Shown here one piece after another: positions 1 through 64,000 of a DNA stretch of 64,000 bases. The notes below the pieces were generated by a model. It was not told the DNA's origin, did no database searches, and worked only from the letters and a program-made list of their open reading frames with translations. The stretch is from Pavona decussata (taxonomy: Eukaryota). Position numbers and translations under genes: made by a program. Where the stretch lies: assembly GCA_977016875.1 (NCBI GenBank), contig CDRNST010000006.1, forward strand, positions 6,758,001 through 6,822,000. Reading direction: 5' to 3'. Every line of letters starts with the position of its first letter. Position 1 is the first letter of the stretch.

Positions 1-1365
1 ATATGCAGGGAGTAGGTGTTAGCGATCTGCCAAAAAGCTACCGTTTGGTGGATCCCGATGTGTCCGCGGACGTTGATGTATTCAACTTTTTTGCATTTGT
101 TGTTCACGGCAAGGTCATCCACAATGTTGAAGTCCTTGAAGCTTCCCCGAACGTAATCTCTGAAATCAACGCCGTGGGTCGGGTAGCTGCATGTTGCTCG
201 CCAGTGAGTGGAGTGCCTTTGTAGGGACTTCATTCGTGCCAAGCTCAAGCGGTACAGATTCCAGTTCTGTGCGTTCTCGTTCACTGGAGAGTTGTACTTG
301 AAAGGAATCTTCTGAAAAGCGGGGAGCTTACGATTTAGAGTACTCCAGGACATGACTAGGGTCCAGGCAGTGCCAGGCTCGGACTTGAGATCACAGTAAG
401 CCGGGTAACTGTTTCCGCCATTGTCGTAAAGTCTGTAGACGCCACATTTTGAGGCTCCTCTCAGCAGATAATCAAGGCAGGAGGTTGGACGGAAGAGTTT
501 TCGTTCAATTTTAGTTGATTTAGGACAATCGTCTCCCTAGGAAAAAAAAAAACAAACAAAGAATTAAAATCGTTGACCTTTTTGGCACGAAAAATATCGC
601 AATATTGTCCACGACTCCAGTAATGTACAGATCAGTTCAAACATTGATATTGAAAGGAGCGAATTCAGGGATCAACGTGGTCGACGGTAACTTCTTGTTG
701 CAATTCACTCTGATTTTAATCTTCCCCGGTTTCAAGATAGTTTGAAATCCCGATAATATTTTTAATATTTTGTTTTACTAAAATATCTTAAAAAGCGACT
801 GCAATTACAAAAAATAGAAAAACTTGAAACTTAAACATAAGTGTACGAAGTATTTTACCTTGCATCCCAGTGTAAGACCTCGTTTGTGCCGTCTGTGCTC
901 AGCAGCTGCTGCAAGTGCCTAGAAGATGAAGAAGAGGAAAGATTTACTTTTACAGTTGAAGAGTGAAGATCATATTCTTGTACTTAAAATCAGTCACGGG
1001 ATTTTGTCCTTTGAATAACTGAGATCCTGAGATTCCTGCGATTTTGTAGGTTCAAAAAGGTAAACGGCGTGAGGAATTATAATATAATTATCAAATTTCT
1101 TGGGCATTCGGCGTTACTAAGCAAAACTATAGACAAGCGTACTAAGCCCTAAAATAGGCTAAATAAAACGGTCATTTCCTTTCTTTCCGGGTTAGGTCCA
1201 TGCATCACTTGCCGGTTTGGGTTTCGTCCCTAACATTTTAAGTTTGGTGATAATTTTGCACGTTTAACACTGGAAAAGATCGTTATATGAATAGTTTTGT
1301 GTCGCAGACAGAACACTTACGAGTAAAGTTATGCAAATAAAAGCCGCGATTATCTTAAATGCCAT
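1..1365 (-). CDS. Secreted fibrinogen-related-like domain protein, copy 1 (3' end outside window)
   Basis: Exons 1365-1321 (MAFKIIAAFICITLL), 918-859 (ALAAAAEHRRHKRGLTLGCK) and 536-<1 (GDDCPKSTKIERKLFRPTSCLDYLLRGASKCGVYRLYDNGGNSYPAYCDLKSEPGTAWTLVMSW...). GT-AG introns, all phase 0, open to the edge. The SC..GVY..YCD..WTLV pattern matches the start of fibrinogen-related/intelectin-type domains. Confidence 0.85.
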
Positions 1366-4300
1366 CGTTAGATTTTCTCAATATACCGTTTTGAAATCAA
1401 CTCAAAGAAAGAAACAGGGTTTGAAAACCGCTTCGTTGCTTACCGCAAGTATCTGCTCAACAAGCGAGCAGTCTAGGCTGTGTGTTGTATTACGTAGCAC
1501 CAAAATATCAGGTAAATAAATCAAAAACACGAAAACGTATTCCACTGAACATGTCTTGTGTATTGGACAAACGAAGCAAAAAAATTGACAACTTGACGTC
1601 AACATGTTTGCCATTTTCATTTTTCTTGCATGGTTCGTTCCTAGAGCAGTGCACGGCAAGCAAGGTGTTAAGTCTGGGATCATTTATTTATCCAAGAGAC
1701 AACTTGAAACTGAATGAAAATTCTTTCGATAAAAAGCATTATTATTCTTGTTGACTGTTGAAAAGTTTTTTTGTTTTTGATTTTGACGTTTTTGGTTTAT
1801 GCGCTGTAAAGCTGAATCCATCATTTTGAGTCGGAGCAAACAATAAATTTGAAACTTCAGTACTCCTTCATCCTACGAGAAAGCGATTACCTCCCTTTTC
1901 TGCTCTGAAGCAGAAAGGAGACCTCTGGCTTGCAGGGTATTTCCCATTACATAAGAAAAGAGATCCGCTGCTACAAGTCGTATGTCTATACTTACGATTC
2001 ACCCGCTATAATTTGTCAAAGTCAATTTGGTGGGTTCTCGTACAGCTAGTCACTCTAAGGTTGTGAATGTTTACAGAATGAATTGATTGGTTGTATGTAC
2101 GTACACTCTATGTAATATTTAATATATATTCTTATTTTGGAAAATGTTAGTAAAATTTTTATATAACATACCTTACGATTCAACGCCTCATTCAGATCAA
2201 GCAGTATTTTTACATTTTTCATGTTTAGTTCAGTCATTGATTTGAGGAATCAGTGTTCTGATTGTTTACATAAAACAATAGCAATTTCTTACCTGGGGAC
2301 TTTTTGGCAGTGAAATTAAGGAATAAAGTTAGACTGCATGCTGGAATATTGAGAACTGCGAAGCCCATGAGACCCATTCGCATGGGAGTTGAACATGTAT
2401 TTAGGAATTCGACACACTGATTAGTTCGGTGCGAATCAATTTGTGGCCGGCATATTCAAACTCCGTACTGAAACTAAAGAAATTTGGCCAAAAGCTTTGG
2501 CTGATCAAATTTGAGATCACTACTGGCTCTAAAAGAGTCACAACATCAATTTTTGACTTTTCTTTATATTTCTGTAAATTGATGTAGCGTGGACTTTATA
2601 GACGAATGTCCGACGGACACCAAAAAACGCGAATGTCAGCTTTCCACCAAACCTTATTTCTCAGCGTTGATCAGAGAATCTTTAACCAAGCCGAACACCT
2701 TATAACTGAGTATTTTGGGTTTGAACATCTTTGAAATCATTTTTACAGGAATTATTTTTCATCGGATATATATACAAAGCCTGCATTTAGCGCCATATTT
2801 GCCAGCATTCAAAATGGTGTACACTCCCAAGCAAAAAAGATTTCCTCCTCTTTTCCTCTTAGGTGTATTTGTAATGCAAAAAGATCGCTGACCAAACCAC
2901 AAGCTTTTTTTAGGATTGGTAGGTAAGACTGTAGCATTATGATACAGCAGGATGACTAATAAAACGTTTGGTTGTTGAAGTCAATCGACTGTATGCATGC
3001 CATGTTTTCGTGCGAAACTGTTCCCGCCATTTAGTTTCAGTGCAAGCGATTCGCGAATCCATATTGTCACAACGTCTCACTTGTTTAATCAAAACATCCC
3101 TATCTTGTAAAACTCAACCGAGTTACACCTTCAAACATGAATGTATTGTATTGTAAGTATGCATGTAAAATACTTTTTTGTGAGCGCAAAGATGAGAGGT
3201 AGTTATATGTATTTAATAATAAAGCGTGTCTTGTATGGTCAGCACAATTAGTATGGCGATTTTTAATTACCTCATTATACGCCTCGCCTCAACATTCGCC
3301 TATTCAATTCTCAAACATTCATTTCTTGAATGCCGACGTCTTTTTGGTTGTTGTTGAACAATATAATTTACGCACCTATTGTACACAACATCGTTGTCTG
3401 ACGGAATTTCTAAGGCTAGGAAAGATTTTATCTTCCACGTTCGTCTGAGGTCTGAAATATTATTCATTTTGTCATGAGAATTCTCCAAAGAGAATCACAC
3501 CCATGATCTTCCGCATATCAAGTTGTTAAAGTGGGTCAGAGGGTCGCTTAGAGATTTTAGCGATTACATGGAATGGCGACGCAGTGATTCAGCGACCGAG
3601 GGCACACAGTTGAACCATATCATCGATAGATTATTTTTATTATAACCGACGGAAAAACCAGGCTTAATGTTTTCGCTGCTTGTGTTCCGGAGACTTGATG
3701 AAATTTCCAATTTTCAAACACGCGTTTGAGCTCGCTCCTTCTAAGATGACTGAATTGGCATTACAAAACTGATAAAGCAATCGAAAGTCAGTACAGCTTC
3801 GTCGAGCTTACATGCACACGTGCCAAAATGAAATGAGAGACTGTAAGAAATCCGAACGAGGCTGGCGGAGAGAAGCAGTTGTTTTAGGATCACAAGTAAA
3901 ATAGCAACTGAACTGTTTGGCAGCTGGAAAATGACACTGGACTACAAAAACAAAGGAATTTGTAAAAACGTACAACTAAGTGGAGAGACGCTGTACAATC
4001 AATTTCATGCCTGAACATCATGAACTATTTGATTCTGATGGAAAGCCGATCTCAGTCATTATTATAAAAGTAAACATTGCTTCTCCAAATCAAATCAGTT
4101 GTTCTCTTGGCCGGTGTAAATCACCAAGGCAGTGCTTGGCCTTAAAGTCTTTTCATGTGCCAGTATTTACACGGAGCATTTTTTGCGGAAGTGATATTGT
4201 CTTAAAATATGCACAAAATGATATTGGGCTTCCGGGCAAAAAGTTTTGTCAGTAAACTCTACAATGTTAGAAAAGATCATTTTTCGAGATCAAGCGACGA

Positions 4301-5010
4301 GAAGTTCAAGACAGGATAGCCTAATGTATTCCATAGAATGTCAAAAGTACGTTAAAACCAATTTTCTTATGCCACCGAATTCCACATTTCATTTCAATTG
4401 TCTCAAGGAAGCTACCTTATTTTAGTATTTATTCAACAGGCGACTGGGTCTGTTTCTTCTGTTTATTTAATGGGTAAACTAAATTTGCGAGCCGAACATG
4501 TTTCGAAAGTAAATATTGAAGCATTTGTCTGTGGAAGAAAAAATGAATTTCACGAAGTCACTTTCTCAAAATACACCTGATTACCTATTCAGTTTGCAGC
4601 GGATAACTTGAAAGGGTTAAAAACAAGCCAAGAATGCAGAAAACGGGAAATTGGGGCAGCCTCAGAAGCTCCCAAGTACTTTCCAGACGTTAAATACTAT
4701 TAAATGATTATAAATGCTAAATACTTATGCTAATTTAGGTTTGTTGAAGAAGAGACAGTTGATCTCGTTTGAACAAGGCGTGCGTCTACACTTGCTTAAT
4801 TCTTTGCGGATCGAAAATAATTAACCAAACGAATGAGTAATATTTAAGAATAACTTCTAAATTCTTTACACAATGTCACGTTTTACCGTCCATTCCGATT
4901 GCCTTTCAAATCGGTTCAGTTACAGGTAAAATATCTATTAAGCCCCCTCCCCTTTCCCCATCGGGCCTACGCACCATAAATGCTGGTTCAAATAAGGACA
5001 AGAAAGCACA

Positions 5011-5095
5011 TAACCTGCCGAGCAAGCTCTCTATTTGGTCTCACCCGAGACTTATTTCGTGTAAGACCCTTATTAGAGAGCTTGTTCGTAGGCTA
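5011..5095. mobile_element. Short palindromic MITE-like repeat (paralogs near 23820 and 59078)
   Basis: Imperfect terminal inverted repeat TAACCTGCCGAGCAAGCTCTC ... GAGAGCTTGTTCGTAGGCTA. Confidence 0.55.
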
Positions 5096-6409
5096 AACAT
5101 CGCATGTGAGTTTTGTTGACTTAATGAAATTTTAAGAAGACGAGGCTTCAGCGTGAGAAGTAAATAGAGACCTTAAGATTCTAGTACGAGTTCGACTACG
5201 AGATAAGACTTGAAGTTTTTAGCGAAGTAGTAACAACAGAGATATCCCAGGGAGATTGATTTTACTCTTTGTGAGGGACGAACTAAATTCCAAAAGACGA
5301 GATCACTTACGTTTCGAGGAGACAAGGATTCGTTTTCCCCACCACGCCGTTCTGTCAAAAACTTGTAGTAAAATAACGATTCGTTTTCGCTCCAAAATGA
5401 CACTGGTTCCGGCTCGCAGGTCTCAAATGTTGTGCTCAGACGGTAAGTGACGCGACACCCGTATTGTTTAATAGTCTGCTTAGCAGTCTAGTCGGTTCCT
5501 AACTTTCCCTTCCAAGAAAGCGCGCGCGCGAGGCGAACGAAACCTTAGCTTCCCGAGAGGGACCCCAAAATAAAAGAAATATGCAGCACAGGGGAGGGGA
5601 AGGGTAGGCAAACGGTTGATACGCATGCGGATCCAGACTATTGTATTTTTATACGCGTATTTAAAGCATTCAGATTAGTATTTCAGTTGTCAATTATTTT
5701 AGCATAGCTTGTTTACTGACTCATGACTTGAAAGGATCTACCGTCTCTATTAAGCACACACACTTCTCTAATAAAACCCCGTTCTTGATAAGAGTGTTCA
5801 CAGTGTTACATCTTAGTTGATAACACGTACAATAGCACAGTAGGGAGGAACTCTGTACAGTTACTGCCATGGAACGCAAATGAAAATACCTTTTACTTGC
5901 AGTGCATTCGATTGCCCCGGTCACTATGATTCACATTTAAATTTTACGGCGCTATTTGCATGGTTAACCTGAAGGAAGAGATGTCATTTTCTACCATATT
6001 ACTGTAATTCGTAGACAAGAGAAGTTTAGAATTATTTTACTAGAATTAGTTTTTGTAAAACGCATTTGTTTTGGTAAGCGGCGAAGCGATGAGTTTTTTT
6101 GACAACTTGAACGACGAGGAACCAATCAGTAGCTTCGTGAAACGGGAAGTCAAAGGAATATCCTCTTTCTTTCCCCCTCTCCCCCGTCCTTCCTCGTTTA
6201 ATCGTTAATTTGTATAATTTGTAGTTGTCCAGCCGTTCTCGCGTAGGATCTAAGAAAAAACGATACTATCAATCTAACTACAATCTAACGTAATTCGAAA
6301 CTAGAGCTGTAATAAATTCTATGTCGTGGCTTTTATATTGAGGACATCAAACAATTCCTATTAATAAATCACATGATTTTTGTATTCGAGAGTATTGTGT
6401 TGTCCTTAG

Positions 6410-9295
6410 CTGGCCGCAATGAGCTCATGAGAGTCGCAGTCAACGGCATCTTACAACGTGGAGAAGGCGGGAAAGGACGTGACCATGGCAACCGGGATAG
6501 TAGCAGCAGTGTCAGCGATTCTCCGTACCAGGTTAACTCGGCCAGTACCCTGACAGACACCGAGAGTATCAGAGAGGTAATGCCTGTTGCTTAAGTTGAA
6601 TATGAATGTATTTAGTGGGGCGAAATAAAGACATTTTTACAAATGTTTGTTGTCTGACAAACTTGTTGATCTGTGCGGATGGACCTATGGAGCTTTTCTT
6701 CTGTGTGGTAGTTTGCTGACTTGTTTTTGTCATATACCCTTACTTTAAAGTTGGCTGAGCTCAAGTTTTTTTTGGTTCCTGTCAGAGGTATCCTCGCCCC
6801 AGTCTCTTTGGGTAGAGGGACGGAAAGCGGGGAGGTTGGCCAAGGAGTTCCTGACAGTTCTGGCGAGTTTGTTATTTACGTTTCTGTGCCTCCTAGTGCT
6901 CGTACATTTCTATAAGAACAGGTGATGACGATAAAAAAAGAAATGCTTATGGATAACGATAAGAGGTTCCTATGGAGTCAAAGAAAGACTTTGTTTTTAT
7001 TGGTAGAATCATAAAGATTTACACTTATTAAGGAGAAATTTGAGAGAATTAAACACCGTTGTAGAAACACGAACCTACTTTTTAGACTAGTCTGAAACGT
7101 TGCTTTGGAAATTCAACACGTATTTCTATCAATTTTAATAACCACTGTAAAATGTTTTGTTTCTTAACAACAATGCATTTAATGTGGTGCTAAAAAGAAG
7201 GAAATTAATGCTTGTTGGCTTTTCAATAAATGCTCACGCTATCCGCAGTGAGGATTTTATCCACAGTCTCAAAAGCGAGAACCACCTTGTAAAGCATAAT
7301 GTACAGCGCTACGGGAAAGAACTGCGTGTGTAATAGCTTTTAATTGGATGGTTAGAATGGTGACGCCTAGGATTCCAACCAAAGACTCAGAAGTTATAAC
7401 CACTTTATACAGCGTACAGTAAACGTTATCACAGGAAAGTACTACTCAGTTGCTTTCGTTAGGATTCTTTCCGTATAATCAAAAATGAGAAACACCTGGA
7501 GATAATTATACGACAACATATTAGTGCCACAGCAAAGTTTTGCTTAGTAGCTTTCAACTTATTTGTCACACCTTAGAATGTCAACTACAGAATCAAGGAA
7601 GAACCATCTTGTATAGCATTGTTAATAACAGCATAGGAAAGTACTTAGCATTTAAATGGTGACATTTTGGTATTTTATCAAAGACCTAAGGTTATCTCAC
7701 CTTCCCTGTGCGGATTAAAATTGAAATATGTTTTACCAGTAAATTGTGCTTTTCTCTCAGAATTCTAACGCTGATGTCAGTGAGAGAGAGCCAGGTGAAG
7801 TGAGGCCTCGGGATCCAATGGCTGTTCTGTTGAACTGCATTCAGAATTACAGGCCGTCAGCTGTTAACAGCGCCAGCGAAGGAGAGTTGTTAACAGAGCA
7901 TCTGCGCATGCCTAATGGAGGTCAGGGAAAGACTGAATCAAAGGAACCTGGTGAAGTAGGTTAGTGATACTTTCGGCGCTAGTTTATTTATCAGAATTGC
8001 TTAAGAATAATCATCCCGGCAAATCTCTTAGTATTACATTGGATATTCAAGGACGGTCACTGAATTTTGTTCTTGAACAATTTAGAAGGTAACTGATTAG
8101 CCCTTTCATTCTCGGAGTCAACAAAGAAAACAAATAAAGAAACCGGTTGAGTCTGTGGTTGCACCTCTCAACTAAAAGCTATTCAGCAGTACTTTTTATT
8201 TTGGTCGTTCTTTTATGACAAACTCTTATTGTGTAATTTAAAGTAGTCTTACTCCAGTCAGCGTTCCTGAAAGATGCCTGCCAAACATAAAAAAGGCAGC
8301 CCAAAAATGCATTGTAATACAACTAGACGGTGGAGGCGCGGTGTTGCGCGCTGGAGCTTTCAGACGTTCGGTAAAATATCGGAGGGTTGGTGATTCAACA
8401 ATAAGTTGTTCTCTGGTTGTGGTGTTGTTATTTATTCCACATTGTCCGTCTTCACCCAGGTGTATAAATGGGTACCGGTGACATATTGCTGGGGATAACC
8501 CTACAATGGACTAGCATCACATCCAGGATAGAGGGGGGGAGTATAAATACTCCAAGTTGCTTTTTTAATACAACAAAACGGCTTAAAGTGCGACTTAAAA
8601 CAAGTACATCAGGTAAAAAAGTTTGACTTCTTTTGTTATTTGCAGTCCCAAGGAAACTCTCTCCGGGTGAAGTGGTAGTGTGGGAGCCGTCCGGTGCAGT
8701 TGGGAACCTTCCTCCCCCTTTACCTGGGAAATTCACATTGGATGACGAACCTGTGGATGTGAAGAACGCCAAAACTCCCGGCGCACTCGAAGTCTCTCCG
8801 AAGAATGCCGACGGAGAGCCGAGTCACGACGAGCGTTCTCTTCATGCTTCGGATTTGTTGCCTGGAACACTCGGCACAGATACTTCTTTTCCCACTGCAC
8901 AACAACGACAACAGCAACAGCAGCAACAACAACAACACGCTAAGCCCAGGGTAATTCATGTTGAAGAAAAGGACAGTCAACTATCAGAGACAAGTTTACA
9001 AAACACTTATTCTGTAGAAGAGCGCAGACAAGGGGCTTCTGCATTGTCTGATGATGACAGAGAGGAAGGGAAGAAAAATGTTTTCACGAGCGAACAAGAT
9101 GGATTAGGCTTTAAGGGAGAAAGTAATGGAGCTGTTGAACTTGATGAGGAAGATACTGAACCTCAACAGCCAACTAAAATCCAAGTTATGCTACCGTCAG
9201 TTGATAACAGTGTTCATGAAGAAAGCTCGGCACACGTTTCTGTTGATCAGGATACGTTTGGTGACGTGTCTTCCATTTCTGGAGGCGATTTTTGA
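6410..9295 (+). pseudogene. 5'-truncated duplicate of the last three exons of a neighbouring gene (low-complexity, SEGE/SPGE motifs; possibly TALPID3/KIAA0586-like C-terminus), copy A, frame still open
   Basis: Exons 6410-6576, 7761-7959 and 8646-9295 have canonical AG/GT sites and compatible phases (0, then 1). The product has repeated EPGE/SEGE/SPGE motifs, a polyQ at ~8900-8935 and ends KIQVMLPSV...DVSSISGGDF. No upstream exon was found. The exon structure is secure; the TALPID3 resemblance is from memory of its C-terminus and is tentative. Confidence 0.6.
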
Positions 9296-11597
9296 GTGAA
9301 GTGGCAGCGGTGATAATTATTTATAACAAAATAGATTGTTAGAAGCATTAAAATTGTTTCAAACCTTGGATTAACTAAATGTTTTTGAAAGTGGTCTTCA
9401 ACTTGGTGTCGAAAGTATTGTTTGTTCTGGTTGTGCCTTGCTACGATTTGTGATTGGCTAAAGTAACTCGACCACTAATTCAACCAGTTATAAGGAAAAC
9501 CAAACTTGAAGCTATCGTGGCTTGCTCGCGCGCGTTTTCCCGCGCGTGGCTTAGTTACATGTGCTGTTTGTGTCTGTTGTGATTGGCCAGAGCGCATCGA
9601 TAACTTTAGTTTTGGTGCTGCATTACACTGTTGAAAACCACTGAACAGTAAGGACACCGCATTAGATTTCAACCCGCACACGACTGTTCCTCTTTTTCCG
9701 TAGGATATTAACTGTCAAATGTAAAGATCGTTTTACAAGTATAGTTTTCAGTTATAAGGAGTGGGTGATCAAAAAGGGAGTGGTGGAATCGGAGAAAACT
9801 GGAATAAAAAAAGGATACGGAAAGAATGGAAAGTTCCCCAAAATTCTGAATGTAAACCCCTCCGAAAATAACCCCAGCCCAAGAAGGGCCTCAAATCTCT
9901 ATTATCTTCCATGATAAACCCAACAGACCAGAATTGAGACCATGGACTTTATTAGCTTTTTGTTTTGGGCTGTTAGTTCGTGTTTGACGCTAATTTAAAT
10001 TCTTCTCATTGTCAAGCCGGAAAATGCTCTCCAATATTAAGCGCCCCGCCAACAAGCCAAACGTGAACGAGAGTCCTTTCAACGAATAAAGACCAGGGCT
10101 CATATTGAGAATTTTACGATGGTTGCGGAAACAACTTTTGGTCCTTAAATTTGAACATAAAAAATTTGTGTTGATTTTAGTGAGGAGTTAGGGCGCTGTT
10201 GGTCCTTCCTTAGATACGCCACTGGCCAGTTCTATATGAGGGACATTTCACAAGTAACAATTCTGTGATAAATAATATTCATTTGACTGTTGTCCGGTAG
10301 AAACAAGTTTTCATTCGTCACTCGTATTTTCCAATCTTTTTCTTTCTTTCTTTTTATCACTCTTTTTCGTTCCACTCAACATGATCGATTTCACACGATC
10401 TGAGAAGATTAACAAAATCTTTATTAATGTATTACTGAGAGACTACATAATTTCGTATCTTTATCATCTACGGATCACAGTTTGTTCTAAATCAAGTTCG
10501 GGGTGAAATGCTGCGACCCCGTTTAACACGCTGTTACATCTGTGAACGCATCAGAGATGAGCTCCCAACCACCACTGGGTGGTAGGTTGACTTCCCTGTG
10601 TGCAGCGGAACTTTGGGTTGATGTATTCATAGTAGCCAAAGCTGTCTTCCCAACTCACTGAACCCGCCTTTGGCCTAAACTGACAGGTAGCGTATGTACT
10701 GTCAGTATGCAGGAAGTAGCCGTTAGCACCCTGCCAAAAAGGTACCGTTTGGTGGATCCCGATGTGTCCGCGGATGTTGATGTATTCAACTTTCTTGCAT
10801 TTGTTGTTGTCAAGGTAATCGATGACGTTGAAGTCCTTGAAGCTTCCACGAACGTAATCTCTGAAATCGACGCCGTGGGTCGGGTAGCTGCATGTTGCTC
10901 GCCAGTGAGTGGAGTGACTCTGTAGGGACTTCATTCGTGCCAAACTCAGGCGGTACAGATTCCAGTTCTGTGCGTTCTCGTTCACTGGAGAGTTGTACTT
11001 GAAAGGAATCTTTTGAAAAGCGGGCATGTTACGATTTAGAGTACTCCAGGATATGATTAGGTTCCAGGCAGTGCCAGGCTCGGACTTGAGATCACAGTAA
11101 GCCGGGTAACTGTTTCCGCCATTATCGCAAAGCCTGTAGACACCACATTTTGAGGCTCCTCTCAGCAGATAATCAAGGCAGGAGGTTGGACGGAAGAGTT
11201 TTCGTTCATTTTAGTTGATTTAGGACAATCGTCTCCCTAGAAAAAACAAAACAAAACAAAACAAAAACAAAACAAAGAATTAAAATCGTTGACCTTTTTG
11301 GCACGAAAAATATCGCAATATTGTCCACGACTCCAGTAATGTACAGATCAGTTCAAACATTGGCATTGTGAGGAGCGAATTCAGGGACCAGCGTGGTCGA
11401 CCGGATTTTCTTGTTGCAATTGATCTGATTTTAATCTTTCCCGGTTTCAAGATAGTTTGAAATCCTGATCGTATTTTTATTTATTTATTTTTTTTACTAA
11501 AATATCTTAAAAAGCGACTGCAATTACAAAAATAGATAGACTTGGGAGCTTTTACTCGGCAAGAAAACCTCGAAACTTAAATATCTGTGTGAATTAA

Positions 11598-12205
11598 GAG
11601 TGGCCGTCTGTAATTTTCAACTAATGTGTTTTGGGTGCGAAAAAATAAAATTCGTCAAACTTTCTCAGAAGAAAGGACTAGATAAGTAATTCACATTTAT
11701 GTAACTTTCAGGTCAATCAAATAAATATTTTAGCTGCAGGACTAATATTTCGGTTTTTCAGCTCTCAGAAAGCACTCAGAGCTCCGTCAGAGCTACTTCC
11801 TACATATCGGTAACACCTGGGTTTGGATATAAAACGTAACTAAAACTAAACGCCAAGTTGGAACTCGAAATCAGAAGATATTAATGATTAATTCAGGACG
11901 GTTATTTCCAATTGTAATAAAAAGCTGAATATTTTACCGATTTTTTAACTTTTCTCTTTTGTGAGCCATTTCGGCAGGTACAAAAATCGGCTAAATTCAA
12001 ATGAAAATATCGCCAATGGTACATTACTAGACTTCATAAAAGTACACCCCAGTTAAAGAGCAACGTCTTCCCTTCAAATGTTTGCAATAAAATTTTGGGG
12101 CCAACGTAACTACGAAATTTGACAGTTGAAATTACAAAGTGCCCTTTTGTAAACAAACGCAATCTTTAATTAGCTCAACAACGACGAGTCAATGCCATAC
12201 GAAGG
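11598..12205 (+). repeat. Left terminal inverted repeat (~600 bp)
   Basis: Aligns by eye with the reverse complement of 18555-19607 once the solo LTR 18623-19069 is removed. Imperfect, with scattered mismatches. Confidence 0.9.
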
Positions 12206-12670
12206 CGCTTTACTTTAGCGCTAAACTAGCTAAGGATGCTTTTTACAAGATCAACTGTTATAAATGTGCGCCAGACTCGGAAGGAAGTTGAATAACAATA
12301 CTGTACAATTAAATGAGTGATTTATCATTCAGAAGCGGACATATCACAAATGTCTCGCAAAAGGTAGATAGCATGCTGCTCTTCCCAAAAGGCTGAAAAG
12401 GAGACAATAAAATTTGCATACATTATTTCACCAATTATCGAATGAAAAAATGAATTTGATTCGGAATCGTTTCCAGATGGATATGACCTGAAAGTTATCT
12501 TATGGCTCTTTTAAAATGATCGAATTGCTAATGATTCGAATTTGACAACTGTTCACAGAATCCCAAGAAAAACCACCGTAAATCATTTTTTCCGAAGAAC
12601 AACCATTGTTTTACTTTCACTCGACCCTACAAATAAATTCGTGAACAATTCAACATGAATTGAAACTTGT

Positions 12671-13710
12671 TCACTTTAATGTTTGTAGGGCCATATCGTA
12701 CACCGTCGCTTGTCCCTCTGGTTGGGAATCCCGACATTTTAAAAGATTCCAAAGGCTCTGACGATATCTTTCATTCAGAAGAAAATAAATGCATGGATTA
12801 AGCGATGCGTTGGAGTAAAATATGAACTTGACTGCAAAGTTTAAATGGTCTATTCCACAAGGAATTTTTTCGTGCCACCAAAAAAGGTGTAACAATCCAG
12901 TGATATCTATAGGAAGTATACACATAACAAATAAAACTATGATGGCCAGAATTTTCTTAATGATCTTAGTGTCTTCTTTTCGCCTTTGTCTTCTGAATGA
13001 GGACACTGTTTTCCAAAATGATCTCTGTTTTATTATAGACCTGAACATAAAACCGTAATGACTGCCAAGGGGATGGCAATTAAGATAACTGATATCGCCA
13101 CGAAGTAGATTCTTTGAGCTTTTAGACTGTCAAACGCGGGTTCCCAGCTGAAGATGCAGTATCGTATGTTATTGACTTGTTTGAGACGCACTGTGTTAAG
13201 GTAAGTGCTGTGTAGACCCATAGATACTAACCATATTAGTGGAATAAGGACTCGTCTCCGTCTTGGTGTTATGACGGGGTCTCGATATGGCTGAACCACT
13301 CCAGCATACCCATCTACAGTGATGAGCAAGATACTTTGAATCGATACAGCGGTGGAAATGTCTTGGAAGAAATAAACAAGTTTGCATAGAATGACTCCAG
13401 CAGCCTCGTCAATCAGCCATCTTTGCACGCCGGTGAAGATTTGCGTGAGCTCTCGCGGAACGGCGAATGCCGATACCATTAAATCTGAGATGGTCATATT
13501 TGCGATTAGCAAGTTGGTACTTGTTTGCATATGTTTGTATCTGGCAACGATGGCGATGAGTGCAGAATTTCCGACCAGTGAAATCAGCATAATGATAGAG
13601 TAACAAGCTGCTTTGACCACTTTTATATCCATAGGCTCTTCTTTTGTGAATGGCATGCATTTAACTCCAGTTGAGTCTGGGTTCGTTGAATTGTCAAGCG
13701 AATCATCCAT
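12671..13710 (-). pseudogene. Class A GPCR, neuropeptide-receptor-like (RFamide/QRFP/NPFF-type), frameshifted
   Basis: ORF 13033-13710 has TM1-5 (GN, NLLIANMTISD, CKLV, DRY altered to DGY). ORF 12671-13048 has TM6-7 (FVMCILP, NASLNPCIY). A frameshift near 13045 separates them. Confidence 0.88.
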
Positions 13711-14283
13711 GGTACTACTCCAACAGCATTAAACGGAGCTATCGAGTTGACTTTCCTAGAACTGAAATAAAGAAAATGTTGTTTAACGAGAAGCATGCAA
13801 GTCTGTGTATTAAGAAATCTTTCAAAAACTCATTAATAATTCGTAAGCCCATTGACCAAATGGTCGATAAAACGTCACGTGCAGTGGTTTTAAAACCCGA
13901 TAAAACCTCCTCCTTATTAGTATGGTTTTTCTCGTATGCTATTATTACACAATGTCTTATTGTCTAGTTAACGATCACTCAGCTTTTTTATTCATTAACA
14001 AGCCGACATGAATGAATTGCAAGCACACCATACTGGATGAACAAATTAGCACGTACTTAGCTATAATTGGATTATAGTCCTTTTACAGAAGACCACAATA
14101 GTTAAAAACGAACAACAATAAAAGAGATGCCAAAAGCTGGTCTGCGAATACATGTATTCAAAAGTAAATTGTTTTCACAACAAGTTTCCAGCATTGTCAG
14201 CGTCCTTCTAAAATCTAAACGAACCCAGAGTCGGTAAGCTTCGCTCTCGTTACACTCAACTATTCGGCTCGTTGTTGCTACAG

Positions 14284-15126
14284 CTAGGCCTGTTTGTTCA
14301 GTTGTAAACCTTCTGTGGTAGATGCCCAAACGATTTCCGCTTTCACACCAGTCCATCCATTTACTGTTATTATTATGATGGAAACTAAAAAGGGAACATA
14401 ACAAACAACCAATGCCAACTGCACCCACGCTATGCTAGAAACCGTCTTCTCGTATTTTCCGATATTCTGTGGGGTCATTCCTTGCTGATTTTGGCGGTCT
14501 TGCACCTTAGCTTGGTGTTGCTGTAATGTGAGGATTATCTTCGTGTAACAGAATATTGAGATAGATAAAAGGACGACTGAAAACACAACTGCTGTTGCGA
14601 AGATGATAGGTAACAAATTGATCCAGAAGAAGTAAATAAATCCAACTGATATCCCAGCTAGCCAAATACAAACAGTGAGTGCACGAGTTCGCTTCAGTGT
14701 TACGACGTTTTTGTATCTGAGTCCCAATTTCAGGGCGAGAAGCCTGTCAACACTGATGGCAGTCGAGGTCACAACTGACGTTCCGCAAAGAACAAAACTT
14801 GAACCATTATTTATTTGAATAATCTGTTGAATGAAGTTGAAGTTGATCTTTATGCCGCCAGCATTCAGCAGGAGGATGACAGAGAACGGTTGTGATACGA
14901 GACCAATAAAAAGATCAGTTGCTGCGAGGCATGGAAGTAACAGTTTTGTTGGTGGATGAATAGCAGATGCTTTGTGAAGAGCAATAAGGATCAAGCCATT
15001 ACCCAGAGACGCAATGATGGAAAGAAAAACGTTCAAAGTAGCGTAAGATACAGCTACTATTGCTGGAATTATGTTTGCCTGTCTCAGCGTGTTCGTAAAG
15101 TTCCTATTTTCAGTCCAGTTCGCCAT
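14284..15126 (-). pseudogene. Class A GPCR, cnidarian adenosine/melanocortin-receptor-like type, truncated before TM7
   Basis: MANWTENRNFT..., LGNGLILIAL, LAATDLFIGLVSQP, AISVDRLLAL, LVVCYVPF. Homology stops at ~14315 (WASTT) and there is no NPxxY. Confidence 0.85.
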
Positions 15127-15630
15127 TTTTGGCTGTTTCCTAAACGGCTTCAAATCAGAAAACGCAGTTCCTTCACTGAGAAACGAACTGGATTTTAATG
15201 AGACCAGTCGTTCTTTAATTTTTTGTTAGATGTAGTGTCCTTCAGGTTACAAGCCAGCTTTCGAGGTGACTACACTGCCAAAACAAAGTTTCACCTGCGT
15301 ACTTTCTTAAATATACCCATTTTAACCTGTCAGCTGTTTCAACAGCGCGTCTGTGAGTCTGTAGGTTATCGCAATTAAAATGTGGGCATTCATTGGGCAC
15401 AGTTTGGCAGTATTTATGTAGCCACATTACGTTTTTTTCAATTGGCAACATTCACGCGGTCATAAATTAAAAAATTCTAAATATACGTAAACAGCAATAA
15501 TTTTTTCAGCGAGATTGTTGTTGTTATTTAACACTCCAAAATATTTCCACCCTTCGGCTCTGGTAGTTCGTCCGGCAAGAAGAGCGCTGCGACTCAAATA
15601 ACAGCTGCATTCGCCATTTTTTAGTGCCGC

Positions 15631-15820
15631 AATAGGCCCTTTTCATGATGACGTCATTTGACTACAATTACCAGAATTCATTTCGTTTTCCTTTTCAAAT
15701 TCAAATTTTGTAATCCCTGTGGACAGCAAAGCACAATGGCTCTAATTAGCACGAGAAAACAAAAACCTGAAGGATTCTGGTAGTTGTAGTCAAATGACGC
15801 CATAGTGAAAATGTCCTATT
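15631..15820. mobile_element. 190-bp MITE
   Basis: TIRs AATAGGCCCTTTTCATGATGACGTCATTTGACTACAA / TTGTAGTCAAATGACGCCATAGTGAAAATGTCCTATT. A second family member lies at 50013-50202. Confidence 0.85.
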
Positions 15821-15822
15821 GT

Positions 15823-15887
15823 CAAACTCGTTCCCAGGGCCCTGTCTTTTCCTCCCTCGAAGAGAGAGGAACCTGGGAACAAGGTTG
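15823..15887. mobile_element. Short palindromic MITE
   Basis: CAAACTCGTTCCCAGG ... CCTGGGAACAAGGTTG inverted ends. Confidence 0.6.
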
Positions 15888-16997
15888 TGTTATTATTTTT
15901 ATTGGCATAAGATATTAGCAAGACCAGTTGCCCTTTTTAAAAAAGTGTAGCTAGCTTAAGAATAATGCGAACAACACGACAAACAGAAAACTGAAATAAA
16001 AGAAGCCGTCAGTCACAGCAAATTTACTTCCTCTCACCTCACAGAATGTGGTGTTAGTCGCGGGATAGCGCAGAGATACCAACAAATCTTTTGGAGATCT
16101 CTTCTCTTTCCCGCCTAAATTTTCTCTCGTCTTTCCCCCCACTTTCCCGGCAAATCGACCCATTTTCTGTGCTTTCTGTCTGAACGTTATAAGGGTCGGG
16201 GGAAAGATAGACAAAAGTGGATCTAGGAGCCGTACCATAAATTAGAAGAAACGAAATTTTGTGGATTTAAAGAAAAAGTGGATTTTATATGGGAGATTTC
16301 AGGGTGAGCAGTACCCTGGACCGGCAGATAATTTCCGTGTCGGTAGACTCCCGGATAATCCGAGACCGTCGACATATATGATAACGGCAACAGATTAGTT
16401 GAGGATAAGTTCGTCTCACGGATTTGTCAGCCTCAGTAATGTCTAATATGAATCAGGGACTACCACCGTTCATTTTTCGATGGATATCTGTTCGGATGGC
16501 CTTTATCGGCTAAAAAAATTGGAATTATTCGTAAAGGAAATCTACAGTTTATTTGCCAAAATGTGAAATCAAAATTTCGTAACACTTTGAACAAAACTAA
16601 TTCCTTTCGTTTTCAAAGGGGAAAGTATGTCTTTAAAAATGCGAAAAAAAAAAAAAAAAGGGGGGGGGGGGGGGAGGCAACTAACTAGCATTTTTGTATA
16701 GCCATTTTTGTATAGCGAACAACAAGTTGTATATTCGAGGACATAGAACTTTCTGCAACTTACATTTTCAGCTAAAGGATCCGAACAGAAACAAACGTGT
16801 CCTTAAAAGGGTATAAAACGATCTGGGAACAAAGGAGACAACAATTTAAGTATTTTGCTTAAATGTTCTCGTTCTCGTTCATTTCTTACGCATACTTCGT
16901 GTAAATTTACAAAGAAAACATCCTTCAGTTCGATTATTAAAAGCCTGATAAAGTAGTTTATGTAAAAAGATTACGAAGATTGAGTTACTGACAGTTA

Positions 16998-17850
16998 GGC
17001 CCGTTTCATACGTCGAACTTTACATTAGCCGAACTTAATACCTATTAAGGTCGACCAAAATAATTAAGTTCGGCAGTTGATTCAGACGTCGAACCTAACT
17101 GAAGTCGAACTTAAAGCTAAAGTGAGAAAGTAGATTTTCGTGGTCAGCGGCTGTTGTTTTTTTCTCAACAAGATTCAAAATGGCGGGAAAGATGAATTCT
17201 GACATGGAAGAGCTTGTTTGGTAAAATGGCATTGGGGGTGGTCAATTGTTTATTTTAGTATTAGTTGTTATTGATATTTCTTATAATTCTTTATAGTTAT
17301 TATATTTAAAATTTTTAAATTCACGTAAAGCGCTTTTGATCATTTTAATGTTAAAAGGCACTATATTAAGTGAATAAATGTTGTTTTTGAAGATTTGTTC
17401 GGAGAAATCTTGACGCTTTGCCTTTGATATAGCCTGTATTGGAAAGTTTCTGTCGGTTTGAAGTGCGTGTGCACATCAAGAATAGATTCTTTTCTTTTTT
17501 TTTAATCTTTCGCATCTCAGACAAGTATATTTAGTTGTTTCTAAACAAGAAGAACAAGCGCATTCCTCTTTTCCCGCCATCTTGTTCAGGATGAAGTCCT
17601 TTGTGCATGTCAAGTCAATGGAACGCGCAGACCTCTGGGATAGATATAATTTATATAATTTATACGTAACGTATGCATTTGATTCGGCACACGTAAATGT
17701 TCGACGTATGAATCGAAGTCGAACTTAAGAACGGCGGGTCGACCCAAATACAAATCTGTCGATCCTAACTGATTCATACGTCGATCTTTACTTGCGCCAA
17801 ACCAAATAATTAGGCTCGGCCCATGTAAAGTTCAACGTATGAACCGGGCC
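16998..17850. mobile_element. PIF/Harbinger-like MITE
   Basis: GGCCCGTTTCATACGTCGAACTTTACAT ... ATGTAAAGTTCAACGTATGAACCGGGCC, flanked by TTA / TCA. Many internal GTCGAAC repeats. Confidence 0.7.
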
Positions 17851-18242
17851 TCAGACGCCGAACTTTTCATGAGCCGAACCTAATACCTCGAATTAAGTAC
17901 ATGAAAAGTTCGGCGTCTGAATCAGTTGAAAACGGCTGTTTCAATTTGGAACGACCCAGCCGTTCTTCCCGCCTGGCTCAGCCGGGAATTTTGGCTTTGG
18001 AACGGCTTTGATTCAGACGCCGAACTTTTCATGAGCTGAACCTAATGCATAAATTATTATAACGTATTTCAAATAAAAAAGATAAAAAAAAAAAAAAAAC
18101 GCTGACCTTTCGATTGGTTTTGCTTCAAGTAAATTAAGTTCGGCTAATTAAGTTCGGCGTCTGAATCAAAAGGCGGGATTTTCGTGATTTAGGCCGACCT
18201 TAATTTGAATTAAGTTCGGCTGATGAAAATTTCGGCGTCTGA
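17851..18242. mobile_element. Related palindromic MITE abutting the previous one
   Basis: TCAGACGCCGAACTTTTCATGAGCCGAAC ... GTTCGGCTGATGAAAATTTCGGCGTCTGA, with internal copies of the same motif. Confidence 0.65.
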
Positions 18243-18554
18243 GCGTTTCACAGTTCCTCACCATCTGGCCTTAAAAGTACCATCCACTGCAAAGGTAAGT
18301 TTCTTGTAGATAGCCTTTGGCTCACGTATGGAATAGAAGTCGAAAATTTTTCCATTTAAATTGTTGTTGAAGCGCGGAATTTGCTTATCAGTGTGACAAT
18401 TAAACAATACTTTTTCAAAACTTGTCTTGTTTCTTTCAAAATTCGCGGATGATTAATCCAAAATATGTTTTTAATCCACAAAAAATATAACAGGAAGCAA
18501 AATATTTTGTTCACTTCGGGTATTTCATGACACGAGGGGATTTTAGATTGTTAT

Positions 18555-19607
18555 CCTCGGTATGTCATTAACCTGTCGTCGTTGAGCTATTTGAAAATTT
18601 AGTGTTTGTTTTCAAAAGTGCATATAGGCGAATAATCCAAGGATGGCCCACGGTTCCAACTCGTCTTTATTACAGTTAATACGAATTACGATTACGATTG
18701 CTAAAAGCGAAACAAAATACAAATTACTAAGGAATACAAATGATGGTTATGAAACGACGAAAATACAGGAAACGGAAAGAAACTAAGCGAAAATACTTAC
18801 AAACGTTGTGTGACTTGAAAGTTGAACGGAAAAAATGTACGATGGCTAACAAGACTGGACGAAAGAAACTGCAACGATGTTGCCGCGAACGCTGAAGCGA
18901 AATGAATTAGAATAAACGATGAAACTTACAAAATGATCTAAGAACAAAGAAAATTATGCAGAGAAATCTAACAGAATGAACAGCGATAACTGAAAAGAAT
19001 GTGAAAGGAATGTGCAACCATACAAAGAACTAAATGCTAAACATATTGACGTGGAATGCGGCCGTAACAGTGCACTTTGTAATTTCAACTGTCAATTTTC
19101 GTAGGTACGTTGGCCCCAAAATTTATTGCAAATATTTGAAGGGAAGACGTTGCTCTTTAACTGGGGTGTACTTTTATGAAATCTAGTAACGTACCATTGG
19201 CGATATTTTCATTTGAATTTAGCGGATTTTTGTACCTAACAAAATGGCTCACAAAAGAGACAAGTTAAAAAATCGATAAAATATTCAGCTTTTTATTACA
19301 ATTGGAAATAACCGTCCTGAATTAATCTTAAATGTCATCTGATTTCGAGTTCTACCTTGTCGTTTAGTTTTAGTTACGTTTCATTTCCAAACCCAGGTGT
19401 TACCGATCTGTAGTAAAATGATCCCTGAGTTCCTGCCGAGAGGTGAACAACCAAATTATTTGTCCTACAGCTAAAATATTTATTTGATTCACCCAAAAGT
19501 TATATCAATGTAAATCACTTACCTAGTCCTTTGTTTTGAGAAAGTTTGAGGAATTTTATTTTTTCTCACCCAAAACACATTAGTTTGAAAATTACAGACG
19601 GCCACTC
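18555..19607 (-). repeat. Right terminal inverted repeat, interrupted by a solo LTR
   Basis: Reverse complement of 11598-12205. The match resumes on both sides of 18623-19069. Confidence 0.88.
18623..19069 (-). mobile_element. Solo LTR (447 bp) with 5-bp TSD
   Basis: GTGCA is duplicated at 18618-18622 and 19070-19074. The minus strand starts TGTTACGGCCGCATTC and has AATAAA near its 3' end; the terminal CA appears mutated to TA. Removing it restores the TIR. Confidence 0.75.
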
Positions 19608-22600
19608 TTAATTATTTTCAGTATTTTACCTTGCATCCCAGTGTAAGAACTCTTTTGTGCCGTCTGTGCTCAGCAACTGCTGCAAGTGCCTAGAAGATGA
19701 AGAAAGATTTGAAAATTAGACGGTTGAAGAGTGGAGATCATATTCTTGTAGACAAAATATGTCACGGGCCGGATTTTGTCCATCGAATAACTGCGATCCT
19801 GAGATTCCTGTGGTTTCGTAAACGGTTTGAGTAGTTATAATAATTATATTTCTTGGACATGTGGCCTTACTAACTTTCTATCGCAGACAAAACACTTACG
19901 AAAAGAGTGATGCCAATAAAAGCCGCGATTATCTTAAATGTCATCTTTAGTTTTCCTCGAAATACCGTTTTGAATTTAGTTCGAAGAAAGAAAAAGGGTT
20001 TGGAAACCGCTTCTGCTGACCGCAAGTATCTCCTCAACAAGCGAGCAGTCCAGGCTGTTATTTTACGTAGAACCAAAACATATCAGATAAATAAATTGAA
20101 AACACGGGAACGTGTTCCCCTGAACATGTTTTGTGGATTAGACAAAGGAAGCAAAATTTTTTTACTGTGACAACTTGATGTCAACATGTTTGCCATTTTC
20201 ATTTTTCTTACATGGTTCGTTTGTAGAGCAGTGCACGGCAAGCAAGCTGTGAAGTCTGGGATCATTCATTTATCCAAGAGACAACTCTAAAAGTTATTTT
20301 TGTTCTTGTTGACTGTTGTAGATAGCTTTCTCCTATTGATTTTGAGGTCTTTGTTTTGCGATGTAAAACTGAATGCATTATTTCTGAGTCGGAGCAAACA
20401 ATAAATTTAGGTTGACAGTTCAGATGGATTCCTCAGTTTCTCTTCATACTGAGAGACATAGATTGCCCTCTTTTTCTGCTCCGCAGCAGAAACGAAACCT
20501 CTGTCTTCAGTTTCAGGGTAGTTCCCATTACATAAGAAAAGAGATACGCTGCTACCAGTCGTATGTCCATATACTTACGATTCACCCGCTATAATTTGTC
20601 AAAGTCAATTTGGTGAGTTCTTGTACAGCCAGTCACTCTAAGGTTGTGAATGTTTACAGAATGAATTGTTTAGTTGTATATGTACACTGTACGTAATATT
20701 TACTATATATTCTAATTTTGGAAATTTTTTAGTAAAATTTTCAAATATTACAACTTACGATTCCACACCTCATTAAGATCATGCCGTATTTTTACATTTT
20801 TCATGTTGAGTTCAGTCAGTTGTTTGCGGAATCAGTCAGTTCGGATTGTTTACATTATATGTAACAAGTATTAATCAAGGATTAGTAAAGTGCGTTCGAT
20901 CTGTCTTATCTCTGCTAAAATTATAGGGTTCTTTATTGTTTTGAATAAGCCAGAAACTCGTTAGCAAAAGTGGAGTTCAGGAAGGAGGTTATCGAGAATT
21001 ACCATGAATGAAACTTTGTTCTGGTACAATGCAATAAACTCAGTCTGAATGTAGCAAAATTCCACACAATCAGTGATTTGAGGAATCAGCGTTCTGATTG
21101 TTTACATAAAACATAACAATTTCTTACCTGGGGACTTTTTGGCAGTAAAATTAAGGAATAAAGTAAGTCTGCATGCTGGAATATTGAGAACTGCGCTTGT
21201 GTTAAGTTTGTCCGAATCAACGAACCCACGAGCCCCATTCGCATGGGAGATGAACATGTATTTAGGAATACGACGCAAATTATTTCGGTGCGAATCAATT
21301 TTTTGCCGGGATATTCAAACTCTGTAAACAAAAGAAATTTTTGCCAAAAGCTTTGGCTGATCAAATTTAAGATTTCTAAGCTCTAAAAAAGTCTTAACAT
21401 CAACTTTAGAGTTTTCCTAATATTTCTCTAAATTGATGTAGCGTGGACCGTTATAGACGAATGCCCGATGGAAACCAAAAATCGCGAATGTCAGCTTTCC
21501 ACCAAACCTTTATTTCTAAGCTTTGATTAGAGAATCTTTTACCAAGTACCTTATAAATATTCTGGGTTTAAATATCTGAAATCATTCTTACAGGAACTAA
21601 TTGTCATCGGATTCATATACAAAGTCTGCATTTTGCGCCATATTTGCCAAAATGGCGTACAGGCAAAAAAGATTTCTTCTTCCCCTCTCAGGTGCATTTG
21701 GAATGCGAAAAGATCGCTGACCAATCCCACAAGCTTTTTTTAGGATTGGTAGGCAAGTCTGTAGCATTATGATACAGATGGATGACTGATAAAACGTTCG
21801 GTTGTTGAAGTCAATCGACTGTTTGCATGTTTTCGTGAGAAACTGTTCCCACTATTTAGTTCAGTTCAGTGCAAGCGATTCGCGAATCCATATTGTCAGA
21901 ATGCCTCACTTGTGTAATCAAAACATCCCTATCTTGTAAAACTCAACCGAGTTACACCTTCAAACACGAAATATATATCTAAAATACTTTTTTGTGAGCA
22001 CAAAGATGAGAAATGGTTATATGCATGAACACTAAATAAAGCGTGTCTTGTATGGTCACTGAATTTAAATGGCGATTTTATAATTACCTCATTATACGCC
22101 TCGCAGTCAACATTCGCCTATTCAATTCTCAAACATTCATGTCTGTGAAAGCCGACGTGTTTTTTGTTGTTGTTGTTGTTGAACAACATAATTTAGGCAC
22201 ATATTGTACGTAACATCGTTGTACGGAATTTCTAAGGCTAGGAAAGATTTGATCTTCCACGTTCATCTTAGGGCCTTAATATTATTTATCTTGTCATGAG
22301 AATTCTCCGAAGAAAATCAAACGCATGACCTTCCGCATACCAAGTTGGTAAAGTGGGTCAGGGAGTCGGTAGGAGATTTTAGCGATTACATGGAATGGCG
22401 ACACAGTGATTCAGCGACCGAGGGCACACAGTTGTTCCATATGATCGATAGCTTATTTTTATTATAACCGACAGAAAAACCAGGCTTAATGTTCTCGCTG
22501 CTTGTGTTCTGGACACTCGATGAAATTTCGAATTTACAAACACGCGTTTCAGGTCGCTCCTTCTAAGATGACTGAATTGGCATCACAAAACTGATAAAGC

Positions 22601-25141
22601 AATCGAAAGTCAGCACAGCTTCGTCGAGCTTACATGCACCTGCCAAAATGAAATGCGACATTGTAAGAAACCCGAACGAGGCTGGCGGAGTGAAGGATCA
22701 CTAGTAAAAAAGCGATTGAATTGTTTGGCAGCTGGAAAATGACACCGGACTACAAAAATAAAGGAATTTGTAAAAACGTACAACTAAGTGGAGAGACGCT
22801 GTACAATCCATTTGATACCTGAACATCATGAACTATTTTCTTGATTCTGATGGAAAGCCGATCTCAGTCATTATAATAAAAGTAAACATTGCCTCTCAAA
22901 TCAAATCAGTTGTTCTCTTGGCCGGTGTAAATCACCAAGGCAGCAGTTGGCCTTAGAGTCTTTTCATGTCCCAGTATTTACACGGAGCATTTTTTGCGGA
23001 AGCAAAATTGTGTCTTAAAATATGCACAAAATGATATTGGGCTTCCGGGCAAAACGTTATGTCAGTAAACTTTCCAAAGTTAGAAAAGATCATTTTTCGA
23101 GATCAAGGGACGAGAAGTTCAAGACAGGGCAGCCTTATGTTTTCCACAGAATGTCAAAAGGTACTTTAAAACTGTTTTTCTTTTGAACCGGAAGTCCACA
23201 TTTTATTCCAATAGCCTCAAGGAAACTACCTTATTTTAGTATTTATTCAACAGGCAACCTGTCTGTTGCTTCTGTTTATTTTATGGGTAAACAAAATTTG
23301 CGAGCAGAACATGTTGCGAAAGTAAACATTGAAACATTTGTCTGTAGAGGAAAAAATGAATTTCACGAGGTCACTTTCTTAAAATACACCTGATTACCTT
23401 TTCAGTTTGGAGTGGATAAATAAAAGGATTAAAATTAAGCCAAGAATGCAGGAAAAAGGAAACTGCGGCAACCTCAGAAGCTCCCAACTACTTTCCAGAC
23501 GTTAAATACTATTAAATGATTATAAATGCTAAATACCTATGCTAATTTAGGTTTTGTTGAAAAAGAGACAGTTGATGTCGTTTGAACAAGGCCTTCGTCT
23601 ACACTTGCTTAATTCTTTGCGGATCGAAAAGAATTAACTAAATGAATGAGAAATACTTTAAAATAACTTCTAAATTCTTTACACAATGTCAGGTTTTACA
23701 TCCATTCCGATTGCCTTTTAAATCGGTTCAGTTACAGGTAAAATCTCTATTAAGCCCCTTCCCCTCCCCCCGTCGGGTCTCCCCACCATAAACTCGGGCT
23801 CAAATGTAAGGAAACAAATAACCTGCCGAGCAAGCTCTCTATTTGGTGTCACCCGAGACTTATTTCGCGTGAGACCCTTATAAGAGAACTTACTCGCAGG
23901 CTAAACATCGCACATGATATTCAGTTTGAAATTTTAAGAAGACGAGGCTTCAGCGTAAGAAGTAAATAGAGACCATCAGATTCTAGTACGAGTTCGACTA
24001 CGAGATAAGACTTGAAGTTTTTAGCGAAGTAGTATCAACAGAGATATCCCAGGGAGCTTCATTATACTCTTTGTAAGCGACGAACTAAATTCCAAAAGAG
24101 AAGATCACTTACGTTTTGAGGAGACAAGGATTCGTTTTTGTCACCACGCCGTTCTCTACAAACCTCTTAGTAAAATTACAACGGCTTTCTCGTTTCACCG
24201 CCAAAATGATACTGGTTCACTCGCTCGCACTCTTTGTCTATTGGAAAAATTCGTAGGAAAAAGTCGTGGGTCTCAAATGTTGTGCTGAGAAGGTGAGTGA
24301 CGCGCGCGCGAAGCGAACGAAACCTTAGTTTCCAGAGAGAGGGACTCCCAAAACAAAACAAAACGGCTGATACGCATGCGCATCCAGGCTACCGTATTTT
24401 TGATACACGTGTTTAAAGCATTCAAAGAAGTATTTTAGTTGTCAATCATTTTAGCATAGCTTGTTTACTGACTCCTAACTTGAAAGGATCCACCCTACAC
24501 TTCTCTAATAAAACTCCGTTCTTGATATGAGTTTTCACAGTGTTTCAATTTAATTCATAACACATACACACATACAATAGTACAGTAGGGAGGAACGCTG
24601 TGTAGTCATTCCAATGGAACGCAAATGAAAATACCTTTTAATTGCAAAGCATTCGATTGCCCCAGGCAACGGGATTGGGTATCTCTTCGTTAGCGTAATG
24701 GTAAATTCGTGTCATTATGATTCACATTAAAATTTTATGGCGCAATTTGCATGGTTAGCCTGAAGGAGGAGATGTTACTTTCTATCATATTATTGTAATT
24801 TGTAGAAGCGAGAAGTCTAGAATTACTTCACTAGAATTAGTTTTTGTAAGACGCATTGTATTTGTAAGCGGCGAAGCGACGAGCTTTTTTGACAGCTTGA
24901 ACGACGAGGAACCAATCAATATCTCTCGTATGTCAGAAACGGGAAGTCAATGGAATATTCTTCTTTTTCCTCCCTCTCGCTCGTCCTTCCTCGTTTAATC
25001 GTTAATTTGCATAATTTGTAGATGTCCGATCTGAGCAAAAACAGTGCTATTAATCGCGTGGCTTTTATATTGAGGACATCAAACAATCCCTATTAATAAA
25101 TCACATGATTTTTGCATTCGAGAGTATTGTGTCGTCCTTAG

Positions 25142-28100
25142 ATCCAGGTAGCCGCAATGAGCTCATGAGAGTCGCAGTCAACAACATCTTACAACGTGGA
25201 GAAGGCGGGAAAGGACGTGACCATGGCAACCGGGATAGTAGCAGCAGTGTCAGCGATCCTCCGTACCAGGTTAGCTCGGCCAGTACCCCAAGAGACACCG
25301 AGAGTATCAGAGTGGTAATGCCTGTTGCATTGATCAAGTTAAATATGAATCTTTGTAGTGGAGAGAAAGACAGAAATTTTTACAAATGTCTGTTGTCTGA
25401 CAAACTTGTTGGTCTGTGCGGGTGGACCTATGGAGCTTTCTTGTTGGCTGCTAACTTCTGTGTTGTAGTTTGGTGACATTTTTTGTCAGATAATAAGGCA
25501 TTTTAAAGCAAACACTTTTTATGCTAGAAAGTATTATGTTTTTTTGGAAAATTTTCGCGAAAAAAAAAAAACAATCAGAAATTTATTTTTTGGGGGCAGA
25601 CAATTTAGCTAGCACAGGTTTAACGACATGATTGTGCAAGAAGTCGTACTGCTTCTTTTTAATTTTTCTATAGATTTGTCTCTATGCAATTTCCCGCTGA
25701 CTTCAATCCGGTTGGGGGTTTCTACAGACAGCAAATTGTACGGGAAAATAAAACGTAACTGGGCGCTTTTCAGGGCAGCTGCAGCCCCTAACTTGTTGTA
25801 GTTAACTGATGGCCTTGATATCTAAAGTCTTTAATTGATAAATGTTTATCAAATTACTTTGTTTTTACGAAAATGCTTTGCAAGAATATTTAAGGTGTCT
25901 CCCTAGGGTTTTAAGCTTGCGTGCGAACTTGATGATGCGAGCTTTAGTAATGTGCGCGCGCTAGCTGACGCAAGCTCAAGCAAAACAGCGAAAAAGTCAA
26001 TGGTACAGCTCAAATTATAGTCCTGGGGCAGAAAAACAAAAGCATTTCAAAGAAAACATTCTCTGTCATAGTTTTATAAACCGAAGTATTGTTGTTCGTG
26101 TCTTCAAAGATAACCGAGGTTGCAAATTTCATCCAATTCGCTCGCGAAAACAGGTCCATTGCTGTAAAGTTCACGCATGCCCAAATAGCGATCTTGGCGA
26201 GTTCCTATTCTGATAACGTAATTGCCATTGAGGTGAAAAAAATTTGGAAGACAAGGTTTTCGTTCAGCCAAAAAAACACAAAAATGCTAAAAACGAAAAA
26301 ACTACCTTCACAACCCCTACCTTTTTTGATTTTGAAAGTTTCTTCTTGTCAGACTCTACCCTGTCGGAGCATATGGGAAAATTTTACCAACGAAAATTGA
26401 TGAAAATTAAAATCAAAGCCAAACAGAGGTAAAAAAATGGCGATATTTGAGTAGTTTTAATTTGAGACTAAAAGCCTTGAGTTCAGAGGTGACTGTTGAA
26501 CAGCAAATTTTGGCCCTTGTTTGTTATGTTTCAGTAGCTTTGATTTGGAAAATAGCAAAAAGAACGAGAATATTAACTGAACTTTCGATTGATGTCACTG
26601 GCGCGCGCTTCTTGATCTTGCATAACCCTATTGAGCCACCTTAACATCGGAATCTCGTACACTGGACACTTGATGTGTTCTTGCATGTTTTTCCGTTGTG
26701 TAAATATCAGAAATCTGATTAAAAATATTCCGCAAGTGTACAATGTCTTTTTCTAAAGAATCGCAATTAATAGGATTTACGTGTCTGGATCTTTAAAATG
26801 CGTGAGAGCATCGTTTGTAATGATCTCGGTGTTTGTGCATGTTTCATTTATTCATGACGGTCGACTCTTTCTGGTGACACATATTTGGTGTGAAGAACGA
26901 TTGATCTAAAAGTGTATTTAATTCAATTTACTGTAACAAGAACTAAAAAATGTTGTAGGTACTCTCGAGTGTGTCTTACCTGAACTGAACATTGCAGAAT
27001 TACTTCTTCTAGCTATTTTGCTCGACAGAAATATTACAAACGTGCAAGGCAAGCACAAACACTCCGGAGTGAAATGTGTAACAGCGAAGGCGCCAGCTCC
27101 TGCAAGCCCGACTTCTTGTGAACCCGCAAAGTTTTATTTCCTCACAATAATGTTCAGCATATTTAAATTAAATTAATTTTAACATAAACGAAATCAATTC
27201 GGCAAGTGTAAACCTGAAAAGAAAAACAAAACAACAACAACAACAACAACAAAAACACACTCTACCCAAAAAAGCAGACTAAAAAGTTTCACCAATATAT
27301 TAAGCATTTCGCTAATACAGCTTTTTTTATTAACCAAAACAATATCTTCTGTTGCTTAAAGTATTACGAACACATTAAATTGAATATTTAAACACGAAAT
27401 TTCATTGCATTTTATTAAGTTAAAGATGTTTACACGCGTGTTATAAAAATGCGTAAGTCAGCCTCGTTCCCATGCCATCGTAAAACGGTTCTCAGAGCCT
27501 CGTAATAAATCCCGTTTTTTGGCAACTTCCCCTAATGGGATTTTTTGGGACTTTTGATATGTTATTAAGGATACATTTCTGAGTCTAAAACCGTTGAAAT
27601 ACTTTCTGTTGCAATTAGTGGCAGGTTGGCCGAATTTTCTTCATAAAATGACTGGACTTATTATTTTAAAGTTGGCTGAGCTCAAGTTTTTTATTGGTTA
27701 CTTCTGTCAGAGGTATTCTCACCCCAGTCCCTTTGGGTAGAGGGACGGAAAGACGAAATGTACGAGTACTCGTACATTTTTAAGAGATCAGTTAATAACA
27801 TTAAACAAGAAATTCTAATGGATTATGATTAGAGGTATCTATCAAGTCAAGGGAAGACTTTCCTTTTTTTCGTTAGAATCATAAACACTTACACTTACTT
27901 AGTAATAATAATAATAAAAAAAAACCCTTATAGAAGCAGGAACCGTTGGCGAATGTCTCCCTGCTTTTTAGACTCGTCTGAAATGTTGTTTTGAAAATTT
28001 TCAACAAGTATTTCTATCAGTTTTAAGAACCACAGGAAAAAAGTTTCTGTTTCTTGTAACAACAAAGCATTTAATTTAATGTGGTGCTAGAGAGAAGGAA

Positions 28101-30156
28101 ATTAATGCTTGTTAACGTTTCAATAAATGGTCAAGCTATCCGCAGTGAGGATTTTATCCACAGTCTCACAAGCGAGAACCACCTTGTAAAGCATAGTGTA
28201 CAGCGCAACGGGAAAGAACTGCGTGGTAGTTTTTATTTGGATGGTTAGAATGGTCACGCTTAGGATTCCAACTAAAGACTCAAAATTTATAACCACTTGA
28301 TACAGCGTAATAAACGTTATCACAGGAAAGTACTGCTCAGTTGCATAATCAAAAATGAGAAACACCTGGAGCTTAATTATACAACATCATACTAGTGCCA
28401 CAGCAAATCTTTGCTTAGTAGCTTTCAACTTATTGGTCACTCCTTAGAATTTCAACTACAGAATCAAGGAAGAACTGTCATGTATAGCATCTTTAATAAC
28501 ACCATAGGAAAGTACTGGTCATTACCATTTAAATGGTCACATTTTGGTAGATTAACAAAGACCCAAGGTTATCTCACCTTCCCAGTGCGGATTAGGATTA
28601 AAATATGTTTTACCAGTAAATTGTGCATTTTTCTCAGGATTCTTTCGCTGATGTCAGTGAGAGAGAGCCAGGTGAAGTGAGGCCTCGAGATCCAATGGCT
28701 GTTCTGTTGAACTGCATTCAGAATTACAGGCCGTCAGCGGATAATAGCGCCAGCAAAGGAGAGTTGTTAACAGAGCGTCTGCGCATGCCTAATGGCGGTC
28801 AGGGAAAGACTGAATCAAAGGAACCTGGTGAAGTAGGTTAGTAATACTGTTGGCGATAGTTTATTTATCAGAATTGTTTAAGAATAACACTGAATTACAC
28901 TGAATTTGTTCTTGAACAATTTCGAAAGTAGCTGATTAGCCCTTTCATTCTTGGAGTCAACAAAGAAAAAAAATAAAGATACCGGTTGAGTCTGTGGTCG
29001 GACTACTCAACTAAAAGCTATTCAGCAGTACTTTTTATCTTGGTCGCTTTTTTGAGACGAACTCTTATTGTGTAATTCAAAGTACATCGTTTTTCCATTC
29101 ACCTTTCCTGAAAGACGCCTGCCAAAAATACCAAAAGTGGACACAAAAATGCATAGTTATACGACAAGACGGTGGAGGCGCAGTAGCGTAGTGGTTTGCG
29201 CGCTGGACTTTTCGGATGTTCGGTAAAATATCGGAGGGTTGGTGATTCAACGATAAGTTGTTCTCTGCATTGTCTTCTTGTAACTTTACTCCACATTGTC
29301 TGTCTTCACCCAGGTATGTAAATGGGTACCGGTTACATAACCCTGCAATGGACTAGCATCCCATCCAGGATAGTGAAGAGGAATACAAATACTCCAAGTT
29401 GTTTTATAGTAGAGCTACCCGGCTTAAAGTGCGACTTAAAACAAGTACATCAGGTTTCAATTTTATACTTCTTTTGTAATTTGCAGTCCCAAGGAAACTC
29501 TCTCCAGGTGAAGTCAGGTAATGTGGGAGCCGTCCGGTGCAGTCGGAAATCTTCCTCCTCGTTTACCTGGAAAATTCACATTGGATGACGAACCTGTGGA
29601 TGTGAAGAACACGAAAACTCCGGCGGTACTCGAAGTCTTTCAGAGGAATGCCGACGGAGAGCCGAGTCACGACGAGCTTTCTCTTCATGCTTCGGATTTG
29701 TTGCCGGGAACGCTCGGCACAGATACTTCTTTTCCTACTGCGCAACAAGGACAACAGAAACAGCAACAGCAGCAGCAACAACAACACGCTAAGCCCAGGG
29801 TAGTTCATGTTGAAGAAAAGGACAGTCAACTATCAGAGACAAGTTTACAAAACACTTATTCTGTAGAAGAGTGGAGACAAGGGGCTTCTGCATTGGCTGA
29901 TGATAACAGAGAGGGAACGAAGAAAAATGTTTTCACGAGCGAACAAGATGGATTAGGCTTTAAGGGAGAAAGTAATGGGGCTGCTGAACTTGATAAGGAA
30001 GACATTGAACCTCAACAGCCAACTAGGATCCAAGTTATGCTACCGTCAGTTGATAACAGTGTTCATGAAGAAAGCTCGGTAGCAAGTGATGCACACGCTT
30101 CTGTTGATCAGGATACGTTTGGTGACGTATCTTTCATTTCTGGAGGCGATTTTTGA
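25142..30156 (+). pseudogene. Three-exon fragment of neighbouring gene (TALPID3-like?), copy B, frameshifted
   Basis: Exons 25142-25314, 28638-28836 and 29487-30156. It has +2 nt relative to copy A near 29515 (GAAGTCAGGTAA), giving a stop in the spliced frame. Confidence 0.7.
25491..27663. mobile_element. Unclassified ~2.2-kb insertion
   Basis: Absent at the paralogous sites (~6735 and ~62505). Bounded by a short inverted repeat TAATAAG ... CTTATTA. No recognisable ORF. Confidence 0.6.
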
Positions 30157-32288
30157 GTGCAGTGGAAGCGGTGATAATTATTTATAATAAAAGAGATTGT
30201 TAGAAGCATCAAAACTGTCTCAAGCCTTTGTTTAATTAACATGTTACGAAAGTGGTTTTCAACTTGTTGTAGAGAGTAATTTTGTTTGTTTTAGTTGTGC
30301 CTTGCTTGGTTTTGTGATTAGCTAAAGGAAAACATAACGTGAAGCTAAACTTGAAACTGTTTCAAAATTGATTGCGGTCTTCAACTTGGTGTCGAAAGTA
30401 ATTTTGTTTGTTTTGGTTTTGTCTTGCTACGATTTGTGATTGGCTAAAGAAACTCAGCCATTAATTCAACCAGTTGTAAGGAAAACCAAACGTGAAGCCA
30501 TCGTGGCTTGCTCGCGCGCGTTTTCCCGCACGTGGCTTTAGTTACATATGCTGTTTGTATCTGTTGTGATTGGCTAGAGCGCATCGCCGGATAACTTTGG
30601 TGTTGGTGCTGCATGCGTTACGTGGTTGAAAACCACTGAACAGTGAGGACACCGCATTAGATTTAAACCCACACACGACTGTTCCTCTTTCCACAAACAT
30701 AAATTTTCATCTTATAACTGTCAAATATAAAGGCTATTTTAAACGTATGACTCAGTTTTAACGAGAGCGACAAAGGCACAAGCAACGTGGTTGTAAATTG
30801 GCCGATGCGTCGCTATATCGCCCGTTTAAACTGGTATGAAGCAAGCAAAACGGAAATGGTACTGCCAACTTGTGTTGCTTGCTTCGTAGGTGTAAACCTG
30901 ACGAGCAACGTTGTCCTATGACGCATGCGTTGTTCCTGTTCTCCTTCAGTCCCTTAGAAAGTGGGGAAGAAACCGGGAAGGGGGGAGGGGGAGGGGGGAT
31001 GAGGGGGTATTGTCTCCAAATATAAGGAGTGGGTGATCCAAAAGGAAACGGAAAGAATGAAAAATTCCTCAAAAATCTGAGTGTAAACCCCTCTGAAAAT
31101 TACCCCATCTTTAAAAAGGCTCCCAAATATCTATTTTCATTTTACTTTTGTCCGGATATAAATGTTTTCATTCGACACTCGCATTTTCCAACCTATCATC
31201 TTTCCTTTGTTTTATCACTGTTTTTCGTTGCACTCAACATGATCAATTTCACACGCTCTGAGATGATTAGCAAAATCTTTATTAAAGTATTACTGTCAGA
31301 CTACACAATTTCGTTTCTTTATCATCTACGGATCACAGTTTGTTCTAAATTAAGTTTGGGGTGAAATGCTGCGACCCCGTTTAACACGCTGTGGCATCTG
31401 TGAACGCATCAGAGATGAGCTCCCAACCACCACTGGGTGGTAGATTGGCTTCCCTGTGTGCAGCGGAACTTTGGGTTTACTGTGCGATAGTAGCCAAAGT
31501 TGTCTTCCTGTGTCACTGAACCCGCCTTTGGCTTAAACTGACAGGTAGTGTGTGAACTGTCCGTATGCAGAAAGTGGCTGTTAGCACCCTGCCAAAAAGG
31601 TACCGTTTGGTGGATCCCAATGTGTCCGCGGATGTTGATGTATTCAACTTTCTTGCATTTGTTGTTATCAAGGTAATCGATGACGTTGAAGTCTTTGAAG
31701 CTTCCACGGACATAATCTCTGAAATCGACGCCGTGGGTCGGGTAGCTGCATGTTGCTCGCCAGTGAGTGGAGTGACTCTGTAGGGACTTCATTCGTGCCA
31801 AACTCAGGCGGTACAGATTCCAGTTCTGTGCGTTCTCGTTCACTGGAGAGTTGTACTTGAAAGGAATCTTCCAAAAAGCGGGCAGGTTACGATTTAGAGT
31901 ACTCCAGGACATGACTAGGGTCCAGGCAGTGCCAGGCTCGGACTTGAGATAACAGTAAGCCGGGTAACTGTTTCCGCCATTATCGTAAAGTCTGTAGACA
32001 TAGGCGTACGGGCCGGGGGGGTGAGGGGGGCTGCAGCCCTCCCAAAGTTTGGGCAACTCAGATTTTTTGGGCAGAAAGAGAAATCTGGGCAAAGCCAGTT
32101 TTAAAAGAAGTCTCTGTGTTTTTTTTGAAGAGATAGATATTTTCTGTTTTAACCTAAAGTCGGCGTGGTGAAGCCAATTTAAGACTACAATCGGCGACAT
32201 AATTAGTTGAGACATTGTGTTCCTATAGTAGTTTCACTAGTCCACCAAATAACACCACTCTTTTTTTCGCGCATTAAACTGTCAAAAA

Positions 32289-32883
32289 GACCCCGCTCCC
32301 CCATCCAACTGTTGCTTGTTTGTACCACGAGATCACGGCAATTACCGTACAACTGAACATTGTTTGGGGGGAGGGGGACTGAAAGGACATGTGAGGGGAG
32401 CAAAAAGGGATCACAGTGACGAAATAGGGTGTTAAAAATGTGAATGTGTCAACAATTTTGGCGCCAATTGTAGTTACCTTTATACGAGACAGTTGTTGGC
32501 TAGCGCTTGATGAGCTTCTGGTTATTAAATAGAAGAAAGATCCAGGCAGTTAGTCCCCAACTTAAGCAGTTGCGAAAAGAAGGCCTGACCCGCTCCCCCA
32601 TCCAACTGTTGCTTGTTTGTACCACGAGATCACGGCAATTACCGTAACTGAACATTGTTTGGGGGGAGGGGGACTGAAAGGACATGTGAGGGGAGCAAAA
32701 AGGGATCACAGTGACGAAATAGGGTGTTAAAAATGTGAATGTGTCAACAATTTTGGCGCCAATTGTAGTTACATTTATACGAGACAGTTGTTGGCTAGGG
32801 CTTGATGAGCTTCTGGTTATTAAATAGAAGAAAGATCCAGGCAGTTAGTCCGCAACTTAAGCAGTTGCGAAAAGAAGGTCTGA
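32289..32883. repeat. Two ~298-bp tandem copies inside the hAT element
   Basis: CCGCTCCCCCATCCAACTG...GCGAAAAGAAGG starts at ~32289 and again at ~32587, nearly identical. Confidence 0.9.
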
Positions 32884-32884
32884 A

Positions 32885-32909
32885 AAAATTCAAGCTTGAA
32901 CGGTAATTA

Positions 32910-32942
<33 letters not shown>

Positions 32943-32975
32943 AACTATGTACCAACTGAGCTATGAAGCCAACTG
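32885..32975 (-). mobile_element. tRNA-derived SINE-like repeat
   Basis: The minus strand reads GGCTTCATAGCTCAGTTGGTA (A box) with a degenerate B box (GGGTTTAATTACCG). No intact cloverleaf. Confidence 0.6.
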
Positions 32976-33186
32976 GGAGCTTGTCATATTGCGGGTGAAA
33001 GATCAAATAGAAGAAAGATCCTCGCAGTTAGTACGCAACTTAAGCAGTTGCGAAGAAGGTGCGATCTTATATTTGATCTTTTATCCGCCAGGGCACCCAG
33101 ACAAACGCCATCGCGCCGCCTTCAAGCCCTTGTAGGTGAACACGCACAAAGACAAACGCACCTGTACCGGAATTGCACCTGTACAG

Positions 33187-33376
33187 GAACGATCATTCAG
33201 TGCGTTGCGCAGATTGAAAACTTATCTCCGCAGCACCATGGGGCAACAATTAGTCAGTACTGATCGCACTTATTAACATTGAAAGAGCATATACTAACTC
33301 TGCAGTCAACAATGACATGGATCTTATCATTGATATCTTCGGCCGTCGAAATGGCAGAGACAACTATTCCTTTTAA
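33187..33376 (+). pseudogene. hAT transposase C-terminal dimerisation-domain remnant
   Basis: ERSFSALRRLKTYLRSTMGQQ ... ALINIERAYTNSAVNNDMDLIIDIFGRRNGRDNYSF*. Confidence 0.88.
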
Positions 33377-33975
33377 CGTGTTTTATGAGCTCATACGGAT
33401 AGATTCATAAGTATGAATATTTTCTCTTCATATGTAGGCCTAATGTTAGTGCATCGTATGACCCTCGTTTCTTTTCGATTGTTTCTTAAAAATTTGGCAA
33501 CTTACGAAAATTTTTTGGGCAAATGGTTCACCGCCCCCCCTGGCAAAAAATTGCCCGTACGCCTATGTCTGTAGACGCCACATTTTGAGGCTCCTCTCAG
33601 CAGATAATCCAGGCAGGAGGTTGGACGGAAGAGTTTTCGCTGGATTTTAGTTGATTTAGGACAATCGTCTCCCTAGAAAAAGAAAAAGCAATAAAGAATT
33701 AAAATTATCGACTTTAGTCTGGCACGAAAAATATCGCAACATTCTCCACGACACCAGAAATGTACATATACCAAACATTCGGACTGCCGGTGAGGAGCGA
33801 AATATTCGCGAGCGCGGCATTCGGGAATCAACCCAGTCGACCTGAACTTCTTATTGCTAAAAATTCGGTTGTAATTGCTTTGATTTCCATCTTTTACGTT
33901 TTGAAGATCGTTTGAACTCTCGATCACGACTTTTTCTTATAAAATTTCTTCAGCCCGTCAATGTGAGTGAAATTG

Positions 33976-34181
33976 TGTTAGGTATAGGAACTATAAGTAC
34001 GCGCCTCTCAAGGGACTGGACACGAGATGTGTCGTCAAGACGACAAGTGACGTAAGGAGAAGCCATGTGCGTGCTCGAGAAGCAAAAAGACTCGCGTTGT
34101 GAAAATGAGTTGTGAAACCGTATTTTAATATCGTAAATACTCTTGGAAAACAACAAACAGTGTGGATTTTCTTGTGTAACA
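33976..34181 (+). repeat. 5' LTR
   Basis: TGTTAGGTATAGG...GTGTAACA. One mismatch seen versus the 3' LTR (AACAACAAAC vs AACACCAAAC). Confidence 0.97.
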
Positions 34182-34184
34182 TTC

Positions 34185-34201
34185 TGGGGGCCTGTCCGGG
34201 A
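34185..34201 (+). promoter_or_regulatory. Primer-binding site (tRNA-Pro-like)
   Basis: TGGGGGCCTGTCCGGGA lies 3 nt after the LTR and resembles the Pro PBS TGGGGGCTCGTCCGGGA. Confidence 0.75.
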
Positions 34202-34489
34202 GATTTTTCTCGAAGAAACTTGATGGAAATGTACCCGTTTTGACGATCGATTGCTCACTGTGTGCGAGGACTCGCGTTTGTCGCCGCCATTACGCATTCA
34301 CTTTGGATTTCAATGGACAACGATTTATTAACAGGATTTAACTGGTTGTAGTTGAAGCGGACATTTGGTGTGGACAGTTTGGCAAAAGATAGTGGAGCCT
34401 GAATTTGAGGCCAGGGAAGGTAGGAACATTGTTTTATTGGACTTTGTGCATGTGGAAATCTGTTCGTGTTGTTTACAAGTAAAATCGAA

Positions 34490-35887
34490 ATGGCGGAGGA
34501 ACAACTGATTCTTCTGGATCGCAAAATTTTGTCGCTGGACCTGAGTGCGTTATGTGAATTTGCTCTTCATGCAAAAGTTGAAAAGTCGGCAGTAGAAGGC
34601 AAGGGGATATTAAGTGTTATTCGGTCTATCAGACGAAATATTGAGGATTCATTCGAGAAGTTGTCTGGCGATGATCAAATTGAATTTGTTGAGGGGTTAA
34701 TTGCACAGTTGGGTCCACCACCACTCGAGGGGATAGAAGATCAATACGGCCAAGAAGAATTGGAAGGCAAGGGCGACCTGAAGAAGCTAAAAATAGAATT
34801 GGGTGATTTAGGGTCTAAGCAGCAATTAGTCGAGGAGCAATTGGCCAAAATGCAGAAAGAAAAGTTTCCTGACTCAGTGAAAGACGAAGACACGATCAAG
34901 TTTCCTGCCAAGGGGGTTGCGCAAAGCATATTCCGCAGGGATTTCAAAATACAAGGAGTGGTGGGTGACCCTGGTCAGAAAGATAAACTGGGTTATCAAG
35001 CTCTAATATCCCAAATAGAATCAGGGCTTGCCAAGGGGTACTCAGACAAAGAAGTAGTTAGTGCCGTTGTTCGTGCTGTGCAGCCAGGCCTGCAACTAAG
35101 AAGCTACCTAGAGAACATGACTGACCTAATCCTACCCAGGCTGCGTAAAATTCTTCGCTTCCATTTTCATGAGAAAAATGCCACAGAACTTTACCAGCTT
35201 CTAACAAACATTGCCCAGCAACCCAATGAAGACCCTCAGTCATTTCTGATGAGAGCACTCACTATTAGGCAAAAGGTAATTAGTGCTTCAAAAGAGTCCG
35301 ATAGTGGGGTTAAGTACGATGCCTCCTCGGTGCAAAGTTTGTTCCTGCATGCCTTGGAAACCGGTCTTGCTGACGAAACCATTCGTGCAAAGATAAGACC
35401 ACTCACTCAGAACCCAACAGTCGCAGATGAAGACCTCATTGGAGTAATGAGCCTAGCTATATCTGCAGAAGCCGAGCGAAGTAATAAGTTCAGTTTTACC
35501 AGCAAGGGAAAGTCTGCAAAGGTTCTCACCGTTGAAGGTGCAGTGGAAGCAAAAACGAAAAAGGAGTCGCAGAAGGACTCACAGGTCCTAGCAACACTAA
35601 AAGCTGTACAAGCGGAGCTGGCCACAGTGAAATCAGAAGTTAAAACTCTTCGTGACGTATCAAATAACCAGAAGGCAGACACCATGGCACCTAGTCCAAC
35701 TGGGAGGGGAGCGAGGGCTGGAGCAAGACCACCTGGTTGCCAAGAGTGTAGAATGAATAGGGAAGGTGACCGATGTCCACATTGCTATCTCTGTGGAGGC
35801 TTGAACCATATTGCCCGCTACTGTCAAACCAGGCTCAGAAGCTATCCGGGAAACGCATCCAGGCTACCCCCGCGGGACAGGGAGTAG
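34490..35887 (+). CDS. gag: Gag with C-terminal CCHC zinc knuckle
   Basis: Open ~465-aa ORF from ATG 34490, containing FKIQGVVGDPGQKDKL and CYLCGGLNHIARYC. Confidence 0.9.
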   Translation: MAEEQLILLDRKILSLDLSALCEFALHAKVEKSAVEGKGILSVIRSIRRNIEDSFEKLSGDDQIEFVEGLIAQLGPPPLEGIEDQYGQEELEGKGDLKKLKIELGDLGSKQQLVEEQLAKMQKEKFPDSVKDEDTIKFPAKGVAQSIFRRDFKIQGVVGDPGQKDKLGYQALISQIESGLAKGYSDKEVVSAVVRAVQPGLQLRSYLENMTDLILPRLRKILRFHFHEKNATELYQLLTNIAQQPNEDPQSFLMRALTIRQKVISASKESDSGVKYDASSVQSLFLHALETGLADETIRAKIRPLTQNPTVADEDLIGVMSLAISAEAERSNKFSFTSKGKSAKVLTVEGAVEAKTKKESQKDSQVLATLKAVQAELATVKSEVKTLRDVSNNQKADTMAPSPTGRGARAGARPPGCQECRMNREGDRCPHCYLCGGLNHIARYCQTRLRSYPGNASRLPPRDRE

Positions 35888-35890
35888 CCT
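35848..35890 (+). promoter_or_regulatory. -1 programmed ribosomal frameshift signal
   Basis: G_GGA_AAC in the gag frame, a 6-nt spacer, then the hairpin AGGCTAC...GTAGCCT. pol is in the -1 frame. Confidence 0.8.
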
Positions 35891-38800
35891 TGCCAGAGAA
35901 AGAGAAGTCCCACCAGTGTAGTGGTTGCCTGGAGTTTGATTGCCGTAAACAGTTGCTACAGTGTTCAGCCTGCCAGTCTGTTCGATATTGTTCTGAGCAT
36001 TGTCAAAAGGTTCATTGGCCAAAACATTAAGTGTTATGCAAAGCAATCAAAGAGCTCTCTGAGAGAGAATTTTCTAAAGAAAAGGGGTTAGGAGATGCAC
36101 AAGATAGAGATGTGTACAGTAGTCATACCACTCCCAGGCAACAGGAGCGCATAGTTAGGCTGGTGGGAAGGAAGTGTCTAGTGGATTGTTACCTGGAGGA
36201 TAAGCCTACAGACGTTTTATGGGACACAGGAGCCCAAGTATCAATTGTTTCAGAAGATTTCCTGCAGAGCCAACTACCAACAGTTCAAACAAGGGATATT
36301 AAACAATTACTTGGGACAGATGGGTCCATAAGTTTGCAAGCAGCAAATGGAACAGATATCCCTTACTGTGGGTGGGTAGAGATTGGTGTGAGGTTGACAA
36401 ATGGAAACGAGACAGAGATAAGGGTTCCATTTTTGGTAACAAAGGAGAACATTGAGCAGCCCGTCATTGGTTTTAATGTTATAGAGTTGATGGTCAGAAA
36501 CACTGAAGATAATGAAGATGATGTGTTGCTGGAACGGATGTTGAGAAGCTTCAAAGTGAGTAAAAGTGGTGACCTGCAAGCATTGATAAGCCTAATTCGT
36601 ACTACTAACTCTGGTGAACTCTGTCTAGTTAAATCCACAAAGAAGCCACACACTGTCCCTGCAGGAGAGACTGTTCACTTACCTTGCCGTGCTAATACTG
36701 GACCAATCCACCGTAAGACTCCTGTCATTTTTGAGCCAGACGAGTTGGCTACCTGGTCTTCGGGATTGGCAGTACATGAATCCCTTACCACCGTAAAGGA
36801 GGGCGATGCAACCATCTTCTCAGTCCCAGTGACCAACAACACAAACCATGACATCACTTTACCTGGAAGAGTTGTCCTGGGACGCCTTCATCTTGTCCGG
36901 TCAGTGACTCCTGTCGAAGTCAGGTTTAAACATCCTGAGACACCAACCCCATGTGCTGGATCGTTTTGTAAACAACATACATCTGCTGAGCAAATTGAGA
37001 GAAACTTGTCTTGGTTACCTGAAGTTGATTTGAGTGGATTATCAGCAGAACAAAAGGAGCATGCGAAACAGTTGTTGGTTGAAGAAGCAGATGTATTTGT
37101 GACAAGTGATGATGACGTCGGCTGCATTTCCGAGTTGGAGATGGATATCAGGTTGACTAGTGACCAACCAGTACAGAAGAACTACATTTCCATACCCCGT
37201 CCACTCTATCCCGAAGTTAAAGGTTACATTGAGGACTTGCTTAACCGTGGTTTCATTCGGAAGTCCAGATCTCCATTCTCAAGAAGTGTTGTCTGTGTTC
37301 GTGAAAAAGATGGTGAGATGAGGTTGTGAATAGATTACAGAGAATCGAATAAGAAAACAGTGCCAGATCGGCATCCCATCCCTCGGATCCAGGAAGCCTT
37401 AGATAGTCTCGGGGGCAAATCATGGTTCAGTGTTTTGGATCAGGGAAAAGCGTACCATCAGGGATTCATTGGAGAGAAAAGTCAACCGTTGACTGCGTTT
37501 GTTACGCCCTGGGGATTATACGAATGGGTGCGTATACCATTCGGACTCATGAATGCTCCAGCAAATTTTCAAAGATTTATGGAGAACTGTCTTGGGCAGC
37601 TGCGTGATGAGATATGCATCCCTTACTTGGACGATGTAATTGTATTCTCGGGAACATTTTCTGAACATATTGAGCATCTGCGTAAAGTTCTTCGTCGGTT
37701 GAAGAGTTATGGTGTGAAGCTTAAGCCCAGAAAGTGTAACTTGTTCAAGCGGGAAGTGTCCTTCCTTGGAAGAGTGATTTCTCAAGACGGGTATCGGATA
37801 GATCCGAAAGCTACAAATGCAGTGACTGCGATGAAGGATTTAAAGCCGCAAACAGTTGGAGAAGTTAGAAGAATTACGGGCCTACTTGGAGTTTACCGCC
37901 GTCACATCAAAAACTTTGCACAAACAGCAAAACCCATTTATGATCTCCTCAATCATGACCTACCAAAGAAAAAGAATACTAACCCAATCAGACAGAACCC
38001 AAGGCTGCGCAGTGGACAGTTACCATCTTCATCACCAGTAGAGTGGGGACCCAGTCAACAGTCAGCATTGGATGTCCTGATAGACAAAATAACTTCACCC
38101 CCTTTGCTGGCATATCCAGATTATGATGCACCTTTTATTGTACACACCGATGCGTCACAGGATGGCTTGGGGGCTGTCTTGTACCAAAAGCAGAATGGTA
38201 CTACCCGAGTAATTGCATATGCATCCAGGACTCTGACCCCATGTGAACAAAATTACCACATGCATTCTGGCAAGCTGGAATTTTTAGCCTTGAAATGGTC
38301 AGTGACAGAACAATTCAGGGACTATCTCTACTACGCTCCTGAATTTGTAGTATACACGGACAACAACCCCTTAACTTATGTGTTAACATCTGCCAAGCTA
38401 AACGCCACAGGATTGAGATGGGTCGGAGAGCTTGCTGACTTTAACTTCGAAATACGGTACCGACCAGGCAAGTTGAATGTTGATGCAGATAGTCTTTCCC
38501 GATTACCCAGTGACTTCAAGACCTACATGGACAGTTGTACTGAAAAGGTAACCCCTGAAAGCTTGCACGCCTCAGCCCAAGTGTTATCAAGTGGTGACAA
38601 TGTCTGGATTGCAGCACTGACTGATAAAGAAGAGGAGCTCCATGTTGACCCTCTGTCCCAAGCATCTGGTAACCAAGTAAGAGTGGTGGATTTAGTGAAA
38701 GCACAGAATGAAGACCCTTACATTGGGCGTGTCCTTAAATTGATCAAAGCAAAACACAAACCGACAGTTGCAGAAAAGCACTCAGAATCACCTTTGGTTC

Positions 38801-40631
38801 GTAAGTTACTGAATGAGTGGCATAAACTTCACGTGAACAGAAAGAGTGGAGTACTTTATCGTAACCAGCAGGTTGTTCTTCCACAGAAATTTCGTCGCAC
38901 CGTTTATCGCGAACTCCATGAAGAGATGGGCCACCTTGGTGTTGAGAGGGTACTAGCTCTAGCCCGTGAGAGATTTTATTGGCCACACATGAGGAGAGAC
39001 ATTGAAAACTTTATCCATCACACGTGCCGCTGCCTGAAACAAAGACGCCCAAATCTACCAACGAGAGAACCATTACAACCAATTCTAACAACCGCTCCTC
39101 TTCAGATGGTTTCTATCGACTTTGTACATCTCGAGCGAAGCTCAGGGGGCCATGAATATATCCTAGTTGTTGTTGACCATTTCAACAAATATGCACAAGC
39201 GTACCCGACGAGAAATAAAACTGCTGTTACTGCTGCAGACAAGATCTTCAATGATTTCATCCCACGCTTTGGTTTCCCAGAGAAACTCCACCACGATATG
39301 GGGGGCGAATTTGAGAACCGGTTGTTCAAAAGGCTGGAGGAACTCTCTGGAGTAATGCATTCGAGAACGACTCCGTACCGTCCACAGGGGAATGGTCTGG
39401 TGGAAAGAATGAACCGTACACTTCTCAGCATGCTGCGTACCCTACCGGAAACCCACAAGTCTTGCTGGAAGGACCATATTAACAAACTCATTCACGCATA
39501 TAACTGCACTGTTCACGAGTCAACCGGTTATTCTCCATTTTTCCTGTTATTTGGTCGCAGCCCTCGTCTGCCAATCGATGTAATCGTTGACCTCGAGGTG
39601 GAGACAGGAGCCAAATCACATGCTGAGTATGTTACCAAATGGAAATCTGCCATGCAAGAAGCTTACTCACTCGCATCACAATCTGCCAGGAAGAATGCCA
39701 TGAGGGGAAAAAAAATTATGACAAACGAGTGCGATCATCAGCACTGCAAGTGGGAGACCGTGTCCTTGTACGCAACCTTACTCCTCGTGGCGGGCCTGGC
39801 AAGCTCCGCGCTTTCTGGGAAGACCAAATCCATATAGTTGTTGCAAGAAAAGGGGAGGGAAGCCCGGTGTACGACGTGAGACCAGAATCAAGCCAACGAC
39901 CCACCCGCACTCTACATCGAAACCTCTTACTCCCTTGTGATTATTTACCAGGCAAACCCTGGGAGGACCTCCCTCCCGTAAAGAAGACGAAAACAGCAGC
40001 ACCCTATCATTGTGATGATGTCCAACCACTGGTACAAGAAGGGAACGAAAGTGACAGTGAAGATGAATTTCCAGACGTTTCATGCTTGAATCTTTCACCA
40101 GGACACGATGGAAATGACCGAACACAGATACAGCTAGAGTCTACAAGTAAAGACGAGCCAGAACCAGATTTCACGGATGTTCATTCTGGTGAGGTGTCAA
40201 GTGAAATGGGGCCGGAAGCTAACATTGCTGGTACTCCTGGCGAAGCACAGCTAACACGAGACTCTCAAGCAGTCGATGGAGAGAGGGACGAGCGAGAGGA
40301 TGTTAGCAAATCAGACCGACCTCAACGTCTTAGACAGGCACCTAAACGGTTTACTTATGACAGTCCTGGGGAACCAACTTATGTGCGACAGGTTAAGGTT
40401 GATCCATATGTAGGAATACAGCAGGGTGGGATACCAACACTGCCAACGCCCTACATACCTGAATTCCCAGTGAACCAGTACTGTACGTTGTCACCAGCCT
40501 GTAACTATATTTCTCCACCAGAACCGCCCATGTTTTGGAACATGAATATGATGATGCCTTGTATGCCCTATCCAATGGTACCACAGTTGCCACAATGGGG
40601 AGCACCTTATCAGTCATTTCAGTGCAGATGA
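35848..40631 (+). pseudogene. pol: Pol polyprotein (MYND finger, protease, RT, RNase H, integrase), disabled
   Basis: LWDTGAQVS protease; YLDD RT; DAS and YTDNNPL RNase H; HHCC plus DDE integrase. In-frame TAA at 36028-36030, TGA at 37327-37329 and a frameshift at the A-run ~39708-39715. Confidence 0.93.
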
Positions 40632-40951
40632 GCAGATAAACAGTTTTTGTCTATCACATTGTTTAAAAAAAAAAATCGAGTTTTCTTAAGTGTATTCAAT
40701 TCTGACATTCATTCTGTGAATGCTGTAGGAACTGTCTGAAGATGGTCATTGTGCTACAGAATCTTGAACACTAGTTTGGACAGATGAACTGAGAGATGTT
40801 ACGTGGCCTGTAAGGAGCTGGGCCTGATCAACCCACTCCAGGATTTAAGAAGCAAGGAATCCTAAACAAAAAAGGCCACTTTCGTAAAGTTTTGTTCTGT
40901 ATTGCATGCCAAATGTTGTCAAATGTCACGGATGACATTTCTTTTCAAGTT

Positions 40952-40960
40952 AGGGGAGAG
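40952..40960 (+). promoter_or_regulatory. Polypurine tract
   Basis: AGGGGAGAG immediately before the 3' LTR. Confidence 0.8.
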
Positions 40961-41166
40961 TGTTAGGTATAGGAACTATAAGTACGCGCCTCTCAAGGGA
41001 CTGGACACGAGATGTGTCGTCAAGACGACAAGTGACGTAAGGAGAAGCCATGTGCGTGCTCGAGAAGCAAAAAGACTCGCGTTGTGAAAATGAGTTGTGA
41101 AACCGTATTTTAATATCGTAAATACTCTTGGAAAACACCAAACAGTGTGGATTTTCTTGTGTAACA
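40961..41166 (+). repeat. 3' LTR
   Basis: Direct repeat of 33976-34181, followed by TSD ATTG. Confidence 0.97.
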
Positions 41167-42068
41167 ATTGCATGAAAGAAATAATTTTTTCAGCTATAAA
41201 TAAACCCGGCATCAGACAGTGAAGTTTACCTCGCATCCCAGAGTAAGAACTCGTTTGTGCCGTCTGTGCTCAGCAACTGCTGCAAGTGCCTAGAAGAAGA
41301 TGAAAAACGATTTTAATCTTGGGCAGTTCAATAGTGATGATCATTTTCTTGTAGTTAAACTCAGTCACTGGATTTTGTCCATCGTATAACTGAGATCCTG
41401 AGATTCCTGTGATTTTGTAGGTATGAAAACGGTAAACGGCGTGAGTAATTATAATTATTTCTTGATCATGCGGCGTTACTTCCTCAAATAGGCCAAATAA
41501 AACGGTCATTTCCTTCCTTTACGCCTTAGTTCCATGCATCGCTCGCCGGTTTGAATCTCGTGCTCAATTTCAAAATGTTGAACTCGGTGATAATTTGGCA
41601 GATATAAAACTAAGAAGGATCGTTCCATTAATAGTTTTGTGTCACAAACAAATCACTCACGAGAAAAGAGATGCCAATAAAAGCCGCGATCGCCTTAAAT
41701 GTCATCGTTAGCTCTCCTTGAAATACCGTTTCGAATTTAGTTCAAAGAACAAAAAAAGGATTTGGAAGGTTCTTTGCTGACCAAAGATCTCGTCAACAAG
41801 CGAGCAGGCTAGGCTATGTGTTACAAATATGCTACGTATACCAAACTATGCTAAATAAATCGAAAACTTAACCTGTTTCGTGAAGACGAAGACAGCTGTG
41901 ACAATCAAATCTTTGTCTTTCTATTTTTTCTGTAAATTATTAGAAGTTTATTAACCCGTATTCAAGAGCTTCATACGCTAATATTAACAGATAATAGGGT
42001 AAAATAGTTGAGAAGTTACAAGTTGAATGCTAGGTTTACAAAAGGAAAGTCTATAGGTAATAACTTAA

Positions 42069-43451
42069 AGGGAGAGTTTCACGGTTCGGCGCATGTGCGA
42101 GCGATAACGTAAGCGCTGTCAAACCAATTGTTTTTGGACAAATTAGAAGCGAGTACACAACACCGGCGGGATACGGCGGGCAAGTCTCATAACTTGCTGG
42201 CATAAAAATAAAACTGACCGGCCAGTGTTTCGGTCACGTTTCAGAAAGAAACAAAAAGGCTGTTCATGTAAAAAACATGGGGATTTTTGCAGCGCCGCTT
42301 CGTTTATGAACCATGACATTCAAGAAATGCCAGAACTTTTGCGAACGTATACGGTTTTATTTTAGTACAATGTCGATATCTCGCGGCATCGACCTTTTCT
42401 CATTATGCGCGGTTCGAAAAGCCGAGAAGCTCCCTCAAACTTACATTCTTAAATCCAGTATTTCATCAGCATTCAGTGATAAACTTACTATAGTGTGTAC
42501 GCTCGATAGCCTGATTTTATTAGACCAGCGAGAAGGCGAAGAACGAGAAATCCGCAAGCTTCAAGAAGCGATGCGACCGTTTAGTAACAACAACACTGAG
42601 CGTCCTTCCGAGATGCTGGAATGCATTTGAGAAAACTCTGCCATGGTGGCAAATCAAAACTGCGTTTGCCATTCGCAATGACAATAATTTTATAAATAAA
42701 TGAATACCTTACAATAGATTTTGTAGTTTGCCGCAAATCTTTTGGATTTTTTTTGCTACTGCCCGCTATTCGAGCCCGCTAATAGACGACAACAACTAAC
42801 TCGCACATTTGATCTCATATTTATTCGCTTCGCGTCCCAGTGTTGTACAATTTCTTCCATCCAAAGCAAAACACTGATGTTTGATGCTGTTTGTCCGTCG
42901 ATTTCTCCGTTTTTGACAGTTGACTTCCATATGAACAAACAGTACGATTGAAATCTAGAAAATCCTCGCGAGTTCATCAAAAGCCAGTTGGTGACCTTTG
43001 CCATTTCCGGCGAAAGCAGATGTGCCGCGAAATCGTTGTCTATTTTAAACAGACTTATCTCTTTACCAATTTTCCACGTTTGGTGGATGCATCTTGTTAA
43101 CCACACAGGATTTCTACATCCACTCCACTCTATCCGCTTTAACTTCTGTGCTTCCAGAGAGTCCACAGAACATCCCGTCGCCGGTCGGCCGCGACGTCTC
43201 CTTTCCGATCCATCAACAAAAATGTCGTTTTTGGATGCTTAAACACTTTTAACCTTACAAAAATCGAACTTATATTTACAACAGGAAACAAAGATTATAA
43301 AAAGTGAAGAACGAAGAGCGGATGATCCAAATTCGGGTGCGATTTCAACAGATTGTTCCACCACAAGCTCGCATCGAATTTAGTGTCGACCCGTACAATT
43401 TCTTTTTGAGCCGGTCTGCTCGCGCATGCGCTTGACCGTGAAACTCGGCCT
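42069..43451. mobile_element. Non-autonomous Kolobok-like element (1383 bp)
   Basis: TTAA|AGGGAGAGTTTCACGG ... CCGTGAAACTCGGCCT|TTAA, with ~34-bp imperfect TIRs. Absent at the paralogous site ~49538. Confidence 0.85.
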
Positions 43452-44231
43452 TTAATTAAATGTAAAATGTGATAGGAAAAAATTACTGCGGGAGGGAGGG
43501 GGGCGACTTAATTATTTTCCGATAACTTATCTTGACCGGTGTCTCGCTGCCACTGGATTGCTTGAAAGCGGCCTGGATTGAAAATTGACTCTTTTGTGGA
43601 AACATTAAGAAACAAATTTATTTAATGGGAAATGACTCAGAGATAATTTCGCTACCCTATAAGATTCAATTTAAGGAAAGTTAAGGGCAGCAGGATAAAT
43701 ATCAGAACTTTGGCGAAAACATTTCACGTGAGTTCATGCGTGATCAATCATGTGTATGAAGATCGCCGGCACTGATTTGTCTGCAACATTTTAGACCAGT
43801 TAAGGAAACAATTGGCGCACAAAGCTGTTAGAGACAACTTGTCAATTTCAATGTAAACTTCCGCAAGGCAGTGTTCAAAGTTGTATTGTTTAGTCACTAA
43901 ACCGAAAAATATATGCATGGAGGCATCTTGCGCAGTTTCTTGAATTGTATGCAGCAAATATTTCAGCCAGCGGTGTGATGTGTGTTGGCGTATAGCGTAT
44001 TTAAAACAGTTACTTGAGCGTTGTGCTCCAAGAGAAAGAAAAAAAAACATCAATTGATCCTACAGACATGGTGGATTGTTTACCCGAGAATACCTACAGC
44101 GGAAATCTTTAAGACATAATATTAATTCACGTCGGTAATAAATTGAAATATCCATTATTTGAGACCTCAGTCGCTTTAAGAGTCCTACACTCAACCTTTG
44201 ACTTTCGCTAAAATAAGTTTTGGAAGTAAGC

Positions 44232-44725
44232 TGAAGGGGCCAACGCAATATTTTGTTTTTGTTCTTTAATGCCAAATATCCGTTAATAACAGAAAGAAAA
44301 CGATGCGGTAAACGTTGCGATGATTAATCGGATGCGATAATCGATGCGGTTGCTACTAAAATTGAAGAAAATATAAGTTACTACAGCAAAAAGGGCGAAC
44401 ACTGAAAATAGACAAGTACATAGAAATAACAAAATAAGCAGAAATGAAGAGCTAAAGTGATACTTACAAACGTTATATGGCCTTTGATAACGGACAAAAG
44501 GGGCGATTTAGTAAACGCAAGAACCTAAAACTGTATTCTACAAAGAACAAAGCGAGAATGAATAAAAAAGCAAAGGCGCGAATTTATACTGATTAACTAC
44601 GGAACAATAGACGAAGTTATGCAGAAAAAACTAACAGAATAATATTGAAAACGACATACAAGTGTGACACAAAAAATGTTTCCTTAAAACAGAGGAGCTC
44701 GTTTAAAAAGAATGCGGCCACAACA
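44232..44725 (-). mobile_element. Solo-LTR-like repeat (paralog at 50481-50996)
   Basis: Ends GAATGCGGCCACAACA (minus strand TGTTGTGGCCGCATTC) and shares blocks with 18623-19069 (ATACTTACAAACGTT, TTATGCAGA..CTAACAGAAT). The left boundary and TSD are uncertain. Confidence 0.5.
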
Positions 44726-45959
44726 TCATCATTTCATTTGCCATCGGATTCCAATACAAGTAGCGTACTTTGTGCCACGTTTGACCTAATTCAAAATGGC
44801 GGCCAATCAGTCACGTGAGAGAGCTTGCATTCAATCATGATTCCCTCTAAGAAGCTTCTGCAATGCGAAAAGCGCGCTCACCAAACCCACGAGCTATTAA
44901 GTCGGACATCTAGGCGAGTTTGCGGAATTAGGATATGGCTAATACAACATGCATTTTATAGTTGAAGTCAATCACATGGTTATAATCTGGTTAAGTCTAG
45001 TTTTCAACAACGACGCAAGCGAAAGCGCAACGATTTATTTTTCAGCACAAGCACAAGTCATGAGACACAAGCTCCAGAGTAAAGCTGGTGCTGTTCAGTG
45101 TGTTTTAATGAACTCTTGGTGTTAATTGTGCTTGTGCCTGTTGGTCGGTAGTGAATTTAATGAAACAAACTTCATCTCTTCGATATCGTTTTAGTCTATA
45201 TTGAACCAACATGACTATTCCTTCCGGTCATTTTATGAGTAAACGGAATTTCCGATCAGAACAGGGTCAAGGCTTAAACTATTTACTGCTGGGAACTCTC
45301 GGCACAGATGGATGTCTTCTGAGACAGCGAAGGCACCTTCTAAAATTCCTGTTACTTTGCGTATTCCAGCTATGATTGAGTTCCTTTATGATGAAAGTCA
45401 GACCCCTCAATTAAATTTTCCTTTGACAGGAAACGTATCAGTCCCCATAGACTTAATAAAAAACCTTATAAATCGCTCAGGTGTTGCGTTCAACAATACA
45501 TTAATGAAAATGTCAGGTTGTGTAGCTTACATAATCTGCAGCACACAGATCACATGAGAATAAGCATACCACGCACTGTTGTTTTACGATTTGAGACTTG
45601 ATTTCTTTCTCGTGCTAGTCTTTCGCCGGCGATACTGGTTGTAGGGTGAGTCCAATCTTGTGACTTAGATCTCACATTTGCCTTTAAACCGTATTGGGTA
45701 AAGTTTGAACCTTAAAAGGAAGGCTGATTCTGATCGCTTTGCTTTCTTCAGTTCAGTTTTTTCGACAAAGTATTCTGGAGAAAGTTGTTGATGGTGTAGT
45801 TTATTAGGCCCACAGGATAGTCAAGCCGCGCACAGATAGAACGTAATCTGGTGCATTCTTGGTTGAAAGCTTCAGTTGTAGACTAAGGTATGTGCATTAT
45901 TGATCATTATTTTTAATAGTAAACCTTTCTTTATAGCGTTTATAAGTGTGGCAATGGGA

Positions 45960-46550
45960 GAGATCTTGTAGAGGTGGAAATGTTTCTATTTTTTTGGGAC
46001 AGCAATTACATTATCTGATGTAACTGAAGAAACTATTAAGGCAAGGATGAGAAATGAGCAAGCTGCACTCTTTCGATTGAGATATATTTAAAGAAGCAGT
46101 CAATTCAACAAGAACACTAAGCTAGGATCATTAAGTATAACTCACTAGCTTTACTCTTTTATGGCTGTGAGACATGGCGGATAATTAAAAAAGACGGGGC
46201 AAAGTTAAACGTGTTCTTTCACAGGTGCCTATAATGTATGTCAAACATATATCGGCCAATGAGAGTGGCAAGTGAAAAATTAGACAGCTAGCAAAGATAT
46301 AGGAAATCGGTCAGCAGGTACAAAGGAAGCGGAGGCAGCTGATTGGACATGTGCTAAAGATGAATACAAACAAACACCCAAAAGAAGCGCTCGCTTGGAC
46401 TCTTGAGGGTGTGAATGACGCGAAAAGCCGGACCAAAAGAGACCTGGAGACGGAAGGCTAGAGAGGGAAAGCACAGAGTAAGGTTCCATAGGCTGGTGCA
46501 ATGCAGCCGGGCTTGCACAAAAGACAGAACCCAGGACACAGTCGGAGAGA
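45960..46550 (+). mobile_element. Degenerate RTE-clade LINE 3' fragment
   Basis: Translatable patches TIKARMR..QAA, LLFYGCETWRI, FFHRCL, ALAWTLEG and PKETWRR are typical of the RTE RT C-terminal region. Confidence 0.75.
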
Positions 46551-47689
46551 TATTACAGGTGCTGTTTGTGTCTGTTTTGATTGGCCAGAGCGCATTGCCG
46601 ATAACTTTGGTGTTGGTGCCACGCCACACGCGGTTGAAAACCACTGTACAGTAAGGACAGCACACGGGATTGCTTCTCTTTTCCATATGGTATAAATTTT
46701 CATGGTATAAAAGTGTTAAATATAAAGGCTGTTTTACATGTAAGACGCAGTTGTAAGCAGAAGCACAAGAGCACAAGCAACCTGTTTGTAAATTGACCGA
46801 TGTATCAATGCATCGCCTTTATTAAAATGGTATGAAGCAAGCAAGACCGAAATGGGAAGCACACTGAACAGCGCCCTGGTAGTGTACCAACCTGTGTAAA
46901 CGTGACGAACAAAATATTGTCCTATGGCGCATGCGTTGTTCCTGTTGTCCGTTAGTCCTTTAAAAAGCGGGTAAAGTGGGGTGGGAGAGGGGGGTGTAGT
47001 TTTTAAATATAGGAAGTGGGTAATCCTAAAGGAAGTGACGGAATCGGAGAAAACTAAGGAAAAGAAAAAAACGGAAAGAATGAAAGTATCGCAAAGTACC
47101 CCTCCGAAAATAACTCCACCCAAAGAAAGGCCCCAAATCTCTATTATCTTCGATGATAAACCCAATGGACTTCAGCTGAACCCATGGACTGTTGAGGGTT
47201 TCTGTTAGGCTATTATTTCGTGTTTGACGATAATTTTTGTTCTTCAAGCCCAATCAACTTTCGGTCCTTCAATATGAACACACAAAAATGTTGTGTTGAT
47301 GTTGGTGAGAAGTTAGGGTACTGTAGGTCCTTCCTTAGACACGCTACTGGTCAGTTCTATATGAGGGACATTTCACAAGTACACAATTCTGTGATTAAAA
47401 TAAGTTTCATTTGGCAGTTGCCCGGTAGAAACAAGAAACAAGTTTTCATTCGTCACTCGCATTTTCCATTTTTTTTTTTTCTTTCCTTTGTTTTGTCACT
47501 GTTTTTTGTTTCACTAAACATGATCCATTTCAGACGCTCTGAGATGATTAGCAAAATCTTTATTAATGTATGACCGTCAGACTACATAATTTCGTTTCTT
47601 TATCATCTACGGATCACAGATTGTTCTAAATTAAGTCCGGGGTGAAATGCTGCGACCCCGTTTAACACGCTGTTACATCTGTGAACGCA

Positions 47690-49156
47690 TCAGAGATGAG
47701 CTCCCAACCACCACTGGGTGGTAGATTGGCTTCCCTGTGTGCAGCGGAACTTTGGGTTGATGTAGTTATAGTAGCCAAAGTTGTCTTCATCTTTCACTGA
47801 ACCCGCCTTTGGCTTAAACTGACAGGTAGCGTATGTACTGTCAGTACGCAGAGACTGGACGTTAGCGGTCTGCCAAAAAGGTACCGTTTGGTGGATCCCG
47901 ATATGTCCGCGAATGTTGATGTATTCAACTTTTTTACATTTGTTGTTACCATTGTAATCCACAATGTTGAAGTCGTTGAAGTTTCCACGAAGGTAATCTC
48001 TGAAATCGACGCCGTGGGTCGGGTAGCTGCATGTTGCTCGCCAGTGAGTGGAGTGACTCTGTAGGGACTTCATTCGTGTCAAACTCAGGCGGTACAGATT
48101 CCAGTTCTGTGCGTTCTCGTTCACTGGAGAGTTGTACTTGAAAGGAATCTTGTGAAAAGCGGGAAGCTTACGATTTAGAGTACTCCAAGACATGACTAGG
48201 GTCCAGGCAGTGCCAGGCTCGGACTTGAGATCACAGTAAGCCGGGTAACTGTTTCCGCCATTGTCGTAAAGCCTGTATACGCCACATTTTGAGGCTCCTC
48301 TCAGCAGATAATCAAGGCAGGAGGTTGGACGGAAGAGTTTTCGCTCAATTTTAGTTAATTTAGGACAATCGTCTCCCTAGGAAAAAAAAAAACGAAAAAA
48401 AAAATTAAAATCGTTGACTTTTTTGGCGAAAAATATTTTATATCGCAATAATCTCCAGGACTCCAGTAATGTACATATTCAAAAATTTATTTATACATTC
48501 GATCATATATTTTGTAATCTTTTTAATAAAATATCTTTAAAAGCGACTGAACGAAACAACAGAAAATGAATAAACGTTTAACTTGGCAAATTTCAGGAAA
48601 AACACAAAAGTTAAACATCAGTGTATGAAGTATTTTACCTCGCATCCCAGTGTAACAACTCGTTTGTGCCGTTTGTGCTCAGCAGCTGCTGCAAGTGCCT
48701 GGAAGATGAAGAAAGATTTCAAACTTCGATAGTTTAATAGTAAAGATCATATTCTTGTACGTAAACTCAGTCACGGGATTTTGTCCATCGAATAACTGAG
48801 ATCCTGAGATTCCTGTGATTTTTTTGGGTTATTAATGGTAAAAAGCGTGAGCAATTAAATTATGTTTCTTGGTTATGCGAGGACCTTACTAAGCAAAACT
48901 ATAGACAAACATAAGCCCAATTTTTCTGCACTCTATAATCGTTATCAGTAACGTAAACATAGGCTAAATAACTGGCATTTTACGGGTTAGATCCATGCAT
49001 CGCTCGCCTGCTGAAACTTGATTTCCTTCCCAACTGCAAAATGTTGAACTCGGTGATAATTTTGCAGATATAGAACTAAATAAGGTCGTTCGATTAATAT
49101 AAAATGCTTACGAGAAAAGTGATGCCAATAAAAGCTGCGATTATCTTAAATGTCAT
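47690..49156 (-). CDS. Secreted fibrinogen-related-like domain protein, copy 4 (intact, 263 aa)
   Basis: Exons 49156-49112, 48698-48639 and 48376-47690 (45+60+687 nt). GT-AG introns, no stops, AATAAA at 47564-47559. Confidence 0.9.
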
Positions 49157-50012
49157 CGTTAGCTCTCCTTGAAATACCGCTTTGAATTTAGCTCAAAGAA
49201 GGAAAAAGGATTTGGAAGCTTCGTTGCTGACCAAAGATCTCCTTAACAAACGGACAGGCTAGGCTGTGTGTTACTGAAAAATATGCTACGTATACCAAAG
49301 TATGCAAATAAATCGAAAACTTAACATGTTTCGTGAAGACAAAGGGAACAAGGAGCTATGCGTTTAAATGCTGTGACAATCATATCTTTGTCTTTGTCTT
49401 TTTCTGTAAATTATTAGAAGTTTATTGACCCGTATTCAAGAGCTTCAAACGCTAATATTAACAGACAATAGGGTAAAATAGTTATCAGAAGTTACAAGTT
49501 GAATGCTAGGTTTACAAAAGGAAAGTCTATAGGTAATAAAACGTGGTAGGAAAACATTACTGCAGGAGGGACGGCGACTTTATTGTTTTTCCGATAACTT
49601 ATCTTGACCGGTGACTCGCTGCCAGTGGACTGCTTGAAAGCGGCCTGGATTGAAAATTTACTCTTTTTTGGAAACATTAAGAAACAAATTTATTTACTGG
49701 GAAATAACTCAGAGATAATTTCGCTTCCCTCTAAGATTTAATTAAAGGAACGTAAAGGGCGCCAGGATAAACATCAGAACTTTGGCGAACGCATTTCAAG
49801 TGATTTCATGCGTGATCGATCATGCCCATGAAGATCGCCGGCACTGATTTGTCGGCAACATTTTAGACCAGTTAAGGAAACAATTGGTGCACAAAGCTGT
49901 TAGAGAAAACTTGTCAATTTCAATGTAAACCTCCCCAAGGCAGTGTTCAAAGTTGTATTGTTTAGTCACTAAACCGAAAAATATGCATGGAAGCATTTTG
50001 CGCAGTTTCTTG

Positions 50013-50202
50013 AATAGGCCATTTTCATGATGGCGTCATTTTACTACAACTACCAGAATTCATTTCGTTTTCCTTTTCAAATTTAAATTTTCTAATCCCA
50101 GTGGACAGCAAAGAACAATAGCTCTAATTAGCATGAGAAAACAAAAACCAGAAGGATTCTGGTAGTTGTAGTAAAATGACGCCATAGTGAAAATGTCCCA
50201 CT
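50013..50202. mobile_element. 190-bp MITE, same family as 15631-15820
   Basis: Near-identical sequence. The empty site is visible in the paralog at ~43943 (TTCTTGAATTGTATGCAGC). Confidence 0.85.
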
Positions 50203-50480
50203 GGATGCAGCAAATATTTCAGCCAGCGGTGTGGTGTGCGTTGGCGTGTAGCGTATTTGAAACAGTCACCTGAGCGCTATGCTCCAAGAAGAAAGAAATC
50301 GATAGATCCTACAGACCTGGTGGATTGTTTACCCGAGAATACCTACAGTGGAAACCTTAAAGACAAAATTTTAATTCATGTCGGTAATAAATTAAAATAT
50401 CCATTATTTGAGACCTCAGTCGCTATAAGAATCCCACACTCAACCTTTGACTTTCGCTGAAATAATTTTTGGAAGTAATC

Positions 50481-50996
50481 TGAAGGGGCCTAAAAACCAT
50501 TGCTACAACGCGCTTTTTGTTTTTGTTCTTTAATGCCAAATATCCTTAAATAACAGAAAGAAAACGATGCGGTAAACGTTGCGATAATCAATCGGATAAC
50601 ATAATCGATGCGGTTGCTAGAAAATTGAACAAAGAAAATACAAGTGACTACAGCAAATGGGCGAACAAACAAAAATGGTCAAGAACATAGAAATAACAAA
50701 ATAAGCAGAAATGAAGAGCTAAAGCGATACTTACAAACGTTATATGGCCTTTGAAAAACAGACAAAAGAAACGATATAGAAAACGCAGAAAAACCTAAAA
50801 CTGTATTCTCCAAAGCACAAAACGAGAATGAATAAAAAAAAACAAAGATGTGAATTTATACTAATGAACTACGGAACAATAGACGAAGTTATGCAGAAAA
50901 AACTAACAGAATAATATTGAAAACGACATACAAGTGTGACACAAAAAATGTTTCTAGAAAACGAGGAGCTCGTTTAAAAAGAATGCGGCCGCAACA
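50481..50996 (-). mobile_element. Solo-LTR-like repeat (paralog of 44232-44725)
   Basis: Ends GAATGCGGCCGCAACA; duplicated along with the unit. Confidence 0.5.
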
Positions 50997-51468
50997 TCAT
51001 TTCATTCTCCATCGGATTCCAATACAAGTAGCATACTTTGTGCCACGTTTGACCTAATTCCAAATGGCGGCCAATCAGTCACGTGAGAGAGCTTACATTC
51101 AATCATGATTCCCTTCTGCAACGCGAAAAGATCGCGAGCTTGGGGCATTAGGATATGGCTAATACAACATTTTATAGTCGGAAGTCAATCACATGGTTGT
51201 AATCTGGTTAAGCCATGGGAGGCCGATTGTGATCACTTCGCTTTCTTCAGTCAAGCTTTTTCGTTTTCTTTATCTGACAAAGTATTCTGGAGAAAGTTGT
51301 TGATGGTGCAGTTTATTAGGCCATAGGATAGTCAAGCCACGCACAGATAGACCGTAATCTGGTGCATTCTTGGTTGAAAGCTTCAGTTGTAGACTAGGGT
51401 ATGTGCATTATTGATCATTATTTTTAATAGTAAACCTTTCTTTATAGCGTTTATCCGTGTGGCAATGG

Positions 51469-52150
51469 GAGAGATCTTGCAGAGGTGGAAAGGTTTGTAT
51501 TTTTTGGTACAGCAGTTACATTGTCTGATGGAGCTGAAGAAACTATTAAGGCAAGGATGAGAAATGAGCAAGCTGCATTCTTCCGGTGGAGAGTAGACTA
51601 AAGGAGTTAAAGTCAATCCAACAAGAACTAGAAGCTAGGATTATCAAAGTGCTACTATGATCAAATTTTTACCTTTTGAATTTTAAGTCCAGCGAAGAAG
51701 CTCTACTCTTATATGTCTGTGAGACATGGCCCATAATGAAAAGGACGGGGAAAAATTAAACGTCTTCTTTTACAGGTGTCTCCGATGTAGGTTGAAGATA
51801 TGTCGGCCAATGAGAGTGTCAAATGAAAAAATTAGACAGCAAAGATTTAGGAAACCGGTCAACAGGTACAAAGGAAGCGGAGGCAGCTGATCGGACATGT
51901 GCTAAAGATGAATACAAACAAACACCCAAAAGTAACACTCGCTTGGACTCTTGAGGGTGTGAACGACGCAGAGGCTAGGCCGACCGAAAGAGACCTGGCC
52001 GGCGCATGAGACGGAAGAGTAGAGAGGGAAGGCACAGAGTTAGGTTCCATAATTATAAGCTGGTTCAATGCAACCAGGCTTGCACAAAAGACTGAACCGA
52101 GGACATAGTCGGGGAGAAGGAAGACCACGAATAAACACAGGCAGAAGCAC
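51469..52150 (+). mobile_element. Degenerate RTE LINE fragment (paralog of 45960-46550)
   Basis: The same CETW / WTLEG / RPKETW patches are present. Confidence 0.7.
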
Positions 52151-52523
52151 AAAAAATTAATGCGTTAATTGACCGATGGTGTAGAAAGTAACTTTTGTTT
52201 GTTTTGGTTGTGCCTTACGTTTCCTGGTTGGGTAAAGTAACTCGGCCACTATTTCAACCAGTTATAATGAAAACAAACCGTGAAGCTATCGTGGCTTGCT
52301 CACGCGCGTTTTTCCGCGCGTGGCTTCAGTTACATACGCTGTTTGTGTCTGTTTTGATTGGCCAAAGCGCATCAATAACTTTGGTGTTGGTGCTGCGTTA
52401 CATGGTTGAAAACCACTGAACAGTGAGGACACCGCATTAGATTTGAACCCACACAGGATTGTTTCTCTTTTCCACAGGGTAAAATTTTCATAGTAAAAAA
52501 GTGTTAAATATAAAGGCTGTTTT

Positions 52524-52680
52524 CAAAAGGACGTAAAAGCAGCAATTTTCTAACAATCTTAATGAAGAGAACAAGACTTTTAAATTTGAAAGACATGTAA
52601 TTCCATCCGTAAGCTGACGATGGCACAGGAGTTGCCGAAACATGTCTTTCAAATTTAAAAGTCTTGTTCTCTTCATTGAG
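52524..52680 (+). mobile_element. Penelope-like remnant with inverted segment and hammerhead-like core
   Basis: 12-bp flanking duplication AAAGGCTGTTTT (52512-52523, 52681-52692); empty site at ~46724. Perfect 38-bp inverted repeat. Core CTGACGA-TGGCAC-AGGA-GTTGCC-GAAA-CATGTC. Confidence 0.6.
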
Positions 52681-53745
52681 AAAGGCTGTTTTAAATGTAA
52701 GACGCAGTTGTATGCAGAAGCACAAGAACACAAGCAACCTGTTTGTAAATTGACCGATGTATCGCTGCATCGCCATCATTAAACTGGTATGAAGCAAGCA
52801 AGACCGGAATGGGAAACACACTGAACAGCGCCCTAGTGGTGTACCAACCTGTTAAATGTGACGAACAAAATATTGTCCTATGGTGCATGCGTTGTTCCTG
52901 TTGTCCCTTAGTCCTTTAGAAAGCGGGGAAAGTGGGGAGGGAGGGGGGGGGGGGGTATAGTTCTCAAATATAGGAAGTGGGTAATCCTAAAGGAAGTGAC
53001 GGAATCGGAGAAAACTGAGGAAAAGAACAAAAAGGAAACAATGAAAGTATCGCAAAGTACCCCTCCGAAAAAAACTCCACCCAAAGAAGGGCCCCAAATC
53101 TCTATTATCTTCGATGATAAACCTAACAGACTACAGCTGAACCCATGGACTGTTGAGGGTTTCTGTTAGGCTGTTATTTCGTGTTTGACGATAATTTATG
53201 TTCTTCGAGCCCAATCAATTCGAAATCCGCAAATCGACTTTCCAATATCAAGCGCCGCTTTCAGCCAACAAGCCTACACGAACCGAGACCCGTTCTGGTA
53301 TTGAAAATTTTACAAAGTGTGCGGAAAAAACTCTCGGTCCTTCAATATGAACACAAAAAGGTTATGTTGATGTTAGTGAGAAGTTAGGGCGCTGTAGGTC
53401 CTTCCTTAGACACGCTACTGGTCAGTTCTATATGAGGGACATTTCACAAGTACACAATTCTGTGATTAAAATAATTTTCATTTGGCAGTTGCCCGGTAGA
53501 AATAAGTTTTCATTCGTCACTCACATTATCCATATTTTTTTCTTTCCTTTGTTTTTTCACTGTTTTTTGTTTCACTAAACATGATCCATTTCAGACGCTC
53601 TGAGATGATTAGCAAAATCTTTACTAATGTATGACTGTCAGACTACATAATTTCGTTTCTTTATACGGATCACAGTTTGTTCTAAATCAAGTCCGGGGTG
53701 AAATGCTGTGACCCCGTTTAACACGCTGTTACATCTGTGAACGCA

Positions 53746-55319
53746 TCAGAGATGAGCTCCCAACCACCACTGGGTGGTAGATTGGCTTCCCTGTGTGCAG
53801 CGGAACTTTGGGTTGATGTATACATAGTGGCCAAAGTTGTCTTCCCCACTGACTGACCCCGACTTTGGCCTAAACTGACAGGTAGCGTATGTACTGTCAG
53901 TATGCAGGAAGTGGCTATTAGCAATCTGCCAAAAAGGTACCGTTTGGTGGATCCCGATGTGTCCGCGGATGTTAATGTATTCAACTTTCTTGCATTTGTT
54001 ACCACCAATATAATCGACAATGTTGAAGTCCTTGAAGCTTCCACGAACGTAATCTCTGAAATCGACGCCGTGGGTCGGGTAGCTGTATGTTGCTTGCCAG
54101 TGAGTGGAGTGACTCTGTAGGGACTTCATTCGTGCCAAACTCAGGTGGTACAGATTCCAGTTCTGTGCGTTCTCGTTCACTGGAGAGTTGTACTTGAAAG
54201 GAATCTTGTGAAAAGCGGGAAGCTTACGATTTAGAGTACTCCAGGAGGTGATTAGGGTCCAGGCGGTGCCAGGCTCGGACTTGAGATCACAGTAACCCGG
54301 GTAACTGTTTCCGCCATTGTCGTAATGTCTGTAGACGCCACATTTTGAGGCTCCTCTCAGCAGATAATCAAGGCAGGAGGTTGGACGAAAGAGTTTTCGC
54401 TCAACTTTAGTTGATTTAGGACAACCATCTCCCTAGAAAAAAAAAAGAGAAAAACAAAAAAAACAAAAAAACAAAAACAAACAAAGAATTAAAATCGTTG
54501 ACCTTTTTGGCACGAGAAATATCGCAATATTGTCCACGACTGCGGTAATGTACAGATCAGTTCAAACATTGACATTGTGAGGAGCGAGTTCAGGGATCAG
54601 CGTGGTTGACCGGATTTTGTTGTTGCAATTGCTCTGATTTTTAATCTTTCCCGGATTCAGGACAGTTTGATATCCCGATCGTATTTTTATTTATTTATTT
54701 TTTTTACAAAAATTTCTTAAAAACCGACTGCAATTACAAAAATAGATAGACTTGGGAGCTTTCACTCGGCAAGAAAACCTCGAAACTTAAACATCAGTGT
54801 GTGAAGTATTTTACCTTGCATCCCAGTGTAAGAACTCGTTTGTGCCGTCTGTGCTCAGCAGCTGCTGGAAGTGCCTAGAAGATGAAGAAAGATTTTAAAT
54901 TTAGACAGTTGAAGAGTGAAGAACATATTCTTTTAGATAAATCAGTCACGGGATTTTGTCCATCGAATAACTGAGATCCTGAGATTCCTGCGATTTTGTA
55001 GGTTAAAAAAGGTAAACGGCGTGAGTAATTATAATGTAATTTCAAATTTCTTGGTTATTCGGCGTTACTAAGCAAAACTATAGACGAGAGTATTAAGCCC
55101 TAAAATAGGCTAAATAAAACGGTCATTTCCTTCCTTTTCGGGTTACGTAGGTCCATGCATGGCTTGCCGGTTTGAATTTCGTTCCTAACATTTTAAGTTT
55201 GGTGATATTTTGCACGTTTAACACTGGGAAAGATCGTTATATGAATAGTTTTGTGTCGCAGACAAATCACTTACGAGAAAAGTGATGCCAATAAAAGCCG
55301 CGATTATCTTAAATCCCAT
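53746..55319 (-). CDS. Secreted fibrinogen-related-like domain protein, copy 5 (open frame, 263 aa)
   Basis: Exons 55319-55275, 54874-54815 and 54432-53746 with no stops. A conserved Cys is lost (RATC to QATY) and the polyA signal reads AGTAAA. Confidence 0.85.
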
Positions 55320-55802
55320 CGTTAGATTTCCGCGAAATACCGTTTTGAATTCAACTCGAAGAAAAACCAGGGTTTGAACACCGCTTCGTTGCTGACCGCA
55401 AGAATATCCTCAACAAGCGAGCAGTCTAGGCTGTGTTATATTACGTAGCACCAAAATATCAGGTAAATAAATCAAAAACACGAAAACGTATTCCACCGAA
55501 CATGTTTTGTGTATTAGACAAACGAAGCAAAAAAATTCGGTTGTTGCTGTGACAACTTGATGTCAACCGGAGTGTGCCATTTTCATTTTTCTTGCATGGT
55601 TCGTTTCTAGAGCAGTGTACGGCAAGCAAGGTGTTAAGTGTGGGATCATTTATTTATTCAAGAGACAACTTGAAAGTGAATGAAAATTCTGTCGATAAAA
55701 AGCATTATTATTCTTGTTGACTGTTGAAAAGTTTTTTGTTTTTGATTTTGGGGTTTTTGGTTAATGCACTGTAAAGCTGAATGCATTATTTTGAGTCGGA
55801 GC

Positions 55803-55897
55803 AAACAATAAATTTGAAACTTCAGTACTCCCGGAGTACTGAAGTTTCAAATTTATTGTTTCTTTCTCGCAGGATGAAGTTCATCCTGCGAGAAAGA
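55803..55897. repeat. Two abutting perfect fold-back palindromes
   Basis: AAACAATAAATTTGAAACTTCAGTACTCC-C-GGAGTACTGAAGTTTCAAATTTATTGTTT and TCTTTCTCGCAGGATGAA-G-TTCATCCTGCGAGAAAGA. Confidence 0.9.
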
Positions 55898-58800
55898 GAT
55901 TGCCTCTCTTTTCGGCTCCGAAGCAGGAAGGAAACCTCTAGCTTGCAGGGTATTTCCCATTACATAAGAAAAGAGATCCGCTGCTACAAGTCGTATGTCC
56001 ATATACTTACGATTCACCCGCTATAATTTGTCAAATTCAATTTGGTGGGTTCTCGTACAGCTAGTCACTCTAAGGTTGCGAATGTTTACAAAATGAATTG
56101 TTTAGTTGTATATGTACACTGTACGTAATATTCAATATATATTCTAATTTTGGAAAATTTTAGTAAAATTTATATGTATTATACCTTACGATTCTACAGC
56201 TCATTCAGATCAAGCCGTATTTTTGCATTTTTCATGTTGAGTTCAGTCAGTGATTTGAGGAATCATGTGTTTGGATTGTTTACATTAAATAACTAGTAAT
56301 AATCAAGGATTAGTAAAGTGCGTTTGATTTGTCTTATTTCTGCTAAAATTCTCTGCTAAAACCAGAAATTGGTTAGCAAAAGTGGAGTTCAGGGAGGAGG
56401 TTATCGAGAATTACCATGTGTTAAACTTTGTTCTGGTACAATGCAATAAACTGAATGAATGTAGCAAAACTCAACACAGTCAGTGATTTGAGGAATCAGT
56501 GTTCTAATTGTTTACATAAAACAATAACAATTTCTTACCTGGGGACTTTTTGGCAGTGAACTGATTAAGGAATAAAGTAAGTCTTCATGCTTGAATATTG
56601 AGAACTGCGCTTATGTTAAGTTTGTCCGAATCAACAAGCCCATGAGACCCATTCACATGGGAGTTGAACATGTATTTAGGAATACGACGCAAATTATTTC
56701 GGTGCGAATCAATTTTTGGCCGGGATATTCAAACTCCGTAAACTAAAGAAATTTGGCCAAAAGCTTTGGCTGATCAAATTTAAGATCTCTAAGCTCTAAA
56801 AGAGTCTCAACATCAATTTTTGTCTTTTCCTTATATTTCTCTAAATTGATGTACCGTGGACTTTATACACGAATGTCCGATGGAAACCAAAAACTGCGAA
56901 TGTCAGCTTTCCACCGAACCTTAATTCTCAGCTTTGAACAGAGAATCTTTTACCAAGCACCTTATAAGCATTCTGGGTTTGAACATCTTTGAAATCAATT
57001 TTTAAAGAATATATTTTTGATCGGATTTATAGACAAAGCTTGAATTTTGCGCCATATTTGCCATGATTCAAAATGGCGTACAGGCAAAAGTTGAAATCAA
57101 TCGACTGTATCCATGTTTTCGTGAGAAACTGTTCCCGGCAATTAGTTTCAGTGCAAGCGATTCGCCAATCCATATCGTCACAATGTCTCACTTGTGTAAT
57201 TAAAACATCCCTATCTTGTAAAACTCAACCGAGTTACACCTTCAAACACGAAATATACATCTTAAGTGCTGTTTTGTTGTGAGCGCAAAGATGAGAAGTG
57301 GTTATATGTATTTAACAATAAAGCGTGTCTTGTATGGTCAACACAATTAGTATGGTGATTTTTAATTACCTCATTATACGCCTCACACCCAACCTTCGCC
57401 TATGCAATTCTCTAACATTCATGTCTGTGAAAGCCGACGTCTTTTTTGTTGTTGTTGTTGTTAAACAACATAATTTAGGCACATATTGTACGCAATAATA
57501 TTGTACGAATTTCTAAGGCTAGGAAAGATTTGATCTTCCACGTTCGTCTGAGGGCCGAAATATTATTCGTCTTGTCATGAGAATTCTCCAAAGAGAATCA
57601 CACCCATGATCTTCTGCAAACCAAGACACTGAGAGATTCGTGATCGTGCGGGAGTCGGTTAGAGATTTTAGCGATTACATGGAATGGCGACATAGTGATT
57701 CAGCGACCGAGGGCACACATTTGTTCCATATGATCGATACATTAATTTTATTATAACCGACAGAAAAACCAGGCTTAATGTTCTCACTGCTTGTGTTCGA
57801 GACACTCGATGAAATTTCCAATTAACAAACACGCGTTTCAGATTGCTGGTAAGATGACTCACTGATTGGCATCACAAAACTGATAAAGCAATCGAAGGTC
57901 AGTACAGCTTCGTCGAGCTTACATGCACGTGCCAAAATGAAATGAGAGACTGTAAGAAATCCGAACGAGGCTGGCGGAGTGAAGCAGTTGTTTAAGGATC
58001 ACAAGTAAAATAACGACTGAACTGTTTGGCAGCTGGAAAATGACACTGGAATACAAAACAAAGGAATTTGTAAAAATGTACAACTAAGTGGAGAGACTCT
58101 GTACAATCCATTTCATACCTGAACATCATGAATTATTTTCTTGATTCTGATGGAAAGCTGATCTCAGTCATTACTATAAAAGTAAATATTGCCTCTCCAA
58201 ACCAAATCAGTTGTTCTCTTGGCCGGTGTAAATCACCAAGGTAGCAGTTGGCCTTAGAGTCTTTTCATGTCCCAGTATTTACACGGAGCATTTTTTCTGG
58301 AAGTAAAATTGTGTCTTAAAATATGCACAAAATGATATTGGGCTTCCAGGCAAAACGTTTTGTCAGTAATCTCTCCAAAGAAAGGAAAGATCATTTTTCG
58401 AGATCAAGCGACGAGAAGTTCAAGACAGGATAGCCTTATATTCCGTGAAATGTCAAAAGGTACGTTAAAACCGATTTTCTTTTGCACCGGAAGTCCACAC
58501 TTTATTTCAATTGCCTCAAGGAAGCTACCTTATTTTAGTATTTATTCAACAGGCGACTGGGTCATTTGCTTCCGTTTATTTTATTTCCGAGCAGAACATG
58601 TTGCGAAAGTAAACATTGAAGGCTTTTTACGGTAGAAGAAAAAAATGAATTTCACGAAGTCACTTTCTTAAAATAAACCTTATTACCTTTTCAGTTTGGA
58701 GTGGATAAAGAAAGGATTAAAAATAAGCCAAGAATGTAGAAAGCGGGAAACTGGGACAGCCTCAGAGGCTCTCAACTACTTTGAAGACGTTATATACTAT

Positions 58801-60163
58801 TAAATGATCAAATGCTAAATACCTATGCTAATTTAGGTTTGTTGAAGAAGAGACAGGTAATGTCGTTTGGACATGGCCTTCGTCTACACTTGCTTAATTC
58901 TTTGCGGATCGAAAAGAATAAATTAAATGAACGCTAAATACTTCAAAATAACTTCTAAATTCTTTTCACAATGTCTCGTTTTACACCATTCCGAGTGCCT
59001 CTCTATTAAGCCCCCTCCTCTCTCCCCTCGGGCCTACCCACCATAAATTCTGACTCAAATTACGACAAGGAAACAAGTAGCCTGCTAGCAAGCTCTCTAT
59101 TTGGTCTCACCCGAGACTTATTTCGCGTGAGACCCTTATTAGAGAGCTTGCGCGCAAGCTAAACAAAAAAATATGAGTTTTGTTGACTTTATGAAATTTT
59201 AAGAAGACGAGGCTACAGCGTGAGAAGTAAATAGAGACCATTAGATTCTAGTACGAGTTCGACTACGAGATAAGACTTGAAGTTTTTAGCGAAGTAGTAA
59301 AAACAGAGATATCCCAGGGAGCTTTATTTTACTCTTTGTGAGCGACGAACTGGATTCCAAAAAGGCGAGATCACTTACGTTTCGATGAGACAAGGATTCG
59401 TTTTGCCACCACGCCGTTCTCTCCAAACCTCGTAGTAAAATAACGACGGCTATCTCGTTTCACCGCCAAAATGATACTGCTTCACTCGCTCGCACTCTTT
59501 GTCTATTGCAAAAGAGTCGTAGGAAAAACTCGTAGGTCTCAAATGTTGTGCTGAGAAGGTAAGTGACGCGCGCGCAAGGCGAACGAAACCTTAGTTTCCA
59601 GAGAGAGAGACCCCTAAAAACAAAACAACCATGCAGCACAGGGGAGGGGAAGGGTACGCAAACGGTTGATATGCATGCGCATCCAGACTATTGTTTTTTT
59701 GATACACGTGTTTAAAGCATTCAGAGTAGTATTTCAGTTGTCAATTATTTCCGCATAGCTTGTTTACTGACTCATGACTTGAAAGGATCCACCGTCTCTA
59801 TTAAGCACACGTACACTTCTCTATTAAAATCCCGTTCTTGATAAGAGTTTTCACAATGTTTACATCTTAGTCGACAACACGTACAATAGTAGAGAGGAAC
59901 TCTCTACAGTCACTGCCATGGAACGTAAATGGAAATACCTTTTACTTGCAGTGCATTCGATTGCCCCAGACAATGGGATAGGGTATCTCGCCGATAACGT
60001 AATGGTAAATTCATGTCATTATGATTCACATTAAAATTTTAAGGCGCAATTTGCATGGTAAGCCTGAAGGAAGAGATGATTTTCTTTCATATTATTGTAA
60101 TTCGTAGACGCGAGCAGTATAGAATTATTTTACAAGAATTAGTTTTTGTAAGACGCATACTAT

Positions 60164-61820
60164 GAGGGTCTGGATGGGGGGGTACAAATGTCAGTTGTCA
60201 GTAAAATTTTAGGTTATTTGTCAGTTGTCAGTTAAATTTTGGGCCATTTGTCAGTTGTCAGTTAAATGGCTGTTAATAATTAACTACAGATTTTAATAAT
60301 TTCTTGAGGACCCAAATAAACTTAAACGTCATGTAAGACAGATAGGAGCGTACCCTGATAACCGTAAAAGTATTGTAAAAGCCTGTTTCTGGTTAATGTT
60401 TAATTTTATGTTTACATTTTTGCAACAACAATCGTTTCTTTGGCCTTTATACAAATCATCCCATGGCCACTTTACTAAGAACATACCTTATGAATCCAAG
60501 CGAAAATGGGCGCGTATTGGTCGGCCAGACCTTGAAACTGCGACAGGTGAAATTTCCTCCTCAGTGTCAGAGATATCGTTGTCTGAAGCTGTATCGTACT
60601 CGTCCTCTTGTGGAGGTCGCACAGTACCAACGACCACATCAATGAGACAGTCATTTACAAATGTGACTTCTGTAACATCATTAGATGGCACCTCAGGACT
60701 GATTCATCTTCAACATCTCTGTTGAGTCGTTCTGGATCTTCCGTGATGGAATTGCTCTCTTCGTCTGGCATAAAGTTTACTTTACTGCAATCTGGTGGCT
60801 TCGTATACACCGCTGGTGGTAGAGCCCCTGCTTTGTCCTTTGTAGTCTCACCCCTGACTGTTCTTTGTCTTACTGGACGATACTTCTCTACCAATTCTTT
60901 CATGGCAGTCTCCGTTTCAGCGCTAATCTCTGCTGACGGAAGCGGTTGCATGAATTTTATACTTTCAAAAGCGATGGTCTTTTGTAAAGTCTCCTTTGTG
61001 ATGGTTCCAAAGTCTTGGGAATACTGTAAGGCGGTGAACGTCTCATGTTTGAAATGGGAGACAGCGTGAATGTTCTCCACAACTGTTGTGAGTAACGTGC
61101 ACAACTCAACCTCTTCAAGGTATTCTTTGTTTAATAGTCACAGCTATGCTGTCATGCAGCCGGCGCATTCCTTGTTCCAGAAGCATTAGTTCACTGCCTG
61201 TTTCCTCCAGCACGCTTGGCAGCTCCATTTTCCACTGACCATCTGTGATTATCGCAAAATTTTCGCTTCTTCCTCCCTGCTTCGGTGCCATGCGGTAAAG
61301 TTTTAAATCAAACTTTTCAAGGCCGAATTTTATTGCCAGTTCTCTCAGCCCAAGAAATGACAACCGATGCTTCTTTAGAGACTGAACTGTCTCTAGCTCA
61401 TCGCAATTGATTGGAATACGGCTTCGGTGTCGTTCGAATGCCGTATCCGAATCAACGCGGCAAAAGCTAGCAATCGCCTTTATTACGCCGGAACGAGCGG
61501 ACATGGTATAGACTCGGCATATTACTAGAGCGCGTTCCACGTAAATTTGGGTCATGTTAGAAATAAACTATTAACTAATATGAATTGTTAGTATAAAATA
61601 TGACGGCCTACTCTGCTGCTGTTTATTGTAGACGTTTGTTTGGTGATTTGGTATAAAATATATCAATTATTAGCCGAAAAACGTACCAGCAGGTCTTTCG
61701 TCAGTTGTCAGTACCAGCGAGTATAAATGTCAGTTGTCGGTTAAATTTTATGCTATTTGTCAGTTGTCAGTTAAAATTTTGGCTATTTGTCAGTTGTCAG
61801 TTAACCCCATCCAGACCCTC
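60164..61820 (-). mobile_element. Unclassified DNA transposon derivative (1657 bp), 16-bp TIR, 6-bp TSD
   Basis: TACTAT|GAGGGTCTGGATGGGG ... CCCCATCCAGACCCTC|TACTAT, with subterminal TGTCAGTTGTCAGT repeats. Absent at paralogous sites ~6065 and ~24855. Confidence 0.9.
60488..61555 (-). pseudogene. Internally deleted ORF remnants of the element (putative transposase or accessory protein)
   Basis: Three consecutive minus-strand ORFs: 61555-61115, 61104-60655 (VENIHAVSHFKHETF...QDFG) and 60691-60488 (acidic tail, SRSGRPIR). Family not recognised. Confidence 0.55.
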
Positions 61821-62164
61821 TACTATTGGTAAGCGGTGAAGCGACGAGTTGTTTTTGACAGCTAGAACGACGAGGAACCAATCAGTATCTTTTGTATCTC
61901 AGAAACGAGAAGTCAATAGAATATTCTCTTTATTCCTTCCTCTCCCCCGTCATTCCTCGTTTAATCGTTAATTTGTATAATTTGTGGATATCTGTTCTCG
62001 CGTAGGATCTGAGAAAAAAACAGTACTATTAATCGCAATCTAACGAAATTCGAAACTAGGGCTTTAATAAATTCTATGTCGTGGTTTTTATATTGAGGAC
62101 ATCAAACAATCCCTATTAATAAATCACATGATTTTTGTATTCGAGAGTTTTACGTTGTCCTTAG

Positions 62165-63740
62165 CTGGCTGCAATGAGCTCACGAGAGTCGCCGTCAACG
62201 GCATCTTACAACGCCGAGAAGGCGGGAAAGGACGTGACCATGGCAACCGGGATAGTAGCAGCAGTGTTAGCGATTCTCCGTACCAGGTTAGCTCGGTCAG
62301 TACCCTGAGAGACAGTGAGAGTAGGAGAGGTAATGCCTGTTGCATTGGTTAAGTTAAATATGTATATTTGTAGTGGAGAGAAACACAAATTTTTACAAAT
62401 GCCTGTTGTCCGACAAACTTGTTGGCCTGTGCTGATGGACCTAAGCAGCTTTCTTGTTGGTAACTATCTTCTATTTTGTAGTTTGGTAACATTTCTTGTC
62501 AGATATCCTTATTTTAAAGTTGGCTGAGCTCAAGTTTTTATTGGTTACTACTGTCAAAGGCGTTCTCGCCCCAGTCCCTTTGGGCAGAGGGACGGAAAGT
62601 AGGGAGTGGGGAGGGGAGGTTGGCCGAGGAGTTGCTTTCAGTTTTTGCGAGCTTGTTACTTACTTCTCTGTGCCTCTGAGTGCTCGTACATTTGTAAGAG
62701 ATTACGTGCTAACGATAAACAAGAAATTCTAATAAGTTATGATTAGAGGTATTTATCAAGTCAAGGAAAGACTTTCATTTCCTCTGTACAATCATAAACA
62801 CTTACACTTACTTAATAAAATTAAAAAAAAACCCTTACAGAAGGAGGAACCGTTGGCGAAAGTCTCCCTGCTTTTTAGACTCGTCTGAAACGTTGTTTTG
62901 AAAATTTCAACAAGTATTTCTATCAGCTTTAAGAACCACAGGAAAATATTTTGTTTCTTGTAACAAGAAAGCATTTAATTTAATGTGGTGCTAGAGAGAA
63001 GGAAATTAATGCTTGTTGACTTTTCAATAAATGCTCACGCTATCCGCAGTGAGAATTTTACCCACAGTCTCTAAGACAAGAACCACCTTTTTAAGCATAA
63101 TGTATGGGGCTACGGGAAAGAACTGCGTGGTAGTTTTTATTTGGATGGTTTGAATGGTGACGCTTAGAATTTCAACCGAAGACTCAAAAGTTATAACCAT
63201 TTTTTACAGCGTAATAAACGTTATCACAGGAAAGTACTGCTCAGTTGCATAATCAAAAATGAGAAACACCTGGAGCTTAATTATACAACATAATACTAGT
63301 ACCACAGCAAAGTTTTGCTTAGTAGCTTTCAACTTATTGGTCACACATTAGAATGCCAACTACAGAATCAAGGAAGAACTGTCATGTATAGCATCATTAA
63401 TAACACCATAGGAAAGTACTGGTCACTACCATTGAAATGGTCACATTTTGGTTTTTTATGAAAGACCCAAGGTTATCTCATCTTCCCTGTGCGGATTAGG
63501 ATTTAAATATGTGTTACCAGTAAATCGTGCTTTTCTCTCAGGATTCTTTCACTGAATTCAGTGAGAGAGAGCCAGGTGAAGTGACGCCTCGAGATCCAAT
63601 GGCTGTTCTGTTGAACTGCATTCAGAATTACAGGCCGTCAGCAGATAATAGCGCCAGCGAAGGAGAGTTGTTAACAGAGCATCTGCGCATGCCTAATGGA
63701 GTTCAGGGAAAGACTGAATCAAAGGAACCTGGTGAAGTAG
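62165..63740 (+). pseudogene. Fragment of neighbouring gene (TALPID3-like?), copy C; third exon beyond window
   Basis: Exon 62165-62329 is 2 nt shorter than in copy A (frameshift). Exon 63542-63740 has its donor GT mutated to AT. Confidence 0.7.
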
Positions 63741-64000
63741 ATTAGTGATACTGTTGACGCTAGTTTATTTATCAGAATTGCTTAAGAATAATCATCCCGG
63801 CAAATCTCTTAGTATTACATTGGATATTCAAGGACGTTCACTGAATTTTATTCTTGGACAATTTAGAAGGTAACTGATTAGCCCTTTCATTCTTGGAGTG
63901 AACAAAGAAAAAAATGAATAAATAAAGAAACCGGTTGAGTCTGTGGTTGGACTACTCAACTAAAAGCTATTCAGTAGTACTTTTTATCTTGGTCGCTCTT

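Follow-up and report, generated by a model that had tools for sequence, protein, structure and literature searches.

The window analysed here, a stretch of 64,000 nucleotides of the Pavona decussata genome, contains five gene copies in the same orientation, all on the minus strand, of a family that is large and unannotated in this stony-coral genome. The genes form a branch of the fibrinogen-related-domain (FReD)/intelectin superfamily that is specific to cnidarians and has diverged strongly. The family grows by tandem duplication, loses copies through frameshifts and transposon insertions, and exchanges segments between paralogues by gene conversion. In corals and sea anemones alike, purifying selection acts strongly on around 75-80% of the codons (omega 0.1-0.2), while in six short hypervariable loop segments omega is close to 1 and synonymous and non-synonymous change are both raised about 5-fold. 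The loop variation fits neutral, fast-changing, shuffled loops; positive selection is not shown. The reading that we favour, and consider fairly probable, is that of a diverged FReD/intelectin family that duplicates and converts, tolerates loops with an omega of about 1, and forms a lectin-like germline repertoire.

Each gene comprises a signal-peptide exon, a short second exon in which the signal peptide ends and which adds a dibasic site and a linker cysteine, and one large exon for a globular domain (about 210 residues). The three-exon model of the sequence-only reading, an earlier interpretation of the bare DNA, proved right (15, 20 and 228 codons), and so did the span it gave, which runs from the copy 2 stop codon (10551) to the copy 5 ATG (55319). 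All junctions are GT/AG and in phase 0 in all five copies, which are arranged as follows:

1..1365, minus strand: copy 1 (exon 1 1321-1365, exon 2 859-918, exon 3 1-536)
10551..11236, minus strand: copy 2 exon 3, with a 1-bp deletion near 11207
19630..19944, minus strand: copy 2 exons 1 and 2 (exon 1 19900-19944, exon 2 19630-19689)
31409..31999, minus strand: copy 3 exon 3, 3' piece
32000..33566, minus strand: 1,567-bp transposon with 14-bp terminal inverted repeats, inserted in copy 3 exon 3
33567..33672, minus strand: copy 3 exon 3, 5' piece, encoding GDDCPK...KCGVYR
41230..41705, minus strand: copy 3 exons 1 and 2 (exon 1 41661-41705, exon 2 41230-41289)
47690..48376, minus strand: copy 4 exon 3, 228 codons plus stop, open frame, AG acceptor
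48639..48698, minus strand: copy 4 exon 2, 20 codons, ALAAAAEHKRHKRVVTLGCE, AG/GT
49112..49156, minus strand: copy 4 exon 1, 15 codons, MTFKIIAAFIGITFL, start of the signal peptide
53746..54432, minus strand: copy 5 exon 3, intact
54815..54874, minus strand: copy 5 exon 2
55275..55319, minus strand: copy 5 exon 1

Exon 3 of copy 1 is truncated by the start of the window; read beyond this border in the genome, copy 1 is complete and intact. In copy 2, the reading frame of exon 3 is shifted after about 10 codons and a TAA lies within the match, which makes it a probable pseudogene, or else an assembly error; an intron of about 8.4 kb with two GPCR genes separates exons 1 and 2 from exon 3. Copy 3 is split by a Gypsy-type retrotransposon (34466-40631) between exons 1-2 and exon 3, and the insertion within its exon 3 is flanked by a 10-bp direct duplication, GTCTACAGAC. 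Copies 2 and 3, two of the four that were compared, are hence probable pseudogenes. Copy 4 has an intact exon 3, which codes for the linker plus the entire FReD/intelectin-like domain; this exon served as query for the sequence searches and was modelled with AlphaFold2. Exon 2 of this copy contains the end of the signal peptide, the dibasic site and the linker cysteine.

Spliced contigs suggest that the genes are transcribed. In run X1, which is labelled RNA only by guesswork, contigs show coverage confined to exons and exact exon-exon joints; for copy 4 they join 48375|48638 and 48697|49111, and one of them carries the exon 1-exon 2 joint with 0-1 mismatches. As these contigs agree with the gene model, they speak against a lack of expression, insofar as the run is indeed RNA. 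The proposal of a tandem family of secreted proteins is borne out by the copies, the gene model and the genome-wide matches: around 29 same-strand loci span 400 kb of the contig, 21 of them retaining a complete, uninterrupted exon 3, and the genome as a whole yields at least 139 matches. Every one of 315 homologues is unnamed or "uncharacterized", and those with organism names are hexacorals (identity 58-89%). Related cnidarian clusters bear EGF or PAN domains.

The description of the proteins as fibrinogen-like with a non-canonical C-terminal half holds. A Pfam search (PF00147 included) gave no hit to the window copies, and among 40 family members just 4 are recognised by PF00147. Using hhalign, the family could be aligned to the canonical FReDs of this genome with a probability of 88.8% (E 2.5e-6), restricted to residues 19-122, which correspond to the A subdomain plus the first half of B, with the conserved cysteine pair among them; profile-profile comparison detected no sequence similarity to canonical FReDs for residues 123-228. 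The family ends with ...TTQWW(L/F)GAHL and, unlike canonical FReDs (ficolins, tachylectin 5A, FIBCD1, angiopoietins), lacks the P-domain tail, whereas the fold is common to both (Z 8.6-9.7). The AlphaFold2 model of copy 4 (pLDDT 83, pTM 0.84) retrieved FReDs or intelectins without exception in Foldseek, with TM-scores of only 0.40-0.49 against canonical FReDs, and in a Foldseek-independent search Z > 5 was reached only by FReD-superfamily chains. The fold is thus not unrelated to fibrinogen and lectin domains. VIA-align gave Z 10.7 for XEEL (rmsd 3.5, 186 aa), 10.5 for human intelectin-1 and 9.2-9.7 for ficolins. Intelectins would accordingly be named the closest fold to the predicted model, but in a tie with ficolins, since their Z-scores lie within 1 of each other.

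Intelectins, or X-type lectins (human intelectin-1, Xenopus XEEL, lamprey serum lectin), match over the whole domain (Z 10.0-10.7, 183-195 residues), and the best match of the family profile in the PDB is a lamprey intelectin-type lectin (E 7e-7). Both groups are secreted, resemble FReDs in their N-terminal part but have a remodelled C-terminal half, and carry cysteines before the domain through which subunits could be linked. However, identity is only 12-14%, sequence similarity does not extend beyond roughly the first 50 residues, and the coral domain is shorter (about 210 versus about 275 residues). The C-terminal half, which bears the variable patches, has no sequence-level equivalence to solved ligand sites; the patches are therefore a putative binding surface.

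The amino acid strings that had been listed for five patches in copies 1-5 and the four codon pairs quoted for patch iv are all exact. The patches of copy 4, together with a sixth variable cluster missing from that list, are located as follows:

47939..47956, minus strand: patch i, residues 141-146, DYNGNN
47846..47869, minus strand: patch ii, residues 170-177, TANVQSLR
47825..47839, minus strand: patch iii, residues 180-184
47774..47800, minus strand: patch iv (residues 193-196 vary) and the family-invariant EDNFG (197-201)
47759..47773, minus strand: patch v, residues 202-206, YYNYI
48146..48202, minus strand: sixth variable cluster, residues 59-77, notably 61-62, 67 and 75-77

Variable sites are clustered beyond chance, both in copies 2-5 (window-count dispersion 1.38 versus 0.77 in permutations, P = 0.009) and in the 21 intact paralogues (P = 0.0002). 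Not all of the variation falls in the five listed patches: among 196 amino acid columns compared in copies 2-5, 40 vary, 18 of which lie inside the 31 patch codons and 22 outside, and residues 59-77 form the additional cluster. Of the 18 codons with differences at two or more positions, 12 fall within patches. Patch ii, a turn between two predicted strands, has 14 amino acid haplotypes in 21 copies, and no site varies more than residue 204, where these copies show 8 different amino acids. Within EDNFG, E197, F200 and G201 are invariant, and D198 and N199 are conserved at 90% or more. In other corals and anemones, 35 homologues vary in the same columns. The hypervariable patches are a feature of the whole family, set in a scaffold under strong constraint. 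"Near-invariant" describes this scaffold at the protein level but not at synonymous sites, where divergence is 0.13-0.16 compared with 0.20 in flanking intron and UTR sequence. Gene conversion is pervasive, as indicated by the PHI test (P < 0.001) and the best breakpoint model, which lowers the AICc by about 296. Patch haplotypes are common to several copies and combined in more ways than the tree-like minimum; through this re-assortment, nearly every intact copy has its own combination.

The sequence-only reading took the patches for CDR-like recognition loops under diversifying selection, which we consider doubtful. In that case new amino acids would be favoured in the loops, much as in the MHC peptide-binding region or snail FREPs. 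Single-tree site models favour omega > 1 (2dlnL 66 for M1a/M2a, 86 for M7/M8, 65 for M8a/M8), as calculated with our own implementation of the codon models with fixed relative branch lengths, for which the M0 likelihood alone was checked (against IQ-TREE). Significance is kept with recombination-aware partitions (27 with 5 trees, 13.7 with 11 trees) and in a second subfamily (25.9, 16.8 and 8.8), the selected positions recur in the same loops (67/70/75, 170/172, 181/182, 204/205), and simulated recombination alone reaches a 2dlnL of only 7.0. In the second subfamily, tree-free omega is 1.34 (CI 0.71-2.95) in the patch columns defined on this cluster versus 0.49 elsewhere. However, neutral fast sites simulated on recombinant trees yield 2dlnL values of 17-67, compared with the observed 27, and thus reproduce the signal. 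Patch omega in this cluster is 0.74 with an interval spanning 1 (0.45-1.20), columns picked independently for variability give 1.01, and the scaffold 0.24; patch synonymous divergence is 2.2-fold that of the scaffold. A null model in which each class has its own rate gives a better fit than M2a for both subfamilies, with a fast-class omega of 1.0, and the test detected a simulated omega of 4.35 in 2/2 replicates. Nominal P values of the site-wise alpha/beta test (0.001-0.04) do not survive correction for 227 sites. The claim of dN/dS > 1 is hence not upheld. At the top sites, non-synonymous divergence (0.4-0.6) exceeds flank divergence (0.20), so some diversity-favouring selection could hide behind the raised synonymous rate.

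The patches could also be islands of divergence or a mutational hot spot, to which we give slightly less than an even chance: conversion would homogenise the conserved stretches, while patches escape it or are swapped as small cassettes, with or without selection for diversity, and would therefore carry older, multi-base differences of both synonymous and non-synonymous type. Scaffold dS (0.13-0.14) lies below the flank (0.20) and patch pS above it (0.275), multi-position codon changes gather in patches, breakpoints 118, 174 and 196 lie at or beside them, haplotypes are re-assorted, and the fast class evolves at omega 1 with an overall rate raised 4.8-fold (3% of sites, this cluster) or 6.6-fold (13%, second subfamily). 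Against this, four copies examined from a 71%-identical cluster on another contig contained no donors for patch variants, patch pS is not raised in the second subfamily (0.075 versus 0.108), and selection on synonymous sites could instead depress scaffold dS. FReDs also occur in venom and matrix proteins, and the family could belong with these as a secreted component of structural, matrix or venom type, whose loops would merely be unconstrained. The loop omega of about 1, a short pro-region-like dibasic site behind the signal peptide, and the EGF/PAN domains of related clusters, typical of matrix proteins, agree with such a role. We regard it as quite unlikely, as variation limited to the same few loops by invariant motifs, in lineages hundreds of millions of years apart, and the huge copy number are more typical of binding repertoires, and the closest solved folds are soluble lectins. 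Under the favoured reading of a germline lectin-like repertoire, the proteins are probably secreted, possibly disulfide-linked binders, judging from fold and pattern, and the variable loops around the invariant EDNFG would set ligand specificity. Diversity would arise mainly from duplication, loop tolerance and shuffling; positive selection on point substitutions, in any demonstrable form, does not belong to this proposal.

Biomphalaria FREPs, mosquito FREP/FBN expansions and coral tachylectin-2 are likewise large secreted lectin-type families in which variation is focused in parts of the molecule and gene conversion is invoked. Unlike the diversified invertebrate FReD families, the coral family lacks IgSF domains, shows no evidence of somatic diversification, and gives no support for positive selection once synonymous-rate variation is modelled. 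The sea-urchin Sp185/333 (SpTransformer) genes are also small, are clustered in the same orientation in unstable, repeat-rich loci, and owe their diversity to mosaic combinations of short elements; the proteins are unrelated, however, the coral scaffold being a folded, highly conserved globular domain with loop-sized elements (5-8 codons). Canonical FReDs are also tandemly expanded in this genome, with at least 192 matches.

The minus strand of the window carries five copies of one gene, in eukaryotic DNA of about 40% G+C with no N stretches anywhere in the window. Every copy is built from three exons, joined in phase 0 across GT/AG borders. Judged by eye, exons 1 and 2 taken jointly resemble a signal peptide with a dibasic site and a cysteine behind it; the homology searches were run with exon 3, and full-length homologues begin in the same way.

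Exons and copies of the fibrinogen-like gene (window positions)
Exon 1, minus strand: 15 codons, M[AT]FKIIAAFI.I...
Exon 2, minus strand: 20 codons, ALAAAAEH[RK]RHKR...GC[KE]
Exon 3, minus strand: 228 codons
Copy 1, minus strand: truncated by the window start, intact in the genome (locus L021)
Copy 2, minus strand: exon 3 with a 1-bp deletion near 11207, intron 2 enlarged to about 8.4 kb
Copy 3, minus strand: exon 3 interrupted by a 1,567-bp element at 32000-33566, Gypsy-type retrotransposon in intron 2
Copy 4, 47690-49156, minus strand: intact
Copy 5, 53746-55319, minus strand: intact

The deletion in copy 2 and the split exon of copy 3 mean that two of the four copies compared in the sequence-only reading are probably dead genes. 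The three-exon gene model is confirmed by exon-exon joints. In the sequencing run X1, whose assignment as RNA is a guess, coverage is limited to exons, and one contig of this run connects exons 2 and 1 (48697 to 49111; 0-1 mismatches), thereby skipping 413 bases with GT..AG ends. A second X1 contig connects exons 3 and 2 (48375 to 48638) with about 3% mismatches, so that its source is a close paralogue or an allele. Two metatranscriptome runs cover exon 3 and also some intron sequence. Transcription of copy 4 or of a near-identical copy is likely.

Pfam searches with the open reading frames and the full exon 3 of the window copies returned no matches, even at E values up to 10. The window copies do not reach the curated threshold of the fibrinogen family PF00147, which matches just 4 of 40 family members (best E 3.6e-7). 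With a single sequence, the PDB search gave weak matches to chains of fibrinogen-related domains (FReDs) and intelectins, which were confined to the N-terminal ~50 residues (14-65 in exon-3 numbering). A family profile matched FReD and intelectin chains with E values from 7e-7 to 0.02, among them a lamprey intelectin-type lectin (7e-7) and XEEL (2.5e-4). In hhalign, comparison with 11 FReDs of the canonical type from this genome gave a probability of 88.8% (E 2.5e-6) for residues 19-122 against 1-105, with no match past residue 122. In this alignment, Cys20 and Cys48 line up with the cysteine pair of the FReD A-subdomain; profile-profile similarity and the cysteine pair thus both place the family in the FReD superfamily. 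The segment EDNFG...FRC...QWW pairs with the FReD segment NDFST..DND..C..GGWW only in an insignificant alignment (i-E 390).

An AlphaFold2 model predicted from the family alignment (pLDDT 83, pTM 0.84) retrieved exclusively FReDs and intelectins in Foldseek, with TM scores of 0.40-0.49. Using VIA-align, the model could be superimposed on XEEL (Z 10.7, rmsd 3.5, 186 aa), human intelectin-1 (Z 10.5), the lamprey lectin (Z 10.0), ficolins (Z 9.2-9.7) and tachylectin 5A (Z 9.2). In a search independent of Foldseek, Z scores above 5 were limited to chains of the FReD superfamily, of which seven cluster representatives reached 7.3-10.2 over spans from residues 2-228 to 15-228; the best chain outside the superfamily was a procollagen C-propeptide (Z 4.7), and the remaining ones scored at most 3.1. 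The predicted model therefore matches the FReD fold over the whole domain and clear of unrelated folds. Sequence-profile and structure matches together argue that the family was rightly described as fibrinogen-like with a non-canonical C-terminal half: the hhalign match covers residues 19-122 only, and the modelled domain resembles the FReD superfamily. The proposal of a fold related to fibrinogen or lectin domains is thereby supported by the predicted structure. Intelectins rank first structurally (Z 10.0-10.7, 183-195 aligned residues), yet they lie less than one Z unit above the ficolins, so that on the model they are nominally the closest solved relatives, tied with ficolins within this unit; furthermore, the domain of the window family is about 65 residues shorter than the intelectin domain. 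Functional lectin-type FReDs such as ficolin and tachylectin 5A possess a P-subdomain Ca2+ site and an acetyl-group pocket. In intelectins, the ligand-binding Ca2+ is held by conserved acidic residues and a histidine, and these proteins recognise exocyclic 1,2-diols.

The genome contains at least 139 matches to exon 3. On the contig of the window, about 29 loci lie on a single strand at 6.67-7.07 Mb; 21 of them keep a full-length intact exon 3, and 7-8 are broken. Further clusters of the fibrinogen-like family are located on other contigs. These numbers and the recombination signal described below show that the family expanded strongly in tandem, with turnover by birth and death and exchange between paralogues. 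In one locus of the window cluster, L013 (G000:C6:7024601-7025275), the usual stop after ...WWLGAHL is gone, and read-through (...WLGE...) results in an open frame of 276 aa; L013 thus represents a variant at the C-terminus or, alternatively, a copy in decay. A second subfamily, for which at least 45 matches are listed on contigs C270 and C183 (loci L031-L061), carries an EGF-like module immediately before the FReD-like domain within one shared exon. It is about 45% identical to the window copies, has variable loops of its own and shows strong gene conversion; its analyses were based on 31 intact copies. Canonical PF00147 fibrinogen domains, with at least 192 matches in the genome, also form big same-strand tandem arrays (e.g., on C288, C36, C243 and C89; loci L062-L073), which are distinct from the window family.

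The protein database searched holds 315 relatives, every one of them unnamed or "uncharacterized". The relatives with a named source belong to stony corals and sea anemones (Porites, Montipora, Acropora, Stylophora, Oculina, Actinia and Actinostola; 58-89% identity), the top match being from Porites lobata, and conservation between corals and anemones amounts to about 60% identity. Good structural neighbours of the model in the ESM Atlas (TM 0.70-0.87) are clusters with Cnidaria as the commonest recorded phylum, some of which carry EGF or PAN domains.

The patch strings and codons reported in the sequence-only reading proved exact when re-read from the sequence. Among copies 2-5, 40 of 196 columns are variable, 18 of which fall within the 31 patch codons; of 18 codons with differences at more than one position, 12 belong to patches. 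Variable sites are clustered beyond the permutation expectation, both in these four copies (P = 0.009) and in the 21 intact paralogues (P = 0.0002). The clustering in the listed patches is thus real, and the count of five has to be extended by a sixth variable cluster at residues 59-77. In the predicted model, the patches are placed as follows.

Variable patches in the predicted model (exon-3 residues, minus strand)
Patch i, 141-146: start of a strand
Patch ii, 170-177: hairpin turn
Patches iii (180-184), iv (193-196) and v (202-206): long coil 178-218 around the invariant motif EDNFG (197-201)

Since 35 homologues of other genera vary at the same columns as the window copies, the patch pattern is a property of the whole family. 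In the 21 copies, every patch occurs in 7-15 amino-acid haplotypes, and 18 of these copies carry a distinct combination of patches. Neighbouring patches are combined in more ways than the minimum expected for a tree-like history (e.g., 14 combinations from 9 and 8 haplotypes), and recombination breakpoints lie at or adjoining patches. A search of four copies from a cluster of 71% identity, located on a different contig, yielded no donors for the patch variants except for the family-consensus string SVSSEDN. Across the window cluster (L001-L023), dS of the scaffold, i.e., exon 3 outside the patches (0.13-0.14), falls below the divergence seen in flanking sequence (0.20), which in turn is lower than the synonymous divergence of the patches (0.275). 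The low scaffold dS fits a homogenisation of conserved stretches from which the patches escape; alternatively, it could reflect constraint on synonymous sites.

The question whether the cluster is under DIVERSIFYING selection was addressed using the 21 intact paralogues. Pairwise Nei-Gojobori counts with bootstrap intervals gave a dS of 0.16, a dN of 0.063 and an omega of 0.39 for the whole exon 3, and an omega of 0.24 outside the patches; purifying selection at the protein level preserves the scaffold. In the patches, omega reaches 0.74 (bootstrap 0.45-1.20; pS 0.275, pN 0.214), and columns picked solely for their variability in other species reach 1.01 (0.64-1.67). Both synonymous and non-synonymous divergence are raised in the patches, with pS being 2.2-fold that of the rest; the p-distance of flanking intron and 3'UTR is 0.20.

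Site models were fitted with our own GY94/F3x4 likelihood, whose M0 value matches that of IQ-TREE (-3416.34). On a single tree, they yielded 2dlnL of 66 (M1a/M2a), 86 (M7/M8) and 65 (M8a/M8), with an omega2 of 3.7 at 8% of sites. This significant signal was discounted because recombination is strong: PHI was 0.383 against 0.465 +/- 0.012 (P < 0.001), one breakpoint improved the log-likelihood by 134 units, and the best AICc was obtained with four breakpoints. With a tree for each partition, M2a was still preferred (2dlnL 27.3; omega2 = 4.35 at 3% of sites, namely 67, 75, 170 and 204), and with eleven 20-codon partitions 2dlnL was 13.7. The EGF-fused subfamily (31 copies) behaved similarly: 2dlnL fell from 25.9 to 16.8 and 8.8 from one partitioning to the next, the sites concerned lie in the same loops, and the patch columns have an omega of 1.34 (0.71-2.95) versus 0.49 elsewhere. 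The selected sites of this subfamily (REF 70, 99, 149, 172 and 182) are invariable in the window cluster (omega 0.17), and replication therefore holds at the level of loops only. A site-wise alpha/beta (FEL-like) test found roughly 10 sites at which beta clearly exceeds 1 (nominal P 0.001-0.04), none of which survived correction, and several of these hits were single changes at alpha = 0.

With finer partitions, the signal decreases from 66 to 27 and 13.7 but persists, which by itself would read as support for selection. Simulated data contradict this reading. Under M1a alone, data generated along eleven recombinant trees and then fitted with five partitions gave a 2dlnL of at most 7.0 in 7 replicates. 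When the neutral class was additionally given 2.9 times the overall rate of the constrained class, 2dlnL was 17-67 in 6 of 6 replicates. A class-rate model, in which every class of sites has a rate of its own, also reached a better log-likelihood than M2a, both in the window cluster (-2867.1 vs. -2872.3) and in the second subfamily (-3406.0 vs. -3421.1). In both, the fastest class has an omega of 1.0, with 2dlnL = 0 for omega2 > 1, and evolves at 4.8 times (3% of sites) and 6.6 times (13% of sites) the rate, respectively. The test is able to detect selection of the size suggested by M2a, as it found selection in both of two data sets simulated with an omega2 of 4.35 (2dlnL 4.8 and 6.1). The neutral-fast simulations and the class-rate model thus remove the partitioned signal as support for selection, and a dN/dS above 1 that is robust to recombination and synonymous-rate variation was not found in the codon-site analysis. 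The proposal of diversifying selection on the patches is accordingly not upheld. A neutral class of fast sites together with gene conversion fully explains the site-model signal, and the behaviour of the hypervariable sites is neutral-like, their overall rate being several times higher or their history deeper. Textbook site models gave P ~1e-15 for positive selection on these data, which makes the family a cautionary example of method as well.

The best reading, based on the predicted fold and the pattern of variation, is a germline repertoire of secreted FReD/intelectin-like proteins that are putatively ligand-binding, in which the loops would tolerate change and be shuffled by gene conversion. 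A further-reaching, rather improbable proposal is that the patches are exchangeable cassettes around an invariant EDNFG core, which would provide a cnidarian with a combinatorial germline repertoire of putative binding surfaces. Six loop segments would be reshuffled by short conversion tracts between paralogues, of which there are more than 100, in the germline and conceivably also somatically, and selection would keep the patch variants apart rather than act on point substitutions. Such selection for separateness would explain why dS and dN are both raised in the patches at an omega of about 1. Under the preferred reading of a repertoire with tolerant loops, the window family is a variant of the expanded FReD-type lectin families of invertebrates. 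It is large, conserved and unannotated, and its patch pattern is family-wide. The main text of one Porites tandem-duplication study is without mention of fibrinogen or intelectin, a literature search by homologue locus names returned no papers, and titles and abstracts on cnidarian intelectins contained nothing on the window family. Families that are missed by Pfam easily drop out of coral immune-gene inventories, and with the FReD/intelectin placement the window family becomes a concrete candidate, open to testing, for a repertoire of secreted lectins in reef corals.

Several insertions and other sequences accompany the gene copies. In copy 2, an insertion of about 8 kb in intron 2 (11598-19607) parts exon 3 from exons 1 and 2 and contains two rhodopsin-type GPCR reading frames on the minus strand (12671-13710 and 14284-15153), which match Pfam 7tm_1 with E values of 1e-26 and 2e-21. 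Intron 2 of copy 3 harbours a Gypsy-type LTR retrotransposon on the plus strand (34466-40631), i.e., opposite to the gene, whose frames are largely open (gag, protease, RT-RNaseH-integrase and a downstream frame of 473, 432, 825 and 330 aa, respectively). The 1,567-bp element that breaks exon 3 of this copy at 32000-33566 is non-autonomous; it carries 14-bp terminal inverted repeats (ATAGGCGTACGGGC) and is flanked by a 10-bp duplication. A duplicated candidate open reading frame of 211-220 aa lies on the plus strand at 8633-9295 and 29521-30156, with related DNA at 63427-63726. Its product would be acidic with a poly-Q run, the sole Pfam match being a sub-threshold one to SIN1, and it sits in a spacer that is copied together with the fibrinogen-like gene.

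Follow-up and report, generated by a model that had tools for sequence, protein, structure and literature searches.

A TTAA-flanked TIR element in a coral intron encloses a copy of one unit of a tandem GPCR array

Pack-TIRs are the animal counterpart of plant Pack-MULEs. A survey of 100 animal genomes listed 370 of them, 98.6% being single-copy and mostly ascribed to transposition-independent gap filling; their cargo has a median size of 224 bp, and 87% of cases involve hAT or Tc/mariner elements (Tan et al. 2021, Nat Commun 12:4280; PMC8277862). Like them, the element described here, from the coral Pavona decussata, has TIR ends around duplicated host DNA with its parent locus at another place, is single-copy, and shows at the junction the kind of short filler that template-switch or gap-filling repair would be expected to leave. 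In contrast to the published cases, its cargo of ~4.8 kb holds two near-complete genes together with their intergenic DNA, and its carrier belongs to a TTAA-specific family instead of the usual hAT or Tc/mariner. Its coral host belongs to the cnidarians, a group that the main text of the survey does not mention (PMC8277862). The kind of gene capture is already known in animals, but the cargo is unusually large, about twenty times the typical animal Pack-TIR size with two whole genes included. It gives a case of capture by a coral TIR transposon at the DNA level in which donor locus, breakpoints and later decay are all visible.

The element and its transposon family

The window, that is, the whole stretch of 64,000 nucleotides analysed, contains the element at positions 11598-19607 (~8 kb), within an intron of a coral gene. 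Inverted arms of ~550-600 bp with GAG...CTC ends bound it, and complementarity between 11614-12148 and 19066-19590 is 85-93%. Its features are as follows.

11594-11597: left TTAA target-site duplication, abutting the left terminus
11598-12205, plus strand: left terminal arm (TIR) with GAGTGGCCGTCTG... as its first bases; both ends of 10 other full copies, and the 9.1-kb copy L063, match it at 89-93% identity
12206-12209: filler CGCT of 3-4 nt at the transposon/cargo junction, from a three-way comparison of element, family and array
12210-16992, plus strand: cargo, copied in one piece from a unit of the tandem GPCR array at C20:4.068-4.346 Mb, according to colinear matches
12671-13710, minus strand: GPCR1, pseudogene of a peptide-receptor-like rhodopsin GPCR, with a frameshift from a 10-bp deletion and with DGY in place of DRY
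13819-13924: very high-copy small repeat of ~106 bp upstream of GPCR1, with a depth spike and skip joints, colinear in array units
14284-15126, minus strand: GPCR2, pseudogene without TM7 and C-terminus, 265 bp being deleted at 14318-14322
15634-15817: 184-bp hairpin MITE inside the cargo, missing from array units
16997-17851: MITE-like repeat of 855 bp (TIRs of 43 bp), which adjoins the cargo end directly and has many genome-wide copies (93-96%)
17851-18242: 392-bp high-copy MITE, directly adjoining the resumed transposon sequence, with dozens of copies (95-96%)
18243-18622, plus strand: what is left of the family interior, with the inner edge of its right arm; L032:3994-4381 and L063:8378-8770 share 86-91% identity with it
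18623-19065: nested solo LTR of ~445 bp in the right arm, with a 5-6-bp duplication (GTGCA)
19066-19607, minus strand: right terminal arm (TIR), ending ...CAGACGGCCACTC
19608-19611: right TTAA target-site duplication, abutting the right terminus

When a transposase was sought in this copy, none was found. The sequence-only reading had described a TTAA-flanked, non-autonomous TIR element with RR..YY ends that is absent from four paralogous introns, and all of this was borne out. The flanks are contiguous, without the element, in the paralogous copies at ~840, 48620 and 54805; in the fourth, which also lacks it, they lie ~7.4 kb apart with an unrelated LTR retrotransposon between them. An exact TTAA at the homologous point is present in 0 of the paralogs, because the element-bearing copy has ~12 extra bases there, and the empty site is therefore only approximate.

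The terminus search of the genome gave 68 termini (34 + 34), corresponding to a family of ~34 copies, and the reversed control gave 0 matches. All 68 termini abut TTAA or a 1-mismatch variant of it, a count that is no independent evidence since TTAA was built into the search pattern. Paired termini give copies of 2.8, 4.4, 5.4, 5.8, 8.1 and 9.0-9.1 kb, and four 9-kb copies bear a transposase; the TIRs of the 9.1-kb copy L063 measure ~625 bp. The two 8.1-kb copies lie on C156, and on C26 a terminus pair is 27.6 kb apart. The insert of the 5.4-kb subfamily was considered as a second gene capture and rejected, being a nested hAT bounded by 16-bp TIRs and a 5-bp duplication of its own. With this family our element shares only 11598-12205, 18243-18622 and 19066-19607, and its left arm ends ~20 bp before the family's inner TIR edge.

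Among the nested repeats, that at 13819-13924 also matches the flanks of unrelated loci, and one copy of the 392-bp MITE is nested in another family copy (L031). The sequence at 18623-19065 has at least 40 relatives (90-96%), many of them in same-strand pairs ~6.8 kb apart. Since this spacing is the pattern of LTR pairs, 18623-19065 was read as a solo LTR.

The cargo, its donor array and its two genes

We found the cargo colinear with more than 20 array units on C20 (83-94%), and the colinearity takes in both GPCR genes, the spacer and flanking DNA. All of these matches begin at 12210 and none extends beyond 16992. The array is a tandem one of ~280 kb in which intact, intronless genes for GPCR1 (349 aa) and GPCR2 (314/315 aa) alternate; these are the parent loci without TIRs that had been looked for. 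Identity between cargo and array units is 92.5-94.8%, that of the array units among themselves 91.6-98.3%, and the cargo falls inside the tree of array units, that is, within the array's own diversity. No exact donor was found among the units sampled, the closest of which reaches 94.8%.

An origin of the two genes from two loci, as formerly proposed, does not agree with these data: the cargo is a single colinear 4.8-kb copy from one C20 array in which both genes are neighbours. The idea that host-derived GPCR sequence was captured at the DNA level holds, since the genes are accompanied by intergenic DNA, sequence from the promoter side and embedded small repeats. Having transposon termini around host sequence with a parental copy elsewhere, the element is a Pack-TIR. 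Cargo with TIRs was found nowhere else in the genome, so the search for other TTAA-flanked copies with the same cargo returned this locus only, and multiple copies of the chimera with distinct target-site duplications, the sign of mobilisation, were not found.

The left junction reads AAGG/CGC(T)/TTACTTTAGC. On the other side, the cargo boundary coincides with the end of one MITE, and transposon sequence restarts exactly where the second MITE ends. Simple gap filling does not explain this MITE-bounded right side, which may reflect a more complex rearrangement. A circular intermediate, in which the cargo would be exactly one array period, was ruled out because the cargo is shorter than the unit and array sequence continues upstream of 12210.

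Both genes match the Pfam 7tm_1 profile, in agreement with the earlier view of two unrelated GPCR genes on the same strand; this strand is also that of the host gene. For GPCR1, the ORFs 13033-13710(-) and 12671-13048(-) cover profile positions 1-172 (E 1e-26) and 178-260 (E 2e-11), and the frame breaks between them because 10 bp of the coding sequence of intact paralogs (CDS positions 663-672) are missing. Relatives with names are coral proteins resembling QRFP, neuromedin-U and tachykinin receptors. Substitutions unique to the GPCR1 of the cargo comprise 21 non-synonymous and 2 synonymous changes, indicating relaxed constraint. GPCR2 (E 2e-21) ends ahead of the TM7 NPxxY motif, which its 314/315-aa array parents keep. 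It had been described as cut off before TM7; TM7 is indeed missing, but the loss is due to the 265-bp deletion inside the cargo and does not mark a capture boundary. Both captured genes are dead.

Superfamily of the carrier

Kolobok elements (Kapitonov & Jurka 2007) are characterized by TTAA-specific 4-bp duplications and 5'-RR...YY-3' termini (PMC9587614). Our element is alike in having TTAA on both sides and GA...TC ends (GAGTGGCC...GGCCACTC) that fit this consensus. The transposase is different: Kolobok has a DDE transposase with a C/DxxH motif, whereas the family has a predicted D-D-D core without insertion domain. In the 351-aa ORF of L063, D124, D208 and D249 are invariant, with spacings of 84 and 41 residues. 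In an AF2 model (pLDDT 86.8), D124 lies on the first core strand, D208 closes strand 202-208 and D249 sits early in helix 247-264; D249 would thus be the third catalytic residue according to the model, E265 being the alternative. The best structural matches are retroviral integrase cores, to which core residues 102-288 align unbroken with Z 11.6 and an rmsd of 2.7 A over 133 residues; Hermes reaches only Z 7.3. Modelled from single ORFs only, the family transposase is predicted to be a compact D-D-D enzyme with an integrase-like RNase H core and without insertion domain.

Pfam, which has no Sola model, returned nothing meaningful for the 39 aligned homologues or for the four ORFs of the 9.1-kb copy, and protein atlas matches of the transposase were unnamed clusters only, plus DUF7869 at 12%. 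The motifs ETDRQYN, TTDADG, DPPH and AESMNH of the published Kolobok alignment were not seen in single ORFs of the family transposase, and a search for motif strings in the supplement of the Kolobok paper gave no matches. Membership of the family in Kolobok is doubtful. Hence the earlier assignment stands for the TTAA and RR..YY termini and fails for the transposase core; likewise, copies with a transposase between the same termini do exist, the four 9-kb ones, but their core is not of the Kolobok type. For annotation, this means that TTAA and RR..YY ends are insufficient for a Kolobok call, since the family's own transposase has a different architecture.

The TTAA target duplication is also shared with piggyBac. 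However, the family termini are GAG...CTC and not CCC...GGG, its core has no insertion domain, and no match to Pfam DDE_Tnp_1_7 (piggyBac) was found in the family ORFs; the termini and the missing match rule out membership in piggyBac. Sola elements have a DDD transposase, 4-bp duplications, a size of 2-9 kb and TIRs of 11-1124 bp (Bao et al. 2009, summarised in PMC10741241). The 9.1-kb copy is Sola-like in its 4-bp TTAA duplication, its size and its ~625-bp TIRs, and its three invariant aspartates would make a DDD core if D249 is the third catalytic residue. Going by the published description of Sola alone, the family fits Sola better than Kolobok; in the literature searched, the target preference of Sola groups is given only as '4-bp TSD'. 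Possibly, this compact integrase-like DDD family is a lineage not yet classified.

Origin of the chimera

We consider that the element is probably a single-copy Pack-TIR that arose as a deletion derivative, its interior being replaced by one copy of an array unit via template switching and gap repair. The start would have been a TTAA-targeting TIR element of the ~34-copy family with a double-strand break or gap inside. Repair synthesis would have switched template onto the C20 GPCR array and copied one contiguous 4.8-kb unit, and the left end would have been sealed by end-joining, leaving the 3-4 nt filler. The part replaced would amount to ~2.9 kb of the canonical 4.4-kb interior, equivalent to ~7.6 kb of the 9.1-kb transposase-bearing copy. 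Later decay would have brought the 10-bp deletion and the DRY to DGY change to GPCR1 and the 265-bp deletion, with loss of TM7, to GPCR2, and later insertions would account for four repeats: a MITE within the cargo, a pair of MITE-like repeats next to it, and the right arm's solo LTR. The chimera itself never amplified. Between capture in place, in the C6 intron, and capture elsewhere followed by one transposition, we lean by analogy towards the former, because it is the usual route for single-copy animal Pack-TIRs.

It is possible, though rather less probable, that the chimera arose within or close to the C20 array, fork stalling with template switching being one way, and that the family's transposase later cut it out and inserted it at the TTAA in the C6 intron, so that the GPCRs truly travelled as cargo. 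This would suit the complete terminal arms with their perfect TTAA duplications, a family that transposes with foreign inserts (a subfamily with a nested 864-bp hAT remnant has at least 8 copies) and has four transposase-bearing copies, and the location of cargo source and element on different contigs. On the other hand, the chimera exists as one copy only, the inner edge of the left arm is cut short, and no family terminus was found on C20 in the genome-wide terminus search, nor any seen in ~80 kb of sampled array. That the integrase-like DDD family moved two complete intronless GPCR genes and their intergenic DNA to another chromosome seems improbable to us; if true, whole-gene transduplication by DNA transposons would be a working dispersal route for cnidarian GPCRs.

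A misjoin of array sequence between two transposon halves during assembly is very unlikely. Transposon and array are both repetitive, and public short contigs (4 runs, 3 studies) over 11300-17299 leave the junctions unbridged among the pieces listed. Yet there are no Ns within the window, the cargo differs by 5-8% from every sampled array unit and has private lesions, and sequence specific to the cargo recurs without error in short contigs of two other studies (X1, 16337-16617; X5, 15862-16055). Identity is 100% along 20,678 bp to a 197-kb ENA contig whose name contains 82x; since this contig is probably from the same data, its support is weak and non-independent. Scarcely credible is the reading that a Kolobok element captured the two genes separately, each from its own unrelated locus, and contributed to the expansion of the GPCR family: the GPCRs do belong to unrelated subfamilies on the same strand and the TTAA and RR..YY ends match Kolobok hallmarks (PMC9587614), but single units of one array match both genes, spacer and flanking DNA in the same order, both genes are pseudogenes in a single-copy element, and the family transposase core is not Kolobok-like.

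The suggestion that such cargo could help spread GPCR repertoires has to be given up, the locus offering one copy, two pseudogenes and parents that expanded by tandem duplication without TIRs. Since the expansion seen is tandem duplication and the captured copies are dead, the element gives no support for transposon-driven GPCR expansion; local tandem duplication is how the parent family grew.

Structure of the element and of its transposon family

We looked at the ends of the element in the window (G000:C6:6758001-6822000, in a genome of 602 Mb). The ends are exact, since each strand reads TTAA followed by GAGTGGCCGTCTGTAATTTTCAA... (11594-11597/11598 and 19607/19608-19611), and the arms (11614-12148 and 19066-19590) are inverted with a complementarity of 85-93%. 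This is the block with terminal inverted repeats (TIRs) and TTAA on both sides that the sequence-only reading had described and, as it had stated, no transposase was found in the window copy. The flanks are part of a tandemly repeated gene unit. In three paralogs (at ~840, 48620, and 54805), left and right flanks are adjacent, and in the fourth they lie 7.4 kb apart, around an LTR retrotransposon unrelated to the element, so that its reported absence from four paralogous introns was confirmed. The LTR retrotransposon, which lies in the corresponding intron of gene copy 3 (~7.2 kb, 33975-41166), is very young, since its LTRs (33975-34181 and 40960-41166) are 100% identical. The exact TTAA is absent from the homologous point in the paralogs because the element-bearing copy has ~12 extra bases there. 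On the minus strand, a conserved ...GGGATGCAAG/GTAAAATAC ~20 bp from the right end and an open frame of 219 aa (10554-11210) are, at the sequence level, consistent with an intronic position.

The left arm gave 407 candidate matches in the genome. A 27-nt terminal pattern, itself containing TTAA, was found at 34 forward and 34 reverse sites (reversed control, 0). These sites pair into copies of 2.8, 4.4, 5.4, 5.8, 8.1, and 9.0-9.1 kb. Ten full copies were read. The common 4.4-kb form, without any ORF >125 aa, is an internal deletion (2622-7246) of the 9.1-kb copy L063, which has four minus-strand ORFs, part of the last one being retained. The deleted region is present in four copies.

TTAA/GAG-ended elements of 9 kb
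C209:1023213-1032307 (L063)
C287:2066292-2075314
C62:3464645-3473664
C26:372367-377722

What sets the 5.4-kb subfamily apart is an 864-bp remnant of a non-autonomous hAT nested within it (L034:3003-3866, on C129; same insert in L035-L038). This remnant matches Dimer_Tnp_hAT (E 1e-10), has TIRs of its own (CAGGGGCGTAACCAGG), and shows a TACCT duplication. It was amplified along with its carrier: there are at least 8 copies of the subfamily, so the family transposes while carrying foreign inserts. Two copies of 8.1-8.2 kb (C156:87684-95856 and C156:237988-246099) contain neither the transposase region nor the GPCR cargo; other captured DNA or nested repeats could make up the rest of their sequence.

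Classification of the transposase

The element resembles Kolobok in both published hallmarks, TTAA duplications and RR..YY ends (PMC9587614), and this part of the initial Kolobok assignment stands. The transposase, analyzed as single ORFs of L063, does not follow it. The 351-aa ORF has 897 homologues, one being an uncharacterised Exaiptasia protein, and none of them has a Pfam domain; they are widespread in animals (cnidarians, arthropods, molluscs). In an alignment of 39 homologues, three aspartates, 84 and 41 residues apart, show little or no variation: D124 (DWAMKF), D208 (QDNAGCY), and D249 (GGKGPCDRKA). A conserved Cys/His motif precedes this integrase-like, putatively D-D-D core. The AlphaFold model (pLDDT 86.8) shows a compact RNase H fold whose best matches among solved structures are retroviral integrase cores (Foldseek E 2e-5; VIA-align Z 11.6, rmsd 2.7 A, 133 residues, model 102-287 to integrase 51-185), followed by Mos1, IstA, and Ty3 integrase, while Hermes (hAT) reached only Z 7.3. 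Kolobok transposases are grouped with hAT, P, and MuDR, and the motifs of the published Kolobok alignment are absent from the 351-aa ORF. Because the core appears compact and integrase-like and these motifs are lacking, we prefer to keep the family out of Kolobok. The four TTAA/GAG-ended copies listed above encode this protein family. Sola elements are described with a DDD transposase, 4-bp duplications, lengths of 2-9 kb, and TIRs of 11-1124 bp (PMC10741241). With its putative D-D-D triad, the family would fit this written account, and the 351-aa protein family is, by description, probably Sola-like. The superfamily of the element is uncertain.

The cargo and its donor array

The element shares only three stretches with its family (11598-12205, 18243-18622, and 19066-19607).

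Features between the arms
12210-16992, cargo
12671-13710, minus strand, GPCR1
14284-15126, minus strand, GPCR2
15634-15817, hairpin MITE, 184 bp, private to the cargo
16997-17851, MITE-like repeat, 855 bp, right of the cargo
17851-18242, MITE, 392 bp, right of the 855-bp repeat
18623-19065, solo LTR with GTGCA duplication, interrupting the family sequence that resumes after the 392-bp MITE

In the genome search, 12210-16992 matched one other region at high identity, a tandem array at C20:4,068,302-4,346,434; a distant GPCR1 paralog (72%) lies on C95. The array has >20 units in the order of the cargo (GPCR1 region, GPCR2 region, tail), with matches all starting at 12210 and none extending beyond 16992. 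Its units harbor intact 349-aa GPCR1 genes with DRY and intact 314/315-aa GPCR2 genes with NPxxY. Comparison of the GPCR1 region with ten units gave identities of 92.5-94.8% for the cargo and of 91.6-98.3% between the units themselves, and a tree places the cargo among them. Judging from the sequences, the two genes were taken up jointly, at the DNA level, from a single locus, since the units are colinear with both genes and the cargo falls within the array tree. Capture of DNA rather than mRNA had been hinted at and is supported by this colinearity, while the two source loci proposed with it give way to a single array. The latter provides the intact parent genes without TIRs, as no family terminus was found on C20 with the 27-nt pattern.

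Over the ~280 kb of the array (L042-L056, L061, and L062), the peptide-receptor-like GPCR alternates with the second, rhodopsin-type one; many units are intact, some are broken, and retroelement ORFs lie between some of them.

GPCR1 consists of two overlapping minus-strand ORFs (13033-13710 and 12671-13048) matching positions 1-172 and 178-260 of the Pfam 7tm_1 profile. It is near-complete with one frameshift, as first read, due to a 10-bp deletion at CDS positions 663-672, and its unique changes are 21 non-synonymous versus 2 synonymous. The GPCR2 ORF (14284-15153, ATG at 15126) matches 7tm_1 and ends before TM7. This truncation had been seen; its cause is that 265 bp of the array units are missing at 14318-14322, which removes the last ~130 nt. 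The nearest named GPCR relatives are from scleractinian corals. The suggestion that such an element helps GPCRs to spread found no echo: single-copy and with both genes damaged, it shows no sign of function or spread.

The 855-bp and 392-bp repeats are related, with similar TIRs, and adjoin each other. The outer end of the first falls exactly at the cargo end and that of the second exactly at the point where the transposon sequence resumes, a coincidence that simple gap filling does not explain. The cargo tail contains ~16 A then ~15 G (16630-16665), where contigs appear cut.

Assembly and mode of capture

An array copy wrongly joined into a transposon by misassembly is argued against by the window being free of Ns, by private lesions in the cargo, by its distance of 5-8% from every array unit sampled, and by two short contigs without errors that come from other studies and match cargo-specific sequence. 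Among the public contig pieces listed, none bridges a junction; an ENA contig identical to the region is probably not independent, and parts of the stretch also occur in public runs labelled "coral metagenome".

The left junction reads AAGG (family sequence), CGC(T) (3-4 nt of filler), and TTACTTTAGC (array sequence); the filler is probably the mark of end-joining following template switching. This filler and the single copy number liken the element to animal Pack-TIRs (370 cases in 100 genomes, 98.6% single-copy). Most of these belong to hAT or Tc/mariner; the median cargo is 224 bp, and the main origin given for them is gap filling independent of transposition (PMC8277862). Capture followed by a final transposition into this intron is allowed by the intact ends, the perfect TTAA, and the mobility of insert-bearing family members. 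However, a search for other TTAA-flanked copies with the same cargo revealed no sister copy, and family ends are absent from C20, which favours capture in place, in this intron. The element is real and its limits are clear: it is a gene-capturing TIR element present in a single copy, of an already known kind, with an unusually large cargo.
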